A stretch of DNA of 64,000 bases from a virus. Lineage: Duplodnaviria > Caudoviricetes. Location of the stretch: IMG/VR virus record IMGVR_UViG_3300020577_007160, positions 1 through 64,000 of that record. The stretch is one strand, 5' to 3'. The position numbers were made by a program, and so were the translations under genes. The notes below the pieces were generated by a model, which saw only the letters and a list, made by a program, of their open reading frames with translations, was not told the origin of the DNA and made no database searches. Below, piece by piece: positions 1-64,000 of the stretch (position 1 is its first letter; each line of letters starts with the position of its first letter).

Positions 1-951
1 TCTGATTCATTTTTATAATCTGTTCCCTTACTTTTTATCTGATCAGAACAAGATTTATAATATTCAAATATAGTCATGATAGTAGTCATCTATCATAAAA
101 GCTGACACAACTAACGGTAGTACTATACATCCGGAAAATACTGCTCTCGCCTTAAGAGTACTAAACATGTACAAGACTTCTCCAGTAATAAACCATGAAA
201 ATAGCCACCAAATAATTCCATATACACCTATAGATAAAAGAACCCATCCTGTTCGATATCTCAATAGATTTTTTATTCTAGTCATAATTTGATTCATCCA
301 ATATCATTGAAACACTAGAAAATTATCCCAGCATTTTAATTGCATTTAATTTGAGATACTTTTGAACCAACTTAAAGAAAGAAGTAGAAAATCTTTTTGA
401 AACCATGATCTTGTTTCCCTGAAATTCTAAAACTCTCGGAGTAAGAACTATGAGATCAGTGCTGCTTTTTAGTGCAATCTCCCAATCTGTTGACCAAGAA
501 TCATACTCATCTGAGTGATTGGTAGCTGGAACATAAGTCACAGAACATTCATCATATAATTTAGAAACTAACCTGTCAAATAACTGCTGTTCCTCTAGTG
601 ATAATTTTCGGCTTTTCCAGAAATTCTTAAGAAAAATCCCAAGAATAATAGAACCTAAAATAACATTCAATACATTATAGATAAACTCTGGAGAACTGAT
701 TGTGACCATTTTAATCCTCGATATAAATTTCTTGAATACTGCAATGGGATTGTTTTGTTGCTTCGGGAAGACATCCAATGGCTTCTCCATGAGAAGCCAA
801 AAGACAATAGATATTCATTGGTTCAAATGCATATGATATATTATTCCAATATAATGGATAAAATAGATTATAGTCATTTGATCTTCCAAATTCTATTTTT
901 TGAATAGCATAACGAATTTTCATAGTTAGGGTAAGAACGTTTGATTAGGAG

Positions 952-1227
952 TTAAACAAAATTAACAATATTATTTGTTATGATGTAATGAGACTTACAA
1001 TCAAATCTTTGGAGAATTGACGGTATTATTGATACCTTTCCATTGACATCCGATACCGACCACTCATTATGCTTCAATGGTAAGCAACATAACGTCTTGC
1101 AACCACAAAAACACAGGTGACAACATACCTTGTATTCTACAGAAATATAAAGTTTATTCTCTTCTAAAATTTCTGGTATGAACTCTACGTAAACTGATTC
1201 TATCAAAACTTTCTTTAGAGTCCTCAT
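952..1227 (-). CDS. DUF6527-like Cys/His-rich (metal-binding) protein
   Basis: HLCFCGC...W...SIIPSI...CKSHYIITN pattern typical of this family. Confidence 0.6.
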   Translation of the reverse strand: MRTLKKVLIESVYVEFIPEILEENKLYISVEYKVCCHLCFCGCKTLCCLPLKHNEWSVSDVNGKVSIIPSILQRFDCKSHYIITNNIVNFV

Positions 1228-3608
1228 AATTTCTCATCAAACAAGTAACATCGAGAATACCAGAAAACTACAGGCTTGAATTCCATGCCCATTATTCTAA
1301 TTAAGTTTTGGGGGTTTTGGCATTCCCCCATAGATTCTATTTTAGAATACCACTTACAATCTTTGCAGGAATCTGGATTACCACATTGATCCCCTGATAT
1401 TGTATCCATATTATTTAAATATTTTATTTCCATCTACGTAAAGTAGTTTTGGCAAAATCTTTTCCGCCAATGTCGAAAAGAGAATCTCGAGAACGGAAGC
1501 CCAAATCCGGTATCCAATCAGAAGAATACCCCTGAGTATTGATCTCTTCCAAACACTTTTTTGCTACTTTTTCTCTAAAATCTTCTTCTGATATATGTTC
1601 CCTCTGTAATAAATATTCTCTCCGTATTTTCGTAATCTCAAAAACAAACGGAATTGACTCCATCAGTTTTCCTACTCTTTCGAGGTTAGATGCCTCGATA
1701 ACACAATCCGTGTGACTTTGTCTCGAAAATGCAGTTACGACCTGCTCCGGAGTCAGGAACACCTTTAGGAAGTGTTGCAAGGTACTACCATCATATAAAG
1801 TAATTTCTGCTCCATCGGAGGAGAAAAGAATTGTTATTTTTCCATCAGATAAAATCATTTCAGAACCTAATTAAAATTATTTATTAAGCACCAGGATATG
1901 GAGGAACGTCTGAAGCACTCTTAAACATTACTTCCCTCAAGATTTCTCTTGCATTACCACCCAATGGCTTCGTATGACCAAACAATTCAAGAGACTCTTG
2001 CATCAAATCAACATCTTCGGAAACCCCAATAATAGAAAGTATCTTTAGATATATTTCCAATCTCTCTGTTGGATACTTATAATGTTGAAAATAATAGTTT
2101 TGGTCTTCCTCTAATATTGCTACTATTCTTCTGAGTTTTTCTTTGTTATCCATTTTTCATGAAAATAATTGTGAAGATAATTTCCAAAAGTTTGCCCAAC
2201 CAGACTCACTATGATTACATAGAGAGGAAACAATTTGATTGTCATAGATAATTCTTTACTTTGGGAAAGAATCATTAATTCAGCCAAGATAACTAATCCC
2301 CACATCAAAGGATTTTTTATCATTGATTTGAAAACAAAAGAAAATTCCTGATATAAAGTAGTCATTGTAGTATGTAAGTAGTTATTGAAGCCCAGTAAAT
2401 TCGATTAGTTTTCATCAGATTTCTCTGAGTCTTCTTTTGGAAATAGATATACTTCTTTATATAAAAATTCCTTTGATATTAACTCCCCTATATCACAACC
2501 CTTTATCATAGAAAATTTATGAGTTAATACCTCATAACTAAATCTACGCATCAAATCATTACTAAAACTCCAAATGATTATATCTGACTTTATATTGATA
2601 AAGGTGTCACAATCCTCTCTCAATACTATTTTTGTGGTTTTGTCTGCTATAAAATTATAGAATTTTTCTATCCCACCTAGTGTTTCAATTGCTTTTTTGA
2701 AAGCAGTATTTATAGCGTTTCTGTCAAAGACTTCATTTTCGATTTCTTGACAATACTTTTCCGCTTCTGAAAGAGTATCAAATTTATCTTTAATGTAAAA
2801 GAACGGGGAATCAACAGTATATTTATCGTTGCGTTCTTCTATTGTGTAGGTCGTTACGCTATTATTCGCAATGTAACTTCCTCCTCGTGTTTGTGTAAAA
2901 ACTAACTTCATTCTTTCCCCATCGAATTAATTATTAGAATCTGGCAAGTTGTTCAATTTTCTCTAAAGGATAGGGTTCAACACTATCTAACTCCATTCCA
3001 TTACAAGATATTATTATGTAATCAGACCATTACAGGATATTATTATGTAATCAGAACAGATTCTTGATAACTTTCGTTCTGCTTGTGAATAATTTTCCCC
3101 AAATAATGAAATCTCTGCTGTTTGACTTCCATTCCCAAATGGGACTTTTATAACAAAATTATAAATTCGTTGGTTCAAATTCGAACCAAAAGACTCCTGA
3201 ACTTCTGGATTGATGAAAAGATCCTGAATCTCTGTTCTTATTGCATCTGTTAAAAGCGCAACAGAATTGTTCTTTTCATAAAAAACTTTTGTACCCGCGA
3301 GAGAATCACAATAACTCTCTTCTACCAGATTTTGCAATGTTGTGACAAATTTCTTAAATATCTCTACCATTATCTTCCCCTTCTTTGAATTTCCGATTTG
3401 ATTAATTTTTCTATATCTTTTACTAAAATTTCCCCTTCAGGGAAATTAAGGTTTTGTTCCTTCAAGAGTTTCTTCCCTTCTTCTGAAGAATCTCCTATTG
3501 ATTCTGATTTATTGAAATAAACTTCAAGAATATAAATAACAAGATGTAATTGAGAATCTTCCAATTTTCGAAGTTTGTTTCTTATAATAGAAACTTCATC
3601 TGGTGACC

Positions 3609-3788
3609 TCATATTGTTTCCTCATGTAACCGATTGCCTATCAACCATTCAGACCTCAAATCCTCATCTGCTTGAAGTTGAGCCACGAGGCTCGAAATAT
3701 TTTCTTCTTCAGACTCTACCAAGAAAATAACAAGTTCTCCAGGTAACGCGTCTTCATCAAAGATGAAATTTAATTTAGATTTAAACAT
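3609..3788 (-). CDS. Small acidic hypothetical protein (59 aa, below ORF-track cutoff)
   Basis: ATG at 3788 reads MFKSKLNFIFDEDALPGELVIFLVESEEENISSLVAQLQADEDLRSEWLIGNRLHEETI*. Its stop overlaps the start of 3370..3612 (ATGA) and it fills the intergenic gap. Confidence 0.65.
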   Translation of the reverse strand: MFKSKLNFIFDEDALPGELVIFLVESEEENISSLVAQLQADEDLRSEWLIGNRLHEETI

Positions 3789-4177
3789 TGTAATTCCCCC
3801 AGAATTATTAATCGGATATATTAGTATTCAGCATAGAGACGTTTATCTGTCAAATAGTCCGAGAGAGCATCGTAATCAAAATCATGATTGACAAGATATC
3901 TTGCTTCCCAATTCATCCAAAACAACTCCTCACTCTCCAACATTTTTCTGAATTTTTCCTCGGTGATAGATTTTCCTTTGAACGTATAATCCCCATTTTC
4001 AAACCGAACAACCTCAGGATTTCTTTCTGAGGAAAGAGAACAACGATCCGTTTTATTTTGGTACAAAGATTCCATTACTACAGCTTTAGGTTTCTTGGAT
4101 TTCATTGGATTGCCTCAATTGGATGTTGCTAAATTTTTACTACCCATCAAAGAACGTCTAACACTCTATAAAAAGAA

Positions 4178-4217
4178 AACTCCGATTCAAAATTCTAAAA
4201 GAATCTTAACCGGAGTT
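4178..4217 (-). terminator. Intrinsic terminator
   Basis: AACTCCG...CGGAGTT with A-tract on the plus side; abuts promoter motif at 4151. Confidence 0.6.
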
Positions 4218-4247
4218 CCTGAAATGTTTGGATTTTAAGAACTTGTA

Positions 4248-4880
4248 CTATACTTTGAAAAGATATGTTATATCAATCAGTTCTTCAAACACCCGATAGT
4301 ACCCTTCCGAGTGACCTCGTTCCCAAGCCATGTCCCACACTTTTGCTCTATTGGCGGGTGGAACAAAATCCATTCTTCCCATGAATTCTACCACTGATCG
4401 CAACAACGTATTGATCTGATTGTTTCTTGCTTCACATTGAGCTACTCTGCTTTTGTATGCAGCAAGATTCTTTCCAGAAACAGTTTTGATATTCAGTTTT
4501 TCTGGTGGGGAAATTCGCAGGGCTTCCAATTCCGCTATTATTTTTCGAGTTGAACTATAGTGCGAGTCATCGGGCACGGCTTCAAGCCGTTTCCGTATTG
4601 AAACCCATGTTGGGATTGGATCAAGTTCTGAAAATGCACCTAAAACTTCTTGTTGAAACAATTGGAACAATTCCTTTGCATCATAAAATTTTGGTGACGT
4701 GTGAGATCCTCGTGATGCCCCACACTCTACCCATACAAGGTTTTCGCCAACTTTTGTCAACTGAGCTACAAATCGTCGCGTAGTTGATACGTCTGAAACG
4801 TAAGCATTGACCCATTCCAGAAATTTAATTGGGATATCGGCAGAGTCAAAATCATTTGTTGAACTTTCTGCGTCTTTCAT
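4248..4880 (-). CDS. Hypothetical protein, paralogue family A
   Basis: C-terminal KVWDMAWERGHSEGYYRVFEEL matches neighbour 4900..5337. Confidence 0.75.
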   Translation of the reverse strand: MKDAESSTNDFDSADIPIKFLEWVNAYVSDVSTTRRFVAQLTKVGENLVWVECGASRGSHTSPKFYDAKELFQLFQQEVLGAFSELDPIPTWVSIRKRLEAVPDDSHYSSTRKIIAELEALRISPPEKLNIKTVSGKNLAAYKSRVAQCEARNNQINTLLRSVVEFMGRMDFVPPANRAKVWDMAWERGHSEGYYRVFEELIDITYLFKV

Positions 4881-4899
4881 TTTATTATCCTATAATTTA

Positions 4900-5337
4900 T
4901 TATAAATCAAAAATACTGACGAATTTGCACAACTGATCAAATACCGTATGAAACCCATCAGAATGCCCTGTATCATATGCCAGATTCCACACTCTTGATT
5001 GATATTTTTCTGGAATAGAGTAAAGTCCGGATTCTTGTTTTATGTACTCAGTAATAACAGATTGTATCTGATTTTCTCTTTCCTGATAAGCGTCTCTTTT
5101 TATTTTATATTCCTCATATGCTGCTTCATAAGATTCAACTTCTTTGGTAAAAGATTTTAATTCTTCTGAACTCAATTGCCCCACACCTTTAGTTGGAGGT
5201 GTTGGTTTCTTTGGTGGTCGTGGATAATCCCCATATTGATTTTCTGCCCAATGGATAGCAGCATAACCCGAATCGGCTGAGAACTCTGACTGGAGTCTTT
5301 CAACTGTTATTTCTTTTACATCTAGTACGTTAGGCAT
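4900..5337 (-). CDS. Hypothetical protein, paralogue family A
   Basis: C-terminal RVWNLAYDTGHSDGFHTVFDQL after a coiled-coil segment. Confidence 0.75.
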   Translation of the reverse strand: MPNVLDVKEITVERLQSEFSADSGYAAIHWAENQYGDYPRPPKKPTPPTKGVGQLSSEELKSFTKEVESYEAAYEEYKIKRDAYQERENQIQSVITEYIKQESGLYSIPEKYQSRVWNLAYDTGHSDGFHTVFDQLCKFVSIFDL

Positions 5338-5811
5338 GTTTGATTTTAAATAAGTAAAACAACATTAGGACAAGAAGAACGTCCAGTATTATATAAGTTC
5401 TAAGAACATAGATTTCAATAATGATTTACCAATTTGGGATTATTGCAGGATTAACCAATGTAACAAATTTTCTATATTCATCAGGGATGATACCAAATTT
5501 GTCATTTTTAATGAGTCCATTACAATAGTTCTGAAATCCAAATGATAAACATTCATAAAATGCTTTCCAATTTTGATCAGAATTTAAACAAACTCTTTCT
5601 TGAGTTTCTTCATTACATGCCCAAACAACAATCTTAGAAAGATACCCAAAATCCTCTTCTCTCCAAAGTGAGATTCTTTGGTTCTTGCTAAACCAATTTT
5701 CAACAATAGTAACAGATTTTGGATTCAATGTTGATGCTGTCATGTTTGAACCTTTGAGAACTGAAAATTTTCAATTGCTACCCCGAGAACGTACAACATC
5801 AGATAAAACAA

Positions 5812-5928
5812 AATCCCAATCAAGGAACTTACAGCACAGTTCACTCAATTGGGATTCATTATCACTTACTACTCAAAACGTATTCAGGAGTATAGCGGAG
5901 GAAATATCGAGCCAGTAAATGATTTAAT
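5812..5928 (-). ncRNA. Candidate small non-coding RNA
   Basis: Minus-strand AGTTATATA element at 5929-5937, then ~115 nt with no ATG-initiated ORF before the hairpin, ending in a long hairpin (AATCCCAAT 5812-5820 / ATTGGGATT 5848-5856) and a T-tract. Confidence 0.3.
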
Positions 5929-8900
5929 TATATAACTCTAAAATTTTAACAATAACAAAATTTATTTTTCGTTATTAATTTTCTATCAAAGAATTTTGAA
6001 TTGCAATTCTTGCTTCTATCCCTTCTGGAAACATATTGTTCCCCTGCTCATCTAGGAACTCTTCATTTCCGTTTTCGTCTTTTACAAAAAAATATCTTTG
6101 AGAATGTTGTTGTTCTTTGATGAGTCCTTGGATTTCATCAACCAAACGTTGAAGTTCTTGACAGTATTCTTGATGTGTCATTTTAAATGATTTTCACTAT
6201 TATCTATAGATTTAATTTTCCATACTTCTGAATTAACTTCAGATTCACGACGAACGATTTCTTCCTCAATATCTTTTAATTTTCTTTGAGTTTCTTTTAG
6301 TTCAAGATTTAAATCAAACAAAGACAATTCAGAAATTGTAAAACCTTTATTATAAATTTCATTTGGATGATGGTAATAATCCGCGATCCAATCGCCAAAG
6401 TTGAAATCCCCGTCTCCATCTATTCTATAGATGGCAGCATTGTCCCCTGGATCACCTTCCATGCTCATTACCAATAAGGTTGGATGGGGGGAATCATTTT
6501 CTGGTTGTTTTGTATTTGGATATATTTCATAGTGATATAAATAACATAAGTGATCAACTGCATTTAAGAATTCTAACATTCTAACAGTAAATCCACCTGG
6601 ATTAAGTTTTCGAGATTCTACTTCCAATAATGACATTTAATTTCCTTCAAATTCTGCTTTGAGAACTAAGTAATTTCTATATCTATCTTCTCTATTTCTC
6701 TTTTCCATTTTTTGATTGCTTACCATTCTTTCCTGATATTCCTCATCGGTTTCGAGGCGAGGTCTCCAAACAATGATTCCGACTTCAGAAAAATAAAATA
6801 CATCATCTGGTAAGAATTTTTCTAGTGGTAAATCTTTAATCAATATACGACTGGATATTTCATTAGCATACTGAAAGATTTCATCATATTTTATTATTTT
6901 CTTGTCATTTTCCATTTATTATCTCCTCTTGTGTAAATATTGGTTTAACAGGTCTGATCACCATTTTCTGAAAATACTAAGTCCCAAAATAATCCAGATT
7001 CACTTAACAATACCCAAATAGCGAGATCAATATTAGGATTTCCTGTAACATTAGAAACTCGAAAATACTTATGAAAATCCTCTATACCACACTTTTCTAA
7101 GATCACTTGGACTTCAGATTCAAATGCTCGCAGTAAGTAATATAATGGTCTTTCTTTATCCTTGGTCTTTGTAATTTTATCAAACTTATCCAAAAGGTCT
7201 TTGGCATTCATAGTTAGTCTTTCTTCAAAAGATGCTTCTCATAATCCAAACCAAAAATTTCCGCTGGATCAATATCCAAACAATCAAGAATATCTTTTGT
7301 CCATAAAAATAGATAATTATTTCTTAACTCAACTGTTAGTCCAGAATTAGTAACAAAGTAATCAGAAATTATTTTATTCCAATCCCCTAACAGGTTAAGA
7401 GGTATAGAAATAAACACCCCATCTAAATATCGATGATAATACCATTCTAATTTATTAGTAACTATAAATTGCTTGAATTCCTCTGCCTTATTTTTAATAA
7501 TATATTGTTCAAGTTCACTTGCTTTGACCATATCAATACTCTTTAATAAATATTCGAATAACACCTATGATAGAACGTTTTCAGCAAATCTAAAATCTTT
7601 TAGTCTTTGCTCCTACTAAATTTTTCATATTCCCTACGGAATTCATCGGTGAATTCTCTATTAATCTTTACATTTATATCAATATAATCTGGACGGTGAT
7701 AAGTAGAAATTTTCAAGGAAGGTAAAGTAAAATCATCATAAGGGCAAACAATGCAGAAACTCGCATTCTCCTCATACTTAACACTGAGTTCTAAATATGA
7801 ATTACATTCGTATTTTGTTACAATCGAATCTGGATCTTTTAATTTAGAGAGAAAACCTTGCAGAACCTTTTGTTGAGATGCTTCTTGCGATCTAATATAT
7901 TTTAAAATTAAAACACATCCAATAATTACCAACACAAGTGATATCGGCAAGAAAATAGTAGTAAAATTCAAAGAAGATGTTATCATTTTATATATATATT
8001 ATACTTTTAATATTCCTGTTGATCCATCGGGTTTCCGAACTCCAACATAACCAATATAGATTTCTACAAGTTCACACATTCTTTCCTGTGTTGCTATTCG
8101 CAGGTACTCATCAGCGGATTCTCGAGTAGGGAAAGGTAATGCAGGCTCAGATGTCCATTTAACCTTTCCATCATAACCTACACCAGTAAAAAAGAAGTCA
8201 GATCCAGTCTCTGAAACTAAACTCCTGATAACATAAGATTTCATCATTTTGTTTTCCTCATTATTTGTACAACATCTGCTCTCTGTTCTCCAAATTCAAT
8301 TAATATATCAATTAAAGCGTCCATTAAGTTAGGGCATAATCCAGAAATACTTTTACCATCATCGAGTATTAAATAACAAGGAGAAGCAGAAAAGAATTCT
8401 ACTGTAAGTTTATGACCTGGACATCCTTCCTGTGGGTTACAGTCTTCATAACATTTGTATGTTCGTTCTGCTTTAAGGTAACTCATTTTATTTTTCTAAA
8501 ATATTGATAAATCCACAGGGCTTCCAGTCACCTCCAATAAATACTTCAAATTGTTCTAACACTTCTCCTGGTAGATACTCATTATTACCTCCAATATAAA
8601 TCTTACCCGATTGAACTCCGGTGATTACGTACCTATCTCCTGATGCTTTCCCCCGAACTATTGCACCAACAAGAACTTCATTTGGAGTCCATGCTCGATG
8701 AGATTCCATTTCTTTTATATATATTGTGCCTTTGTTCCAGTAAGAGACCTACCATAAGAATCTAACCAAATAGCATCCCAGTCTCTACCTTCAAACAATT
8801 TGAAAACAATCAAAACACCATCATCGGAAAAGAAAACTGGAAACACTTCTCGAGTTGAATCCTCAATCATTACATATCTTTTTTCTTTACTTATTTTATT

Positions 8901-10238
8901 CATATAATTTAAAGAATTTGGATAAGATTAAACCAACAATAATACCCATACCATAAACCAGCCACCAACACAAATTCCAAATAAATCTAGAATAATAGGA
9001 ACGTTTTCCGTTAGGATTGATTACAGTGTAATCATTAAAACTGCGATAATCTTTCATGTTCCAAGGGTAATGATTGAAATAATCTTGTTTTGTTTATTCG
9101 TTCCCATTCTTCTCGCAATTTCAGAACAACAGACTTGGTCGTTCTTATTATTTCGTGGGATTCTGAACCATGTTTACTAGAGATTTTCTTTATACTAATG
9201 TAATATTTATCATCTGAAGCATCAGGATAATGGTGGATATTTATATAATTTTCTTTAAATTCCAAAGAAATTAACCATGCATTATCCCTACCTGTTTTAA
9301 AAGAGGCAGATAAATAGGTTTCCATTTTTAATTTTATAGCTTCTAATAAATCTACGTCTTCCACATTATTCTTCTCTCTACGAAAATCCTTCATTTGCTT
9401 TCTTGCTATGAAAATTAAAATAATCCCACACAAGAAAACAACAGAACTCACTATGAAAAAGAATGTAATCATTATTTAGAATGTGAGAAAATAACAATAA
9501 AACTAAACAATAATCCTAGTATAAAAAATGAACCTATAATAGAACAAAATATCAACCCTAATTTTAGATTAGAAATCCTATAACATTTATCATACTTTCT
9601 AAAATAGAGAGTTACTTGTTTAGATTTCATTTAAAAATTAAATTATAAATAATAAAAAGAGGCAGGGATAAAAATATTCCAAGTATCCAACCCAATCCGG
9701 CTAAGAAGAAAAGAGCACAATAAAATTGAAATCTGGAATAAAAAGTAGTTGAGCCATCAACATCATCAAAACAAAGATAGTCTCTTGTATCATCGTAATA
9801 ATTACTCATCTGAAATTGTTAAAGCTGGAACAATACTAATAGGTAATAATATAAGAATAGAAATTATAATGAATATGACCTTCACTCCAATACCCCAATT
9901 ATAAGAGTCAAAATTCCCAGTCAGAAAAGAAACCAAAGTATAAGCAAATAGATTTAAAAAAGAATACCAACCAATACATATTGAAATCTTTTTCATTTAA
10001 CCTCTAAAATTCATTTTTAATTGTTTTATATCCACCATCACTGGACATCCAAAAAGGTTCTTGAGATCTTTGATACTCAACATTATCCATTACTGTTTGG
10101 ACATTATTGATGTCTTCCATCAAACACTTTTTGTGTTCATGATAAAATGGTAGAATCGTCAGATGTTCTTCTCCACGCCAATGCATTATCTTTTCTTTGC
10201 ACTTATGACAAACTGAATAAAGATTATTACCCATGGTA

Positions 10239-10667
10239 TTAAAAAGTTCTAATATAGCTTGTTAAATCAATAGAAAATTTAGGAGTAGAATGGGCAAAAG
10301 GATCTACGTCATTAGGTTCTGCTAATTCTGCCCAATATGTTATGGAAGTCCCTTGTTCCTCATTGCCTTCTACCCACCATGAATATGGCTTGAAATTCCC
10401 AACATGTTCGTCACAAAACTTCTCAACTTTCCAACGTGGGACATTTTCATATAAGGGTTTTCCAGTAACACTATCAATCCCGATTGGGTGCTCAATATGA
10501 GGACAAGGTATTTGTCCTAATTTCATCTTCTCGCGTTGTGCTATTGTTATCCCAATGCTGATACGTGCAACGCAATATGTACCATCACGCTTCAGGGCTA
10601 AGACCTGAACTCTTTCCTTTGGAAGACATTCATGAACGGAAAACCATTTTAATTCTTGTATCATCAT
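10239..10667 (-). CDS. DUF551-like phage protein
   Basis: N-terminal WFSVHECLPKERVQVLA and C-terminal ITYWAELAEP (W.SV...LP / THW..LP.P pattern). Confidence 0.6.
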   Translation of the reverse strand: MMIQELKWFSVHECLPKERVQVLALKRDGTYCVARISIGITIAQREKMKLGQIPCPHIEHPIGIDSVTGKPLYENVPRWKVEKFCDEHVGNFKPYSWWVEGNEEQGTSITYWAELAEPNDVDPFAHSTPKFSIDLTSYIRTF

Positions 10668-10990
10668 TATTTACTAGCAATAAAATTGAATACAAACACA
10701 ATGGAATTTAAAATGAACAATATCAAGCAAAGGAAATCGAACGTTTCTAAAAATGTAAATTTCATACCAGATCCTAATTTTAGTAGATTTCTACAATGAC
10801 TCCGAAAACTCCAAAAATTCAAAATACAAAGGAGAATCGTCATACTAAAAGAAACATTTAGTATTTCAATTAGGAATGTTGATTGAAATAAAATAATAGA
10901 ACCTATGAATTCAATAACTGATAACAAACAAATGAGTTTCAATAACTCCATTTTAGAATGAAAATACCCAAGAAAATAAGAATCCATAAT

Positions 10991-11467
10991 TTAATGTTGT
11001 ATTAATTCTAAGCCAATTCCAAATGAACTTATTTCAGGAACGACGTAATAATCATAAAATTTTATTCTAGCATAAAAAGTAAGTTCAATTTTTGAATCTA
11101 AAAGTTCTCGTAGTATCCTCCCATCAGGAGTATCTGAAATAATGAAAGTGCCAATTATACTACCTTTGTTGTCGTCATCATATTCCCAGACTTTGCAACA
11201 TTCTTCAGAATTAAATATTAAATCTCCATCTTTATCAAACGTATTCAAAGTATAATAAACAGGTTTCATTCTGTTACTAAACTTCGCAGAAAGCAATAAA
11301 TTTCTTAAACTTCTACTCTGAAAATTTTTAAAAGAATATCCGAAAATTTTACAACAAAACTTATCAGCTTCTTTGTAATAACTTAATCCATCCTTGAGAG
11401 ATTTAACATTCTCTAATGGTGACAAAAGAGGAACAGCAACTAATTCTGAAATTATTGTTTTAATCAT
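10991..11467 (-). CDS. Hypothetical protein with degenerate T4 gp21-type prohead-protease-like C-terminal segment
   Basis: GTFIISDTPDGRILRELLDSKIELTFYAR resembles the ILDTPxGxIxxxLxxxGxxLGxSSRG motif, but SSRG is replaced by YARI. Confidence 0.4.
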   Translation of the reverse strand: MIKTIISELVAVPLLSPLENVKSLKDGLSYYKEADKFCCKIFGYSFKNFQSRSLRNLLLSAKFSNRMKPVYYTLNTFDKDGDLIFNSEECCKVWEYDDDNKGSIIGTFIISDTPDGRILRELLDSKIELTFYARIKFYDYYVVPEISSFGIGLELIQH

Positions 11468-11797
11468 TGAGATTTTAAATTATATCGGTCTAAAAAGTAG
11501 AAAACCGAAATATATATATGTATATCTACTTTTGATTCAATAATTGCAGGTATTGATTTATCTTGATATTTCAATACCCACACATTTTCTGGATCAATTG
11601 GATTATACATTAGAATAAAACCATTTCCAAATTTCTTATCATAGGTAACAATACCATTGTGAATCTGTTGTTCAAATCCGAGCTGAAGTAATTCTGGAAT
11701 CAATACATGAAATGGAACTCTTTTATTTGTGGGTTCTGTTCCTATTATTTTACCAGGAATTTCGAACCGAGGATAATTAGAAAATCTTTCCATGATT

Positions 11798-12729
11798 TTA
11801 GAAAATATACTCATGATTATTTAATAATCTAGTATTGAACTCTTCTTGCGTTTCTACCATTGGTCTCTTGACTCTTAAATACTTTATATTAGAACGAACA
11901 ACGACATCTATATCAATGATATCTGTTGGTTCAATATTTAAAGTATTCAAAAACGAGATTGTTATTTCTGAATGTATAGGTAAAGTTATGTCATGAACAG
12001 TAAGAAGGTAATGCTTGGGTTCTGTGGTAACTACTGTAACATTACGTCCCATAACATTTTTAATAATCCAATTACCCTTTTGAGGTAGGATAATATGGAA
12101 ATATCCATCCCCTGTGAGCTCACGGCTTTTCTCTGCCCAAAAATATGAACCTTCTTCATCCTCTCGTAAGCAAACATATTTTGTGTCCTTCGGGACTACA
12201 ATAGTAAGTTCCATAATTTTTATTTCCCCTTTTGAAAGTTTAAAACACGAGTATATTTTTTCAATCTTTCCAATCTCTCATTAAATTCTAAATCGGATTC
12301 AGGTGAATGTTCTCGGATACTTAAAACTTTCAATCCATTTCGATAATCTTTATAAATATGGACAAAACACGAGGATGAAAATTCCTTTAAAGTAGAATAC
12401 TCAATATTCTGATTTATTGGTATCTTAAATTCTTGTACTATTTTCTGAGTCTTAATTCTTTCCAACTTTCGTAATGAAACAGAAATAAAATCTGAATATC
12501 TTTTATGATTCATAATTACCCAATTACCTTCTGGTAAAGGTATTCTATATTCAAAATTCTCATAAATGAGACAATAGTACGAATCTTTATTTTCTCCAGA
12601 AACTACAAATTTTATTATATCACAATTACTGTCTTTGTCTGGAAAAGAAATTACAAATGGTTCTACAATTTTAGAATTCTGAGACGTATCAAAGAATTGA
12701 CCTATTAATTCTGTTTTCACTGTATTCAT
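11798..12729 (-). CDS. Two tandem paralogues (11798..12214, 12220..12729), family B; C-terminal motif shared with 6637..6915
   Basis: LPQKGNWII / LPEGNWVI; C-terminal ETQEEFNTRL / ESDLEFNERL / ETDEEYQERM. Confidence 0.65.
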
Positions 12730-13414
12730 TTAATCTACTATCTTACATAAATTGGAACAACACTAAATTCTTGATCAGATGCATAGAAATTATATATAGG
12801 GTTCTGACTATAGTAACTTTCAATAAAATCTTCTGCCTTTTCAACAGTGTCAAACTTAGCAGCATAATCCGTAAACTCTACCCATTTATCACTTCTACAA
12901 CTAGATATGGAAACATCCCCTTCTTGTGCTTTTCTAGAAAGATATAGAGAAGAATGTCGAGAACAGGACACTACCTGAATCACAAATACTTTACGCATTA
13001 GATTCCTTTGATAATTGATTTCTATATTGTTGAAATCTTTCTTCTGCTGCTCCTACAGCCATGCCTTCAGCATAAGAATAGAGATTAGTTTGATCTAACA
13101 ATTGTTCTATTATTGCTAATTGCTCAGGAGGCATGAATCTCAAGAACTCGTACTTATCCTTATATTGTTCCAATATGTCTTCTGTGAAACAATCTGAGTC
13201 CTCTGCCTTGTAATAATATCCTTCTATATGCCAACCTTTATAGTTATGAAGTTCATCAACTCCAACCACTGCTTTGGTATAATGGACTATTGAACCATCA
13301 GAGTTTTTATGCTCGAGTTGAACATGAGCATATTTCTTTCGTATTGTAGGTTTTTCCATAAAATCTAATGTGATAATAATACTGACAAGAACGTACAATC
13401 TCTACTAAAATAAA

Positions 13415-13447
13415 AGAGAACAAACTCATTTTATGAGAATGTTCTCT
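13415..13447 (-). terminator. Intrinsic terminator
   Basis: AGAGAACA..CTCAT-TTT-ATGAG..TGTTCTCT; abuts promoter at 13388. Confidence 0.7.
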
Positions 13448-14466
13448 GTTCCCCTCTCCAATTATTTAAATACTAGGGGTATTTCCAGTTTCTTTGATTG
13501 TTTGAAATAATTTACCTACCTCTTCTAAAACTTCTTTTGTTGGATTTGATCTGTCATGTAGGCATACTAATTCCAGTAACAACTCAGAACCAGACTCTGC
13601 ACATTGGAACTGTGTTTCTAGTATTGAGATAGAATATTCTTGTGCTTCTTTTGATAAGGAAGGAAACTCTGCAAACTGAGAAAGGTAATTCCGGATTCTC
13701 TTTCGAAGAGGTTCTTGAATTGGTCTCGTCTCAGATTTAAAAGTAGAAATATGATCTGTTTTCTCAATTGTTTCTAAGTCCCTGTCGGGAATATCCATTT
13801 TAGCAGGATAATCCGCAGCCAACAGTATCATGCACCTTTTAACAAGATGATACGCTTCCACTCTCTCCGTTGGAGTCCCTTCGATTTTAAATCGAGCAGA
13901 ACTCAACATTTCAATAATAGTCATAAATAATTATCTATATTAATAAGGTAAATTTGAATCCTCGGATTCGAATACTGCTTGAAATAGAATCGCGCCAACC
14001 CAAATAAGAAAAAGAAACCAGAACATTGAATAACCCTTAAAATACTAAGAGAAAATTTATTTGGGAATTATATCAGATGAATTGGATTTCTTCTTCAGAT
14101 TGAAGACCATCATAATTCTTTATCTGAAAATAAAGATCATTTAGTAAATGATCAAAATGTCGTTTTCTTATGACGATCAACGTATCTGAAACCGAGGACT
14201 CAGACTGTTCCTCTACGCTCTCTTTGAATTCTCGTACTAAAGAAAGAACATTTTCTTGAAATTTTTCTAAAGAATTTTCCATTATTGTTGTCCTCGCATA
14301 TTGAACGAAATATGACTCTGAATTGACATGCCAACTATGTCCCTGAGAGACTGTAAGTAACGATCCAAAACATAACAAAAGAACTGAACAAAAGAAACAT
14401 TGAAGAAAACAACTAAACTAATATTGAAATATATTATCAATATAGTAGTAAAAATTAGAAGGAATA

Positions 14467-15015
14467 TCATATTTCTAATATGTTGAATGGCTTGGATACT
14501 CCAGAACAGTATTCCTCTGATGCCTCCAATGCTAATTTGACTCGTTCTTTTGCGGATAGGCTGGTGTTTTTGGTAGAATGAAGAGAACCTAGGGCATAGG
14601 CGAATCCAGCACCTATAGCGTCGAGACCATTGAGATTTTCACCTACCTGAAAATCCTCATTGACAGAAAACAATCTTCCCTTATAACCAACAAGAAATGG
14701 TTCGCCTTTCTCATCACCATTGGGATACTTTTGTATGAATCCTCCGGTTTTGAAACACTCTCGTACAGCATCAATGAAATCTGTACACATAAACTCATAA
14801 GAGTCTTTCGTAGATATTGGAGGAATCTTCAAAGAAAATCGTAACAACTGAGCCATTCTGAATGAACCAGTACATCCAATTAAAAAAGAATCTACGAAAA
14901 ATACTTTAGAATCTTTACGAACTACTTTATTATAATAATTCGATATTCCAATACTATCAGCCCCAATGATTACCTTCTTGGTTTTCTTTTCTACGAATCC
15001 TACAATACAAGTCAT
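14467..15015 (-). CDS. Ntn-hydrolase, HslV/proteasome beta-subunit-like peptidase
   Basis: Starts M-T-C-I-V-G (Thr1 nucleophile after Met removal), IGADS, SKVF, IGCTGS, AIGAGFAYALG. Confidence 0.75.
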   Translation of the reverse strand: MTCIVGFVEKKTKKVIIGADSIGISNYYNKVVRKDSKVFFVDSFLIGCTGSFRMAQLLRFSLKIPPISTKDSYEFMCTDFIDAVRECFKTGGFIQKYPNGDEKGEPFLVGYKGRLFSVNEDFQVGENLNGLDAIGAGFAYALGSLHSTKNTSLSAKERVKLALEASEEYCSGVSKPFNILEI

Positions 15016-18000
15016 ATAGTTTTTTCTGAATTAAAAATGGGATAAAAATATTTATAAAATTTAGCAAAATTCGTAATACAATACTCTTTTATCAATTCAA
15101 TGGAATTGAGCCTCACCCAACATTCATCACCATAAACCCAAGAAGAATCAAGCCCAAATACTCGATACTGCACTCCAGGGCTATCATAAGATATGCCTGA
15201 GGTTATTTCTACGATTAGTACGTCATTACAAAGTACCTCACCTATAGTTTCCCAACCAGAGTCTTCCGGCAAAGAAGAAATATCTTTTAAAATTCTGAAT
15301 TGTAATTCAGGGGGATTCATATTGAATATAAATAGTTTTTTGAGTGATAGTAAATTTTTTGAGTGGCCATTCAAATCCAGAAATCCCTACTGGAAGTGTA
15401 ATAAATACGATAGCTGTTATATATCCTCAGGATTCATTTTCCGTATCCCCTAGTTCCTGTAACTTCCTATTGATATCGGATAAAATCGAAGTTTTCATTC
15501 TAATAGATTTTTCACATTCAATTTTTATTTTCTTCAAATCTGCAATTTTAGATTTTATTTGAAAATCTTCTTCTACGTCAATGCTTCGATATCGCAGGAA
15601 ATTGAAATGAACAGTTTGTGGCCAACTCGTAATGTTCACACCTATGAAACTCTCTGCTCCCTCGGGATTTACATTATGAGTATTTTCGTTCTTTTCGATA
15701 TCTTCAAAGATTTCTACCAGAGAGTGAAGATCCTTCAATCCTAAAACAACAGAAAAATCAGAAATATAATCATTAAAGTTAAAAGTATTAAGATCACGAG
15801 CAGTCCATGATAATTCTTTGAGGTCATCCATCACAACTACTTCAGAGTCCTTGACAAAATTTTTCTCTGAAAAGTCTAAAACATTAAAACTCCGGACATG
15901 AACCTTCTCTGGTTTGAATAATACTTTCATTAGTTCCAATATACCTTAAAATTAATAAAAATCACATTTTCCCCTTTCCCTGCAAATAATCAACAATTGA
16001 TCCGATAACGATCACCACTATCAGTATCAATATCAGCATTTGTGATCTTCTCCTAAATTAGAGTTTAATCGAATTGTTTTCTATCATAGAAGTTCTTATC
16101 TTTTGAATGCTTGTCCATTCTCGCGAAGAGAATTCGTATTCAATATCTGGATTATCTGCGAGGTTATATTGAAGAACGTCTACGAAGATATTGAACAGTT
16201 CATCCGTCAATTCTAATCCAGAATTTTTTATCCCCTTGAAACAACCAATAAGAACTTGTTGTCCTGTTTCGCCTGAACCCACTAATAAGTAACGAATTTT
16301 ATGACTTGGGATACTTAATTCCCTATCATAATGTTTCCAAGCAAAATCTCTTTGATTTGAAGTCATGTGAATTCCTTACTGTTATTCATTCTAAATCTAG
16401 AATGTGGAGAACGTTTCTGTTATTTTAAATCTAAAATATTCTCACCAATTCTAGGAATTGTTGGTTTTGTAACTGCGATAGTAAGTCCTTGGGTTCTGGA
16501 TCTTCCTCTACGTCTTCCGAGTCTCGTTCGAAAATCTCTTCATTGTCAATCTGACATTTCCAATACCGTTCCTGATCCTTTATGGCATCTAATAATTCGA
16601 ATATTCGATAATCTGGAACTGTCAATCTTTCTTCATTCTCAGTACCCACTCTAGAGGAAAACTGTGCTACTCTCGTGGCATTCTTATAAAGAATATAAAA
16701 TGTTTCACTTACATTTTTATAATCAAGAGTCTTTGACAATAAAAACGAGTGAGTAGATTCTTCTACTAATTGGAATCTTAAATCAGACATTGCAATATAT
16801 TTAAAATAATCAACAATCTGATCTAAAATCTGATTACAATATTTAGTTTCTGAATTTTGAATAATTTGAAATATTTGACTGTATGTTAAATTCTGGATAT
16901 ATATTTTTATAGGATCACTAGAAGAAACAATTAATTCTAAATGCTTACCAATATTTGGAACTTTTACTAGAATAGATGTCATTGAAGTTTGAACCAAAAT
17001 GAAATCTGTATCCTTGGATACAAAACTAACACGAGTACTATACTCAAATAAAGGATTGGAACAAATTCTAACAAAATTATACATTATAGTAATCCTTCTT
17101 TTTTGACATTCTGGAAACACTATTTGGACACTCCTGATTGATGCAGAGTATTTCTCCAAATATTCCGAGAAATCCAATTTTTATTAGACTGGAATGGCAA
17201 TTGACACAAGTACCAGTCCAACCAAATCTATTCTCAATAAGTATTTTATTTAAAGGTGGTTTAGGTTTTTCCATTTTCAATCTTTCTAAAATTATTATTA
17301 TACCAGATTTTCCCAATCTTAAAACATGGAGAAGATTTTAATTCAAGTTCCTCAATTAGTTTCATTGCAACAGAACTCGAAATATCAAAACTCCGCAAAA
17401 TATCAGAATCCTCCTCATTCTTTGATTCTGAATATTCAGTAAATCCATATTGACCATTTACGCCCCATATCATACAATTTCTATTCCAAGACTTTATTAA
17501 GTCCTCGTAATCAGGGAAATCCGTTGGTTTATTCGGAGTGATTCTATCCTGAGAGAATAAGAATCCTTCATAACTCATAATCCAATTTCCTTTAATTTTG
17601 AAATAACAAATCGAGGAGGCAACGAATATTGGTAATACTTACCCTTCCTACATTCTGATAGAACAACTAACCCACGCTTATTGACGTGTTCAATTCGGAG
17701 TTTAAGAACGGATTGCTTTTTGATAATTTCTCCAGATTCTGACGTAGTCTCAACAATAGGAAGTTTCGAATATTCAAATTTATGAAAATAAGGGCTGAAC
17801 ACAAATTGAGTATAATCAGATTCATCTTCAAACATCGTAACATCACGATCCTGATCCCATACACATGTTGGGATATTGAGATTTCTAAAGTATAATTTAT
17901 TAGGTTTCAAATCTAAAGTCGTAGTTATGGTCTTCCCAATATTCTCTAAAATGAACCTATAATCTACTGCATTGATATTAAAATTCTTTCTATAAAATAT

Positions 18001-18350
18001 GAGTTTGTTATTCGCTATAAAATAGGGTATTCCCATTTCAATCATCACAAGGGGAATCAACTTCATATCTTTTAAATCTTCTGGAAAATCCGGAAGAAAA
18101 ATCTTTTTACAATACGAATTATAATAAAATCTCATTTTCCTCCGTTGTGGGTTATCATCCACCATTTTCCATCGCCATTGTACCCCGAATTTTGATACAA
18201 AATCTGCAAAATGGTAATAACGGAATTTATCCTTCGAATAATAAACATATCCAAGAAAATAAGTCTCATCTGGATAAATAAACTGATTTATCCAATTCGT
18301 GCATGCCTGTTCTAGTACCAGAGGATCAATTGGTTCTGTTGAAAGTGACA

Positions 18351-19723
18351 TTATTGTTCTGCCTCCATTTTTTCAAATCCTATTGATTCTAATTTTGAAA
18401 CTAAAGTAGCAGTTCCTTGTTTTATTGAACTATCAACATAATCTCTGAATTGAGCAACAACATTATCAAATGCTGCGTAAATATTATTGAAATCAAAAAC
18501 TTCCTGACGAATATCAAAACTACTTCCTACAGTACTTGCACCAATGATTATCTGGCCATAAGAATATCGTATATTCGTAAATAATATTATACTCTTATAA
18601 AGTACCTGTTTTCGAAGAGTAAAACCAGTATTATTTTCATGATTATCTATGAGTTCAAATTTATGGTTTTCTATCAGGTCTCTCTTTGATTTCTTTAATT
18701 GGGGTGAACTATCTATAGATCTTTTTAAATGTTCGATACAAGCAAAATACTGAACACTGAATTCTTTGTCATCAAGTAGAAACTTAGTAGAAAAATCCTT
18801 TGCGGATACCTCAACAATACCTTCAATATCATCAATAGAAACTGTAATCGGAAAATTAAATATTCCGTATTTATAAAATTTCTTAAAATTTATCATTGGG
18901 ACACTTTCCTTATAAATCGATATATTATTTATGCACTGAGGAACGTCTGACACTCTATAAAAAAGAAGCCATCTCAGGAACTCTGCGATATCCCTGAGAT
19001 GGCACTTTAGTTATTTGATTATTCCGCTACTTTGAATCCTGCTTTTAATAAGTCTGAAGCAATACTTTCACAATATTGTTGGATTGAATAATCTATATAT
19101 TCTTTGAAACGAACAATAGAATCTTCAACAATAAATTTCACGCATTCTGGGAATGGGGTTTTCTGCTGGAAAACCCATGGATGATATACTTCTGCTTTCT
19201 GCTTCGTTGTGAACTCATCAATGAAAACTAAACCATTAGAATAACTTATTTTAATTCGGAGACAAGAACCTGCAATATAATAATATACTCTTGAAAAAGC
19301 AAATTTCTCATTACCAATTGTTGGGATTTCCTTATAAAGTTTATCTTCTAAGAAATCCTGCTTCATCAATTCCGCTTCCACGTCTTTGAAAGCATACCGA
19401 GAAGTTCCTACGAATTTTTCAGTATTATTTAATTTTATTTCTTCTTTTAATCTTCTCCATTCTTCAAATGTCTCATCACTAGTAGTAGGATAAATTATAC
19501 TTTTAATACGGGATTCAACAAATTCATCATAAAATTTTGGGAAATCATCCGTGCATCCCCACACGAGTTCTTGATAAACACCATTAGATTCGAGTTTCAC
19601 AATTCCATTCTTACTATCGAATTCAACACTCAATGGCATTGTTAAGTCGAGATACTTATGACTTCCTTCGTACTTTTTTGAAGTACTTGGTTTGGGATCT
19701 ACGTGGAGTTTTTTAATCTGCAT
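18351..19723 (-). CDS. Two paralogues (18351..~18896 and 19019..19723), family C
   Basis: Shared IxYSxGxxxI and C-terminal QFRDYVDSSIKQ...LESIGF / RFKEYIDYSIQQ...LLKAGF. The first gene likely starts at MINFKK (18896), downstream of the promoter motif. Confidence 0.65.
18968..19003 (-). terminator. Intrinsic terminator
   Basis: GCCATCTCAGG...CCTGAGATGGC; abuts promoter at 18940. Confidence 0.8.
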
Positions 19724-19795
19724 GATAACACTTTCTAAGAAAAGAATAAGATTGAATTACCATCCAATGAACGTAGATCCTTTTATAGAAGGGTA

Positions 19796-19960
19796 TTACT
19801 GATCCATAATATCTCTGAAAAATTCTTTGAACCATATACCCCTACGAAGAGGACTCAATAAATTTTTTTCTTTTTCTCTAATTGGAACTTTCTTAAAGTT
19901 TTCAATTTCTTTTATTCTTCGTTTTGAAAACCAAGATTCTTTCATTTGAGATCTTTTCAT
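19796..19960 (-). CDS. Small basic hypothetical protein (54 aa, below ORF-track cutoff)
   Basis: GAGG Shine-Dalgarno, then ATG reading MKRSQMKESWFSKRRIKEIENFKKVPIREKEKNLLSPLRRGIWFKEFFRDIMDQ*; promoter motif at 19990-19996. Confidence 0.6.
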   Translation of the reverse strand: MKRSQMKESWFSKRRIKEIENFKKVPIREKEKNLLSPLRRGIWFKEFFRDIMDQ

Positions 19961-20061
19961 TACTACCTCAATAGTTATTTTGGCTCAATAGAACGTCATA
20001 GTGAAATATAAAGATCAATCCTGGAGTTTTTCATCTTCTTAGGAAGAAAATTGCATAGAGA

Positions 20062-20391
20062 TCATCCTCGGAGCTTTGTTCGTATTTCTCCATGAAGAAT
20101 GATCGAGTCAATCATCCAATCATACCCTGCGAATCCTGCGGATTCTTCTTTCCTCTGGTTTACAACTTCTTTGTCAATGACCTCTAAAGTAACATTAGCA
20201 ACCCAACCATCCCCAAAATCATAAGAAAAAACATCAGTAGCATTTTCTCGTAATGCTTTAAAATGTTCACTACTGTTGAGATATCGGTCAGAAACTTTTC
20301 TTATCGCATAGTATTTTTTACCTTCGCCTGACCATTTGCCATTCCAGGAATTGACTCCAGGCATTGTTAATTGAAAACATATATATTTCAT
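20062..20391 (-). CDS. Hypothetical phage protein (Trp/Gly-rich motifs)
   Basis: MPGVNSWNGKWSG, YDFGDGW, GFAGYDWMIDSI; clean ORF in an operon with the radical SAM gene. Confidence 0.6.
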   Translation of the reverse strand: MKYICFQLTMPGVNSWNGKWSGEGKKYYAIRKVSDRYLNSSEHFKALRENATDVFSYDFGDGWVANVTLEVIDKEVVNQRKEESAGFAGYDWMIDSIILHGEIRTKLRG

Positions 20392-20784
20392 AAAGAACTC
20401 TCTTTGGTTTCACCAAATAATTTATATTTCATAAACTCTGCTCTCGACATTTTTCTTGTATCTGGATTATTCTGATTATAATACTTTAAATAAGAAACCA
20501 CTATTCGATATTGTTCATCAATATTAGGAGTCAGAGATAAACCAAGAAATTTCTCTTTTGGTTGCTGGTAGATCTTGTTGATAACATTCATCAACCAATT
20601 CCAATTTGTATGAAACTCTAAATCTGAATATTCAAATGGTCTCGTAGTACGAGATCTTTCTACTCCAGAAAATCCATCATATTTTATATCCAAAACAACA
20701 GGGTCTTCGTATTCTGAAAGGTCAGCATCTTTGGGATATCTTTCTATGAACTCAGCCATTAACTTATTACCCTCTTGAATTTCT

Positions 20785-21672
20785 TCAATTGTCAAGATTG
20801 ATTCCATTATTTCTTGTAGAAAAGAATTCTAATAAATTCATTTTATGAAAGGATACTCGATCTTTGCTTCTACTCGTTGGGGCATATTCTTTTTTAACAG
20901 CATCAATGTACATCGTGAATTGAAAATCATTTCCCATGTAATATTTTTCCCAACCTTCTTTCGTGAACAATTTTCTGATGCTTAATTGTTCTATCGCTAA
21001 ATTGTCAAAAGCAAGTAAGCATTTTCCTATATATGCAGGAACGGTTTTCTTCCACGTAAGTATGCCTTGCTCTAGCTCTGGTGAATAATACTTCACCCCA
21101 AATCCAAATTGCTTATAGCCAAGAATAAGAACTTTACAATTTCCTATAGTTATCAATTCATCTAAAATTTTGGGAGAATGTACTCCTGCAATTATATGAT
21201 AGACTATATTAGGGGATAATTGCTTTAGTTCTCGTATTGTCTTGAAATTAGTATGAATAATTGATATACCTAATCCTTTGATTAAATCTTCATGCAGGTA
21301 ATATTTCAATAAATCAAAATACTTCTGAAGATGACCCTGATTGACAGTGAGATTCGCAATGATACCTTTGTTCTTTAATTCGTGTAGAAACTCAGTTAAT
21401 TTTGGGTGAGATAATGGATTTCCACCACCAATAGCTACTTCAACTCCAGCTGGCAGGTCTTTGATGACAGTTAATAGATATTCTAGATCTCCATGAATAC
21501 CTGACATAGTAGAACTTTCATGACAATACTCACATCCCATATCACAATAATCTGTGATTTTAATATCTATTGATTCTGGATGAATTATAATAGGATCGTT
21601 TTCATACGTTCGAATCTTTGTACCATCATCTAAAATAGAAACATGAGTATTACCATTGATATATTCAATCAT
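20785..21672 (-). CDS. Radical SAM enzyme
   Basis: CxxxCxxC motif (CDMGCEYC), AIGGGNPLSHP, NLTVNQ. Confidence 0.9.
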   Translation of the reverse strand: MIEYINGNTHVSILDDGTKIRTYENDPIIIHPESIDIKITDYCDMGCEYCHESSTMSGIHGDLEYLLTVIKDLPAGVEVAIGGGNPLSHPKLTEFLHELKNKGIIANLTVNQGHLQKYFDLLKYYLHEDLIKGLGISIIHTNFKTIRELKQLSPNIVYHIIAGVHSPKILDELITIGNCKVLILGYKQFGFGVKYYSPELEQGILTWKKTVPAYIGKCLLAFDNLAIEQLSIRKLFTKEGWEKYYMGNDFQFTMYIDAVKKEYAPTSRSKDRVSFHKMNLLEFFSTRNNGINLDN

Positions 21673-22196
21673 TAATTTCCTTTGTAATATTCAAAGTGTT
21701 CATACGGAACATTGATGCTTACGTCTGTCCTGCTATTATCATTGCCTGTGAGAACGAAACTCAACGGGGAAAACAAATAACTCATTAATTTTTCTTCAGA
21801 ATTTAGAATGGCATTTAAGAAATCTCCTAATTCATCTTCATGATCTACGTAACCATGCTTCAAATATTGAATAGTTATCTTTTCCCCTGTGATACTATCG
21901 GTACTATCGTAGAAATTGTATTGAGGTTTGTCAACAGAAACTTCAATCCCATGAGATTTCAAAATCTCTACAATAGTTTGAAACTCATTTTCAAGACCAT
22001 TACAAAGTAATCCAGTATAAAGGTAAGATGCTTTTTCTTCAATGGAGTCGAGCCTATCGTGTTCCCATCCAAATGAACCCAAAGAAAACCGGAGAGTTTG
22101 TGGAAACTCTACTAATTCAATTCCATCGGCAATACAGATGCTATGGGTGCTGGATGAATTTGTTTCAAATACGTTCATTCTTATTTGAGTTTTCAT
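21672..22196 (-). CDS. Conserved phage protein with N-terminal 'IRxxVFETNSSSTHS' motif
   Basis: FETNSSSTHS, EKASYLY, GYVDH and GNDN motifs; translationally coupled to the radical SAM gene. Confidence 0.65.
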   Translation of the reverse strand: MKTQIRMNVFETNSSSTHSICIADGIELVEFPQTLRFSLGSFGWEHDRLDSIEEKASYLYTGLLCNGLENEFQTIVEILKSHGIEVSVDKPQYNFYDSTDSITGEKITIQYLKHGYVDHEDELGDFLNAILNSEEKLMSYLFSPLSFVLTGNDNSRTDVSINVPYEHFEYYKGN

Positions 22197-22493
22197 TTAA
22201 ATTTTCCTTTGAGTATAAATTTTAATTTCTATGATGATAAGATGCTGCTTCAGCTATTGCTGACATTTCTTTTTTGTTTTCTTCTACCAAGGGTAAGTAG
22301 AGTTTAACCCTTAATTCGGTCATCATTCCATTTATTATGGAACATTGTTCCTCCGTAAGGACTTTAGTACCAAAACAATCTTCAAATAAATTATAGATAT
22401 TTCGAAGATTTCCTTGAATCAAGAGTTTGTCAGCTAACGTTGCTATTCTTACCGCGTTATCCATATTTTATTTTCTTAAAAAGTAGTATAGGT

Positions 22494-23734
22494 TTAATCT
22501 GGTATTCTTAATCTAAATGTACCAATCAGAATTTTCCAAACATTCTTAAGTGGGTGTAAAATAATGTCATATTCTACCTTATGAACGTGTTGCCTCAACT
22601 CAAAGTTCTGACAATTTAAATTCTCTAATTCTTGGTTTGATTGTTCCAATTCAGATTTCAATACTGAAAGTTCATCCCTGTAGGATTCGTTCAAACGAGT
22701 ATTGTCGGAAAATACAGATTGATAAATACTATTTAAATTTTTAAGATAATCTATTTCTTGAAGTGCTTCATTATACTTAGTTTCAAAAGATTCTTTATCA
22801 CGTTCCAGATGTTCTAAGCGGGAATTTTTTAGTAAATTTAATCTTAAATCCCCTTCCAATTTTTTAATTAAAAATTTAGATGCTTCTAATTCTCTTTTTA
22901 ATTCTTCAATTTCTATTGGGTCTTCATTGACATTAAAAATTTTAGGGGTATGTTGACGCTTCCCTTCATCTATGATATAGCCTGAATCCGTAAATGTTAA
23001 TGGAACTCGTTCATTATTCTCATTCTTGTAATAAGAATAACATAATTTGCAACGTTTTGATTCAACAATAATTAACTCATGTAATTTGAGAAAATATTCA
23101 TTATTGAGAACCCTATAACACAAAGGTTTTGTTAAATCAAGTTTCATTTATTGATAAGATCTAAGTAAGTATTTAAACTGTCAATGTTGATTTCTTTTCT
23201 TTCCTGTAAGAACGCTATTCCATTTTTTAAATTATGAAGTTGTCTTTCAACTTCTATCAATTTGTTACTTAAGTTCTTACAAGTCAATTGACTGAGTTGA
23301 TATTGATTTGACAATGACTGAATCTGAGATTTTAGATTATCAATAATTCCAGATTGAATATCTAAGGAAGCAAGAGACCGATTGTAGAGATCCATCAATT
23401 CTGCCTTTTCCCTTAGAAAAGTTTCATTGAACGCATTAAAAGTAGATATTTGATCTTTGGGTTTAAAAACATTCTTAAGAAGAACTTCCCTATCAGAAAT
23501 ATTTCGGATTCTTTTATATCCCTGACGTAACATTGTTTTATTATTGAGAACATAACCATGTTCCGTGAACATTACGGGGTAATTAACAGAATCATCAATA
23601 GTATAATATCCAGTATAATATGTTGTTCCCCGAAGATTTTCACCCTGAATATTAATCGTTATAGGATATTCATTACTACGGATTTTAATGACCAAAGGTT
23701 TGGTAACGTCTAGTTTCATAAAATTATAGATCAA
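22494..23734 (-). CDS. Two tandem paralogues (22494..23147, 23144..23734) with C-terminal coiled coils, family D
   Basis: MKLDLTKPL / MKLDVTKPL; PLTFTDSGYII / PVMFTEHGYVL; heptad-rich C-termini. Confidence 0.7.
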
Positions 23735-25415
23735 ATGTTTTACTCAAAAGAAAACAAACCTCAATACTCTTATTTTGACGGGTACTTATGATTAAAGGGT
23801 CGGTTATTTCATTCAGAAGTAAATAATCAGATATTAATTTTGAAATTTTTTCTTTCAGAATTGGCTTAGATTCCCCTACTCCATAAACAGTAAAAAAGGA
23901 AGGGGGATCTGAATTGAAAAATCCTGATATTCGAAATCCATCAGGATTCTTTTCAATATCGGAAAGACTGGTGGTTATTATTTTTATAATTTCAGAAATA
24001 TAATGAGAATAGGGCTTAATTACCATAATTACTTTTCTCTTCCTTAGGAAACAAATTTGATAAACTAAAATTAGATTCGACAATAAATTTAAGACAAATA
24101 TTTGGATAACATCCCAATGCTGCTTCTGTAGTGATAATTAACGGGTTACTAATAGAATTATACTCTAAGTATTTAAGTATAGATATTTTAAGATCTCTTT
24201 CTATTGTTTCCCTGTTTGGAATAATCCAAGGAATAAAAATGTTAGAATCTATATCATAAGATTGAAATTGCCCTGACAAATCAAAATGAGAATTAACAGA
24301 ATTAAAAGAGTATTCTCTAAAAATGCCAACTTCTCCTATTAGTCTTTCCTCAATTATTTTCTGGATAGCATGTAAGTGATATTCTAACTGAACCATTTTC
24401 TAGCGATTTAAATTATAAAATTCTTCTATGTTTTCATAGATTTTATTTGTTGGAAAAGAATCACTTATATACTTTGACGGTAAGTATATGAATACCCACG
24501 TACTGACCTGATGCTCCAACACTAAAAATAGTGGGATAGTGTTCAGTGTCAATTCATAACCATAAAGTATAGGATTCCAAATAAGATTCATTAGGATTTA
24601 TTTAAGTTAGCTGCTATCAATTCATTGAGATGCCCCCAATAGAACTTAGTAGAAAAAATAAGTACCAAGTTTCCCCAATCTGTTCGTTAGTTTCAATATG
24701 AACTGCTTTGTACGTTCCAACTTCCTTTTCCAAATCAATATATATTGTTATATCATATTCTCCTAATACCCACCCCATGAGAACTTGCCCGTCAGGGGTC
24801 ATGTAACAATAAGGTATAGGAAGATTAAAATCAAAATACTTTTAAAATTAAAAATCAGTCTTTCTATCTCGTCTTTTTTGTAAGATCTTCCAATACCATT
24901 AAACCAACCATATTCTACGTCCAGAAAAGAACGTAACCGATCCTCAAATTGATAGAGTTGTACGGGTTCTAAGGTCAATTGATTTTCTGCTTGTTCTGAT
25001 GGCATTGGTTTGATCCTCAAAATTGTAAAAGTTTCCTGCAGCATCAAAGAACGTCTGTAGAGAGATAAAACACAGTTCTCTGACACTAGAGTGAAACTTC
25101 TTCCCTGAAACCAATATAAACAGTCTTTGGTGAAACCATTGTTTCTCGTGTGCGAAACTCACAAGACTTCTGGATATTATTTTCTTTTAAATACTTCTTC
25201 AGTTGTTCTTGGAGAGACTTTTGGAATTCGACGAGTTCATCTGAAACATACAGATATTCTTCGAATGAACTTTTATATTTCGTATACCCAACTTCAAAAT
25301 TCCAGGAAGCCCAACAATTTATCTCTCCTCTAATAACCAAGTCTTTTTTGCTTATGTTGTAAGAAGCTAAAGATGCCAATACTATCTCTCGAATTGCGAA
25401 AAGATGTTCTTTCAT
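23724..25415 (-). CDS. Paralogue family E (23724..24083, 24016..24396, 25086..25415), interleaved with other small genes
   Basis: HYISEIIKII / HLHAIQKII / HLFAIREIV and ISDYLLLNEITDPLIIST / ILKYLEYNSISNPLIITT / LKKYLKENNIQKSCEFRT. Confidence 0.55.
24617..25086 (-). pseudogene. Single gene of paralogue family F split by a 1-nt frameshift (ORFs 24799..25086 + 24617..24802)
   Basis: Adding one A to the A4 run (plus-strand T4 at 24840-24843) gives ...IFNFKKYFDFNLPIPYCYMTPDGQVLMGW..., collinear with intact paralogues 28373..28798 and 36625..36993. Confidence 0.6.
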
Positions 25416-26123
25416 ACTAATTTAAAAAAGTATTTTTAACATAATCTAAAATAGTATCAATTGGTATATGATCTGATTGATAGGTTTTATTAGAATAACA
25501 GACACCATTTGAACTATAGAGATGAACTTCTACCAAACAATTCCCACCTTCTAATTCAATGTGAACTGTTACTTTGGAATTATCTGCTCGAACAAATGTT
25601 TCATCCAACTGTGTCATACGGGTTAATCCTCTCTTATATAATATTCATAATCATCACAACCTGCAAAGTCGCTAGGGTTTGAAGTATGAATGACGTCTTT
25701 CGACAATTCTCTTCCAACCGCTACCATGAGGAAAAGAACGTAGAGAGCAACATAAACAATTATAAGAACCATGATACCCTATTATAAAGAAATCTAATTT
25801 TACCTAACTCTTCAATAAACTTTCTATGAAATAATCCGGAATGATTCATCTGAATTCGGAGTTCCTCTGCTATTCCTTCGATGCAAGCATATATTAAATT
25901 CTTATATGTCAAAAATAAAAGATCATCTTCCCTTCTTTTGCTCCGAAAAGACAAATCATCAAAATAATCCTTATTTTTAAATGTATCAGTTATTACTATT
26001 TTAATATCAGCAAGAGACCTAGTTTCGTTTTCACTTAGGAAAACAATTACTTCAAAAGTTCGATCTCTCCATTCGTCTTTTCGAGTAAGGATAGTATGCA
26101 TCATAGAACAATATTAATAAGCA

Positions 26124-26145
26124 CTCTCTTATCTAGATAAGAGAG
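26124..26145. terminator. Perfect 22-bp palindrome, terminator or operator
   Basis: CTCTCTTATCTAGATAAGAGAG, intergenic. Confidence 0.5.
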
Positions 26146-27522
26146 ATTATTGTACTTTAAAATTATGTTGTAAGATTTTCATTTTTTATGATAGCTAAGA
26201 AAATAATATTCTGTGTTATTAGAACAATCAAATGTCCAGATGCACAGCACAGGTTATAGCAGTTTGATTATTTTCAAATTTTTCAGTATCAGCAGCTACT
26301 AAGAGTATTCGGTCTTTCCCAGAATGTTTATATATTGGATATTTATCTAAACCATACGTAACATTTTCACAGAGGTAATCAAACCATTCCTGAACTGTTT
26401 TGAGTTTTGATTCAACAGGGGAATATCCCAATCCCAATGCAATAATACTACTTCCATCTACTGGTGGTAATAGAACTAATTCCGTCGGGTACAGATCACA
26501 GAAATCAAATACTAAGGGCTTAGAACCACCATCAGCTTCAATAACTAAATTAAGAAATGAAATCAGATCTCCCAGACTAAAATTAGTTAAAGATTTAAAA
26601 TTTTTTAAATTTTTATCTAATTCCCATCGTGATAACAAAACACTTTCTGCTAGATCTTTGACAAACGAAGATTCAGAGGTATAAACAGTCTTGAGAATGT
26701 CTTCTGGTAAATTAAAAAGAAACAATTCAAGATTGAATCTTGGAGTATCCATAAAATAAGGATCTAATAGTTGTGAAACACATTTCTATGCCCATCCGAA
26801 TTCCTGAATCAATAAACATTCCATTTGGATATTTTACATGTAATTCTCCACCATTTGAAAATGAGTCAAAATCTTCATACAGAGAAACAAGAGAATCTAT
26901 AATATTTTTTATTAAAATCTCTTTTGATTCATTATTATTTTTGATCTCCTCACCATCATCAGGTTCAAAATAATTTATAATAGCATTTCTTGCCCGAAAA
27001 CCTTCTATGTCATTTTGATAAATGATTTGTTTATTCCCAGATTTACTGAGAAGTAATTTAAAAAATTTTGATAAATCCTCAGGTGAATTTACTCTCAGGA
27101 TAGGAGCAAGATATTCTGAAATGTCAAACAATAATTTTTTAGAATCTGATTGTTGAAAATCTTTACTAGAATTCTTAAGATGATATCCTGAATAAATGAC
27201 TTCAGTAGTATATTTCACGCTTTCATTATCATGTTTAGTGAAAGATTTATCGGGTTTATCGCTTGGTTCAAAATCAGTAGTTAACAACAGGGATATTGAA
27301 TTGATACTAATAGGAGTTCTTTCATAAGAATAAAAAGCATCAATATCAAAACATAAATCTACGAAATTACGAGAATGTGTTAATGTGTCATTGGAAATAT
27401 AAATAACAGAATCCGTATTACAACCACAATACGTATAATTAATAAAATAATGATAACGAGTCATAGAATAACCTAGGAGTATAAAAGAATTAGATACCAA
27501 ATAGAACGTTTTCAATAAAACA

Positions 27523-27556
27523 AAATCCTTACTCTGCAAAAAGAGAGTAAGGATTT
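27523..27556 (-). terminator. Intrinsic terminator closing cassette 1
   Basis: AAATCCTTACTCT...AGAGTAAGGATTT; abuts promoter at 27503. Confidence 0.8.
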
Positions 27557-27575
27557 AAACTGACTCAGATTTTAA

Positions 27576-27926
27576 TTATCTTATTTTTCTAGACCAAATC
27601 TTATAGGAACGCAATGCTCCTGTTCTATATTTTGACAACTCATGCATATAGGTCTTTATTAATTTGGTACTCAAATGCTCATAAGGATCTTCAATATCAA
27701 AAAACTCTATTGCTCTTCTAGCTGCTGTTTCCCCGACAGTTCTTGTTTTCTCTACCTCTAAGATAAATCTCCCAAGTACTGCTTTAAATGGGATATCACT
27801 ACCAACTATCTCATCCCCCATAACATAACCTTCTTCATCATGGAGACCTTCAGTTAAAGAAGAAACACCAATAGTTTCCTCAAGTCGTTCGATCCTTCTC
27901 TCTAGGGAAGATTTTGAATGATTCAT
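27576..27926 (-). CDS. Leader-family protein 1 (putative head-packaged internal protein)
   Basis: N-terminus MNHSKSSLERRIERLEETIGVSSLTE; AGTTATAT element at 27961-27968; terminator 27523-27556. Confidence 0.6.
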   Translation of the reverse strand: MNHSKSSLERRIERLEETIGVSSLTEGLHDEEGYVMGDEIVGSDIPFKAVLGRFILEVEKTRTVGETAARRAIEFFDIEDPYEHLSTKLIKTYMHELSKYRTGALRSYKIWSRKIR

Positions 27927-28372
27927 AATTTTCTTAAAATTAAGTTAAACAAGTATTGTAATATAACTCCGACTATTAATCTTTACTCAAATAATCTAAT
28001 CCGAACTCAATAACAGAAAGAATAAATCCCAAAGATTTTCCCCATACACACAATGAATATATTTGTTGCTTGCTGCATTCTACTACCCCTCAAATAACAA
28101 TATAAGGAATTGATCGAGTTTTTCAGGCGACTGGAAGGATTGCACAGGCAACCATTCGTAAGTGGTTTTAGGGACTTTAGCATAAATTATTACCCCATCT
28201 ATCTCATCCTCCTCTGGAGTATCATCCTCTAGGTCGGCATAGAGGAATGTGCCTATTGCTGTGTTCCTGACGTACAAACCATTGTCAAAATCAATAAAAT
28301 GCTTTTGTAATACTTCATCAAATGTCATTTCTTTCTCCATAAATCGAAATTTAAAACATCATTATTTTAAAA

Positions 28373-28798
28373 TCAATCTTTAGCTAAATTTTTCATCCAA
28401 AGTGCCAATGGTTCATGAATACCCCTGCAGGGTATGATATCTTTGATTTCATTTTCATAATTACCAACATAACCATAGTATCCTGCAACGGGAATATTTT
28501 CTTTTGAAAACCTAATATTGCATAACATCCCAGACTTCTGGGACTCCTCTTGTCTCCTCCATGAGAAGTCTATTGAACCGCTACAAACCGGATCTATGTA
28601 CGGGGTACTTATCTCAACACCATAATTAGCATACACGTATTCTGCATATGAAATAAGAAACTTTATTGCTATTTCCCAGAGTTCCCTAGAAATAGTATGT
28701 GCTCCCTCTTGATCCCAATCAAACTCTAAATCATAGATATATCTAGAATTTTCTATCTCCTTATGAAGAGACTCATAAAGTGCATTCTTGATAGTCAT
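28373..28798 (-). CDS. Hypothetical protein, paralogue family F
   Basis: LEFDWDQEGA...AIKFL...PYIDPVCSGSIDFSW. Confidence 0.65.
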   Translation of the reverse strand: MTIKNALYESLHKEIENSRYIYDLEFDWDQEGAHTISRELWEIAIKFLISYAEYVYANYGVEISTPYIDPVCSGSIDFSWRRQEESQKSGMLCNIRFSKENIPVAGYYGYVGNYENEIKDIIPCRGIHEPLALWMKNLAKD

Positions 28799-30728
28799 TA
28801 TTTATTCCCAACAAAATAATAAATGATAACTTGAATAGAACAAAACAAGAGAAATGTTATAGAAAACCATATCAAGAATCCTACGATATTAGAATTTTGA
28901 ATTATTCTCACGGATTTTCTCCCGAATTGCAATTGGAAAAACAACAGCATACGCAGAAACAATCACAATGGCTACAATGTCCCCACTAGTATAATTGAAA
29001 ACATCCATATGAGAGAACAATCCATCCTGAATTGATCCCTTCAGAGAACACATTATCAAAAATGCAAGAAGGAAATAGAATAAGTATTTTAGATTTTTCA
29101 TAAAATTGACAGGATTTTAATAGGATTTTACTACTCTATTATCTAGATAATAGAGTCATTGGAATCAATAGTTTTAACTTTATAGAAAACCCTATTGATA
29201 TTATAAATATCTTCTTCTGAATCATCATCGAAATGAACTGTGAATCGTGGAATATTATCATAAGAAGTATCTTTAATGGACGTAACAGTAGGCGAATGAG
29301 AATATTCTTTAGCACACCCAACAATCAATCGAGTAACTTCCTCACCATGAACGGAAGCAAACCAGTTAAAATGAATTTCTGAGATGATTTTCATTGATTT
29401 CAGTAAAAATTTTATAAAACCCTAGGGATTTTCGCTATAATTGAGTCAAACGACTCAGAAGAACAATGCATTTCAGCTCGAACAAGAAGGATCATAATAT
29501 GAGAATTATACTCAGTATAAATTGTTCTCATATCTGTAACATCCTTAATTGTCAGGCAATACTCTGTTTCTTTTGATAATTTAAAAATTTTAAACTGATA
29601 CTTTGATGCTTTGGCATCATACTTCTCAAACACATTAGGAACTGAACGATCTGACCAGATTAACATTATTTTCAATTAAAAGTTTATTAGATGCTCCTAG
29701 CAAAACCCTATCAACGAGGTTATAATCTTATGATTAACAATGACATAAAAACATTATAATTCTATTATTAATGAGAACTTAGATTGTGAAGTCATATAGA
29801 TTTCACTTTTGGCTTAGACCTATCATGTTGAGCATAAAACTTCTCAGCAAATAATCTTGCTTCTGAAATTGAAACATGATCTGTTCGAGAACCACTAGAT
29901 TGATAATCCAACAATGGATCCAATTTCATAATTAATAAATCTACTGAGGATTCAGACCTAACATTCATAGAATAAAGATACTTACTACTCTTCGCAGAAA
30001 TACGAGTCGTGGAATGAACTTCCCAATTGAGACCTAAACTACTATGATTCATAATTGTAATAATGATTTGAACAATGCCTGTTCATTTTTGAGGGGAAGT
30101 TTATATTGAGAATGAGATGCTAGTAACCGCTTGTCTGACAACATAAGCCACTTATATGTAACAACATAGAACTCAGACTTATCATTAGGACTGTATTCAA
30201 TAAACACGCAGGTACTGGGATCAAGATTTTTATTCTGAATGACGTACGTAGCTATCTCATTAGCACAATCAGTAACAGATCTACCAGTGTTCCCAGTGAC
30301 CTCTTGAAACACAACATAATTCCTTGAATTATAAGGAATTACTGCATAAGAAAACTTACAGAAAACCCCAATAAAAACCTTCATATTTACTGTTTTAAAC
30401 ATTTGCGCTATAACTATTTGAATTATTAAATGGTTATTTATTCTAGGAAAAGGTTTTCTTTAAAGGAGGTTACCCTGTAAAATATAAGCCTCATTTGAGG
30501 AAACGATAACGATTCTGTTTCCTTAATCTTAAGGCGAGTGACGTAGAAACATAATCTTTTAAAAAACTAACAAAGAAAATCTCACAGGTCTCAGAACGTT
30601 GAAGGGACTCTTCTAATTGAGAAACTCTCTTCAATATTTTTTGTTCTATTTCCTCATTAGGATAACAAACCTTACAATGATCATCGCACTGCTCTTTTAT
30701 CTCAGCTATTTCTGAGATCACGCCTTTT

Positions 30729-32033
30729 CTAATATTCATAAGTATAATAATCAGGAATTGGAGTAACTACGTAATACGTAGTATCAATATTGGATATATT
30801 GAAATCTTCATTGAAGGTAGTTTCCTTTGCGGATTGAAAACTTCGGAATATATTCTGAATTCCTTCAGGAAACTGGAGGATATCTACGTAAAAGAAGTCT
30901 GAATTAAATGTAAGAATTACTTTTTGTAAAAGATCTTCATAGGAAAATACTTGAAAAGGAATATAAGATGGTAAGGAATACTCGTATTCAGTATGAAGAT
31001 TTCTTGTATAAAAATAGGGATTATCAGTATCAAATACCACGGTAAGACTATTGACTCCAGAATCATACTGAAGTGCTAGGGAAGAACTCTTGAAAGAACA
31101 CGTTGTTATGCTTTTCATTTGAAATTACCATATTTTATAAGGTATTGTAGACACTGTAGTAGGATTGACAAAATACTTCTCGAGAGTCGGTATGGTAGTT
31201 ACTGTTGGCTTCATCCAGACTAAGATATTTGGAAATCGAACAGGAACATTTTTAGCAGAAGACCTGTACTCATGGAGAAAACATAAAAAAGCAATAGGGA
31301 AATAAAAAATATTACGAAGAGTCAGCTTGTAATCTAATTCGGAAAGTAAATACTGAGGTTTGAGAACCGACTCATTACGAAATATAGTTACTTTTTTATA
31401 GAAATGACGACGGTAATAACAATACTCTACTATCATGATTTATCTTTCTTGAACGTGGAATTAAGAATAACATCAGGGTCAATTTCTGTACCTGTCAATT
31501 CAGGGTTCTGATCCTCGTAGAGGAGATTGAATCTTTCGAGTTCAACTTCATTTCGTGGGAAAAGAAAACCCGTGGAACAGAGCCACTCAGTTATTTTGTT
31601 GGCTATTTTGTTGGGTTCAATCATAATAATCATAGGGTTTTGATGGGAGTCTTGGACTATAAATCACAGGATGCTCCGCTATTCGCCGACTTCTACTCTC
31701 TTTTCCCTCCTGGAATTGTTGAAATAAATCTTGGAGTTCCTTTGGGAACTGTTCCAGTGGAACTCTGAGAATCCATTTTCCAGAAAGAGATGACTCCGAA
31801 TCAGGTTCCAAGAGGAGATTAGATCCTGACGTACCAAGAAAAGAAAATGGTAAGGGTGATGGAATTGAAAAGAAAGCATGACTCAGCTTTCCAGAAACAA
31901 GGGAAAACCGATAAGGATTATTGGGCTTGAAATGGAAGAACGCATCTGCGTAAAAATGATAATCGTATTGAACTCTTAAAAATTCACTGTCATAAATCTT
32001 TGTAGGGGAAAAAATCTGAGCATCTTTTATCAT
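30729..32033 (-). CDS. Paralogue pair (30729..31118, 31617..32033), family G, separated by two small genes
   Basis: NPYFY..YSLPSYIPF..QFPEGIQNIFRSFQSAKE vs NPYRF..FSIPSPLPF..QFPKELQDLFQQFQEGKE. Confidence 0.7.
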
Positions 32034-33551
32034 GATGGGTAGAAGAATATCTGAAAATTATTAGTATGATAATGAAGAACGAAGAGGAATCTATAAAATG
32101 AATTGAAAGTAGAGTATCGGGGATATTGTATTTGATGGATAGAATGAGTACTATGAATCGAAAAGACGGAAAAGGTGGAATTGGGTGAGAAATTAAGTTT
32201 TGACGTGTAATGGAGATTTAAGACTGACTTCTTGATTTTATTGAAAACTGAAGAGGTGATGCCTTCTTCTGCTCTGGTATTGGGTAATTATATTCGACGT
32301 CATGAAGAGAATAATACTGAGAACAGGTCTCGCACTCTACGTTGCGATTTACGCACTCTTTGTACCAGAAGGAATGACAGGATTTCTGAGAATAACGACG
32401 TTGAAGGGACTCTTCATATTCTGACAAAGATAATTTCTGAGTTTTCTGAAGGTACTCTTCCTCAGAAATATTGAGAGACTCTGCGAGGCGAGAAACAATA
32501 AGAAACTCTTTATTGAAATACTCTTGAAATGTCATTGTGGGATTTTTTATGAAATTTATTGGAATTATGCTATGCCCTATAAAACGTAGAATAATGAGTA
32601 ATTGTTAGGGATTGTAACCACAACTCTTCATAAATTTTGCTCGTTGCATGAGGTGAAAGACTTCAAGAACCCTGTGGGGATTGACGGTGAAATATCGCTG
32701 ACTTCCAATCTGCCGAAGAAGAACTTTTCCGGCTTTGGTTATTTTTACTACTTCATAAGTACAATGCTTTGTCATGGGGGAAAGATACTTATGAAACGGT
32801 GCATAATCTATGATTGTAGACATCTGACGTAAAATACAACGGTATTCGGCAGGGTTGATGCAAGAATTGAATTTATATAAATTCAATTGATCGTCGGAGT
32901 CTAAGAAATAAGGAACACCTGCGGAAATCAGAAAATTAATCAGCTTCTTAGCTGAAGAAAAAGATTTGTTGGGTAAGTAACAAACACTCGTTACGTGCCT
33001 TTTACTGGAGGATCTATGTACTCGAAAATGATGAACCGTGGTATTGGTGTCCAAATTAGTAATTGGAGAATGGTCAAGACGGCAAAACTTTGATAAACAT
33101 GTCAGCAAAGAATCAAAATCATAACCAGACGGAGCTATAAACTTTGATGCAAAAACATCAATTGCAGTCTCAAGTTTCTGTTCCTGGAGTTTCTCGAGTT
33201 CAAGATTACTCATTGATAATATCCGTATAATATGGGAAATACTTATTTACTAACTTGAAATTCGAAAGATTTGGATTGTACCAGATCAAGCGTTGATCCG
33301 CAGACATCTGGTCAAGAAGGCACTTAGGGTGATCAACATAACTGAAAATATAAACGTTTCCCTGCTCAAGAATCGCGTTGATTGATATACTAGGATTAGT
33401 ACTACCAGAAAGATTATGAAATTTTATTCTTCTGCTAGAATCTAATTTCGATAATACTTTTATTAATTGATAGATTCTCATTAGATCTGGAAACGTGAGT
33501 AACTTGATTGTGACGGGTAGAACGTTTCTTGGAACATAAGATAAAAACAAA

Positions 33552-33655
33552 GGGACACCCTACGGAAAAGGTGTCCCCATGAAGCAAAAACACATGGAAA
33601 CTAGATCACCTAAAAGGGCATGATCTAGTCACCGCTGCAGGATGATGGATACGTA
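33552..33655 (-). ncRNA. Candidate small structured RNA with two hairpins
   Basis: Promoter-variant ACGTTA at ~33660-33665 (minus). Hairpin ACTAGATCA 33600-33608 / TGATCTAGT 33621-33629, then terminator GGGACACC 33552-33559 / GGTGTCCC 33570-33577 plus T-tract. Only tiny ORFs. Confidence 0.35.
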
Positions 33656-34780
33656 TGAGTAACGTAGAGATTATACTGCCTCTCTGCAGTTAGCAGTTTC
33701 CTTAGGGCTGTTGAAACAACAGGGTAAAAAACTTGTCGAGTTCTTCATTTCAATTCCACATTGGTACGATTGAGGTATATGAACTATTGCACCATAACAG
33801 GAATATGTACATCGGTAATAAAACGGAGATACTTTATTCTTCTTCGAAACCGTAGTGATATGCTTATGAATTACTGCATTGAATTCATCATCTTTATTAA
33901 TGGGAATTAGATTATTCATGATTACCATTTTCCTATAATTGTTTCAAAATCTTTCTGAATACTTTTAGTATTGATACTGAACGCTTCCTCGTCAGTAAGA
34001 ACTCGGATTGGAGGATCAAAATAAGTAAAAGGATTCTTCAGAAAATCTAAGAAATCAAGAATCCAGTTTATTCCGGAATCAGGTCTCTGATATTGGTTCT
34101 GATGAATTGAATTCTTGAAGTTCATCGAGTAACTTTCTCATAGGATAAATTATGGTATCTAATAAAGATACCAACATAGAATATTCTTGTTGTGAACAAT
34201 GAAGAAAATCATAAGAATTTAAAACATGTCCTACTAAGTCATCATGATTTGACTTCAATGTATCATAAACATCAGAAAGAATAGACCTATCAATAATCAT
34301 TATGACTGGGTAGTTTCATACGAAAATAATGTACCATTGAAACGTCGCATTTCATAGGCAAGATCCTTCATAAGATCTAATATTTCTTTTAACTTATCAA
34401 CGTCTTGAATCGGGTCAGCCGTCATAACGAACTGAGCAACTCTGAGATAATTAACTTCCAGATTCTCCGCAGAACTTTGAAGTATTTCTTTGATTTTATC
34501 CATGATAACTATTAAATTTAATAATGAAGAAAATTATAAATATTTAAGAGGCATTCCTTCTAATAGGTCTTCTATTTGCTGGCGATAAGCATTGATTTTT
34601 TCAATGCACTCCTGCTCTTTTTTAACATGAATATCGGAAAGAGTTCCAACATCTAAAATACCATCTAATTCTAGAGAATATTTCGAATAGGAAGAACGTG
34701 TTACATTTAATAACTTTAATTGAAAATTTAAAGATTCTGTTATCTGGAGAGCACGATTAATAAGTACTTCCTTTTGTACG

Positions 34781-35533
34781 TCATTCATTGGTGGGACTTA
34801 TTATTGAAGAAAGATTTAATTGTGGAAAAATAGATTTTACCCAAGATTGAAATTCATCCGGATTCTTTGAAATTCGTTCCTTAAATAAAATCGGAGAAAA
34901 GAAATCATTCTGATCCCAATAAGGTGTTGAATGAACTACAATAGATATTCTTAATGTATTTAACAAATTCATTATTTTGGTTATGAAGGAAAACGTAGAA
35001 TCAGTAACAACTTCTCTAACTTTTCCAATATAAGGTTCTGATAATGAATACCACTCATAACCAGTTGAAAATTGACTTGCGCCCTGGATGCTACTCTCTA
35101 TAAAACCTTCTTCTGATAAGTCCCTCAAATACTTTTCAATTTTATCAGAATTGACTCCATAATGACCTTTACTATAAATGATTTCATTATGAAATTCCTT
35201 TTGCTTAAAGGCGAAGAATAAATCTAAAATGAACATGTATTGAATTATATCTCTTTTAGAAAGAGAGAACGCTCGTGAACATTCTAATATCGCAAGTATT
35301 AGAACTGCTGAATAAATATCCTTGAATGGTAAGCAACGTAATTTCTCGATAAGGGACTCAGGACACGAAACTGAATACTCTCCAGATTGGTGAATGTCAA
35401 GTATAGTATTACGAGGATTTGATATATCGAAATTGCTACGTGTGGACTCTATGTAATGTTCTGGAGAGTCGGTCTCAACATACTGGTATTCTCGGAACTT
35501 AACAATAACTTCTCTTTCTATTAAATACTTCAT
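34781..35533 (-). CDS. Protein with SocA/Panacea (DUF4065)-like C-terminal domain
   Basis: LSKRDIIQYMFILD...YSKGHYGVNSDKIEKYL...VHSTPYW resembles the KLxKLLYxxD / YGP / H.xxPW pattern, with divergences. Confidence 0.45.
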   Translation of the reverse strand: MKYLIEREVIVKFREYQYVETDSPEHYIESTRSNFDISNPRNTILDIHQSGEYSVSCPESLIEKLRCLPFKDIYSAVLILAILECSRAFSLSKRDIIQYMFILDLFFAFKQKEFHNEIIYSKGHYGVNSDKIEKYLRDLSEEGFIESSIQGASQFSTGYEWYSLSEPYIGKVREVVTDSTFSFITKIMNLLNTLRISIVVHSTPYWDQNDFFSPILFKERISKNPDEFQSWVKSIFPQLNLSSIISPTNE

Positions 35534-36624
35534 ATAATCAATTTGATTTAGTTAAATCAATCTTTATTATTTTTGAATAACTAGCATTGACTTTCTCAAG
35601 TTTTATCTTGATATTTTTCCCAAGACTCTCCGGCAAAGGATTGTTGGTAGGGTAAATGTTATCCTGCCTCTTTGTTCCTCTGGGATTTAGAATAACCTTA
35701 TTCATGATATATCGATTCCTTTAATTTGTCCTTTTTTGGCATTCCATTTTCTATTGTAGATTACAATAAAATAACTGATTGCAATAATGTCAAAAATTAC
35801 TAATCCAATAAAAATCATTAGATACATAATCATGATAATCCCTCAAAAGGAAGGATCAAAGTTAATATTGATTTTTTCAAGTTCCTTATATAAGGCTATC
35901 CTCATATCTCTGAGATATCCCTTATTTAATTTAAAGGATTTAAATATTCCATCGAAAAGTTGAATATTCTCAGATGGAAGAAACTGATCATTTAAATCAT
36001 TTTTCAATTCTAAAATTGAATTTAAATGATCATCAATTGATCGTAATTTACAATAATTCTCTATGAGAATCATGACGTCTTCGCCGCTTTGAGGATCTTT
36101 GGTCATTATTTCCTACCTTTCAATCCAGATTCTATTCTGGATTCTATTCTTTTAAAATCATTCCAAGAATCAAAAATTGATCCTCTCTCCTCCATATTCA
36201 ACGCACTCAAATTAGAGTCAAAATTGTCTCCAGTCAATTCGTCAAGAATTGATGTTATCTTTTGAATCTCTATCAATAAGGATTCTGCAGTCATGATTTT
36301 CCTTAAAAATTTAATTTAACAGTCTGAAATGAAGAACGTTGAAAAACTGATAAAATCTAATTGTTTCTAGGAACAGGAGTTACGTCGTACTCGTTGCAAA
36401 GAATCTCACCTGCTGTTGACTGGGTATGATAATGAAATATCCACGTGCCTTTTCTGAAGATTATCTTATCATAAGGAATAGAGTCATCATAATAATTATC
36501 TAGAGATATCAAAAGAAACTCAACATCAGAATCTGGGAATTGCTTGGTCTCCACTAAAGTATGAACAATGCTCAAATAATAAGGCAAGGATTGGTACACC
36601 ATATCAAGACGTTCTTGAAAAGAT

Positions 36625-36993
36625 TTAATCATTCAAATTTCTCTTCATATAATTTTGAAGAATTAACATATTAAAAATAATAGTATCTTGAGTATGGATA
36701 TCTGATATACTTTCTTTTCCTGTGAATCCATGCTGATTGTATTCTCCTGCGTAATTCATTTCTCCAGTAGGAGAAAAACTTATTGAAAATATATCTCTGC
36801 TATTAGGAACTTCAGGATATGGCCACGTAAAATTTAAATCTCCGTCAGGATCTATTGAAATTTCAGGGTTCATTACTTCATCTGGTAAATTCTTTAAAAA
36901 GAACTTTGCATGATTTAAAGACTCTGAATTGACAACGAGACCTTCACTCTTTGCTTCATCCGAAACTTTGAGTAACTCTTTCTCAATATTCAT
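36625..36993 (-). CDS. Hypothetical protein, paralogue family F
   Basis: SLNHAKFFL...PEISIDPDGDLNFTW. Confidence 0.6.
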   Translation of the reverse strand: MNIEKELLKVSDEAKSEGLVVNSESLNHAKFFLKNLPDEVMNPEISIDPDGDLNFTWPYPEVPNSRDIFSISFSPTGEMNYAGEYNQHGFTGKESISDIHTQDTIIFNMLILQNYMKRNLND

Positions 36994-37060
36994 AATTATT
37001 TTAAAATGAAATCAACAACGTAGAAACAATAAAGGAAAGAACGCAATACCCAAAATAAAA

Positions 37061-37084
37061 TGGCACTAAAGAAACTTAGTGCCA
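37061..37084 (-). terminator. Intrinsic terminator
   Basis: TGGCACTAA-AGAAAC-TTAGTGCCA; abuts promoter at 37038. Confidence 0.75.
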
Positions 37085-38236
37085 GAAGAATGTTTTAGGT
37101 CTTAATTTTGTTATAAAGAAACAAAAGGCGATCGAATGATCGCAACGCTACCACAACCAGGGCAAACATGCTTATAGGCTTCCCCTTGTGGTATAACCAT
37201 GTACGTTGGAGGTTTGTGTGCTGGGTGTTGACAGATTTGAACCTGCTTGATTTTAAAGAATCCACTCTTTTCAGAATGGTTCAGAAATTGAGTATAAGAA
37301 TTGAGTGTATTCATAAAATCCTCGAAACCTAATAAAATTAAAGGGAATCAATGAGTTGAACAATATCTGCTCCGTCTTCAATACCTAATCCTAGTAATAT
37401 CTGAACTTGACTGTTATGGGCTGAGTCTCCGTTTTCAACATTGGTAGAAAGATTACCGAATAATGAAATTCTAAAATCTAACTCTTGTAGGGAAGATACC
37501 GTAGAGACTGTTCCATCTTCATGAATAACCGAAAAATATTTCATATTGGAAACAATTCGAGAAGGTTTCTTCAACTGTTTTCTCAACTTGTTATTTTCAT
37601 GTTTTACTGCATGAAACTTACCTCTCCAAAATTCTTCTTGTTCCTTTAGTCTTTTTGTTTTCTTTTCATATTCTAAATGTTTTCTCGTAAGAAGAGACTG
37701 CAATTCTGAAATTTGATTAGATTGCCTAGTTAAACTCTCTGTCAATAATTTACTAATTATTGTTGTTGAGGATTCTTCCATAGTAAATATTATAAAGGTG
37801 CATCAAACATAAATTTAATAAACTCTTCAAATTCTAATAACTTAATATAAGATAAATTCTTTTCATAAAAGAAAAAATCTAATCTCTGATAATTCAAAAA
37901 ACTCTTTGGCAATATTTTGACATTACATCTTCCATCTGCATAGATATAAAAGAAAACAGTATAATACTGATCATTAGAATTAGTAAACCCTTTTGAATAC
38001 TCTTCTCGAAAAGGAAGTAAGTCATTGGAACTTAATTCACTTTTCTTGTAATGGTGAGATTCTAAAAAGTCTTTTAACATTGAGAAGATTACACTTCTGT
38101 ATAAATTTTATTTCTATTTTCATACTAAAATATCTTTGTATAAAAACAATATTCAAGTTTTAACAAAATTTATTATCATAATATCATCTTCTATTTTAGA
38201 ATCTTTATCTATATAAAACAAAATATTTATAGTATC

Positions 38237-38268
38237 ATTAGGGCTTGATTGCGTAACCAAGCCCTAAT
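38237..38268 (-). terminator. Intrinsic terminator
   Basis: ATTAGGGCTTG...CAAGCCCTAAT. Confidence 0.7.
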
Positions 38269-39416
38269 ATTTAGATTTAAACAAGACAAGAAATAGTTTT
38301 TCTTGTTTTCTGAACAGTGTAGGACTGACTCGGAATTTCATGAATTTTATGTAAAACTCGTAAAAAATTCATGATAGAATTTCCTAGATCTTCTGCTGAT
38401 TCTGCAGCAGCGTCTAAGGCATCAATTTCTTCTACAGTATAACCCGTAGAAGTAATTTGATTGGTCGCAAGAGTTTCAAAATCTTGCCCCACTACCTCTT
38501 CTGCGACATCAGGGTAAAACAAAGTCGCCCAATACGGAAAATCATTTTCCCACGTACATCCTGATTTATTATTATTGCGAACAGTTTTTATATTATTCGC
38601 ATCGGCAATAACTACTGCAGTAGGACAACTGCAGGGATAACCTTTCTGAATTTTCTTATTCATTAGGTTACTTCTCAACGACTCAACGGTTCGTTGATAC
38701 ACATCAACACGATTCATAAAATACTCCGAATTAGAAAAATCAAACAACCTTATGAATCAGAACGTTCAAATAAAATTAAAATACTAATCACTCTTATCTT
38801 ATACCTTTTCATAACCTAACTTATATAGTTGAGAACCAACAAGACCACAATGAATTGAAATTTGCCTGTCTGCCCAAAATTCAAAATTTTTATGGATGGT
38901 TGGTAAAAAATCAAAAAGTTCTTCTGAATTGAGAAAATGTCGTTCAAAGAATATTGAACCTTCGATCTCTAGACTAACAGAATTCGGAGATACAATAGTT
39001 ATTTTTATAGTATAATCATACCCATAATAATTAAATCGTTTCAGCCAAGTATTCATAAGAATCAAACTAATTGTGGGTTATTGAGAGAATTGTCTCTGAG
39101 TATAGATAAAAAACAATCTTGTTCTAACTCAGAACATATTTGAGAAATAGAATTATTCTTTCTTGAAAGAATATGCTCGATAGTATATTGAAAACTTTGG
39201 CTATAAATAGTACTGCCAAGTAATATGGATAACTCACATTTTATCATCTGAAACTTTGGAGAAACAATATATCGTTTTTCTAATTTGCAGTCTCCGAGTC
39301 TCTTATCAAATTTTTCATAGACCTTAATAGTCTCAGTAGTATTTACTAAAGTAAATTGCTGTGATTCTAAATATTGTAAAAATTCTTTCAAAAACTTTTC
39401 AGATTCCATAATAACA

Positions 39417-39806
39417 TTACTCGAAGGTATTTATAAAATATAATAAAATACTTAAGTCATATTCACCACTATCAATAGCAGAGGGGATGTCCCTGTCATA
39501 GAGTACCCACGTATCTCCTAAGTCAGGATAAAGTAAAATTTCTAATTCAAATTTTTCAGTTGGGGAAGATATAATAAAACATATTTCTCCACTTGGTCCA
39601 ATATAACTTCTTATAAAATTTAGATTTAAAGAATCTAACCAATCTATTAACTGTAAAGACCTATCAATTAATTCTATTGGAGGTACAATACCACATGGGG
39701 ATATAGGGGAATATTCTGGATCATACCAGATCTCATCAATCTTTTCTTGGGTTAATGTACGTAAATTATCAACGTACTTTCTTATAAAATAATTATGAGT
39801 TCTCAT
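39417..39806 (-). CDS. Hypothetical protein, distant member of paralogue family F
   Basis: PPIELIDRSLQLI...SYIGPSGEICF. Confidence 0.45.
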   Translation of the reverse strand: MRTHNYFIRKYVDNLRTLTQEKIDEIWYDPEYSPISPCGIVPPIELIDRSLQLIDWLDSLNLNFIRSYIGPSGEICFIISSPTEKFELEILLYPDLGDTWVLYDRDIPSAIDSGEYDLSILLYFINTFE

Positions 39807-40401
39807 TGAAACTCTTCTAAATCTTGAATGGATTGAAGACGCTTTGGCTCAGGTAAGAATGGTAACCAGAGATATATTCTGTGATATTGTAATACTTCAA
39901 AAAATTTCTTATTCATTTCTCTTTTAAAATCTTCTATTTTAGAATATTTTTCTTCATACTCTTCTTTGGAAGAAGAACTATCTAATAGATAGAACAACTC
40001 TTTTGGAGTTATTCCGCTTTCCTGTTCTTTCAAATATTTTAAGAATATTGAAGGAATAGAATAAGAAATAAACTGAATCTTAAAATTCTTGTCTTTTAAA
40101 GAATGTAATAATTGGATACCTCTTTCCAGTTGATAAGAATAATAGAAACAGGTGTCACATAAAAATTCTTGACCATCTGGAAATTGATTGAATTTTTGTA
40201 ATGTAGAAGTTAAATTTTCTGGATAAAATAATTCACTGGTATTTAATAGTGTATAATCAATATTAAAAGACTTAAGATATCGTTGGAGTCTTTCTGGGAT
40301 ATCTACTTCAAATCCATTTTCTAAAATAATTGTTTTCATTTGATCTCATTCATACAATATAATCTATATGAATACAGAACGTTGAATCTTCTATAAAAAG
40401 A

Positions 40402-40427
40402 AAATGCTCTTTTCACAAAGAGCATTT
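40402..40427 (-). terminator. Intrinsic terminator
   Basis: AAATGCTCTTT-TCAC-AAAGAGCATTT; abuts promoter at 40376. Confidence 0.8.
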
Positions 40428-40700
40428 CATCAAACTAATTGTCTTGGTTTTATTGATCAAGTTCTACAATTATAAAACTTTTACTATTCTTCAGGATTAG
40501 CATGATTATCATTATCCTTATTCTTTTCTTCTTTATTTGGCATTCTTACAAATTTGTAACGACTCAATATTCTCATTGCTCTTCGTTTTGAAGACCCTGG
40601 AATATCTGAACTATTATTTAGTTTGTTAAATACCCAAAGAATATCTTCTGGATATTTATCCAGTTCTTCTTTTTCAATTTTAGTTAGTATTTTCATAGGA

Positions 40701-41087
40701 TTAAAATGTTAATGCAACAGCGTTGCATAAAATGTGAAGAATATTATCTACTATAATCAGTAGCCAAATTGACATGAAATCAGGTTTGTTTGATGAGAAC
40801 CCAGTTTTGCTACATTCCTGCCAGGTAAGCCAATCTGACCTCGGAGACAGAAAGTTCTTGACAAAGATCAAATACCTTGCTACGCGGAATCTATCAACCA
40901 AAAAATGAGTTCCTACTATAAAACTCAAAGAGTAAACATTTTGAGTTAAAAATAAAAATGGAATGGAATAAGTTAAAGCATGAATAAATGCTACTAGAGA
41001 ACTTGAAATTTTCCTTGTAGCCATCCAATCAGATTGAAAAATGTAGTCACCAATTAAATGACAAACAATTTGATTTGCAGTAAACAT
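40701..41087 (-). CDS. DUF3307-family membrane protein
   Basis: HLIGDYIFQSDW, HALTY, HFLVD and DNILH His/Asp motifs in hydrophobic helices. Confidence 0.75.
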   Translation of the reverse strand: MFTANQIVCHLIGDYIFQSDWMATRKISSSLVAFIHALTYSIPFLFLTQNVYSLSFIVGTHFLVDRFRVARYLIFVKNFLSPRSDWLTWQECSKTGFSSNKPDFMSIWLLIIVDNILHILCNAVALTF

Positions 41088-41110
41088 TTACAATCCTTAA
41101 GTGTAATATT

Positions 41111-41737
41111 TTATTTAAATATTGTTCTCAAAGTTTCATGAAAAACATCATTTGGAGTTTTTCCATCAACACAAATCAAATTAACAATCAGATTTTCATT
41201 CTCATAAAAAGAATACATAGTCTTTTCAGAAAAAAGATGAAGATATTCTTCATGTAATTCCTGTCTTTTTTCTAACGGCATTGAATCATTAGGATCATCA
41301 TCCCCTCGTGTTGACGCAAAATCCGGATAACCTTTATCCGAATAAAGGTAAATTATAACATCAGGTTTTGGTGGTGATGGATCCATCCACATGAATTCCA
41401 TGTCAAGTTGCCGATGCCAATCAGAATAAATCAATGAACTATAAAAATAACGATCACAAATAATATAATCAACTGAATTTTTAATTTTCTTGATTTCAAT
41501 ATATGTTAATCCATGAGATAAGGCATGAGCAAGATCTCGAACATATTGAGTCGTATTCTCAAAATCTTTTGTAAGATTTCTTAAATAAGAAAAATCTGAA
41601 GACGGAAAATTAAAAAAGGCAGACTTAGAAGCAAACCATGATTTCTTTAAGTTCTCAATTAGTGTTGACTTACCAACTTTATCCAAACCTTCAATAACAA
41701 TAAATTTTTTCATATTAATTTTGAGTATGAAATCCAA
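41111..41737 (-). CDS. tmk: Thymidylate (dNMP) kinase
   Basis: IVIEGLDKVGKST P-loop, FP motif, ICDRYFYSS, PKPDVIIYL; likely start MKKFIV. Confidence 0.85.
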   Translation of the reverse strand: MDFILKINMKKFIVIEGLDKVGKSTLIENLKKSWFASKSAFFNFPSSDFSYLRNLTKDFENTTQYVRDLAHALSHGLTYIEIKKIKNSVDYIICDRYFYSSLIYSDWHRQLDMEFMWMDPSPPKPDVIIYLYSDKGYPDFASTRGDDDPNDSMPLEKRQELHEEYLHLFSEKTMYSFYENENLIVNLICVDGKTPNDVFHETLRTIFK

Positions 41738-42938
41738 ATATTTTTTGTTCCTTCGAATTATCGAGAACGTCTAACAAAGGCATAAAATTATTCTTTTTAG
41801 CATAAATATCTGAAACAGAAATAGACTTATTTTCAACATCAAAATCTAAAGAATAAAGTTCATTAAATTTCTTAATTTGTTTTGAAGATAAGTATCCAAA
41901 ATACTTCTGAGAAATTAACCTATTTGAACGAAGAAATGCTGGATCAATCGTTGATATTTCTGTATTAAAAGTCAAAATAGTTTGAACGTTGAAAATATCA
42001 TTTAAAACACCACTCGATAAATTGAGCAATACCCCAACACCAGAAGAGTTTGACTCCATTCTGTTTATTACTAATTTCTCACAATCTTCCAAAATCAAAA
42101 GAATATTTTTATTTTTCTGTGATGCTTCCTGACATATTCCCTGTAAAAATTCAAGGAATTCTGGTCTCATTAAATTCTCTGCCATATCGTAAGAAATATA
42201 AAAAACCATCTTGGAAGATGTTAATTCTTTTATTAGATTCTTTAATAAGAAGGTTTTACCAGAACCAGGAACTCCATTTAAAATAACTAGACCTTTGTTG
42301 GTACTTTGGAGTCTCTGTTTCAATTCAGAATAATATTCTGAAAATCCATTCCCATAATGGAGATCTAATTCTTTAAATTCTTCAGAATTTAATCGAACAG
42401 AAGATCTACTCAACCCACCAGTAGAGTTAAGAGTTACAAGACTTATTTCATAAGAATCATTAGTTATTTCTGCCAATGAAAAATAAGATTTAAACGTTTC
42501 TTTGAGAAACTCTTTATAAGAGGAAATACTCTGAAGTGCATCAGGATTAAAATAAATCTTTATTTCACTAAATAAAATTTTTGAATCGGATTCAAAGTAA
42601 CAAAATTTATAATAAAAATTATTACAAGAAGATCTATAAATCTGAACAATTGATTCATTTTCCTCGTCTGAAGAAATTAACGTAGATTCCCCCAAGAACG
42701 AATTCAACTTGGGATGAACAGTCTCTAACTTATCAAAAATTTCTTGAAATGATATTTCTGAAAATTGAATATGATTTAAGGAAGAGTTCTTAAATCTTAA
42801 AATTGAAGGAAAACTATTAAAATTATCAAAGTATTCTGACAATACAGGGTATAATGTTGGAAATGACCAAGAGGTATGGTCTTCCTGAACTACCGGAAGT
42901 AATTCTGTTAAAAAATTACTTATGAATTCTTTCTTCAT
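41715..42938 (-). CDS. AAA+ ATPase (BCS1-like C-terminal domain)
   Basis: Walker A GVPGSGKT, Walker B LLILEDCE, LLNLSSG, SRH-like IDPAFLRSNRL. Confidence 0.85.
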   Translation of the reverse strand: MKKEFISNFLTELLPVVQEDHTSWSFPTLYPVLSEYFDNFNSFPSILRFKNSSLNHIQFSEISFQEIFDKLETVHPKLNSFLGESTLISSDEENESIVQIYRSSCNNFYYKFCYFESDSKILFSEIKIYFNPDALQSISSYKEFLKETFKSYFSLAEITNDSYEISLVTLNSTGGLSRSSVRLNSEEFKELDLHYGNGFSEYYSELKQRLQSTNKGLVILNGVPGSGKTFLLKNLIKELTSSKMVFYISYDMAENLMRPEFLEFLQGICQEASQKNKNILLILEDCEKLVINRMESNSSGVGVLLNLSSGVLNDIFNVQTILTFNTEISTIDPAFLRSNRLISQKYFGYLSSKQIKKFNELYSLDFDVENKSISVSDIYAKKNNFMPLLDVLDNSKEQKIFGFHTQN

Positions 42939-43337
42939 TTATTTTTAATACTGAAGGAAAATACTTTAGAAAATAAAGATTTAAAAAATGTAGGTTTCAA
43001 TTTTGGTTTAGGCGATGGAATAGAATACGAATGTAATTCATAGGATTCTTTATTAGGAAAATTAATTTTAATGTTACCAATAACAACATTAAATCCTGTA
43101 TATCTCTGCTGTTGCTTAGGAATATTGGTAGGAATTAAAGACTTCAAATCATTTAAAAATTTAGAAGAAATTGTTGATATAAGATATATTTCTTCTATTG
43201 AAAGATTAATATTCCCGATTATAGATTCTAATTCTTTCTTATAAGAATCTTCTAATAATTCAATGTTTGATTTCATTTAGAAAAATTTAGTGACTGAATA
43301 ATTATTGATTAGAACGTTGTACTAAAATTAAAAAAGA

Positions 43338-43367
43338 AATTGCCTAGTATTAAAATACTAGGCAATT
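43338..43367 (-). terminator. Intrinsic terminator
   Basis: AATTGCCTAGTATT-AA-AATACTAGGCAATT; abuts promoter at 43311. Confidence 0.8.
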
Positions 43368-43401
43368 CAAGTTTTGTAATATTTATCTTATTGTGGCATG
43401 T

Positions 43402-43764
43402 TTAACTAATAGAACTATCCCCAAGAATCAATGCCAATTGGGCTTTATAAGGAACAACCATTGAAATCAATCCCATCTTGAAAGATAACCCACCGTCCAT
43501 TGGAACAACAGGAGCAGAAACGATAGCATCGATTATTCCAGAAACAATTGACTTCAAAATCATTACTTCCTCTTTCAAGACTACCTCACCATTCTGGTGT
43601 ATTTCATCTATTACCCCTGCAGCAATAGAATCTGCTTCCTGACGTAATTTTGACTTTACGTCCTGAATGTTTTTCTCAGTACAATCCTGAGAGATTAATT
43701 CTGGTAAAATTCTATCTTCAAGATTAGAATATATTCTATTGGATAAAGAAGATAGACTAAGCAT
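43402..43764 (-). CDS. Possible virion (baseplate/spike-associated) protein
   Basis: IAAGVIDEIHQNGEV...APVVPMDGGLSFK pattern seen in small phage structural proteins; GTTATATAG element at 44119-44127 upstream of this operon. Confidence 0.3.
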   Translation of the reverse strand: MLSLSSLSNRIYSNLEDRILPELISQDCTEKNIQDVKSKLRQEADSIAAGVIDEIHQNGEVVLKEEVMILKSIVSGIIDAIVSAPVVPMDGGLSFKMGLISMVVPYKAQLALILGDSSIS

Positions 43765-45738
43765 TGAAATTTAATTCTGGTTGAACCAATTCAATTGAAA
43801 TAATATTAGAAATTAAAGTTGAACGCTTCGTTCTAGTATTGTCTTGCTTCAATCGGTAACAACGATATGAAAACTTCTTATCATCCCAATCAATATCTGG
43901 AGACTCAATTATAAATTGCTCTGTTATTTCTGGTCTATTTCTACCTATTTTATAAGTTATTTTTACCCAGTCACCTTTCTTATAAGGTGCAGATTTAATA
44001 ACATCTTTTCTTATAATATCTTTAATTGAAGATAATGTTCCTATTTTTTCTTCAACAGAAAGATTTTTAATTTCATCAAGTAAATTCATTTCAACTCCAA
44101 GTAATAGTTTATGATTGCCTATATAACGCCTAAATTCAAGGAATCAAATCTGTTTAAAAATTTTTCAGCAAATTCAATATTTTCAGAAGACTCTAATTCT
44201 CTGTGATTTAAAATATCTTTACAAATCTCTGAACCAATTTTTAGATAAGATGGATGACTATTTTCATCAAATTTATAAATTGGTGAATACTCACAAATTG
44301 GATAATAAGGCTCATAACTTTTTAAAGATTCTTTAATTAATTTTGGATTCTTTAATCTATATTGATTGAGAGGCATACCAAATAAACTAATTTCTTTTTC
44401 TATTTTCTTCCGTTCCTCTTCTTTTTTAAATTGTTCAATATAGTCAAAAGATATGTTAACAGCAGATGCCACTTCAGGGGTATTCACGATATTTAATAGT
44501 TTCTTTTCTATCTTAAAATTTAAGATAGAATTTTTCCAATCTCCATAAATTTCCTTATTGATACCCCTTGCAACTCTTTCATAAATAAAACCATCTTTAT
44601 ATTCATACCCAGTACCAATAGTACAAAGGATATGATCCGCAATTCTACGCTTTTCTGATCCTATAAAATTATAATCTTTCAATAAAAATATTTCTTCCCA
44701 TTCCTCCCATGTCTTATTTTTCTTTAACTCTTTTGTTTCAAGAACGGAAGAAAATTGAAGTGATAACAAACTTGAACCAAAAAGAATCTTATAAAAATCA
44801 GACATGGGTAATATTTCAATCTTATTCGTAATATGAATACCAAAAGCACCATAAATCAAATTATCTTTTTCTAGATCCCCAGAATAACAACACTCAACTT
44901 TATCTAAAAAATTGTCTTCACAATACCCATATTTTTGTATTATTCCTTGATATCCATAACACAGTCTTCCGACTTGATAAAGAAAATCAAAAGAAAACAA
45001 TAACTTTGCTAATTGAGGTAAATTTTCTGATAAAGTTAAATACTTAGTATTTAATTTTACTAAATTTAAAATTTTATTCGTTACTTTGATTTCAAAATTA
45101 AACCTCATAGATTATACTGTTCCAATTTTGATATCCAAATTTTAACAAATTCCTTAAATCTGGTCTTATCAGAAGGTACTTCAATTACTGGAGGAAAATC
45201 ATCTGGTAAATCAAAAAACAACTTTGATAATGCCAGAGAAAGTTTTCCAGAAGAAAACAATGTTATTGCTTCAAACTTCGAAGCTATTGGTGCAAGGAAC
45301 AAGTAAGGCATGACGTCTAAGGTATAATTAAACCGATATCGGACTGCCATGAGGCAACCAACGAGATCAACGCAGCAGCAACGATTTAAAGGGGAAACAG
45401 AATGAAACGATGATAATGTAAACTCATAATGGTCATCATTTTCTAACTCCTCAAAACAAATCAAGGATTCTCTTAATAAAAGAGATAACTTTTTAGGGAA
45501 AAAATCAGGATATAATGAATACTGAATATCACTTTCAAATTTTCTAAAATTTTTTGGATTTAATCGCCTTCTTGAAATATCTTTTGATAAAGATTGAATC
45601 AATAAAGAATGTTCGGATATTTCCTTTGGGAATAATTCCATTGCCCTATCAGGCTTTAACTTTGCTGCTTTTTCTCTATTCATAAATCCTCTGAGTATTA
45701 AATATACTCAAAAGAACGTTCCAAATTGATTAAAATAA

Positions 45739-45766
45739 AAAGGTCTACCCAAGAAGATAGACCTTT
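45739..45766 (-). terminator. Intrinsic terminator
   Basis: AAAGGTCTA...TAGACCTTT; abuts promoter at 45713. Confidence 0.7.
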
Positions 45767-46132
45767 ACAAATTAAATCACACAATTAATTATAACATCAA
45801 TGATATCCTTTGAAAACTTAATTTTTAGAAAATTCATAATTCATAACTGAATCTTCTTTCAATTTAATAATGAACTTCCTAAGTTCATTATTATCATTTT
45901 CATATTTAATATTTAACAAAGAAATTAAACCAGCGTAACGATTTTCAACATTCAATAAAACTTCTGAAATAATTTCTATGATTTGTGGAATACTATCTCT
46001 TGGTGCTGACAATTCTCCAGATAAAATAAAATCCTCCAATAAACTTTCGAGTTCATTTTTAAATGTTGGATTTTGACAGAATCTAGGAATTTCTATTGGC
46101 ATAAAAGTACTCATATATAATACTGTATAACC

Positions 46133-46696
46133 CTACTTTGAAAATAAAGTATTCCAAATCAACTCAACATTATTTTTCTGGTCTTCTAATGTGTTACTAG
46201 GCAACAAAGTCAATTTATGAGGATAATGTTCCTCTATATTGGAATACATTGTCCTACGACCTTTAAGGAACTTATCTGATTGATTATTATCGGATCTTGC
46301 TTCTCGTCTTGAATTCAAGACATCGTCATCGACTTTTAAAATAAACAAAGAATAATCAACATTCAAAGAATCAAGAGTCTCAAAAAAATTCTGCTTGAAA
46401 AATCTATCACCTTCAAACAAAATAGTATAATCCATGAAAACATTGTTTTCAACACAGAAATGTACTAATTCTTTTATTGATTTTATAGCAATCATAGAAA
46501 GACGATCTGTTCCAGAAAATAAAACACCATCTTCATAAATCCCTAGAACAATAATTCTGGGATCTAATGTTGGATACTTATATCCTCTAAGAAGATTAAA
46601 TTTAAAATCATAACCTGTTCCTAATTTTTCTAGGATAGATTTTACTATTCCAGATTTTCCGGTTCCAGGTTCTCCACCAATACATATGAATTTCAT
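46133..46696 (-). CDS. P-loop nucleotide kinase, 5-hydroxymethyluracil-DNA-kinase-like (base-modification associated)
   Basis: IGGEPGTGKS Walker A, LGIYE..FSGTDRLSM, ILFEGDRFF, RREAR...QSDKFLKGR. Confidence 0.7.
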   Translation of the reverse strand: MKFICIGGEPGTGKSGIVKSILEKLGTGYDFKFNLLRGYKYPTLDPRIIVLGIYEDGVLFSGTDRLSMIAIKSIKELVHFCVENNVFMDYTILFEGDRFFKQNFFETLDSLNVDYSLFILKVDDDVLNSRREARSDNNQSDKFLKGRRTMYSNIEEHYPHKLTLLPSNTLEDQKNNVELIWNTLFSK

Positions 46697-46754
46697 ATAT
46701 TACATATTAATGTTTTGTACATATTGATAAGAACGTAGGAACTTGATTAAAATG

Positions 46755-46783
46755 AAAATGTCCTATTTCAAATAGGACATTTT
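46755..46783 (-). terminator. Intrinsic terminator closing cassette 2
   Basis: AAAATGTCCTATTT-C-AAATAGGACATTTT; abuts promoter at 46730. Confidence 0.8.
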
Positions 46784-46808
46784 ACAAAAACACTACCAAC
46801 AAAATAAA

Positions 46809-47348
46809 TCAAATTTTCTTATTATTCATTTTTCTACAATAAGAATATATTGTTTCCATGATATCTGGAATATCAGATTCCATCATTAAAGAATATCTTG
46901 GATATATAGTTCCTTCTATGGGGTCTGAAGTTAATCCTGTTCTCCAGATTGTTTTTCCTCCCATTTTCTTAATAACATTTTTTCCTGACCCAGAATAAGA
47001 ATCTGACCAAAGAATAGCAACGACAACACACTTTTCATCAGCTTTAATAGTTATCACTCTGTCCTTTGAATCTAAATAAGGATCTTCACCTTTCCAACCA
47101 GGATGAGGAACACCACCTTCTGGATAACGCATATGTTCACCATATGATTTCCGAAAAACAACATGTCCTCGCTTATTTCTAGCAGGAATTAAGTCATCAA
47201 CTTCATATCCCAATTCTAATATCTTTTTATAATAAATATTCTTCTTCACTAATAAGAATAATTGTTTTGAACTCATTATTGGTGAATCAGAAGATTCACC
47301 TAGAACACTTTCTTCTAATCTTGATATTCTTCTTTCGATTGAATTCAT
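46809..47348 (-). CDS. Leader-family protein 2 (putative head-packaged internal protein)
   Basis: N-terminus MNSIERRISRLEESVLGESS; identical 25-bp upstream element 47366-47390; terminator 46755-46783. Confidence 0.65.
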   Translation of the reverse strand: MNSIERRISRLEESVLGESSDSPIMSSKQLFLLVKKNIYYKKILELGYEVDDLIPARNKRGHVVFRKSYGEHMRYPEGGVPHPGWKGEDPYLDSKDRVITIKADEKCVVVAILWSDSYSGSGKNVIKKMGGKTIWRTGLTSDPIEGTIYPRYSLMMESDIPDIMETIYSYCRKMNNKKI

Positions 47349-47365
47349 TTGATTTTCCTTTTATT

Positions 47366-47390
47366 TTGTTGAATTGAAAACTATATAACT
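47366..47390 (-). promoter_or_regulatory. Putative late promoter, AGTTATATAGTTTTCAATTCAACAA (copy 1 of 4 identical)
   Basis: Exact 25-mer also at 57558-57582, 61949-61973 and 63528-63552, each 17-20 nt upstream of a leader-family gene. Confidence 0.7.
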
Positions 47391-47410
47391 AATATATATA
47401 CATTGTTGAT

Positions 47411-47683
47411 TCAGATCTCTTTATATCTTACCTTAAAAATTGAATCCTTGAAACCAATATATTCATTCATTCTAGTGCGAACTACCCAATCACCAATTTT
47501 GATTGAATAAACTCCATAAATATTAGAATTAGAATTTTGAATTCTCAATTCTGGAAAATTGGAATATACGAACGGCAACTTTCCGTGTTTTCGTTCCCAT
47601 TCTTGAAATATAAGAGTTTCACCATTCCACGGTAATGCTTCTACCTTTTCATTGGTTTCAATATCTAAATACATCATAATCAA
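47411..47683 (-). CDS. Conserved small phage protein
   Basis: VEALPWNG...GDWVVR...FKDSIFKVRY matches the common VEAxQW / GDWII / KPDIFxxTY phage family. Confidence 0.55.
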   Translation of the reverse strand: MIMMYLDIETNEKVEALPWNGETLIFQEWERKHGKLPFVYSNFPELRIQNSNSNIYGVYSIKIGDWVVRTRMNEYIGFKDSIFKVRYKEI

Positions 47684-48564
47684 AATCCTTCGGTTGTGAA
47701 AATTGAATCAAAATCTTTTGAGAAAAATCCGGATGCACCAGGATGACCACCACCTTTATATTTCTTCGCAATAGCAGAACAGTCTAAATGCCTGAACGGA
47801 GAATATAAAGAAAACTTATAACCGTTCTCTCGACGACTATAAATAACACAATAATCTATTTCTTTGTCTTCAATATAATCAAATATCAGAGAATTACCAT
47901 CTGATGTATTAATAAAAACACAAGTATTATCAATATCTTTAAATTTACCTTTAAAAGCATTCTTAGCTAAAGTTTCATATCCTCTTCTTATATATTCCCA
48001 TATGTAACTACCTACAGAACCAAACTCTTGGGAAACGATCTCAATTTGACGCTCTAATGAAATCTTTTCATAGAAATAATTTATATCATAAGGAGAAGTA
48101 AAAAAGAATCTACATCCATATTGAACAGGTAATATTATATTTTCCCATAATTCTTTCTCTGAATTTTTCCAAGTATCATACTTGGCAATGCATTGAATTA
48201 AGAATGGTACTTCTATTTCTGAGAAAAAATGTTCCCATGTTAATTCACAACCAGATTTCTTTAAATTAAGAACAGTCTTAACATATTTCAAATATTTAAA
48301 ATTCTCGATATTACTATTAAACTCTTCAATAGCGGATTTATGATGATCTATCCATATAGTTTGTAAATAAGAATTAAAACATATCTTGTCGAGAATATCC
48401 ACTGGAAAAGAAACATCACAAATAACAACAGGCTTATTTGGTTCTAATTCGGGTACTGGTTCTCCATAATCATAGGGTATTAAAATAGTCTCTGGATTAA
48501 AATAACGAACTATTGCACCAGAGAATAAACCGTCAAGATCTTTAGAATGATAAATGCAATACAT
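47680..48564 (-). CDS. DHH/DHHA1 phosphoesterase
   Basis: YHSKDLDG, ICDVSF, WIDHHKS, SGCELTW, YDTW, GGGHPGASGF. Confidence 0.9.
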   Translation of the reverse strand: MYCIYHSKDLDGLFSGAIVRYFNPETILIPYDYGEPVPELEPNKPVVICDVSFPVDILDKICFNSYLQTIWIDHHKSAIEEFNSNIENFKYLKYVKTVLNLKKSGCELTWEHFFSEIEVPFLIQCIAKYDTWKNSEKELWENIILPVQYGCRFFFTSPYDINYFYEKISLERQIEIVSQEFGSVGSYIWEYIRRGYETLAKNAFKGKFKDIDNTCVFINTSDGNSLIFDYIEDKEIDYCVIYSRRENGYKFSLYSPFRHLDCSAIAKKYKGGGHPGASGFFSKDFDSIFTTEGF

Positions 48565-49066
48565 AATTTTAAAGTAAAATAAAAGGAAATAGAACTTATA
48601 TCTCTATTTCCTTTGAAGAATCTTTTAAAAAATCATCTGCGAAATAAATTGGATAAAATCTTCCTATCAAAACACCCCATGCACCCCATATTCTATCAAA
48701 TATATTAAAATCAAGAAATCTTGGTTTTTTTATAAATGGAGTTCCGTTGTATTGGAAGGATTCAGATACAAGCGTAAGATCATCTAATAAATACGCATGC
48801 TTATATTTTCTTTTCATTTATTATCAATAAATTATAATCTACTCAACCAAGAGCATTTAATGCATTTTCGATAGCAACTGCTTGTTCTCTTGTAGCAAAA
48901 AATGTTAATACAATATTCCCTGTCAATCTATCTCTTGAAGCAGATGCCTTTGTTGCTCCATTGGCAACAGCAACTTGGAGAAATTTAGAATAATTTTGTT
49001 TACCAAAATTAAACTCAATTATGTTGGGAATATTTATATAATGTTTTCGAGACATTTAAAATGTTC

Positions 49067-49378
49067 CTACCAATTTCTGTGAGTCATATCTGCATCCGCA
49101 GGTTCTAATTCAGAAGCATCAATAGGAAAAGTTTTAGACCCAATTTTTACAATGGGACTTCCACTTTTATGGAAACTAACAATTTTTCCTCGATCACCAG
49201 TATCATGGATTATAACCTCATCCCCTAATTCAAATTCATAGCCATCATCTGGCCAATCATTTGAGGATTCTCTTATACCAATCTTTCTTTCGAGATTTGA
49301 AATCCTCTTTTCTAAGAGAGAATTATTAGAAGGAAGTTCCTGTTCAATATCTCGCAAAAATTCTGATACATCTAACAT
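49067..49378 (-). CDS. Leader-family protein 3 with C-terminal SH3/KOW-like domain
   Basis: Likely start MLDVSEF at 49378 (AAGGA SD). Contains LLEKRISNLERKIGIRESS, then FELGDEVIIHDTGDRGKIV...IDASELEP. Confidence 0.55.
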   Translation of the reverse strand: MLDVSEFLRDIEQELPSNNSLLEKRISNLERKIGIRESSNDWPDDGYEFELGDEVIIHDTGDRGKIVSFHKSGSPIVKIGSKTFPIDASELEPADADMTHRNW

Positions 49379-49406
49379 TTTAATTCCTTTTATTTGATTT
49401 AATAAA

Positions 49407-49441
49407 AGGGGATTAAAACTTGTTAAAAATTCTAATCCCCT
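49407..49441 (-). terminator. Intrinsic terminator after the structural gene
   Basis: AGGGGATTA...TAATCCCCT plus T-tract. Confidence 0.65.
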
Positions 49442-49470
49442 GCAAAGAACGATTTTCAATACTATTAAAT

Positions 49471-50334
49471 TTAAACTATCTGGAGTTCAAATTGTCCCTT
49501 TTCCGCTAACATAAGTAGCAGAGTATATTTACCTGCAAGACGTTCGATCGTTGTTCCTCCAGCGGACAAACTACCAGAGAACTGCAGGTTCAACGTCTTA
49601 CCATTGTCAGGAGAAGAGAACACAAGGTAACCTGCTTGCGTAGTAGCTGTTGATGTTATCTTAACAGACTTTACACCAGATAATTCCAAGTCCTTTTCAG
49701 CTAAAAGAATAGCTGTAGAATTTTCTAATGAATGTTTATACGTAGCAGTCATGGCTGCAGCGTTGTCAGGTGCTGAAGAAAATTGAATGACAATTTGTCC
49801 GGTTTTATAATCTATAAAACCGTAAGTGGTATTCGCTGATGTTAAATTACCATTCCCATCGTCAGTAACATTATGACCAGATGATGAAAAATTAATTGTC
49901 AATGTTACTGTTCCAGGAACAATATTTCCATAGGCAGTAGCACCTTGATATTTTGTTATTCCTGTTGCACCCGTAATGCCTGTTGTGCCAGAAGTTACTT
50001 GCGTAGGTGTTGTGAAATAATAACGATATGCTGCATTGATGGCACTGGAATTGTCAGGTGCAGTAGTGCAGGTCAGCGTCCAAGCACCTGTGACGTAGTT
50101 AAGAGTTCCTGTTACTCCTGTTCCTGTCAAAACGCCTTTACCATCGTCAGTAATTGGTACTGACGCAGCAGAAACAACTACGGTAAATGTAACAGAACCA
50201 GGAACTAACAAAGTATTAGTTGTTGTTCCTGAGAACGCTTTTAATGTGCCATTAGCTGCTGATCCGGGATTTGCCGTTGCAGCAGCTTTCGTGCGAGAAG
50301 TACCAAATGTACGTGTTGAGAATGAGTTTTCCAT
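49471..50334 (-). CDS. Virion structural protein with two tandem beta-rich repeats
   Basis: T/G/A/S-rich. Repeat 1 VPGSVTFT..TDDGKGVLT..GTLNYVTG..APDN..AAY; repeat 2 VPGTVTLT..TDDGNGNLT..GFIDYKTG..APDN..ATY. Followed by terminator 49407-49441. Confidence 0.7.
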   Translation of the reverse strand: MENSFSTRTFGTSRTKAAATANPGSAANGTLKAFSGTTTNTLLVPGSVTFTVVVSAASVPITDDGKGVLTGTGVTGTLNYVTGAWTLTCTTAPDNSSAINAAYRYYFTTPTQVTSGTTGITGATGITKYQGATAYGNIVPGTVTLTINFSSSGHNVTDDGNGNLTSANTTYGFIDYKTGQIVIQFSSAPDNAAAMTATYKHSLENSTAILLAEKDLELSGVKSVKITSTATTQAGYLVFSSPDNGKTLNLQFSGSLSAGGTTIERLAGKYTLLLMLAEKGQFELQIV

Positions 50335-50354
50335 TTTTCCTCTAATCTAAATTA

Positions 50355-50870
50355 TTAAGTTATTAATTCTGTTAATACTTTTTGAACTTTTAAACGACCT
50401 TCTTTACTCAAAATGTTATCTGAATTTATTTCGAGATCAGGTCTTAACTGGTTGTCAGTATGGAATAATTTCTGGGTTATTTTCTCAACAAAAAGTCCAT
50501 TGTTATTATCAAAAAATAATTTCATATTTGGATTTGAAGCAATATTTGTTAACTGATTAAGTATCGCTGTTATATTATAACTTATAGTATTTTGATATCT
50601 TTCAAAATCTTCAGTCGAAAGATTCTCAATAATTAAATTGTCATAAAAATGATTTTCAATTTCTTCCATTTTATCCAACATTTTAGATAAACGAGATATC
50701 TGACGATAAACAACTAGGGATAAAAACCCTGAAAAATTTGTCTTAAAATCATGAACGAGTAATTTGATAGTATCAAGATCTTCCCGTGATAACTCACGAT
50801 TATTAATATAATTATTGGCTGTTTTTAATTCCAGCGTCTTTGATGATCCTTTGTTGATTAAATCACTCAT
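50355..50870 (-). CDS. Helical hypothetical protein in the putative late operon
   Basis: Clean ORF downstream of the AGTTATAT element at 51181-51188. Confidence 0.6.
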   Translation of the reverse strand: MSDLINKGSSKTLELKTANNYINNRELSREDLDTIKLLVHDFKTNFSGFLSLVVYRQISRLSKMLDKMEEIENHFYDNLIIENLSTEDFERYQNTISYNITAILNQLTNIASNPNMKLFFDNNNGLFVEKITQKLFHTDNQLRPDLEINSDNILSKEGRLKVQKVLTELIT

Positions 50871-51147
50871 TTATAGACTCAAATCTAATATCTTTTTTCT
50901 TCATTATAAATTCTAATTTATTGGTATCTAATTCTGATAAAAATTCTTTAAGTAATAAAACTCCAGAATAACTCAGATGAAGTGTTGCGTTTAAATTGCG
51001 ATTATTATGACCTTTTTTAGCTAGAACAGCTATTCTAGCTCCGTCTTCATATTCAAGAACTTCCAGAGTTAATTTTGAATTTTCATTAAGATTTCTAGAA
51101 TCAAGAAATAATTGTTTTACAACCTTAACTGTTGTAGTATCAGACAT
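50863..51147 (-). CDS. Hypothetical protein, first gene after the AGTTATAT element
   Basis: ORF track; element at 51181-51188. Confidence 0.6.
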   Translation of the reverse strand: MSDTTTVKVVKQLFLDSRNLNENSKLTLEVLEYEDGARIAVLAKKGHNNRNLNATLHLSYSGVLLLKEFLSELDTNKLEFIMKKKDIRFESINE

Positions 51148-51239
51148 GGGTAACTATCAATATTTAGAAATAGTTTACCCATATAACTCTATGGATTCTG
51201 CTACTGTAACAAATATTATCTAACCATAAATAAATTATT

Positions 51240-52067
51240 TTACTTGGTGCTTCCTAATCCACCCCTGATGGGCTTATCAATTTCTGATAATGAAATGGGA
51301 ATGAACTCAACAGACGGAGTATTTTTGATGAATCGCAACTGAGCTACCCTCATACCTGCCTGCAGGACAACACTTTCCCTATTGCCAAGATAAAGAAATA
51401 TAAATTTTATGAAGTCTTCTTTTCCACAATAATCCGAATCAATTATTCCTACACCAGTTGGCATGGTTACTCCAGCTTTAGCTAATGACGATCGAACTTG
51501 AATTTCAATATGAAATCCTGATGGTGGTTCTATGATCAATCCCGTATCAACTATCACTGGAGTATTTGGAAGAAGAATAACCTCTGTTGGAAGAAAAACA
51601 TCATAGCCATCTGAGAATGGGGTCATTCTCTTTGGCATTGGAGTCCCATACTTATTATAAATACGAGCAGATAAATACTTGGAATCCGTATCTTTAAGAT
51701 ACGTCTTTAATGTATCTTTATAATAAGAAGACTCTAATAAATCTTTCCCAATAGATTTTAATTCATCTAATGCTTTTTTGAATTCAGAATTCAAAGAACC
51801 AATATTCTCAACAAGAGAATCTACGTCATCCTTTTTATTCAAAATCTTTCGAACAGAAGTAGATTCTACTTCCTCTATTTGAGTAAGATGAGAAAGAATA
51901 GAATTTATTCTTTGATTCAATAATGCCAGAAATATGACATAATGACGTTGTGCTTTATCATGAACAACGTTCTCAAATAAAGTCTTTATTTTATTGTACT
52001 CTGGAGAACGCGACGTAAGACTCAGAATAAAATCTTCATCAATAGTCAATAAAGTTCCATTACTCAT
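51240..52067 (-). CDS. dut: Trimeric dUTPase with ~130-aa helical N-terminal extension
   Basis: Motifs SDGYDV, VRSSLA, GIIDSDYCG, RVAQL, RGGLGST. Confidence 0.9.
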   Translation of the reverse strand: MSNGTLLTIDEDFILSLTSRSPEYNKIKTLFENVVHDKAQRHYVIFLALLNQRINSILSHLTQIEEVESTSVRKILNKKDDVDSLVENIGSLNSEFKKALDELKSIGKDLLESSYYKDTLKTYLKDTDSKYLSARIYNKYGTPMPKRMTPFSDGYDVFLPTEVILLPNTPVIVDTGLIIEPPSGFHIEIQVRSSLAKAGVTMPTGVGIIDSDYCGKEDFIKFIFLYLGNRESVVLQAGMRVAQLRFIKNTPSVEFIPISLSEIDKPIRGGLGSTK

Positions 52068-53127
52068 TTAATAATTCCTTAACATTATCAGGTAAATTCT
52101 CAAATACAAAATCTAAGTTCTTCAAAGAACTGAATTTTCTTCTCAAATTATAGCGGAGATTTTCAGGAGAAACGTCTAAATTTTGAGAAACTTCCTCTAA
52201 CGTTTTTCCATTAACAAGATGAAGAAAAGAATCAATATACATCTGTGTTTTATTGAAATCTTTTATTCGAGGAAACGTGAGTTGTCTTCCCTCAAAAAGA
52301 AGAAAAACTTTTTTCATATTTTCAGAACCAAGAGTATGATATAATTCCATTATCCCTGGATACTTATCCTCCAAGGACATCACGTAAAGGAATTGACTAT
52401 CTAACATATAATTATTATCCTTATGAATACACTTATAGGGATCAGACTCTGGATCCAACGTAAATATTAAAGCACAACGTGCAATAGAGAACGCTTTTAA
52501 TTTCAATAAAATAATAGAAGAAACTTTAGGATCTAATTTTAAAGAAAGTAAATATTTATTTACTGCTCTGCTTTTGAACGTAGAAGAATCTAATAATGCT
52601 TCTACCATGAATGACGCTAATTGAAATAGTACTTCAGAGTTCTCGTGATATGAAGAAAAAACCCTAATATAATAAGAAAGCGTACCATGAGGATCAGTAT
52701 CTAATTCAAACTCCGATTGAATGAGTTCCTTGTCAACTTCCTCTAATGTTATTGTTTTCTTACAAAACTCAGAAACATAAAAAGACTGGATGCCAAGCAC
52801 CAGTCTCTTATCAAAATACGCATAAAGTTGTTTTACGTCTGGAAATTTTAATCTTCGGGATTCCAAATCTGTTATTAACATTGAATAACAATAAGAAAAT
52901 AAATCCTCGAATACTTCTTCTCCACCTTCATAATTGAACCGATTATTGGATCTAGAGAGGAAAGAATTAGCCAGTGGTATGGATAATACCTTTAATCTCG
53001 AGAATTCACTTTGGTTCTCAGTTTTACAATATTGGGTATAAACTGAATAAAAATCAGTTAAAAATTCATAGTCAACAGTTTGGGATTTCAGATTTTTTAT
53101 CTGAGTTTTTAACGTTGGTGCTGACAT
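52060..53127 (-). CDS. Putative transcription regulator: sigma-like N-terminus, Mor-like/HTH C-terminus
   Basis: FEDLFSYCY...LYAYF (region-2-like); LGSENMKKVFLLFEGRQLTFPR followed by GKTLEEVSQNLDVSPENLRYNL (HTH). Confidence 0.45.
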   Translation of the reverse strand: MSAPTLKTQIKNLKSQTVDYEFLTDFYSVYTQYCKTENQSEFSRLKVLSIPLANSFLSRSNNRFNYEGGEEVFEDLFSYCYSMLITDLESRRLKFPDVKQLYAYFDKRLVLGIQSFYVSEFCKKTITLEEVDKELIQSEFELDTDPHGTLSYYIRVFSSYHENSEVLFQLASFMVEALLDSSTFKSRAVNKYLLSLKLDPKVSSIILLKLKAFSIARCALIFTLDPESDPYKCIHKDNNYMLDSQFLYVMSLEDKYPGIMELYHTLGSENMKKVFLLFEGRQLTFPRIKDFNKTQMYIDSFLHLVNGKTLEEVSQNLDVSPENLRYNLRRKFSSLKNLDFVFENLPDNVKELLNE

Positions 53128-53151
53128 AATTTAAATAATAATCAGAATGTA

Positions 53152-54549
53152 TTATCGGTCTAACCTTAATCTCTTGAATGTTGGAAATCTCAATGAACCA
53201 TCTTTTGTTTTTTCCTGAAATTCTACTTCACATAATTTCCCAATTATAGATTCCTTACAAGTATGAATGTAAGAAAAATATATTCTCTGAGAATCAGAAA
53301 AACCACTTCCAACATTGCAATTAGTTCCATCTGAAGATTCTATTGTCACTGCGCCAAGAAAAGAAGGAACATGGGAGAATAACTCCTCTGCAGATTCTTG
53401 GAGATTCAGTTCTAGTACTGCTTTTCTGCATTGGGCTAGGGTTGGCTGGGATGAATACTTCCCCGACCCTGCTACAACATCTACAATAGTAAAATCCTCA
53501 GTATAAAATTTCTTGACCTTCAACCAATTTGAAGATCGTTTCCCCTCGTAGGGGGAATCAAGATTTTTAATCACCAGACCTTCGAATCCATCCTCTATTG
53601 ATTTGTCTAGTAATTCCAATAAATGCTGATTAGACTGTATCTTTGTTCCAGTAACAATAACAATTCTATTATCTTTTTCTATATCCTCTAAAACTCGTTT
53701 TCGATCCTCTAATGGGATATTTGATTTTCCATTTAAGAAATCATAATGAAGAACTGAGTCAAAAATATAAAATTTTAATTTTGAAACATCGGAATGAACC
53801 TGCAAAGATTTTACTATTGATACGGTTGAATTCCAATCCCCCGCAAATAATTCCCCATCTAAAATATAATCCCGATTGAGAATTGGTTCTACTAACGGTA
53901 GAAACTGATTTAAATTTTCTTCTGGTAAATTTCTAAAATCTCGGGACAAAAATGTTATGGCATTATTATGTTTTATGCAACACGATCTCATGCCATCTAT
54001 TTTATATTCTGCTATCCAGTTTTCGTTTTCAAAATCTATGTTCATTTCTGGATTCCACGTTTCACAGGTCTGAACATCGTACTTTGGTTTTAATTCTGGA
54101 TAAACCTTACTGATAGTTCCAACGGATACACCAGTGACAAATTTCTTATCAAAAAATCTCTTATACCAAAATCTATAAGATTCATCAGGTAACGACTTAA
54201 GAAATTTTAATAAAACATCACGTGCCTCAAACCCTGTTATTTTTCTTGTAGATAACGTTTCTACAAAAGTAGAAAAACTTGTAAAAATTTCAGAATCATT
54301 TTTGAAAACATTTTCGGATTTAATATCTAAATCCTCTTCTCGAAAAGAAGAAGTAGTTACCCCAAGAGTAATTAAGTTATTAAATACAAAATGAGAAATC
54401 TGAATTAAAAACTGATTGGAAGAAATAGATTTTAAAAGTCTTATCTTTTCGTTTCTTCCTGAAACATTTTCAGCGGAAGTTAAAACAGATATAAATTCAG
54501 ATATTGAAGAAAAAGAATTATTCATAGTATAATCTAAAAGTAAAATCAA
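53152..54549 (-). CDS. lig: ATP-dependent DNA ligase
   Basis: Motif I EYKIDGMR, III LDGEL, IIIa FYIFD, IV EGLVIK, V WLKVK, OB-fold VGSGFS, VI SLRFPTF; likely start MNNSFS. Confidence 0.95.
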   Translation of the reverse strand: MILLLDYTMNNSFSSISEFISVLTSAENVSGRNEKIRLLKSISSNQFLIQISHFVFNNLITLGVTTSSFREEDLDIKSENVFKNDSEIFTSFSTFVETLSTRKITGFEARDVLLKFLKSLPDESYRFWYKRFFDKKFVTGVSVGTISKVYPELKPKYDVQTCETWNPEMNIDFENENWIAEYKIDGMRSCCIKHNNAITFLSRDFRNLPEENLNQFLPLVEPILNRDYILDGELFAGDWNSTVSIVKSLQVHSDVSKLKFYIFDSVLHYDFLNGKSNIPLEDRKRVLEDIEKDNRIVIVTGTKIQSNQHLLELLDKSIEDGFEGLVIKNLDSPYEGKRSSNWLKVKKFYTEDFTIVDVVAGSGKYSSQPTLAQCRKAVLELNLQESAEELFSHVPSFLGAVTIESSDGTNCNVGSGFSDSQRIYFSYIHTCKESIIGKLCEVEFQEKTKDGSLRFPTFKRLRLDR

Positions 54550-54553
54550 AAAT

Positions 54554-54583
54554 AAAGGGGATTCCTGAAAAGGAATCCCCTTT
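54554..54583 (-). terminator. Intrinsic terminator
   Basis: AAAGGGGATTCCT-GAAA-AGGAATCCCCTTT hairpin with T-tract on the minus strand. Confidence 0.8.
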
Positions 54584-54595
54584 TGAAGGGTATTA

Positions 54596-55276
54596 TCAGG
54601 ATATTGCTAAAGAATCTTCATTCAAATTAAATACGGTTTTCATCACATGCTTGATTGTTTTTTCGAATTTCCAAACAATATTGGAATCGAAGTCAAGAAT
54701 ACGCCCAAGAACAACCATGGGAATATAACCCTCTTTCATATTTCGTTGGCGTTTCAACGACTCACGATACGTGTTAAACTTGTCACCAGTTTCAGGACTA
54801 GGTTCAACCAGTTCCTGAAAGAAATAAGTAATTCCTGGCAACTTTTCTTCGTATTTTTCAAGATACGAAAGAGCAGTTTCTACAAATATCTTTGTTGATA
54901 TTTCGTTCTCGCAGGAATGGGAATGAAGATAATAATCGAACGTTCCCAAACTTCCAGAGTCTTCCTCAGAGGAATCAGAACCAATACTGGTTGATTCCAA
55001 CATTGTTACGTTGCGAGAATCATCACGCACGATTGACGCACGAATTTTATCGGAAACGAAATTAATAAGAACTGAGCGCAAAGATGTGAAACGCAATTCT
55101 TCTGGATCATTCACCATCACGTCATCCATATTGGACAGGTTGGAAAACGCTTTTAGATAGAGTTCCTGCATCGCATCTTCATATGAGAGAATTCGATTCT
55201 CCATACGATGTGCTTGTTTGGCCAAGAAAGAGGAGTTTGTTGAAACAAAATTCGAGAACATTGATGCTGCATTCAT
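54596..55276 (-). CDS. Phage sigma-factor-like protein
   Basis: Region-2-like LSYEDAMQELYLKAF...F..LRSVLINFVSDKIR; AGGA SD before ATG at 55276 (MNAASM). Confidence 0.55.
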   Translation of the reverse strand: MNAASMFSNFVSTNSSFLAKQAHRMENRILSYEDAMQELYLKAFSNLSNMDDVMVNDPEELRFTSLRSVLINFVSDKIRASIVRDDSRNVTMLESTSIGSDSSEEDSGSLGTFDYYLHSHSCENEISTKIFVETALSYLEKYEEKLPGITYFFQELVEPSPETGDKFNTYRESLKRQRNMKEGYIPMVVLGRILDFDSNIVWKFEKTIKHVMKTVFNLNEDSLAIS

Positions 55277-55470
55277 CGTTGATCCTATAAGAAAATTTGG
55301 AAAGAGTGAATTTTTAGAACTTCCACAAGAAATTCTTGGACTAACTTCGCGCTTTTTCCAATACGAAGCAAATTTATTTTTGCAAAACCACAAGATTTCT
55401 TCAAAAAAGTTTAGAAAAGTTCTGATTTTGGCTCAAAACGCACCTAAAATTTTGTTCTCAGCATCTAAAA

Positions 55471-56367
55471 TTACTGCCGGAACATTAGGAATGGTAACTG
55501 TTCCGGCTTGAAAACCTGAGATTTTTCACAAGCGGATTTGAAAATTTCAGGAGAAACTTCATTTGGGTCACCGTCCAAACCCACCACCACACCTGCATTG
55601 CAGCCGTACCGCAAGAACGTATTACGCACACGCTCGCGGTCTTTAATAGAAACATCTGGATCCAAGCAAACGAGAACTGTTTTGAACCTATAGGAGATTT
55701 GTTGATACTGCGAGAATGACAGTTTTTTACCCAAAACTGCTATACCGGATTCTCCAGCTGCAATTGCGGAGAAGCAACCTTCGCACAAAATACAATGATC
55801 TGTTGTCACGTTATTGATATTGTAAACGATATCAGTTTTGGGAACAGCAGCATTCACATACTTTGGGATAGCATGACGGTAGGAACGAGCAGTAAAATAT
55901 ATAATAGAAGAATTTTTGTATTCAGGTATAACAATTCTTTCTTTGAGATTATTCTTTCCAGATAATAACTTATAATGATTTATCTGATCTTCCGTTATGT
56001 TTCGAGAACAAAGATACTCAAAAGCATCTGACCCTCGAACAATTGGATCCCCGATTTCAGATTGTTCAAATACAATTGGTTTCCTGAATTCTGGAAAACT
56101 TAGTTTTGATAATCTGTTTTTTATATTTGTCAAATCATATCGGTCAATGTCCAAGTGGAGGTCAATCAAGGAATCGAGATCTTTGAGTTCTCCTTGGACA
56201 CCACATCGAAAACAATAATAAAAATTCTTAAATATGTTGACTAATAAATGATTCTGAGTATCTGCTCTTTCTTCAAAAGGTTTTTCAGTTTTCCGGTATT
56301 GACAATAGGGACAACACGTATAAACCTTTCCACCTGAGGCACGAACCTTATCAAAATCTATAGTCAC
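55471..56367 (-). CDS. DNA primase (Zn finger + TOPRIM)
   Basis: CPYC...CFRCG zinc-binding domain, YLCSRNI, RIVIP, ARSY, PKYVN, LCEG, CLDPD. Confidence 0.85.
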   Translation of the reverse strand: MTIDFDKVRASGGKVYTCCPYCQYRKTEKPFEERADTQNHLLVNIFKNFYYCFRCGVQGELKDLDSLIDLHLDIDRYDLTNIKNRLSKLSFPEFRKPIVFEQSEIGDPIVRGSDAFEYLCSRNITEDQINHYKLLSGKNNLKERIVIPEYKNSSIIYFTARSYRHAIPKYVNAAVPKTDIVYNINNVTTDHCILCEGCFSAIAAGESGIAVLGKKLSFSQYQQISYRFKTVLVCLDPDVSIKDRERVRNTFLRYGCNAGVVVGLDGDPNEVSPEIFKSACEKSQVFKPEQLPFLMFRQ

Positions 56368-57074
56368 TGAGCCAATCCTTCTGCTAATTCTTTCACAATG
56401 AAACGAACAATATCTGAATTCGCATATATAAAATCAAATTTAGAATTTGTTATTATTCCTAGTCCTGACTTGGATATTGGACGAATTAAGGAATTACCTG
56501 ATTTTATTTCTTCAAATGTATAAAATAATAATTCTAAGTAATCACAGAACTTTATTATAAGATCAAGTTCATTCACAAATTCCTTATAAAGTTCTTGATC
56601 TATAGTACTAGGATCAGCGAATAACCCACAAAAATATTTCAGTCTTGAATTAACTTCCTCTGGAGTATTTGAAAAATCTAATAACAAAGGCAATTCATCC
56701 GCGAAACATGATGACGTAAAACATTCTAATATATAATCTCGTTCTCCTGAATTCTCAAAAAATTCTGAATTCTTAAACGTATAAACTATATCCCCTGTTA
56801 CAGATTCCCCAAGGTCATGGTATAGTGAAGACTTAAGTACATATAATTCTCCAATTGCTAATATATTTGAATCCTCTATTTTAGAATTAAAATAGAACAA
56901 CAAAGATTTATAAACCAATGAAGCTAAAATAGAAACATTATAAGAATGCTCTGCTACTGATTGGGACTTATTTGTTCGAACTAAAGAATATCGCTGAATA
57001 TTATTCAGATTTCTTGAAAGAAAGATATTATCAACAATGTTAGCCATAGCAGTAAAACAATAGTAATTAAACAA
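56364..57074 (-). CDS. HD-domain nucleotide phosphohydrolase (YfbR/DatZ-like)
   Basis: IQRY, QSVAEHSYNV, YHDLGESVTGDI, KFCDYLE. Confidence 0.85.
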   Translation of the reverse strand: MFNYYCFTAMANIVDNIFLSRNLNNIQRYSLVRTNKSQSVAEHSYNVSILASLVYKSLLFYFNSKIEDSNILAIGELYVLKSSLYHDLGESVTGDIVYTFKNSEFFENSGERDYILECFTSSCFADELPLLLDFSNTPEEVNSRLKYFCGLFADPSTIDQELYKEFVNELDLIIKFCDYLELLFYTFEEIKSGNSLIRPISKSGLGIITNSKFDFIYANSDIVRFIVKELAEGLAQ

Positions 57075-57110
57075 CTTTACTAAAAGAACGTCTAATGGTC
57101 TATAAAAAGA

Positions 57111-57136
57111 AAATGCCTATCGATCGATAGGCATTT
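57111..57136 (-). terminator. Intrinsic terminator (perfect 26-bp palindrome) fused to promoter motif 57085-57107
   Basis: AAATGCCTATCGATCGATAGGCATTT; near-identical arms at 61470-61495. Confidence 0.8.
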
Positions 57137-57171
57137 AAATAAATATATACTAATTTAGTTAGTATTTCAAA

Positions 57172-57537
57172 TCAAAGAAAGAACTCATCATCTTCATAAT
57201 GAAATCTAGAATTCGTACCTTCTATAACAGAAAATACAAAATTTTCTAAATAATAATTTAATTTTCCAACTTGACTAGAAGTTAATCTTAAATCAGAATT
57301 TCTCTCTGATTGGTACTTTAAATATTTCCAAAAAGAAGCAAGATATTCTTTTTGATCCTCATCCGCCAACTTTAAAAATTCAATTTTATGTTTAACTGTT
57401 AGACTTTGATGCTCTGCTACTAACCAACTTAATACTTTATTTAAAGTAGTTGTGTAACTTGATTCTTTGACCCCTACTTTTCTTTCAAGTTTCTCTAATC
57501 TCTCCATGAGAGATAAAGACGATCTTCTGTTGGTCAT
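57172..57537 (-). CDS. Leader-family protein 4 (putative head-packaged internal protein)
   Basis: MTNRRSSLSLMERLEKLERKVGVKESS. Confidence 0.7.
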   Translation of the reverse strand: MTNRRSSLSLMERLEKLERKVGVKESSYTTTLNKVLSWLVAEHQSLTVKHKIEFLKLADEDQKEYLASFWKYLKYQSERNSDLRLTSSQVGKLNYYLENFVFSVIEGTNSRFHYEDDEFFL

Positions 57538-57582
57538 TGTTGACTCTTTCTAATATATTGTTGAATTGAAAACTATATAACT
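57476..57582. repeat. ~105-bp dispersed repeat (promoter + 5' UTR + leader codons), copy A
   Basis: Near-identical to 61867-61973 and similar to 63448-63552. Confidence 0.9.
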
Positions 57583-57598
57583 AATATATATAGAATCA

Positions 57599-58912
57599 TT
57601 AATTATCTTCTTTTTCTAGTATTCGAGAATGTTCTAACTTCGTTGTCAAAAACACAGATTCATTTTCTATCCCTTTTCGCATTTTGGCAGTGTATGCTCT
57701 CATTTGATTTAATACCTTTTCTTCCGCTGTTTGATTCAGAGAAATAATCCCATGGGCAAGGTGTGCTTTTTTCGAGGATTCAGCTAGATCCCCTTTCGTG
57801 ATTGTATCCTTATTCCAAGCATCAACCTTGGGCTGTGAAGCACTCAACACAGGACAATTATAAGAAACTGCAAGGGATATTAAATCTGAATATAAGTTCC
57901 CACGCTCTTCATATGAATTCTGATTTTTACTATTCTCAGTATTCAGAGAATTCATATTATCCGCATAATCAATGATTATTAAATCAGGTTCAAATCCATA
58001 ATTATATTTCAATCGGTATAAATGGGATTTAATAGCGGAAACCGTTACAGTATGAGGATCAAAATACTTAATGAAAAACATCCCACAATCTTCAAATACT
58101 TTGAATTTTTCCAAGAGGACATGTGAAGGTAATTTCAAAACATCGTCATGACTCAGTTCTGCAATATTAGAAACATGTTTAAATTCTATTTCTACCTCAG
58201 GGACTTCTAAAGTATAAAATACAACCCTCTTTTTTGCCATTATATTATAAGCAGAAACATTAGAAAGAAATGTTGTTTTCCCTCTGCCTGGTGGTGCGAC
58301 CACAATATAAAGAAATTTTCGGAACATTCCTCCTAACATTTTTTTATCTAATTTAGGATAACCCGTTGATATACTATTTTTGACAGCATACTCTTCGCTG
58401 TATCGGGATTGAAGAGTATTGACATTGCTATTAAAATATAATCCATAGGATAAGGGCTTACCAATAGATATTGAATCCTGAATAATGGAAATTGCATCTT
58501 CTAAATTTCCACCCCTTTCAAGAATTGAAACAACACGAGATAACCCTTGCTTCAAGGATTGTTCCTGAATAAATCGAAGAACATAATCTACAACGTCTTC
58601 GATTTTATCAACATCCATATAAAATATTTCATCCATCAAAGATAAAATACTTTCAATTGTATCCTGTTGAGTTTCTGTTTGTTTTAAATTTCGGGTAATG
58701 AATCGTGCAAATGAATCCTTGTCAGGTAAGTAATTCCATTCGTTGACAAAAAATACAAGATTCTTGCATATAATCTGAAAATAAAAATGAGTGAAATAAC
58801 TTGGCTTTATTAAATCCAACCCATAAGAAAATAAAAATTTTGGGTCTCTTGTCATCATGGCCAGAATTTTTTTCTGGTAATTAACATCAAAATTAAACTT
58901 TGTTTCAATCAT
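57599..58912 (-). CDS. Replicative DNA helicase (DnaB/T4 gp41-like, SF4)
   Basis: ISTGYPKLD, APPGRGKT, YTLEV, IIIDYAD, SASQ, LAES, AKMR. Confidence 0.9.
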   Translation of the reverse strand: MIETKFNFDVNYQKKILAMMTRDPKFLFSYGLDLIKPSYFTHFYFQIICKNLVFFVNEWNYLPDKDSFARFITRNLKQTETQQDTIESILSLMDEIFYMDVDKIEDVVDYVLRFIQEQSLKQGLSRVVSILERGGNLEDAISIIQDSISIGKPLSYGLYFNSNVNTLQSRYSEEYAVKNSISTGYPKLDKKMLGGMFRKFLYIVVAPPGRGKTTFLSNVSAYNIMAKKRVVFYTLEVPEVEIEFKHVSNIAELSHDDVLKLPSHVLLEKFKVFEDCGMFFIKYFDPHTVTVSAIKSHLYRLKYNYGFEPDLIIIDYADNMNSLNTENSKNQNSYEERGNLYSDLISLAVSYNCPVLSASQPKVDAWNKDTITKGDLAESSKKAHLAHGIISLNQTAEEKVLNQMRAYTAKMRKGIENESVFLTTKLEHSRILEKEDN

Positions 58913-58982
58913 TACTATAATTCTCTCTATGATTTAATATCTCTATTTTCTTGTGTAAAATATCTGAACGAGTTCAACATTA

Positions 58983-60044
58983 TTAGATTTTTAGATCTTC
59001 ATAGATTTCTAACTCAGGTAATGTTCCAGTTTCTAAAAACGTCTCCATTTTCTTCTTTGATATTCTTGCATTCTTAGAATTGAATCCTGATAACAATCTT
59101 TCTTTGCGATAATCCCAGAATATCTTGAATTCAATTCCTGGCCATGGATCCTGTTCTACCTGACGAATTTCCTCAGCCTGACGATCCAGGTAATATCCAA
59201 GATATCTTCCACTCCGCTTACGAAACAGTTTCTTGAATGAACATAATGCAGTTTCCATACGAAAATAATTCACGTCATGGGCAACATCTGGATATCTTCT
59301 TTTGATTTCCCTGATGATACCATCAGCCTTATTTTGAAGATAGGAAACTTTATCATTGTCATACTTGATATCCCTATAGAACTTCTTATTATCCTCATAG
59401 TAGCGACTTGTCCATTCATCCTTCCCAACCACTAGGCACATGCCATTCCGATGAGAGTCGCTGCCAGAATCCTCAAATAACAGACTCGTGGGTTCTATTG
59501 GTAATCCAACGCATTCCGCTAATGCCTGGCAGTAATACCAGGACATGTATCTGCCGAATTTATGAAATTTGGTCTTTGCAAAATTAAATACTTTCTTATA
59601 ATTCTCTTTTTTATCTTGGGAAGAACATAAAGCCATGAACGTATCCAATTGGTTTTCCCCAACAGCTTCTTTATATGATAAATACATTTCTGGTAAATAA
59701 CCCTTTGCGTAACGAGTATCAGTTTGATAGCGTAAATGATTATAATTTTTAGTATTCCAAATCATTAATCTTTCAATATTAACATTCTCATAATCTGGTA
59801 TCTCATTCCAAATACAATATGATGTTACAGGTTGATATGTACAACCATAAAGAAATACAATCCAAAATTTTTGTTCTATGTTGTATTCCTGCCGATCAAA
59901 AATGTAATTTAATAACGCTATTGGTGGGTCAACATCAGTGGTTCTCAATCCCCAAACAAACCATCGTATGAATGCTTCTATTCTATTTTCTCTGAGTCGA
60001 AAATCTAAACCAGTTTCCATTCTTTTATCATTGTATTGAGGCAT
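58983..60044 (-). CDS. Amino acid:DNA transferase (aGPT-pyrophosphorylase clade-2-like, HhH fold); DNA base hypermodification
   Basis: DVDP, W.VFLYG..Y, YQTDTRY, HKFGRYMSW, SHRNG, METALCSFKK, YLGYY. Confidence 0.75.
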   Translation of the reverse strand: MPQYNDKRMETGLDFRLRENRIEAFIRWFVWGLRTTDVDPPIALLNYIFDRQEYNIEQKFWIVFLYGCTYQPVTSYCIWNEIPDYENVNIERLMIWNTKNYNHLRYQTDTRYAKGYLPEMYLSYKEAVGENQLDTFMALCSSQDKKENYKKVFNFAKTKFHKFGRYMSWYYCQALAECVGLPIEPTSLLFEDSGSDSHRNGMCLVVGKDEWTSRYYEDNKKFYRDIKYDNDKVSYLQNKADGIIREIKRRYPDVAHDVNYFRMETALCSFKKLFRKRSGRYLGYYLDRQAEEIRQVEQDPWPGIEFKIFWDYRKERLLSGFNSKNARISKKKMETFLETGTLPELEIYEDLKI

Positions 60045-60466
60045 TCATTAATTTGATCTAAAACAATATGAGCAATTTCATTGCCACTTATCCAAGCAGG
60101 ATCTTCAATACCATTATATTTCCCCTGAGAAAAACTAGCTAAAGATACTAATTTGTCAGTACATTCCGGGAAATCTTTTATCATATCTTCCTTGTGTCCA
60201 GGTATCATATAAAGAATCTTATCTGACCATTCAATCAATTCCTTTGTTACATGTTTTGATCGATGATCCTTGACCCCAATATGGATATCATAAGATTTTA
60301 ATGCTTCTCGAATTTTCTTTCCCATAGGAGACTTCTGACCAGAACATTTGAACTTTGTTCCTGCGGAATCTACTTTGTGATCCGTTCCTTTGAGCATAGC
60401 TTCTGCCATATAATGGGCTGCAGCAGAACGATTTTTGTTACCAGTACAAATCATTAAAATATTCAT
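60005..60466 (-). CDS. Low-molecular-weight phosphatase (LMW-PTP/ArsC fold)
   Basis: CTGNKNRS (CX5R P-loop), VDSAGT, HRSK, IEDP general acid. Confidence 0.9.
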   Translation of the reverse strand: MNILMICTGNKNRSAAAHYMAEAMLKGTDHKVDSAGTKFKCSGQKSPMGKKIREALKSYDIHIGVKDHRSKHVTKELIEWSDKILYMIPGHKEDMIKDFPECTDKLVSLASFSQGKYNGIEDPAWISGNEIAHIVLDQINECLNTMIKEWKLV

Positions 60467-61410
60467 AATCCTAAATCTTCCTTTTTTAATTTTCCTTCAG
60501 AAATTAGTTTGTCATAATTCGCCTTTGCAACTGGTCTGGAATTATGATAAATATTTGTCATTTGAAATATTTTATCAAGTTCATAATTATAGGGGTGAAA
60601 TTCCTGAAATCCATGTTCAGAAAATTCAGAAATTAATTCTTGAGGTGTTAATTGAAATTCAGAAAATACTGCTGATAAAAATCTGGAAGGATAGGATAAA
60701 GCATTATACATTTTATTGAGATCCCTTGACATTGTGAAATGTCGAAATTCAATTGTTTCTGTTTCAGAAAATACTTGCTTCAAATTGACTGCTTCTCTGA
60801 CAACAAGATGCCATAACAACTTGCCAGACTTGTCTTTTGCTGCATGAGCCTCATAAAATTCCTGAGGTGTTTTAGCCAACATCATTTTGGTAAAAACATT
60901 CTTTGGAACAACATAATGATGTGAACGCTTACGACGCTTATAACGTTCCCATGCACCTTTGTATTCTGCTTCAGAAGAATAATCAGATTTAATTGGAACT
61001 GGTATTGGTTCAATTAAATTATAAAGTTCTTTTCCATAAAATTGTGTGTATTTTGCTATTCGTTTTAAAGCGGGTAAATTGTTTTTCAATCCAGGTATAT
61101 GGATATGAACATGAAGATTCGTAGTGAAATTGAAATATTTGTCTCTATTGTTATCTTCTAAAATACCAAATGTATCATAAATACCTTTTACAATATCTAA
61201 TAACTTACTTGGAGTAGATGCTATTGATGTTTGGATTTCACCACCAAATTTATTAAATTCATGCTTTGGGTCATTTGCTGTTCCATTAACAGAATTCATT
61301 ATTGAACCATCTTTCGTACAGAACTTACTACCCTCTGGTAGTTTAGTACGAACATCAATATCCCCAATTTCGAGTTCACAACCCAAACTATAATTTGTTA
61401 AATCTAACAT
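60463..61410 (-). CDS. Putative amidoligase (COOH-NH2 ligase, glutamine-synthetase-like fold)
   Basis: GCELE, DGSI, GGEI, LHVHI, AVNL and TIEFRHF motifs. Confidence 0.75.
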   Translation of the reverse strand: MLDLTNYSLGCELEIGDIDVRTKLPEGSKFCTKDGSIMNSVNGTANDPKHEFNKFGGEIQTSIASTPSKLLDIVKGIYDTFGILEDNNRDKYFNFTTNLHVHIHIPGLKNNLPALKRIAKYTQFYGKELYNLIEPIPVPIKSDYSSEAEYKGAWERYKRRKRSHHYVVPKNVFTKMMLAKTPQEFYEAHAAKDKSGKLLWHLVVREAVNLKQVFSETETIEFRHFTMSRDLNKMYNALSYPSRFLSAVFSEFQLTPQELISEFSEHGFQEFHPYNYELDKIFQMTNIYHNSRPVAKANYDKLISEGKLKKEDLGL

Positions 61411-61469
61411 AATCCCTTTTGTATATTCTTTTAAGTTTTCAACAGAACGATTAAAACTTTATAAAAAAT

Positions 61470-61495
61470 AAATGCCTATCACTAGATAGGCATTT
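61470..61495 (-). terminator. Intrinsic terminator fused to promoter motif 61444-61466
   Basis: AAATGCCTATC-ACTA-GATAGGCATTT. Confidence 0.8.
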
Positions 61496-61520
61496 AAATA
61501 CAAAACCAGAATATTAAAAT

Positions 61521-61928
61521 CTAAACATTAAATGGATATTTTTCAAGATCTATTTCTGCCAATTTTTTAAATTTTTGACCTTTGAAAAAGAATACACGAG
61601 GATCTTTAATTTTAGTTACACTAATGAATTTATTCACTGCTAAAATAAAAGATTTAAATTCCTTTGTATCCTGATTACCCTCATCATCCTCTTTACAAAA
61701 ATTCCATTTTTTAGATCCTTGAAGATCTCTATAAACACTATAAATTATATTTTTTGCCTCATCTATGTAACATATTCCAATATTTCCAAATAATAATTCA
61801 TCCCAATAAGTGTTGAAATGATACTTCCCAACATTACTTATTGTTTCTGTTATAAAGTCTTCATTCACTTTTCTTTCGAGTTTCTCTAGTCTCTCCACAA
61901 GAGATAAAGATGATCTTCTGTTGATCAT
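61521..61928 (-). CDS. Leader-family protein 5 (putative head-packaged internal protein)
   Basis: MINRRSSLSLVERLEKLERKVNEDFITE. Confidence 0.7.
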   Translation of the reverse strand: MINRRSSLSLVERLEKLERKVNEDFITETISNVGKYHFNTYWDELLFGNIGICYIDEAKNIIYSVYRDLQGSKKWNFCKEDDEGNQDTKEFKSFILAVNKFISVTKIKDPRVFFFKGQKFKKLAEIDLEKYPFNV

Positions 61929-61973
61929 TGTTGATTCTTTCTAAGATATTGTTGAATTGAAAACTATATAACT
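61867..61973. repeat. ~105-bp dispersed repeat, copy B
   Basis: Near-identical to 57476-57582. Confidence 0.9.
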
Positions 61974-62007
61974 TAGTTCATAAATTATGAACAATCTTTT
62001 AAATCAC

Positions 62008-62712
62008 TTACAATCTAATATTCTGGTAATCAATACCAATATCAACCGAATAAGAAGAAACTAATGAAAAATCTGATTCAGATAATATATATAACTCTCC
62101 AGCATTTAACTGAATTAAATTCTCATTTATGCCAGACCTTTTAAAGACTTCCTGAGTAGAAGAAACAATAATAGAATCGTCACGCTGGCATGACCATGCT
62201 GGTCTTGTTGAATTCCGAAAAGAAAACATTTTACCATGTTTCCATAATCCTACCACAGCCATTGATGCTCTTGGAAACCGCTGGATTACATTGATTCCCT
62301 TTTGTAGGTAATTATGAATTATTTCAGCATCATTAGTTGTTACAGGTTCAATATCATATAACTCTTTCCAATATTTGGGATCTGCCTGAGTCAATACTCC
62401 GTTCATAGCAACGGAAAGATTATTGCCAATATCTATTGGTTGATTGTGTTCTAAGCCAGAAGTAGAATATCGAGAATGACCAATTAATGAAATTAATTCT
62501 GAAGACAATAAATCTTGTTTGATCGTAGAAAAATGTTTCTCTAAAAAAGATTTTCCATCGGTTGGCTCTATGAGAGTCTTAATTTTATTATCAAATAAAT
62601 AGGAAACACCCGTTGCATGTTTTCCACGTATGCTATTTTCTACTATAAAATTAGATATCAACTCAATATTATTGAGAGATGACTTTCCTTTGAAAGCTAA
62701 AATAGAACACAT
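62008..62712 (-). CDS. Class II (Ntn) glutamine amidotransferase
   Basis: M-C start (Cys1 nucleophile), RGKHATG, GHSRYST, NQPI, MNG, NDAE, RPAW. Confidence 0.88.
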   Translation of the reverse strand: MCSILAFKGKSSLNNIELISNFIVENSIRGKHATGVSYLFDNKIKTLIEPTDGKSFLEKHFSTIKQDLLSSELISLIGHSRYSTSGLEHNQPIDIGNNLSVAMNGVLTQADPKYWKELYDIEPVTTNDAEIIHNYLQKGINVIQRFPRASMAVVGLWKHGKMFSFRNSTRPAWSCQRDDSIIVSSTQEVFKRSGINENLIQLNAGELYILSESDFSLVSSYSVDIGIDYQNIRL

Positions 62713-62810
62713 ATTATCAATAAATTAAATTTTAAATACAAATGAAAAATAACGCTCCAACAACTAGAACTGTAGCATAAATTTAGAACGTGAAATACTC
62801 TATAAAAATA

Positions 62811-62838
62811 AATATGCCCTTTGTATAAAGGGCATATT
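62811..62838 (-). terminator. Intrinsic terminator fused to promoter motif 62785-62807
   Basis: AATATGCCCTTT-GTAT-AAAGGGCATATT. Confidence 0.8.
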
Positions 62839-62870
62839 AAACTTCAGAAATTCATTTCTATCAAATTGAA

Positions 62871-63509
62871 TCAAACAACTTCAAAAGATATAAATTCATG
62901 TTTTAATAAATTTTTTCTTTTAAGATCCTCTGCTTCTTTTATAGAATTCAAAAGATAAGAATTACCATAAGAACCCTGATCACTTAATTCAAAATTAAAA
63001 AGAAGAAATTCCTCCTCAGAAAAACTATCAGAAAAATCTCTAAAACGTATATCTCTTAATAAATAAATCTGTTCTTCTTCCATTAACTTTGCATTTATGG
63101 CATCTATAAAGGATTCTGAAGTAAGATTACCAAAATCTTCATCATCAAAAATAGTGTCTATGATCTTGTCTACTCTTTTAAGATATTTTTTTAAAACCAA
63201 ATCATTTTTAATAGGTAAAATTTTATTTGGTCTAATTGGGCTAATACCATCTATTTTCAATATTCCAGCATTCATTAATTTATAATAATAGTCTTCCGCT
63301 TCCTTTTTTGTTTCAAAAAATTTTATAAGATCTGCAGGACTATCTTCAGCTTGTGGGCGGACTCGATAAAGGAATAATTTACAATAATTATTCCCATAAT
63401 AAAAAGTTGCATAAGTATATTTTACCTTATTATTTTCACGAATATCTACTTTTCTTTCGAGTCTACTTAGTCTCTCTGTAAGAGAGAGAGTTGTTCTTCT
63501 ATTAATCAT
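62871..63509 (-). CDS. Leader-family protein 6 (putative head-packaged internal protein)
   Basis: MINRRTTLSLTERLSRLERKVDIRENN. Confidence 0.7.
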   Translation of the reverse strand: MINRRTTLSLTERLSRLERKVDIRENNKVKYTYATFYYGNNYCKLFLYRVRPQAEDSPADLIKFFETKKEAEDYYYKLMNAGILKIDGISPIRPNKILPIKNDLVLKKYLKRVDKIIDTIFDDEDFGNLTSESFIDAINAKLMEEEQIYLLRDIRFRDFSDSFSEEEFLLFNFELSDQGSYGNSYLLNSIKEAEDLKRKNLLKHEFISFEVV

Positions 63510-63552
63510 TGTTGATTCTTTCTACTATTGTTGAATTGAAAACTATATAACT
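63448..63552. repeat. ~105-bp dispersed repeat, copy C
   Basis: Similar to copies A and B; contains the exact 25-mer at 63528-63552. Confidence 0.85.
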
Positions 63553-63557
63553 CTCTT

Positions 63558-64000
63558 TCATAAACTATTCAGAAATTTTATAAAATCTGCTATACCATAA
63601 TATATATTGTAACAATTTTCTTCATAAAGTTTCTTCCTCGTATTTGAATGACTTTTCAAATAAGGATGTACCAAATCTTCAAAATCTATTATAAATGACT
63701 TATTTCGAGTAGAATTTTTCGTTAATGCTCTCGCAGGTCTCTGAACGCTTTTAACATGAGAAGATCCCCCTGCTAAAAGAATTATTCCGTCAAGACTTGG
63801 AATATCTCTTCCTTCATCGAATATAGATGAACCAATTAAAACTCGTATTCTCTTTTCATTCACTTCTTTCATTAAATCAAAATTATCATTATAATAAATA
63901 TAATTTTGATTTGTTTCTTCATCAATTTTAATTTCTTTTATCTGGTTTTGATAACGAAGATAAAGTTCCTTACTATATAAGGAAATGTTGGTATTTCCCC
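63558..64000 (-). CDS. SF2 helicase C-terminal domain (UvsW/RAD25-like), 5' part outside the window
   Basis: IFDEGRDIPSLD (motif V), VQRPARAL (variant motif VI), IIDFED, HSNTRKKLY. The frame stays open from 63872 to the window end. Confidence 0.8.
   Translation of the reverse strand, partial: GNTNISLYSKELYLRYQNQIKEIKIDEETNQNYIYYNDNFDLMKEVNEKRIRVLIGSSIFDEGRDIPSLDGIILLAGGSSHVKSVQRPARALTKNSTRNKSFIIDFEDLVHPYLKSHSNTRKKLYEENCYNIYYGIADFIKFLNSL

Follow-up and report, generated by a model that had tools for sequence, protein, structure and literature searches.

Single-gene units with a shared N-terminal tag as probable accessory insertions in a large wastewater phage genome

How does a phage come to carry small genes with conserved ends and unrelated middle parts between genes that are direct neighbours in its relatives? 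The question is raised by the approximately 180-kb genome of a wastewater phage, in which small stand-alone single-gene units lie among replication and DNA-modification genes, each with a putative promoter and a predicted terminator of its own and with an ORF that joins an unrelated protein body to a common N-terminal tag. Four of them are located on the minus strand near 47, 57, 61 and 63 kb of the window (the whole stretch of DNA under study, 64,000 nucleotides), and a diverged one lies at 27.5 kb. The original prediction had read them as self-contained cassettes with exchangeable cargo and a built-in restart promoter. The anatomy behind this reading was recovered, namely four exact copies of a 25-mer, a leader repeat and a hairpin next to an ACGTTCT motif. 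The interpretation held with regard to the adjacency of the flanking genes in relatives and to the unrelated bodies, but not with regard to the restart promoter and to recombinant junctions. The four units, or five if the one at 27.5 kb is counted, are probably independent transcription units of one gene each, which in phage terms would be 'morons', and form one large gene family, and on balance we regard them as accessory insertions in the replication/DNA-modification block. The phage offers a clear example of how accessory genes turn over in large phages. The concept itself has precedents: the cassette idea is already described by morons, PeSL cassettes and the internal-protein loci of T-even phages.

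Each unit would begin with a phage-specific promoter (AGTTATATAG...), whose core GTTATATA lies 37-44 nt before the ATG, followed by a short leader without structure, an ORF opening with the conserved tag, a body without known relatives and an intrinsic terminator. The latter adjoins an ACGTTCT-type promoter that would drive the next gene. The tag genes, all on the minus strand, encode 179 aa (46809-47348, N-terminus MNSIERRISRLEESVLGE), 121 aa (57172-57537, beginning MTNRRSSLSLMERLEKLERKVGVKE...), 135 aa (61521-61928) and 212 aa (62871-63509), and protein comparison finds their bodies mutually unrelated. The 179-aa and 212-aa proteins have no match among the Pfam and PHROG families and no usable Atlas match; the 121-aa protein has no PHROG match and a sub-threshold Pfam hit to FlhF_N (E 0.0044, 17.5 bits versus a cut-off of 27). 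The diverged unit (27503-27968, minus strand) is real as well, with a degenerate promoter GTTATATT, a tag gene (27576-27926, 116 aa), a terminator and ACGTTCT at 27503-27509. Genome-wide, the complete set of promoter, tag gene, terminator and ACGTTC is present at the genes starting at 47348, 57537, 61928, 63509, 66491, 81163 and 153437, and none of the promoter, terminator and ACGTTC parts was found at the tag genes within 95-127 kb. One further tag gene (49067-49378, minus strand), with the tag LLEKRISNLERKIGIRES from about residue 20, has no GTTATATA promoter of its own; relatives carry tag genes with other bodies at this place.

The flanking genes mostly deserve the names that they had been given. 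A DnaB-like helicase lies upstream of the 57-kb unit (57599-58912, minus strand; Pfam DnaB_C E 3.6e-18, PHROG 19 E 9e-63) and a class-II glutamine-amidotransferase (GATase)-like gene between the 63-kb and 61-kb units (62008-62712, minus strand; PHROG 14519 E 8e-11, weak Pfam GATase_6). Other flanks match a YfbR-like HD protein, weakly a DnaG-like primase, and the C-terminal domain of an SF2 helicase, but the 315-aa 'amidoligase' (60463-61410) has no match in Pfam or PHROG families.

The 25-mer occurs exactly four times, always on the minus strand, at 47366-47390 (where the core GTTATATA precedes the ATG by 41 nt), 57558-57582, 61949-61973 and 63528-63552, each time as the putative promoter of the respective unit. 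As originally predicted, the copies are exact, and none is expected according to 100 shuffles. A fifth copy with two mismatches is located at 81180-81204 of the genome. The extension of about 105 bp that had been proposed for three of the four copies corresponds to a 107-nt repeat (57476-57582, 61867-61973 with 93% identity and 63448-63554 with 66%), which spans the promoter, the 5' UTR and the first 21 codons or so. The core shows a genome-wide strand bias of 18 versus 1, and in the relatives it is found exclusively on the coding strand (6:0, 4:0 and 3:0), preceding their tag genes. The conserved 5' end is probably functional, holding the putative promoter and the protein tag that at least 26 genes carry, and its conservation is explicable without recombination. 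A candidate phage sigma factor is encoded at 54596-55393, and GTTATAWA is present in the structural block at 90-130 kb. The major structural operons make no visible use of GTTATATA, so that 'late' timing is something we infer.

At the other end, intrinsic terminators are predicted on the minus strand at 46755-46783 (13-bp stem, folding z -6.0), 57111-57136 (-5.5), 61469-61496 (-7.2) and 62811-62838 (-5.2). All four have stems of 11-13 bp plus a T tract, and those at 57 and 61 kb do share the arms AAATGCCTATC/GATAGGCATTT that had been noticed before. Terminator-like sites number 24, compared with 7.0 ± 2.7 in shuffles. A hairpin fused to ACGTTCT had been claimed for every cassette. On the minus strand, the motif is found at 46730-46736 before a P-loop kinase-like gene (46133-46696), at 57085-57091 before the HD-domain gene (56364-57074) and at 62785-62791 before the GATase gene, but the 61-kb unit has only CGTTCT preceded by T (61444-61449), a degenerate form of the restart motif that precedes the 315-aa gene. 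ACGTTCT is the most enriched 7-mer in intergenic DNA, it occurs 53 times on one strand and 11 times on the other, and 29 of the 53 copies fall within the 8% of DNA that is non-coding; no copy lies in the structural block at 90-130 kb. Terminator-ACGTTCT units stand behind many untagged genes throughout the early and middle genome. ACGTTCT, often together with a terminator, is a general punctuation element of these genome parts. It has an upstream TTTTA, and sigma-70-like sites show no enrichment (107 sites versus 98.5 ± 8.7 expected).

The original prediction had expected that relatives would show empty sites or different cargo between the same ends, and both were encountered. Empty sites with contiguous flanking genes exist for all four loci in related metagenomic phages. 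The DnaB/HD site is empty in L001, L005 and L006, the site between a 90-aa gene and the kinase-like gene in L016 (flanks 54% and 59% identical), and the SF2/GATase and GATase/315-aa sites in L021 (flanks 73-80% identical). The GATase/315-aa junction measures 13 nt in L021, and in L019 the GATase gene and a 310-aa gene overlap. In relatives, the same promoter and tag precede other bodies, also at shared positions. Two other sites hold tag genes with unrelated bodies: the 287-aa/72-aa site, with different bodies in the window, L001 and L002, and a site that lies upstream of the SF2 helicase (65982-66491 of this genome versus L001:7277-7849). No body in this genome is matched by the body of a tag gene from the relatives; BLAST yielded only two matches, both at the tag end, one of which reaches about 30 residues past the tag. 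L001 also contains relics, in one form promoter, terminator and ACGTTCC without an ORF, in the other a tag start joined directly to a terminator. Parsimony suggests that the inserts were gained here and not lost in the relatives, which are represented by few and fragmentary metagenomic contigs.

At three of the four loci, the same empty sites speak against the built-in restart promoter. They hold ACGTTC(T) without any insert: at DnaB/HD (L001 and L005, before the HD gene), at 90-aa/kinase (L016, as ACGTTCC at the same place) and, together with a terminator, at SF2/GATase (L021). Therefore, a restart promoter is not a general part of the cassette. The claim stands only at 61.4 kb, where the relatives' empty site lacks the motif and the unit has brought a terminator and a degenerate promoter into the tight 13-nt gene junction. 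At the three other sites, the terminator/promoter unit quite likely predates the insertion.

With respect to the mechanism, the units at 57 and 61 kb form a mosaic, in which 93% identity over promoter and leader gives way to background in the body and identity is high again at the terminator. Such mosaics and the cargo-less relics suggest exchange by recombination. Gain, loss and replacement of bodies would result from general phage recombination at the conserved ends, with illegitimate events in addition, and no dedicated recombinase would take part. In agreement with the integrase-free mode that had been proposed, the complete genome contains no integrase or resolvase detectable with the profiles for tyrosine/serine recombinases (PF00589, PF00239); RecA/UvsX-like and SbcC/gp46-like proteins are encoded by the phage. 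The recombinant junctions that were also anticipated did not turn up: none is seen in the contigs, where the only 'joint' has one side of 30 nt and falls within repeats, and near-identical strains from four metagenomes all keep the cassettes.

This lack of variants among near-identical strains would also suit an ordinary paralogue family without cassette exchange, in which occasional duplication and illegitimate insertion occurred, the bodies diverged past recognition and purifying selection kept the ends. Every conserved segment has a plausible function of its own, and the 25-mer has no mismatch in its four copies at leader identities of 66-93%; this stronger conservation relative to the neighbouring coding DNA fits selection better than recency. 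However, over only a few nucleotides, identity between the units at 57 and 61 kb drops from about 90% to the background level, synonymous positions and UTR included, the bodies differ at orthologous sites although core genes are 55-77% identical, and the cargo-less relics keep both ends. A paralogue family of this kind appears rather unlikely to us.

The PeSL composite terminator/promoter cassettes of T4-type phages (Arbiol et al. 2010, PMC2839356; Comeau et al. 2014, PMC4122927) resemble the present case in that a repeated intergenic stem-loop plus promoter marks places of indels and replacements holding genes without known relatives, that the insert is transcriptionally insulated (here as predicted) and that an integrase is absent. 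In our phage, a hairpin followed by TTTTTATAGA-N7-ACGTTCT, about 55 nt in length, recurs at at least 14 places and also in the relatives, some copies being identical over 30 nt (e.g. 57083-57112 and a copy near 153.05 kb), and three of the four inserts lie exactly at a resident ACGTTC unit. By true PeSL-type shuffling, a mechanism documented in RB49/phi1 (PMC2839356), two such units would recombine, and the gene-bearing mini-circle would be excised and re-inserted at another unit. However, the element flanks the gene on the 3' side only. The 5' side consists of the upstream stop codon and then the 25-mer, which belongs to another conserved element made up of promoter and tag codons, so that the unit-gene-unit topology predicted by PeSL shuffling is absent. 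We regard such shuffling as improbable here, and the terminator/ACGTTCT unit, whose promoter is of the ACGTTCT type without a sigma-70 consensus, is an analogue and not a homologue of PeSL elements. It is most improbable that the 25-mer is not a promoter but a protein- or RNA-level operator (translational repressor or processing site) or a sequence targeted by a site-specific nuclease: the 17 nt after GTTATATA (GTTTTCAATTCAACAA) are invariant in the four copies, nearly unchanged in L001 and longer than a -10-type element requires, but the leader RNAs show no excess structure against shuffled controls (folding z -0.7 to +0.6) and match no Rfam family, only the 8-mer core is common to other tag genes and relatives, with constant spacing to the ATG, and no nuclease gene lies within or beside the units.

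The reading as stand-alone accessory units brings them closest to the morons of tailed phages (Hendrix et al. 2000, reviewed in PMC3594210), which are likewise single genes with their own promoter and terminator (both predicted here) between direct neighbours of related phage genomes, as is the case at all four sites. Classical morons, however, are temperate-phage genes expressed in the prophage state, often deviate in GC content and are mutually unrelated, whereas here an integrase is absent, the units make up a single family sharing promoter and protein tag, and their GC content (0.27-0.36) does not differ from that of the flanks (0.28-0.32; genome 0.318 ± 0.039). Integron gene cassettes are, as these units would be, exchangeable, promoter-supplied single-gene units with conserved ends, but integrase, attC-like recombination site and single array are all missing here.

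The tag itself is carried by 26-29 genes in the genome, most of them with unrelated bodies. It consists of an amphipathic helix (..ER[LI]xxLExK[VIL]..) and then [LIV]-x-E within about 16 residues; this tripeptide follows the helix in 23 of 26 tag genes compared with 25% of background windows, paralogues being counted as independent. The T4 leader is a different 10-mer, and the tag is probably unlike it. The phage encodes a protease of the gp21 type (Peptidase_S77, E 1.8e-18) and a Gp23 capsid protein (E 1.2e-52), both above the curated cut-offs. In T4, gp21 cleaves after L/I-x-E, and a 10-residue capsid-targeting sequence carries unrelated proteins into the head (PMC9026906; work of the Black laboratory, also reviewed in PMC3012670). 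By analogy, the tag may be a capsid-targeting propeptide that would be cut off by the T4 gp21-type prohead protease of the phage. The private promoter would give the tag genes head-assembly timing despite their early/middle neighbourhood; those within the structural block lack both a promoter and a terminator of their own. The internal-protein loci of T-even phages (Repoila et al. 1994, as cited in PMC2839356 and PMC12373910) offer the same combination of a short conserved N-terminal leader ending in L/I-x-E on unrelated, quickly turning-over small proteins, a gp21-family protease, a gp23-family capsid protein and conserved regulatory sequences around variable genes. In contrast to these, the tag described here is longer and helical, its packaging and cleavage are proposed by analogy, and at least 26 genes are tagged as opposed to three in T4. 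The tagged genes are spread across some 20 places, among them replication/DNA-modification operons, whereas the T-even genes occupy two loci (PMC2839356).

It is possible, and we put this forward tentatively, that the clade runs a dispersed, integrase-free exchange system for virion-packaged (injected) proteins, in which a 5' promoter/tag arm of about 100 nt and a 3' terminator/promoter arm of about 55 nt serve as portable homology. If so, phage recombination would swap, delete or plant effector bodies at any transcription-unit boundary, even within core operons, and would maintain a quickly evolving arsenal of 25-30 injected proteins per genome.

Four single-gene cassettes on the minus strand (46730-47400, 57085-57592, 61444-61973 and 62785-63552; here the 47-, 57-, 61- and 63-kb units) share their ends and differ in their middles. 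The observation made in the original prediction is confirmed, and its interpretation as exchangeable cassettes is partly supported. The promoter-like 25-mer at the 5' end (47366-47390, 57558-57582, 61949-61973 and 63528-63552) is present in exactly four copies, none being expected by chance, and a fifth at 81.2 kb differs from them at two positions. At three of the four copies we found the predicted longer repeat, which measures 107 nt and covers the UTR together with some 21 codons at the start of the gene. Each unit is closed by a strong hairpin with a T tract (folding z -5 to -7), and 3' of the hairpin follows the motif ACGTTCT, reduced to CGTTCT in the 61-kb unit. The 57- and 61-kb units form a sharp mosaic, with both ends alike and the middles unrelated. 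For the cassette bodies, no significant match came from Pfam, PHROGs or the protein Atlas; the sole family match is a sub-threshold one of the 121-aa protein of the 57-kb unit to FlhF_N. Concerning the flanking genes, the names DnaB-like helicase, HD-domain protein, glutamine amidotransferase (GATase) and SF2 helicase hold; neither Pfam nor PHROGs supports the name "amidoligase" for the 315-aa protein (60463-61410).

The conserved leader codons encode a protein tag. Genome-wide, one amphipathic helix (..ER[LI]xxLExK[VIL]..) opens 26-29 ORFs. The bodies behind it are unrelated, except for one repeat-protein family and one pair.

Relatives were found via the helicase and the amidotransferase, and their contigs were compared with this genome. 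As had been expected, each of the four sites is empty in at least one relative, compared with which the unit counts as an insertion. The DnaB-HD junction, occupied here by the 57-kb unit, is empty in L001 and L005/L006, where the HD gene is already preceded by AGACGTTCT; it holds three small untagged ORFs in L002 and, in the distant L014, a gene for a membrane protein. At the junction of the 90-aa and kinase genes (47-kb unit here), L016 is empty and has ACGTTCC ~40 nt before the kinase start. The closest relative, L021, whose flanks are 73-80% identical, lacks the 63-kb unit between SF2 and GATase and has the terminator and ACGTTCT already there. In place of the 61-kb unit, between the GATase and 315-aa genes, it shows a bare 13-nt junction; in L019 the genes overlap, and L017 carries an HNH/NUMOD3 homing-endonuclease gene. 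The restart promoter supposedly built into every cassette thus applies to the 61-kb unit only, which brings its own terminator and a degenerate promoter; at the other three sites the motif is already present when the site is empty.

Two side observations concern these loci. The HNH/NUMOD3 homing-endonuclease genes of L017 (3654-4238) and L019 (7363-7962) lie at the GATase-partner and upstream-of-GATase junctions, which are tag-cassette sites in the window. Furthermore, a DNA-hypermodification module (window 58983-62712: amino acid:DNA transferase PF18724, LMW phosphatase, 315-aa protein and GATase) is missing in L001 (7929-10941), a 76% relative in which the SF2 helicase adjoins DnaB.

The different cargo that the prediction named as the alternative to empty sites was found at two further places. 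At the junction of a 287-aa and a 72-aa gene, the window, L001 and L002 each possess a tag gene, with three different bodies. The second place lies upstream of the SF2 helicase, whose orthologues share 55% identity: this genome carries a unit beyond the window there (66-kb unit, gene 65982-66491), and L001 a complete one that agrees with it in promoter, tag type, terminator and ACGTTCT and has an unrelated body. None of eight tag-gene bodies from relatives matches a body of this genome; the two sole BLAST matches of the relatives' tag proteins cover the tag end, one of them extending ~30 residues beyond the tag. Even relatives with 74-77% identical helicases have almost no bodies in common. 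Ends without a body also occur: between SF2 helicase and DnaB, L001 (9478-9545) shows GTTATATA, directly followed by a hairpin and then ACGTTCC, with no ORF. Two tag remnants lie at 2362-2436 and 2673-2760 of the same contig, one being a tag-only ORF with a stop right after L-R-E-S, the other an ATG and tag start fused to a terminator, then an ACGTTCC promoter. A tag ORF at L001:7277-7849 has an in-frame TAA directly after its RLKE motif, behind which the body goes on in frame; possible explanations are read-through, a nonsense mutation and a sequencing error.

The units work like the cassettes of T4-type phages bounded by stem-loop/promoter elements (PeSLs; PMC2839356, PMC4122927). A mini-circle route in the strict PeSL sense is not consistent with them, since the terminator/promoter unit is found on one side of the cassette only. 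In line with the proposed integrase-free system, no integrase or resolvase was found in the genome, which encodes RecA/UvsX-like and SbcC/gp46-like proteins. It is therefore plausible that general recombination exchanges bodies across the conserved ends, although no such exchange was observed. When contigs of four DNA runs were mapped on 56300-63900, no empty-site variants were seen among these four near-identical strains, all cassettes being kept. The contigs break at the repeats; where an end hangs loose, it belongs to another copy of the 25-mer or of the terminator/promoter unit. The anticipated recombinant junctions did not materialize, as none was accepted in these contigs; the sole joint (57112>61867) was rejected, its 30-nt side lying inside repeats. 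Homologous-recombination mosaics do exist close to units in the four-strain set. A contig of run X2 is identical over 57563-63668 and ~17% divergent from 63669 (window 63669-63900), the switch lying 115 nt upstream of the 63-kb unit. Run X6 shows a 5% divergent block (window 60013-61349) between identical contigs and, at window 63550, an extra CTCT (coding strand AGAG) in the GA tract adjoining the 25-mer of the 63-kb unit. Several leaders have further (CT)n/(GA)n tracts, made up of their SLSL..ER codons, where slippage could occur.

Two motifs are predicted to be genome-wide promoter classes. ACGTTCT is the 7-mer most enriched in intergenic DNA of the genome; it is distributed 53 to 11 between the strands, with 29 of the 53 copies within the 8% non-coding DNA, and its usual position is 35-45 nt upstream of a start codon. 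It is absent from the structural block (90-130 kb). Often a terminator precedes it, the T tract running into TTTTTATAGA or TTTTAATCAA, and at least 14 such units exist in the genome, half of them behind untagged genes. The second motif, GTTATATA, is the core of the 25-mer (18 to 1 by strand) and stands 37-44 nt before the ATG in nine tag genes. Relatives keep it on the coding strand (6:0, 4:0 and 3:0), likewise before tag genes, one copy of the promoter reading AGTTATATAGTTTTCAA. The leader RNAs show no more folding than their shuffled versions and matched no Rfam family. Given the strand bias, the fixed ATG distance, the conservation and the unstructured leader, the 25-mer is read as a putative promoter plus the first transcribed bases. 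An exact search of viral and metagenome contig collections with the promoter 22-mer gave no match. A role of GTTATATA as general late promoter was rejected, since it did not show in intergenic DNA of the main structural operons; we infer late timing for this class, with those operons making no visible use of it. One of the two phage-specific motifs may be recognized by a weak sigma-factor candidate at window 54596-55393 (Sigma70_r2 E 0.009; PHROG 1740 E 3e-4), which is also conserved in relatives. At genome ~90100-90500, non-coding tandem copies of TAAGTAACTCTTTAT lie just downstream of a GTTATATA motif.

The setting of the tag is a complete genome of 179,512 bp with direct terminal repeats and 32% GC, the window being its first 64 kb; almost all of its ~300 genes are on the minus strand. 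It encodes a T4-type head with a Gp23-family major capsid protein (E 1e-52) and a Peptidase_S77, i.e. gp21-family, prohead protease (E 2e-18), as well as portal and tail-sheath genes, and its replication genes match SPO1-like phages most closely (~30% identity). Metagenomes of wastewater, activated sludge and rivers from 12 studies contain near-identical DNA. Among 50,697 phage records no match to 18 kb of nucleotide sequence was found, and an IMG/VR scan by helicase confirmed nothing. The SF2 helicase (genome 63558-65513; 3' end at window 63558-64000) exceeds its L001 orthologue by ~140 aa; the additional segment sits within the DExH motif, ends in ..VHNC and looks like a mini-intein. Vice versa, the L001 DNA polymerase has a ~420-aa insert missing from the polymerase of this genome.

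In T4, a 10-residue capsid-targeting sequence loads unrelated internal proteins into the head, and gp21 cleaves after L/I-x-E (PMC9026906). In 23 of 26 tag proteins, [LIV]-x-E follows within 16 residues after the helix, compared with 25% of background windows, the paralogues not being independent. Since a gp21-family protease is encoded in this genome, the tag is by analogy most likely a capsid-targeting propeptide. Tag genes in the structural block have no promoter or terminator of their own, and the seven or eight situated among replication-type genes have both, as would be expected if tag genes need head-assembly timing amid foreign transcriptional neighbours. The prohead protease (genome 130374-131915) itself has a tag-like N-terminal stretch (..TRIKILESQ..); a cleavage-type motif is located near the N-terminus of T4 gp21, too (PMC9026906).

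The general principle is already described for T4-type phages and lambdoid morons. The units agree with the positional definition of morons (PMC3594210) and resemble the polymorphic internal-protein loci of T-even phages (described in PMC2839356, PMC12373910). They differ from the known systems in the tag itself, in the number of tagged genes and in their dispersal into core operons, whereas T-even internal-protein genes occupy two loci only. This phage lineage is uncultured and widespread in rivers and wastewater, and the comparison already gives a clean record of turnover at each site, which may be empty, filled, replaced or reduced to a relic. If confirmed, this would be a natural example of how accessory genes can be placed in essential operons while polar effects are avoided. 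Should the tag prove to be a capsid-loading signal, about one tenth of the genes of this phage group would be devoted to quickly renewed proteins co-delivered with the DNA, and would represent a rich source of candidate anti-defence effectors.

Follow-up and report, generated by a model that had tools for sequence, protein, structure and literature searches.

A set of genes in an uncultivated T4-like phage with a 180-kb genome most likely turns thymine in the phage DNA into an amide-bearing base. We give the proposed pathway as a whole, a post-replicative thymidine hypermodification with genes scattered over the genome, a probability of about 50%, every step being predicted from homology, synteny and gene fusion. 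The window (the whole analysed stretch of DNA, 64,000 nucleotides) harbors the central enzymes, and the pathway genes of this phage spread across about 40 kb:

62008-62712, minus strand: class II glutamine amidotransferase (GATase), 234 aa, stand-alone
61521-61928, minus strand: leader-tagged cargo gene, 135 aa, inserted
60463-61410, minus strand: Amidoligase_2 enzyme, 315 aa, clade A2 (phosphatase-associated)
60005-60466, minus strand: CX5R low-molecular-weight Cys phosphatase, 153 aa
58983-60044, minus strand: AADT/aGPT-Pplase2 transferase, 353 aa, T-type subfamily
57599-58912, minus strand: DnaB-like replicative helicase (PF03796, E 4e-18; phrog_19, E 9e-63)
55471-56367: primase, replication-gene flank
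53152-54549: ligase, replication-gene flank
46133-46696, minus strand: P-loop kinase, 187 aa, of a family adjoining AADT genes elsewhere
genome 72558-73673, outside the window: thymidylate synthase (TS) homolog, dUMP-hydroxymethylase-like
genome 87582-88514: HMUDK helical-domain protein (PF18723, E about 1e-47 to 1.6e-46)

An ORF check recovered GATase, amidoligase, phosphatase and transferase genes on the minus strand at the coordinates of the original prediction. Its description of the layout was likewise accurate: amidoligase and phosphatase genes overlap by 4 bp, phosphatase and transferase genes by 40 bp, only the 135-aa gene separates the GATase gene from the other three, and the block is flanked by replication genes (DnaB, primase, ligase). 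The helicase gene, located directly downstream of the transferase gene, is context and stands outside the modification pathway. The 135-aa gene is inserted cargo and no part of the pathway; it has zero homologs among about 160 related loci and is followed by a terminator-like hairpin (61496-61469).

Relatives of the transferase are encoded on at least 551 IMG/VR stretches, and dozens of independent viral contigs have the same genes clustered on one strand, a grouping far beyond chance. Around the amidoligase-phosphatase pair, an ADDT-family gene lies within 10 kb in 74 of 83 loci; this and all other co-occurrence counts are drawn from related phages and hence are no set of independent events, the first locus set having been seeded with the amidoligase. 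A thymidine hypermodification system with a core of 5hmU, kinase and AADT is supported, and comparison with hundreds of related loci suggests other jobs for the individual enzymes than those originally assigned. The set had been termed unusual; it is widespread in metaviromes and no new kind, and its co-association is already published (PMC8989533, PMC13229309). Amidoligase and GATase genes beside such pathways have been noted with no function assigned, and the phosphatase receives no mention in either article (Lee et al. 2021, PMC8989533; PNAS 2026, PMC13229309).

A search for a dUMP hydroxymethyltransferase elsewhere in the genome yielded a candidate, the TS homolog at genome 72558-73673. 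It is the one PF00303 homolog in the genome (73.9 bits), and no ThyX was found in this genome. The nearest solved relative is the CMP hydroxymethylase MilA. A Cys and an Asn of the homolog align to the TS positions Cys146 and Asn177, the latter being the uracil-specifying position, at which MilA has Asp. The protein also matches a TS-like family embedded in related hypermodification cassettes (E 2e-52). Family, specificity residue and context thus point to a dUMP hydroxymethylase, which would produce 5-hydroxymethyl-dUMP to be built into DNA instead of T.

The kinase at 46133-46696 matches PF18751 weakly, and an HMM built from kinases adjoining AADT genes with an E of 4.5e-40, which places it in the cassette-linked family as claimed. 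Its Walker A motif is conserved and its homologs adjoin an ADDT gene in 56-59 of 80 loci; it is the predicted catalytic part of a 5-hmdU DNA kinase. Both 5-HMUDK parts, the P-loop kinase and the HMUDK helical domain, are present as separate, distant genes, and homology to characterised 5-HMUDKs suggests that together they would phosphorylate 5hmdU in DNA. Because the TS homolog, the HMUDK helical protein and the kinase are all present, the predicted pathway is complete in this genome.

Profile searches confirmed the transferase and phosphatase families directly (PF18724 and PF01451) and supported the amidoligase family via homologs, whereas the Pfam score of the GATase itself, 17.7, falls below the threshold of 27. 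The transferase matches PF18724 (ADDT) with an E of 2e-21 and 77.2 bits (cut-off 26.2), and a profile of the protein and its relatives matches the solved PaMx11 glycinyltransferase (8z2m and 25qc) with E 1e-53 to 1e-56. Its catalytic Cys268, within ETALC, is invariant, and D37/D39, within DVDP, are conserved; residue roles described for PaMx11 gp46 include the catalytic Cys247 and the N-terminal Asp24 (PMC11472151). T-type proteins carry specific motifs (KFGRY, SGSxSHRNG and ETxLC[SA][FY]KK), and their donor pocket is unlike all characterised donor pockets. Tyrosines Y166 and Y170 stand where gp46 has Trp146 and Lys150, both of which contact glycine (PMC11472151), and Ser269 replaces the Lys of the Lys/Tyr pair of glycine enzymes, leaving Tyr (Y281) as the only retained member. 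Fold and catalytic membership in the AADT family hold, and the amino-acid donor does not follow from them. An anionic amino-acid donor is possible because the T-type pocket keeps Y281 together with several basic residues; in glycine enzymes, the equivalent Tyr reportedly helps to keep the carboxyl of glycine in place (PMC13458397).

A divergent pocket would also suit a specialised small-molecule donor, such as the amide of an amino acid or an amine derived from a phosphorylated precursor, that is built by GATase, amidoligase and phosphatase and attached to DNA by the transferase in a single step. Characterised family members do use free metabolites, namely glycine, serine, putrescine and 1,3-diaminopropane (PMC8989533, PMC13458397), and a phosphatase suits a pathway from a phosphorylated metabolite. 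We nevertheless hold this route to be unlikely. Fusions to the DNA transferase are found for GATase, phosphatase and kinase alike, and a fusion to a TAGT domain for the amidoligase, so that action at DNA is favoured. Moreover, the same amidoligase-phosphatase pair is found in glycine-type loci with complete PaMx11- or M6-like tailoring, and a special donor is therefore unnecessary there.

The GATase begins with Met-Cys and keeps every glutaminase residue of PurF and GlmS (C2, R29-G30, R81-Y82, N104-G105 and D128); these residues, including C2, N104-G105, R81 and D128, are invariant among 26 aligned homologs. Its profile matches the PurF and GlmS glutaminase domains with the conserved residues in register. 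The gene occurs in every one of 63 T-type loci, a non-redundant set with sufficient flanking sequence in which 24 loci lack an amidoligase, and in none of ten glycine-type loci. Proteins combining an N-terminal GATase with a C-terminal T-type ADDT occur in at least seven protein clusters (P0086, from two assemblies, and the 50%-identity representatives P0087, P0088, P0089, P0091, P0094 and P0102). Obligate co-occurrence and recurrent gene fusion argue for a coupling of GATase and transferase. In this phage the two are separate proteins, and the GATase gene is cut off from the other three by the hairpin and the inserted gene, which counts against such coupling. The GATase is most likely the glutaminase partner of the transferase: as predicted from these sequences, it would hydrolyse glutamine and pass ammonia to the T-type enzyme, which most likely swaps the phosphate of 5-phosphomethyl-dU for this ammonia, giving 5-aminomethyl-dU, as PurF displaces the pyrophosphate of PRPP.

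The parallel to PurF (glutamine PRPP amidotransferase) comprises the glutaminase domain, where Cys1, Arg-Gly, Arg-Tyr, Asn-Gly and Asp occupy matching positions, and the proposed displacement of a phosphate-type leaving group from carbon by ammonia. Unlike in PurF, the acceptor role falls to a DNA transferase of the unrelated HhH type (PMC13458397), a base in DNA would serve as substrate, and glutaminase and acceptor parts are separate proteins in this phage.

The original prediction distributed these roles differently: the transferase would append an amino acid, the amidoligase would use GATase-derived ammonia to amidate its carboxyl, and the phosphatase would edit leftover phospho-5hmU or a phosphorylated substituent. 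Known thymidine hypermodifications trend cationic, and a neutralised carboxylate would fit that trend. GATase and amidoligase genes lie close together in many loci, their pairing is a recurrent phage module (PMC10580990, citing Iyer et al. 2009), and Y281 and the basic pocket residues could hold a carboxylate (PMC13458397). Carboxyl amidation is still improbable, as the GATase follows the transferase subtype, also in the 24 T-type loci without an amidoligase, and is missing from glycine-type loci that have one. It is the transferase to which the GATase is fused, and no GATase-amidoligase fusion was found in the searches made. Furthermore, glycine-type loci pair the amidoligase with a flavin lyase or with radical SAM and PLP enzymes, and because these remove the carboxyl, none would be left to amidate in such loci.

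The amidoligase itself has no Pfam match at E 0.01, and 17 of 26 aligned homologs (33-79% identical) match PF12224 Amidoligase_2 (best E 1.4e-9). Its AlphaFold model (pLDDT 97) shows a fold of the GS/GCL type, and acidic, His and Arg residues of the active site are conserved. YbdK, glutamate-cysteine ligase (GCL), glutamine synthetase (GS), PafA and Dop account for all of its 50 best structural matches, with Z of 8.1-9.6. The invariant residues E12, E14, E58, H100, H102, E221 and R223 may form metal and ATP sites.

Homologs of the amidoligase are found alongside three independent routes to a primary amine. The first consists of GATase and T-type ADDT; the second combines a glycine-type ADDT with a homolog of the PaMx11 flavin lyase gp47 (L081, E 1.6e-71 to 8z2o; L076; L006); the third combines a glycine-type ADDT with radical SAM and PLP enzymes as in M6 (L070, L007, L077, L084). 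Known products are 5-NmdU for the PaMx11-type route and 5-NedU for the M6-type route (PMC8989533). Sister cassettes have a GNAT in the slot otherwise taken by the amidoligase, and a fusion of the amidoligase with a TET-associated glycosyltransferase-family (TAGT) domain exists. Because its neighbours always leave a primary amine, the amidoligase most likely acylates a DNA-borne amine at the expense of ATP, as an ATP-dependent alternative to the PaMx11 acetyltransferase and the GNAT of sister cassettes. As its context suggests, it would join a free carboxylic acid to the primary amine to yield 5-(acylaminomethyl)-dU; superfamily precedent makes an amino acid the likeliest guess, for example glutamate via its gamma-carboxyl. 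The final base would be an undescribed one, in line with what had been foreseen.

The phosphatase matches PF01451 LMWPc with an E of 3e-15. Across 56 homologs, conservation of its loop C7-TGNKN-R13-S14 (CX5R) and of D122-P123 reaches at least 96%, and no Cys besides C7 is conserved. We rejected the thioredoxin-coupled ArsC branch of LMWPc, as a second and third conserved Cys are missing. In 72 of 80 loci the phosphatase gene is next to that of the amidoligase, and this association is clade-specific, being tied to clade A2, of which the phosphatase is the obligate partner. Fusions with the amidoligase, the kinase and the ADDT are known, and the fused LMWP-kinase protein matches Ploopntkinase3. 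Together with the clade A2 amidoligase, the phosphatase might strip phosphate from the acyl donor or clear a phosphorylated by-product on DNA; the proposed pathway gives it no necessary role.

Among solved structures, its nearest relatives are YwlE arginine phosphatases (E 6e-13), and the amidoligase-phosphatase pair could be unrelated to DNA modification, acting instead in protein or cell-wall modification or in McsB/YwlE-like phosphorylation and dephosphorylation on nitrogen. One locus group (L002-L005, L082 and L083) has the pair with no nearby GATase or kinase, and in Vibrio phage 2.275.O a homolog lies beside 7-deazaguanine genes rather than thymidine genes. The frequent ADDT-family neighbour of the pair, the phosphatase fusions to kinase and ADDT, and the recurrence of the pair across three different thymidine pathway contexts make such a passenger role the least probable of the alternatives considered.

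One of the closest known systems is the 5-acetylaminomethyl-dU pathway of Pseudomonas phage PaMx11, comprising the glycine:DNA transferase gp46, the flavin-dependent lyase gp47, the acetyltransferase gp48 and the 5-hmdU DNA kinase gp49 (Lee et al. 2021, PMC8989533; structures in PMC11472151). Shared features are the 5hmdU start in DNA, a P-loop kinase, an aGPT-Pplase2-family transferase with catalytic Cys, a 5-aminomethyl-dU intermediate (predicted here) followed by N-acylation, and the gp47 homolog in sister loci of the amidoligase. Unlike PaMx11, the phage studied here has neither flavin lyase nor acetyltransferase. A GATase and a divergent transferase subtype, in which the glycine-contact residues are not conserved, are predicted to arrive at the amine in a single step, and an ATP-dependent amidoligase and a phosphatase would replace the acetyl-CoA enzyme.

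Metavirome clusters initiated by TET/JBP (5mYOX) contain ParB, GATase, P-loop kinase and AADT (PMC8989533, PMC13229309). They share the GATase, T-type transferase and kinase families with this phage, often together with the same amidoligase-phosphatase pair. In contrast to them, the phage has no detectable TET/JBP gene and no ParB gene nearby, its genes are dispersed, and it would follow a pre-replicative dUMP-hydroxymethylase route with a separate HMUDK helical protein. This combination is rare among T-type loci, a TS-like gene being present in one and an HMUDK helical domain in five of 63.

Phage Amidoligase_2 and class II GATase also occur together in phiEco32/LUZ24-type clusters, for which a role in cell-wall modification has been proposed (Iyer et al. 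2009, as cited in PMC10580990 and PMC11945000). Such clusters contain ATP-grasp and GGCT genes and lack both AADT and kinase genes, whereas the GATase described here is predicted to partner a DNA transferase.

The source record (179,512 bp) carries direct terminal repeats, and its first 64 kb, the window, has a G+C content of ~31%, with almost every gene on the minus strand. All four open reading frames named in the original prediction were recovered by an ORF check of the window:

62008-62712, minus strand: glutamine amidotransferase (GATase)
60463-61410, minus strand: amidoligase
60005-60466, minus strand: phosphatase
58983-60044, minus strand: transferase of the DNA transferase family PF18724 (ADDT)

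Megablast found no GenBank phage resembling the region, and the only isolated phages with protein matches were Simon and Vibrio phage 2.275.O. Neither orf135 (61521-61928), the gene between GATase and amidoligase, nor orf212 has homologs in the related loci, and both were dismissed as pathway members for that reason. A strong terminator-like hairpin located 3' of orf135 thus splits the GATase from amidoligase, phosphatase and transferase at the level of transcription in the window phage. The leader-tagged genes orf212 and orf135 are closed by minus-strand hairpins at 62838-62811 and 61496-61469, respectively; both hairpins have 12-bp stems with a common ATGCC motif and precede T runs.

Two sets of related loci were collected from IMG/VR. 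The first, seeded with the amidoligase, comprises 80 loci, usually in the order TET/JBP, GATase, an optional TAGT or GT1-like glycosyltransferase, amidoligase, phosphatase, ADDT and kinase. A second group within this set, to which the isolate phage Simon belongs, harbors amidoligase, phosphatase, kinase, HMUDK_hel, a thymidylate synthase (TS)-like gene and an ADDT resembling PaMx11 gp46 (glycine-type), with GATase absent. The second set was seeded with the window's transferase subtype (T-type), which has relatives in at least 551 IMG/VR stretches, the best 80 of which were taken; many of these loci consist of ParB, TET/JBP, GATase, GNAT, ADDT and kinase, without amidoligase or phosphatase. Across both sets, 63 non-redundant T-type loci had enough flank, and their counts are descriptive, as the loci are mutually related and the first set was amidoligase-seeded: GATase is present in all 63, TET in 60, kinase in 57, amidoligase in 39, GNAT in 36 and phosphatase in 27. 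The combinations were amidoligase, GATase and phosphatase (27 loci), GATase and GNAT (24), and amidoligase, GATase and GNAT (12). Glycine-type loci contain GATase in none and amidoligase in nine of ten cases.

The window GATase starts with Met-Cys and keeps every glutaminase residue of PurF and GlmS. A search for longer GATase relatives identified the database protein P0086, found in two assemblies, in which an N-terminal Met-Cys GATase is joined to a C-terminal T-type ADDT with 33% identity to the window transferase. With P0086 as the query, an exhaustive search added P0087, P0088 and P0089 as representatives of full-length fusions, together with P0091, P0094 and P0102, each matched in two stretches; Pfam identifies every one of these proteins as GATase_6 plus ADDT. 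The same search revealed ADDT fused to LMWPc (P0101, 487 aa) and to a P-loop kinase (P0202, 567 aa). A search for longer forms of the transferase itself had no matches. We conclude that the GATase belongs with the transferase. The window pair, a class II glutaminase with an enzyme that would expel phosphate from carbon, can be likened to PurF. Based on this parallel, we propose that GATase and T-type transferase would form 5-aminomethyl-dU (5-NmdU) in a glutamine-dependent manner.

The transferase is a clear PF18724 member (E 2e-21). Phmmer searches of the PDB returned nothing for the transferase or the GATase, and profiles were required; the profile of the transferase and its relatives matches the solved PaMx11 glycinyltransferase (8z2m and 25qc, E 1e-53 to 1e-56). 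In PaMx11 gp46, Trp146 and Lys150 contact the glycine and Cys247 is catalytic (PMC11472151), and the glycine carboxyl is reportedly held by a Lys/Tyr pair (PMC13458397). Glycine-type ADDTs have the motifs FGPWIGFK and LCKWKSHxxGHY in common with gp46. The window's T-type enzyme instead displays KFGRY..WFY, an inserted SGSxSHRNG and ETxLC[SA][FY]KK...GRY, and the characterised enzymes therefore do not predict the T-type donor. According to a 2026 NAR paper, diamines are also transferred by members of the ADDT family, and a handful of pocket residues determine which donor is used.

Candidate genes for the preceding steps lie elsewhere in the genome. Searching for a dUMP hydroxymethyltransferase, as the original prediction had suggested, led to the single thymidylate-synthase-family gene of the genome (72558-73673), which contains no ThyX. 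Among solved proteins it is closest to the CMP hydroxymethylase MilA (E 2e-21), with the best TS at E 2e-11. A dCMP hydroxymethylase would be the natural reading in a T4-like phage; it was rejected because the specificity position is Asn, the uracil-specifying residue of TS, and not Asp as in MilA. The protein also belongs, at E 2e-52, to the TS-like family that related hypermodification cassettes encode. An HMUDK helical-domain protein is encoded at 87582-88514 of the genome (E 1e-47), and the kinase at 46133-46696 matches an HMM of kinases adjoining ADDT genes (E 4.5e-40). No TET/JBP gene was found in the genome; the phage would thus depend on making 5hmU by the pre-replicative route.

The amidoligase has no Pfam match of its own, and its profile has no solved sequence relative. 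Many of its homologs (E 1e-37 to 1e-168) are PF12224 proteins. Modelled with a 74-sequence alignment it reached a pLDDT of 97, compared with only 34 for a single-sequence fold, and the predicted structure has the fold of YbdK, glutamate-cysteine ligase, glutamine synthetase and PafA (Z up to 9.6). A tree of 86 amidoligases contains one GNAT-associated and one phosphatase-associated clade (clade A2); in this quick tree, with SH-aLRT support only, the window enzyme sits on a long branch in clade A2, its closest neighbors coming from glycine-type loci and amidoligase-phosphatase-only loci (L002-L005, L082). In the glycine-type loci L076, L081 and L006 the amidoligase lies beside a DAO-family flavoenzyme, that of L081 matching the solved PaMx11 flavin-dependent lyase gp47 (E 1.6e-71). 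In four others (L070, L007, L077 and L084) its neighbor is a radical SAM enzyme, accompanied by a PLP enzyme in L070 and L007. The flavin-lyase route converts N-alpha-glycinylthymidine to 5-NmdU, which an acetyltransferase then acetylates, and the radical SAM and PLP route leads to 5-aminoethyl-dU (Lee et al. 2021, PMC8989533). Both routes destroy the carboxyl, the group that the original prediction had suggested could be amidated or extended, and leave a primary amine exposed. The amidoligase is found wherever such an amine arises, irrespective of the route, and in some cassettes a GNAT replaces or joins it. This recurrence leads us to propose that the amidoligase would acylate the DNA-borne primary amine, consuming ATP and a free acid. 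In the amidoligase superfamily (GS, GCL, PuuA, PafA), the donor with precedent is glutamate. DNA-acting enzymes could not be told apart from others by isoelectric point.

Further arrangements of the family were observed. The 546-aa protein P0063 fuses a TET-associated glycosyltransferase to Amidoligase_2. Four loci (L015, L048, L052 and L059) harbor two tandem amidoligases, one per deep clade, and after them a phosphatase gene in the opposite orientation, which suggests two successive ligations. In L082 (4716-9914) and L083 (95-5269), the amidoligase-phosphatase pair adjoins a divergently oriented gene with a ~1,730-aa product without Pfam match. In Vibrio phage 2.275.O (L089, MG592671.1 332034-337242), a distant amidoligase homolog adjoins QueF-like, queuosine-biosynthesis, Ntn aminohydrolase and GTP cyclohydrolase I genes, hinting that the family may also tailor 7-deazaguanine bases.

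The phosphatase is an LMWPc protein (E 3e-15), whose CTGNKNRS loop and DP general acid are kept in 56 homologs. No other Cys is conserved, and an ArsC-like reductase was ruled out by the absence of a second conserved Cys. Among solved proteins it is most similar to YwlE arginine phosphatases (E 6e-13), classical LMW-PTPs reaching ~1e-4. It is fused to amidoligase in P0071, P0079, L077 and L084 and to kinase in L013, and it is tied to the phosphatase-associated amidoligase clade. The enzyme could dephosphorylate the acyl donor after ligation, remove the phosphate of leftover 5-phosphomethyl-dU or hydrolyse N-phospho by-products.

The cassette is of an already known kind: Lee et al. 2021 had noted amidoligase and GATase genes next to such pathways. 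A 2026 PNAS paper on phage T-dioxygenases (PMC13229309) found GATases, P-loop kinases and AADTs consistently linked, with GNAT among the co-occurring domains; neither this paper nor Lee et al. 2021 (PMC8989533) mentions the phosphatase, or ammonia or aminomethyl chemistry for the GATase. The window phage is a variant joining the pre-replicative 5hmU route, GATase and T-type transferase, and the amidoligase-phosphatase pair. We put at roughly 40% the probability that GATase and T-type transferase act jointly as a glutamine-dependent DNA aminotransferase, an enzyme type without a described example, producing 5-NmdU in one step from phosphorylated 5hmdU, that the clade A2 amidoligase and YwlE-like phosphatase convert it to a new acyl-aminomethyl thymidine (possibly gamma-glutamyl or dephosphorylated phospho-acyl), and that this pair is a portable tailoring module for three amine-forming routes. 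The mechanistic assignment is offered as a testable hypothesis, not as a result. Hypermodified thymidines shield phage DNA against nucleases, those of restriction systems included, and are a source of DNA-modifying enzymes for biotechnology. If confirmed, the scheme would add glutamine-dependent DNA amination and ATP-dependent acylation of a DNA base to known enzymology, and give functions to the amidoligases and GATases for which two published surveys had proposed none.

Additional genes of nucleotide metabolism and replication were noted. Within the window, 51240-52067 (minus strand) encodes a 275-aa protein with a dUTPase/dCTP-deaminase-like domain at its C-terminus and 56364-57074 (minus strand) an HD-domain YfbR-like phosphohydrolase, both candidates for dTTP/dUTP depletion, comparable to gp18 of Acinetobacter phage 15599 (PMC13458397). 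Outside the window, at genome 85924-88514 (L088:1924-4514, minus strand), the HMUDK helical-domain gene lies directly upstream of a gene for a YAcAr/SLOG-family protein (E 3e-15), with a weak phosphoribosyltransferase-like protein encoded two genes further downstream; this group may constitute another nucleotide-modifying set. A family A DNA polymerase of 846 aa, also outside the window (genome 67931-70471, L087:3931-6471, minus strand), has an Intein_splicing match (E 1e-10) at residues 392-478, separating its exonuclease part from its polymerase part.
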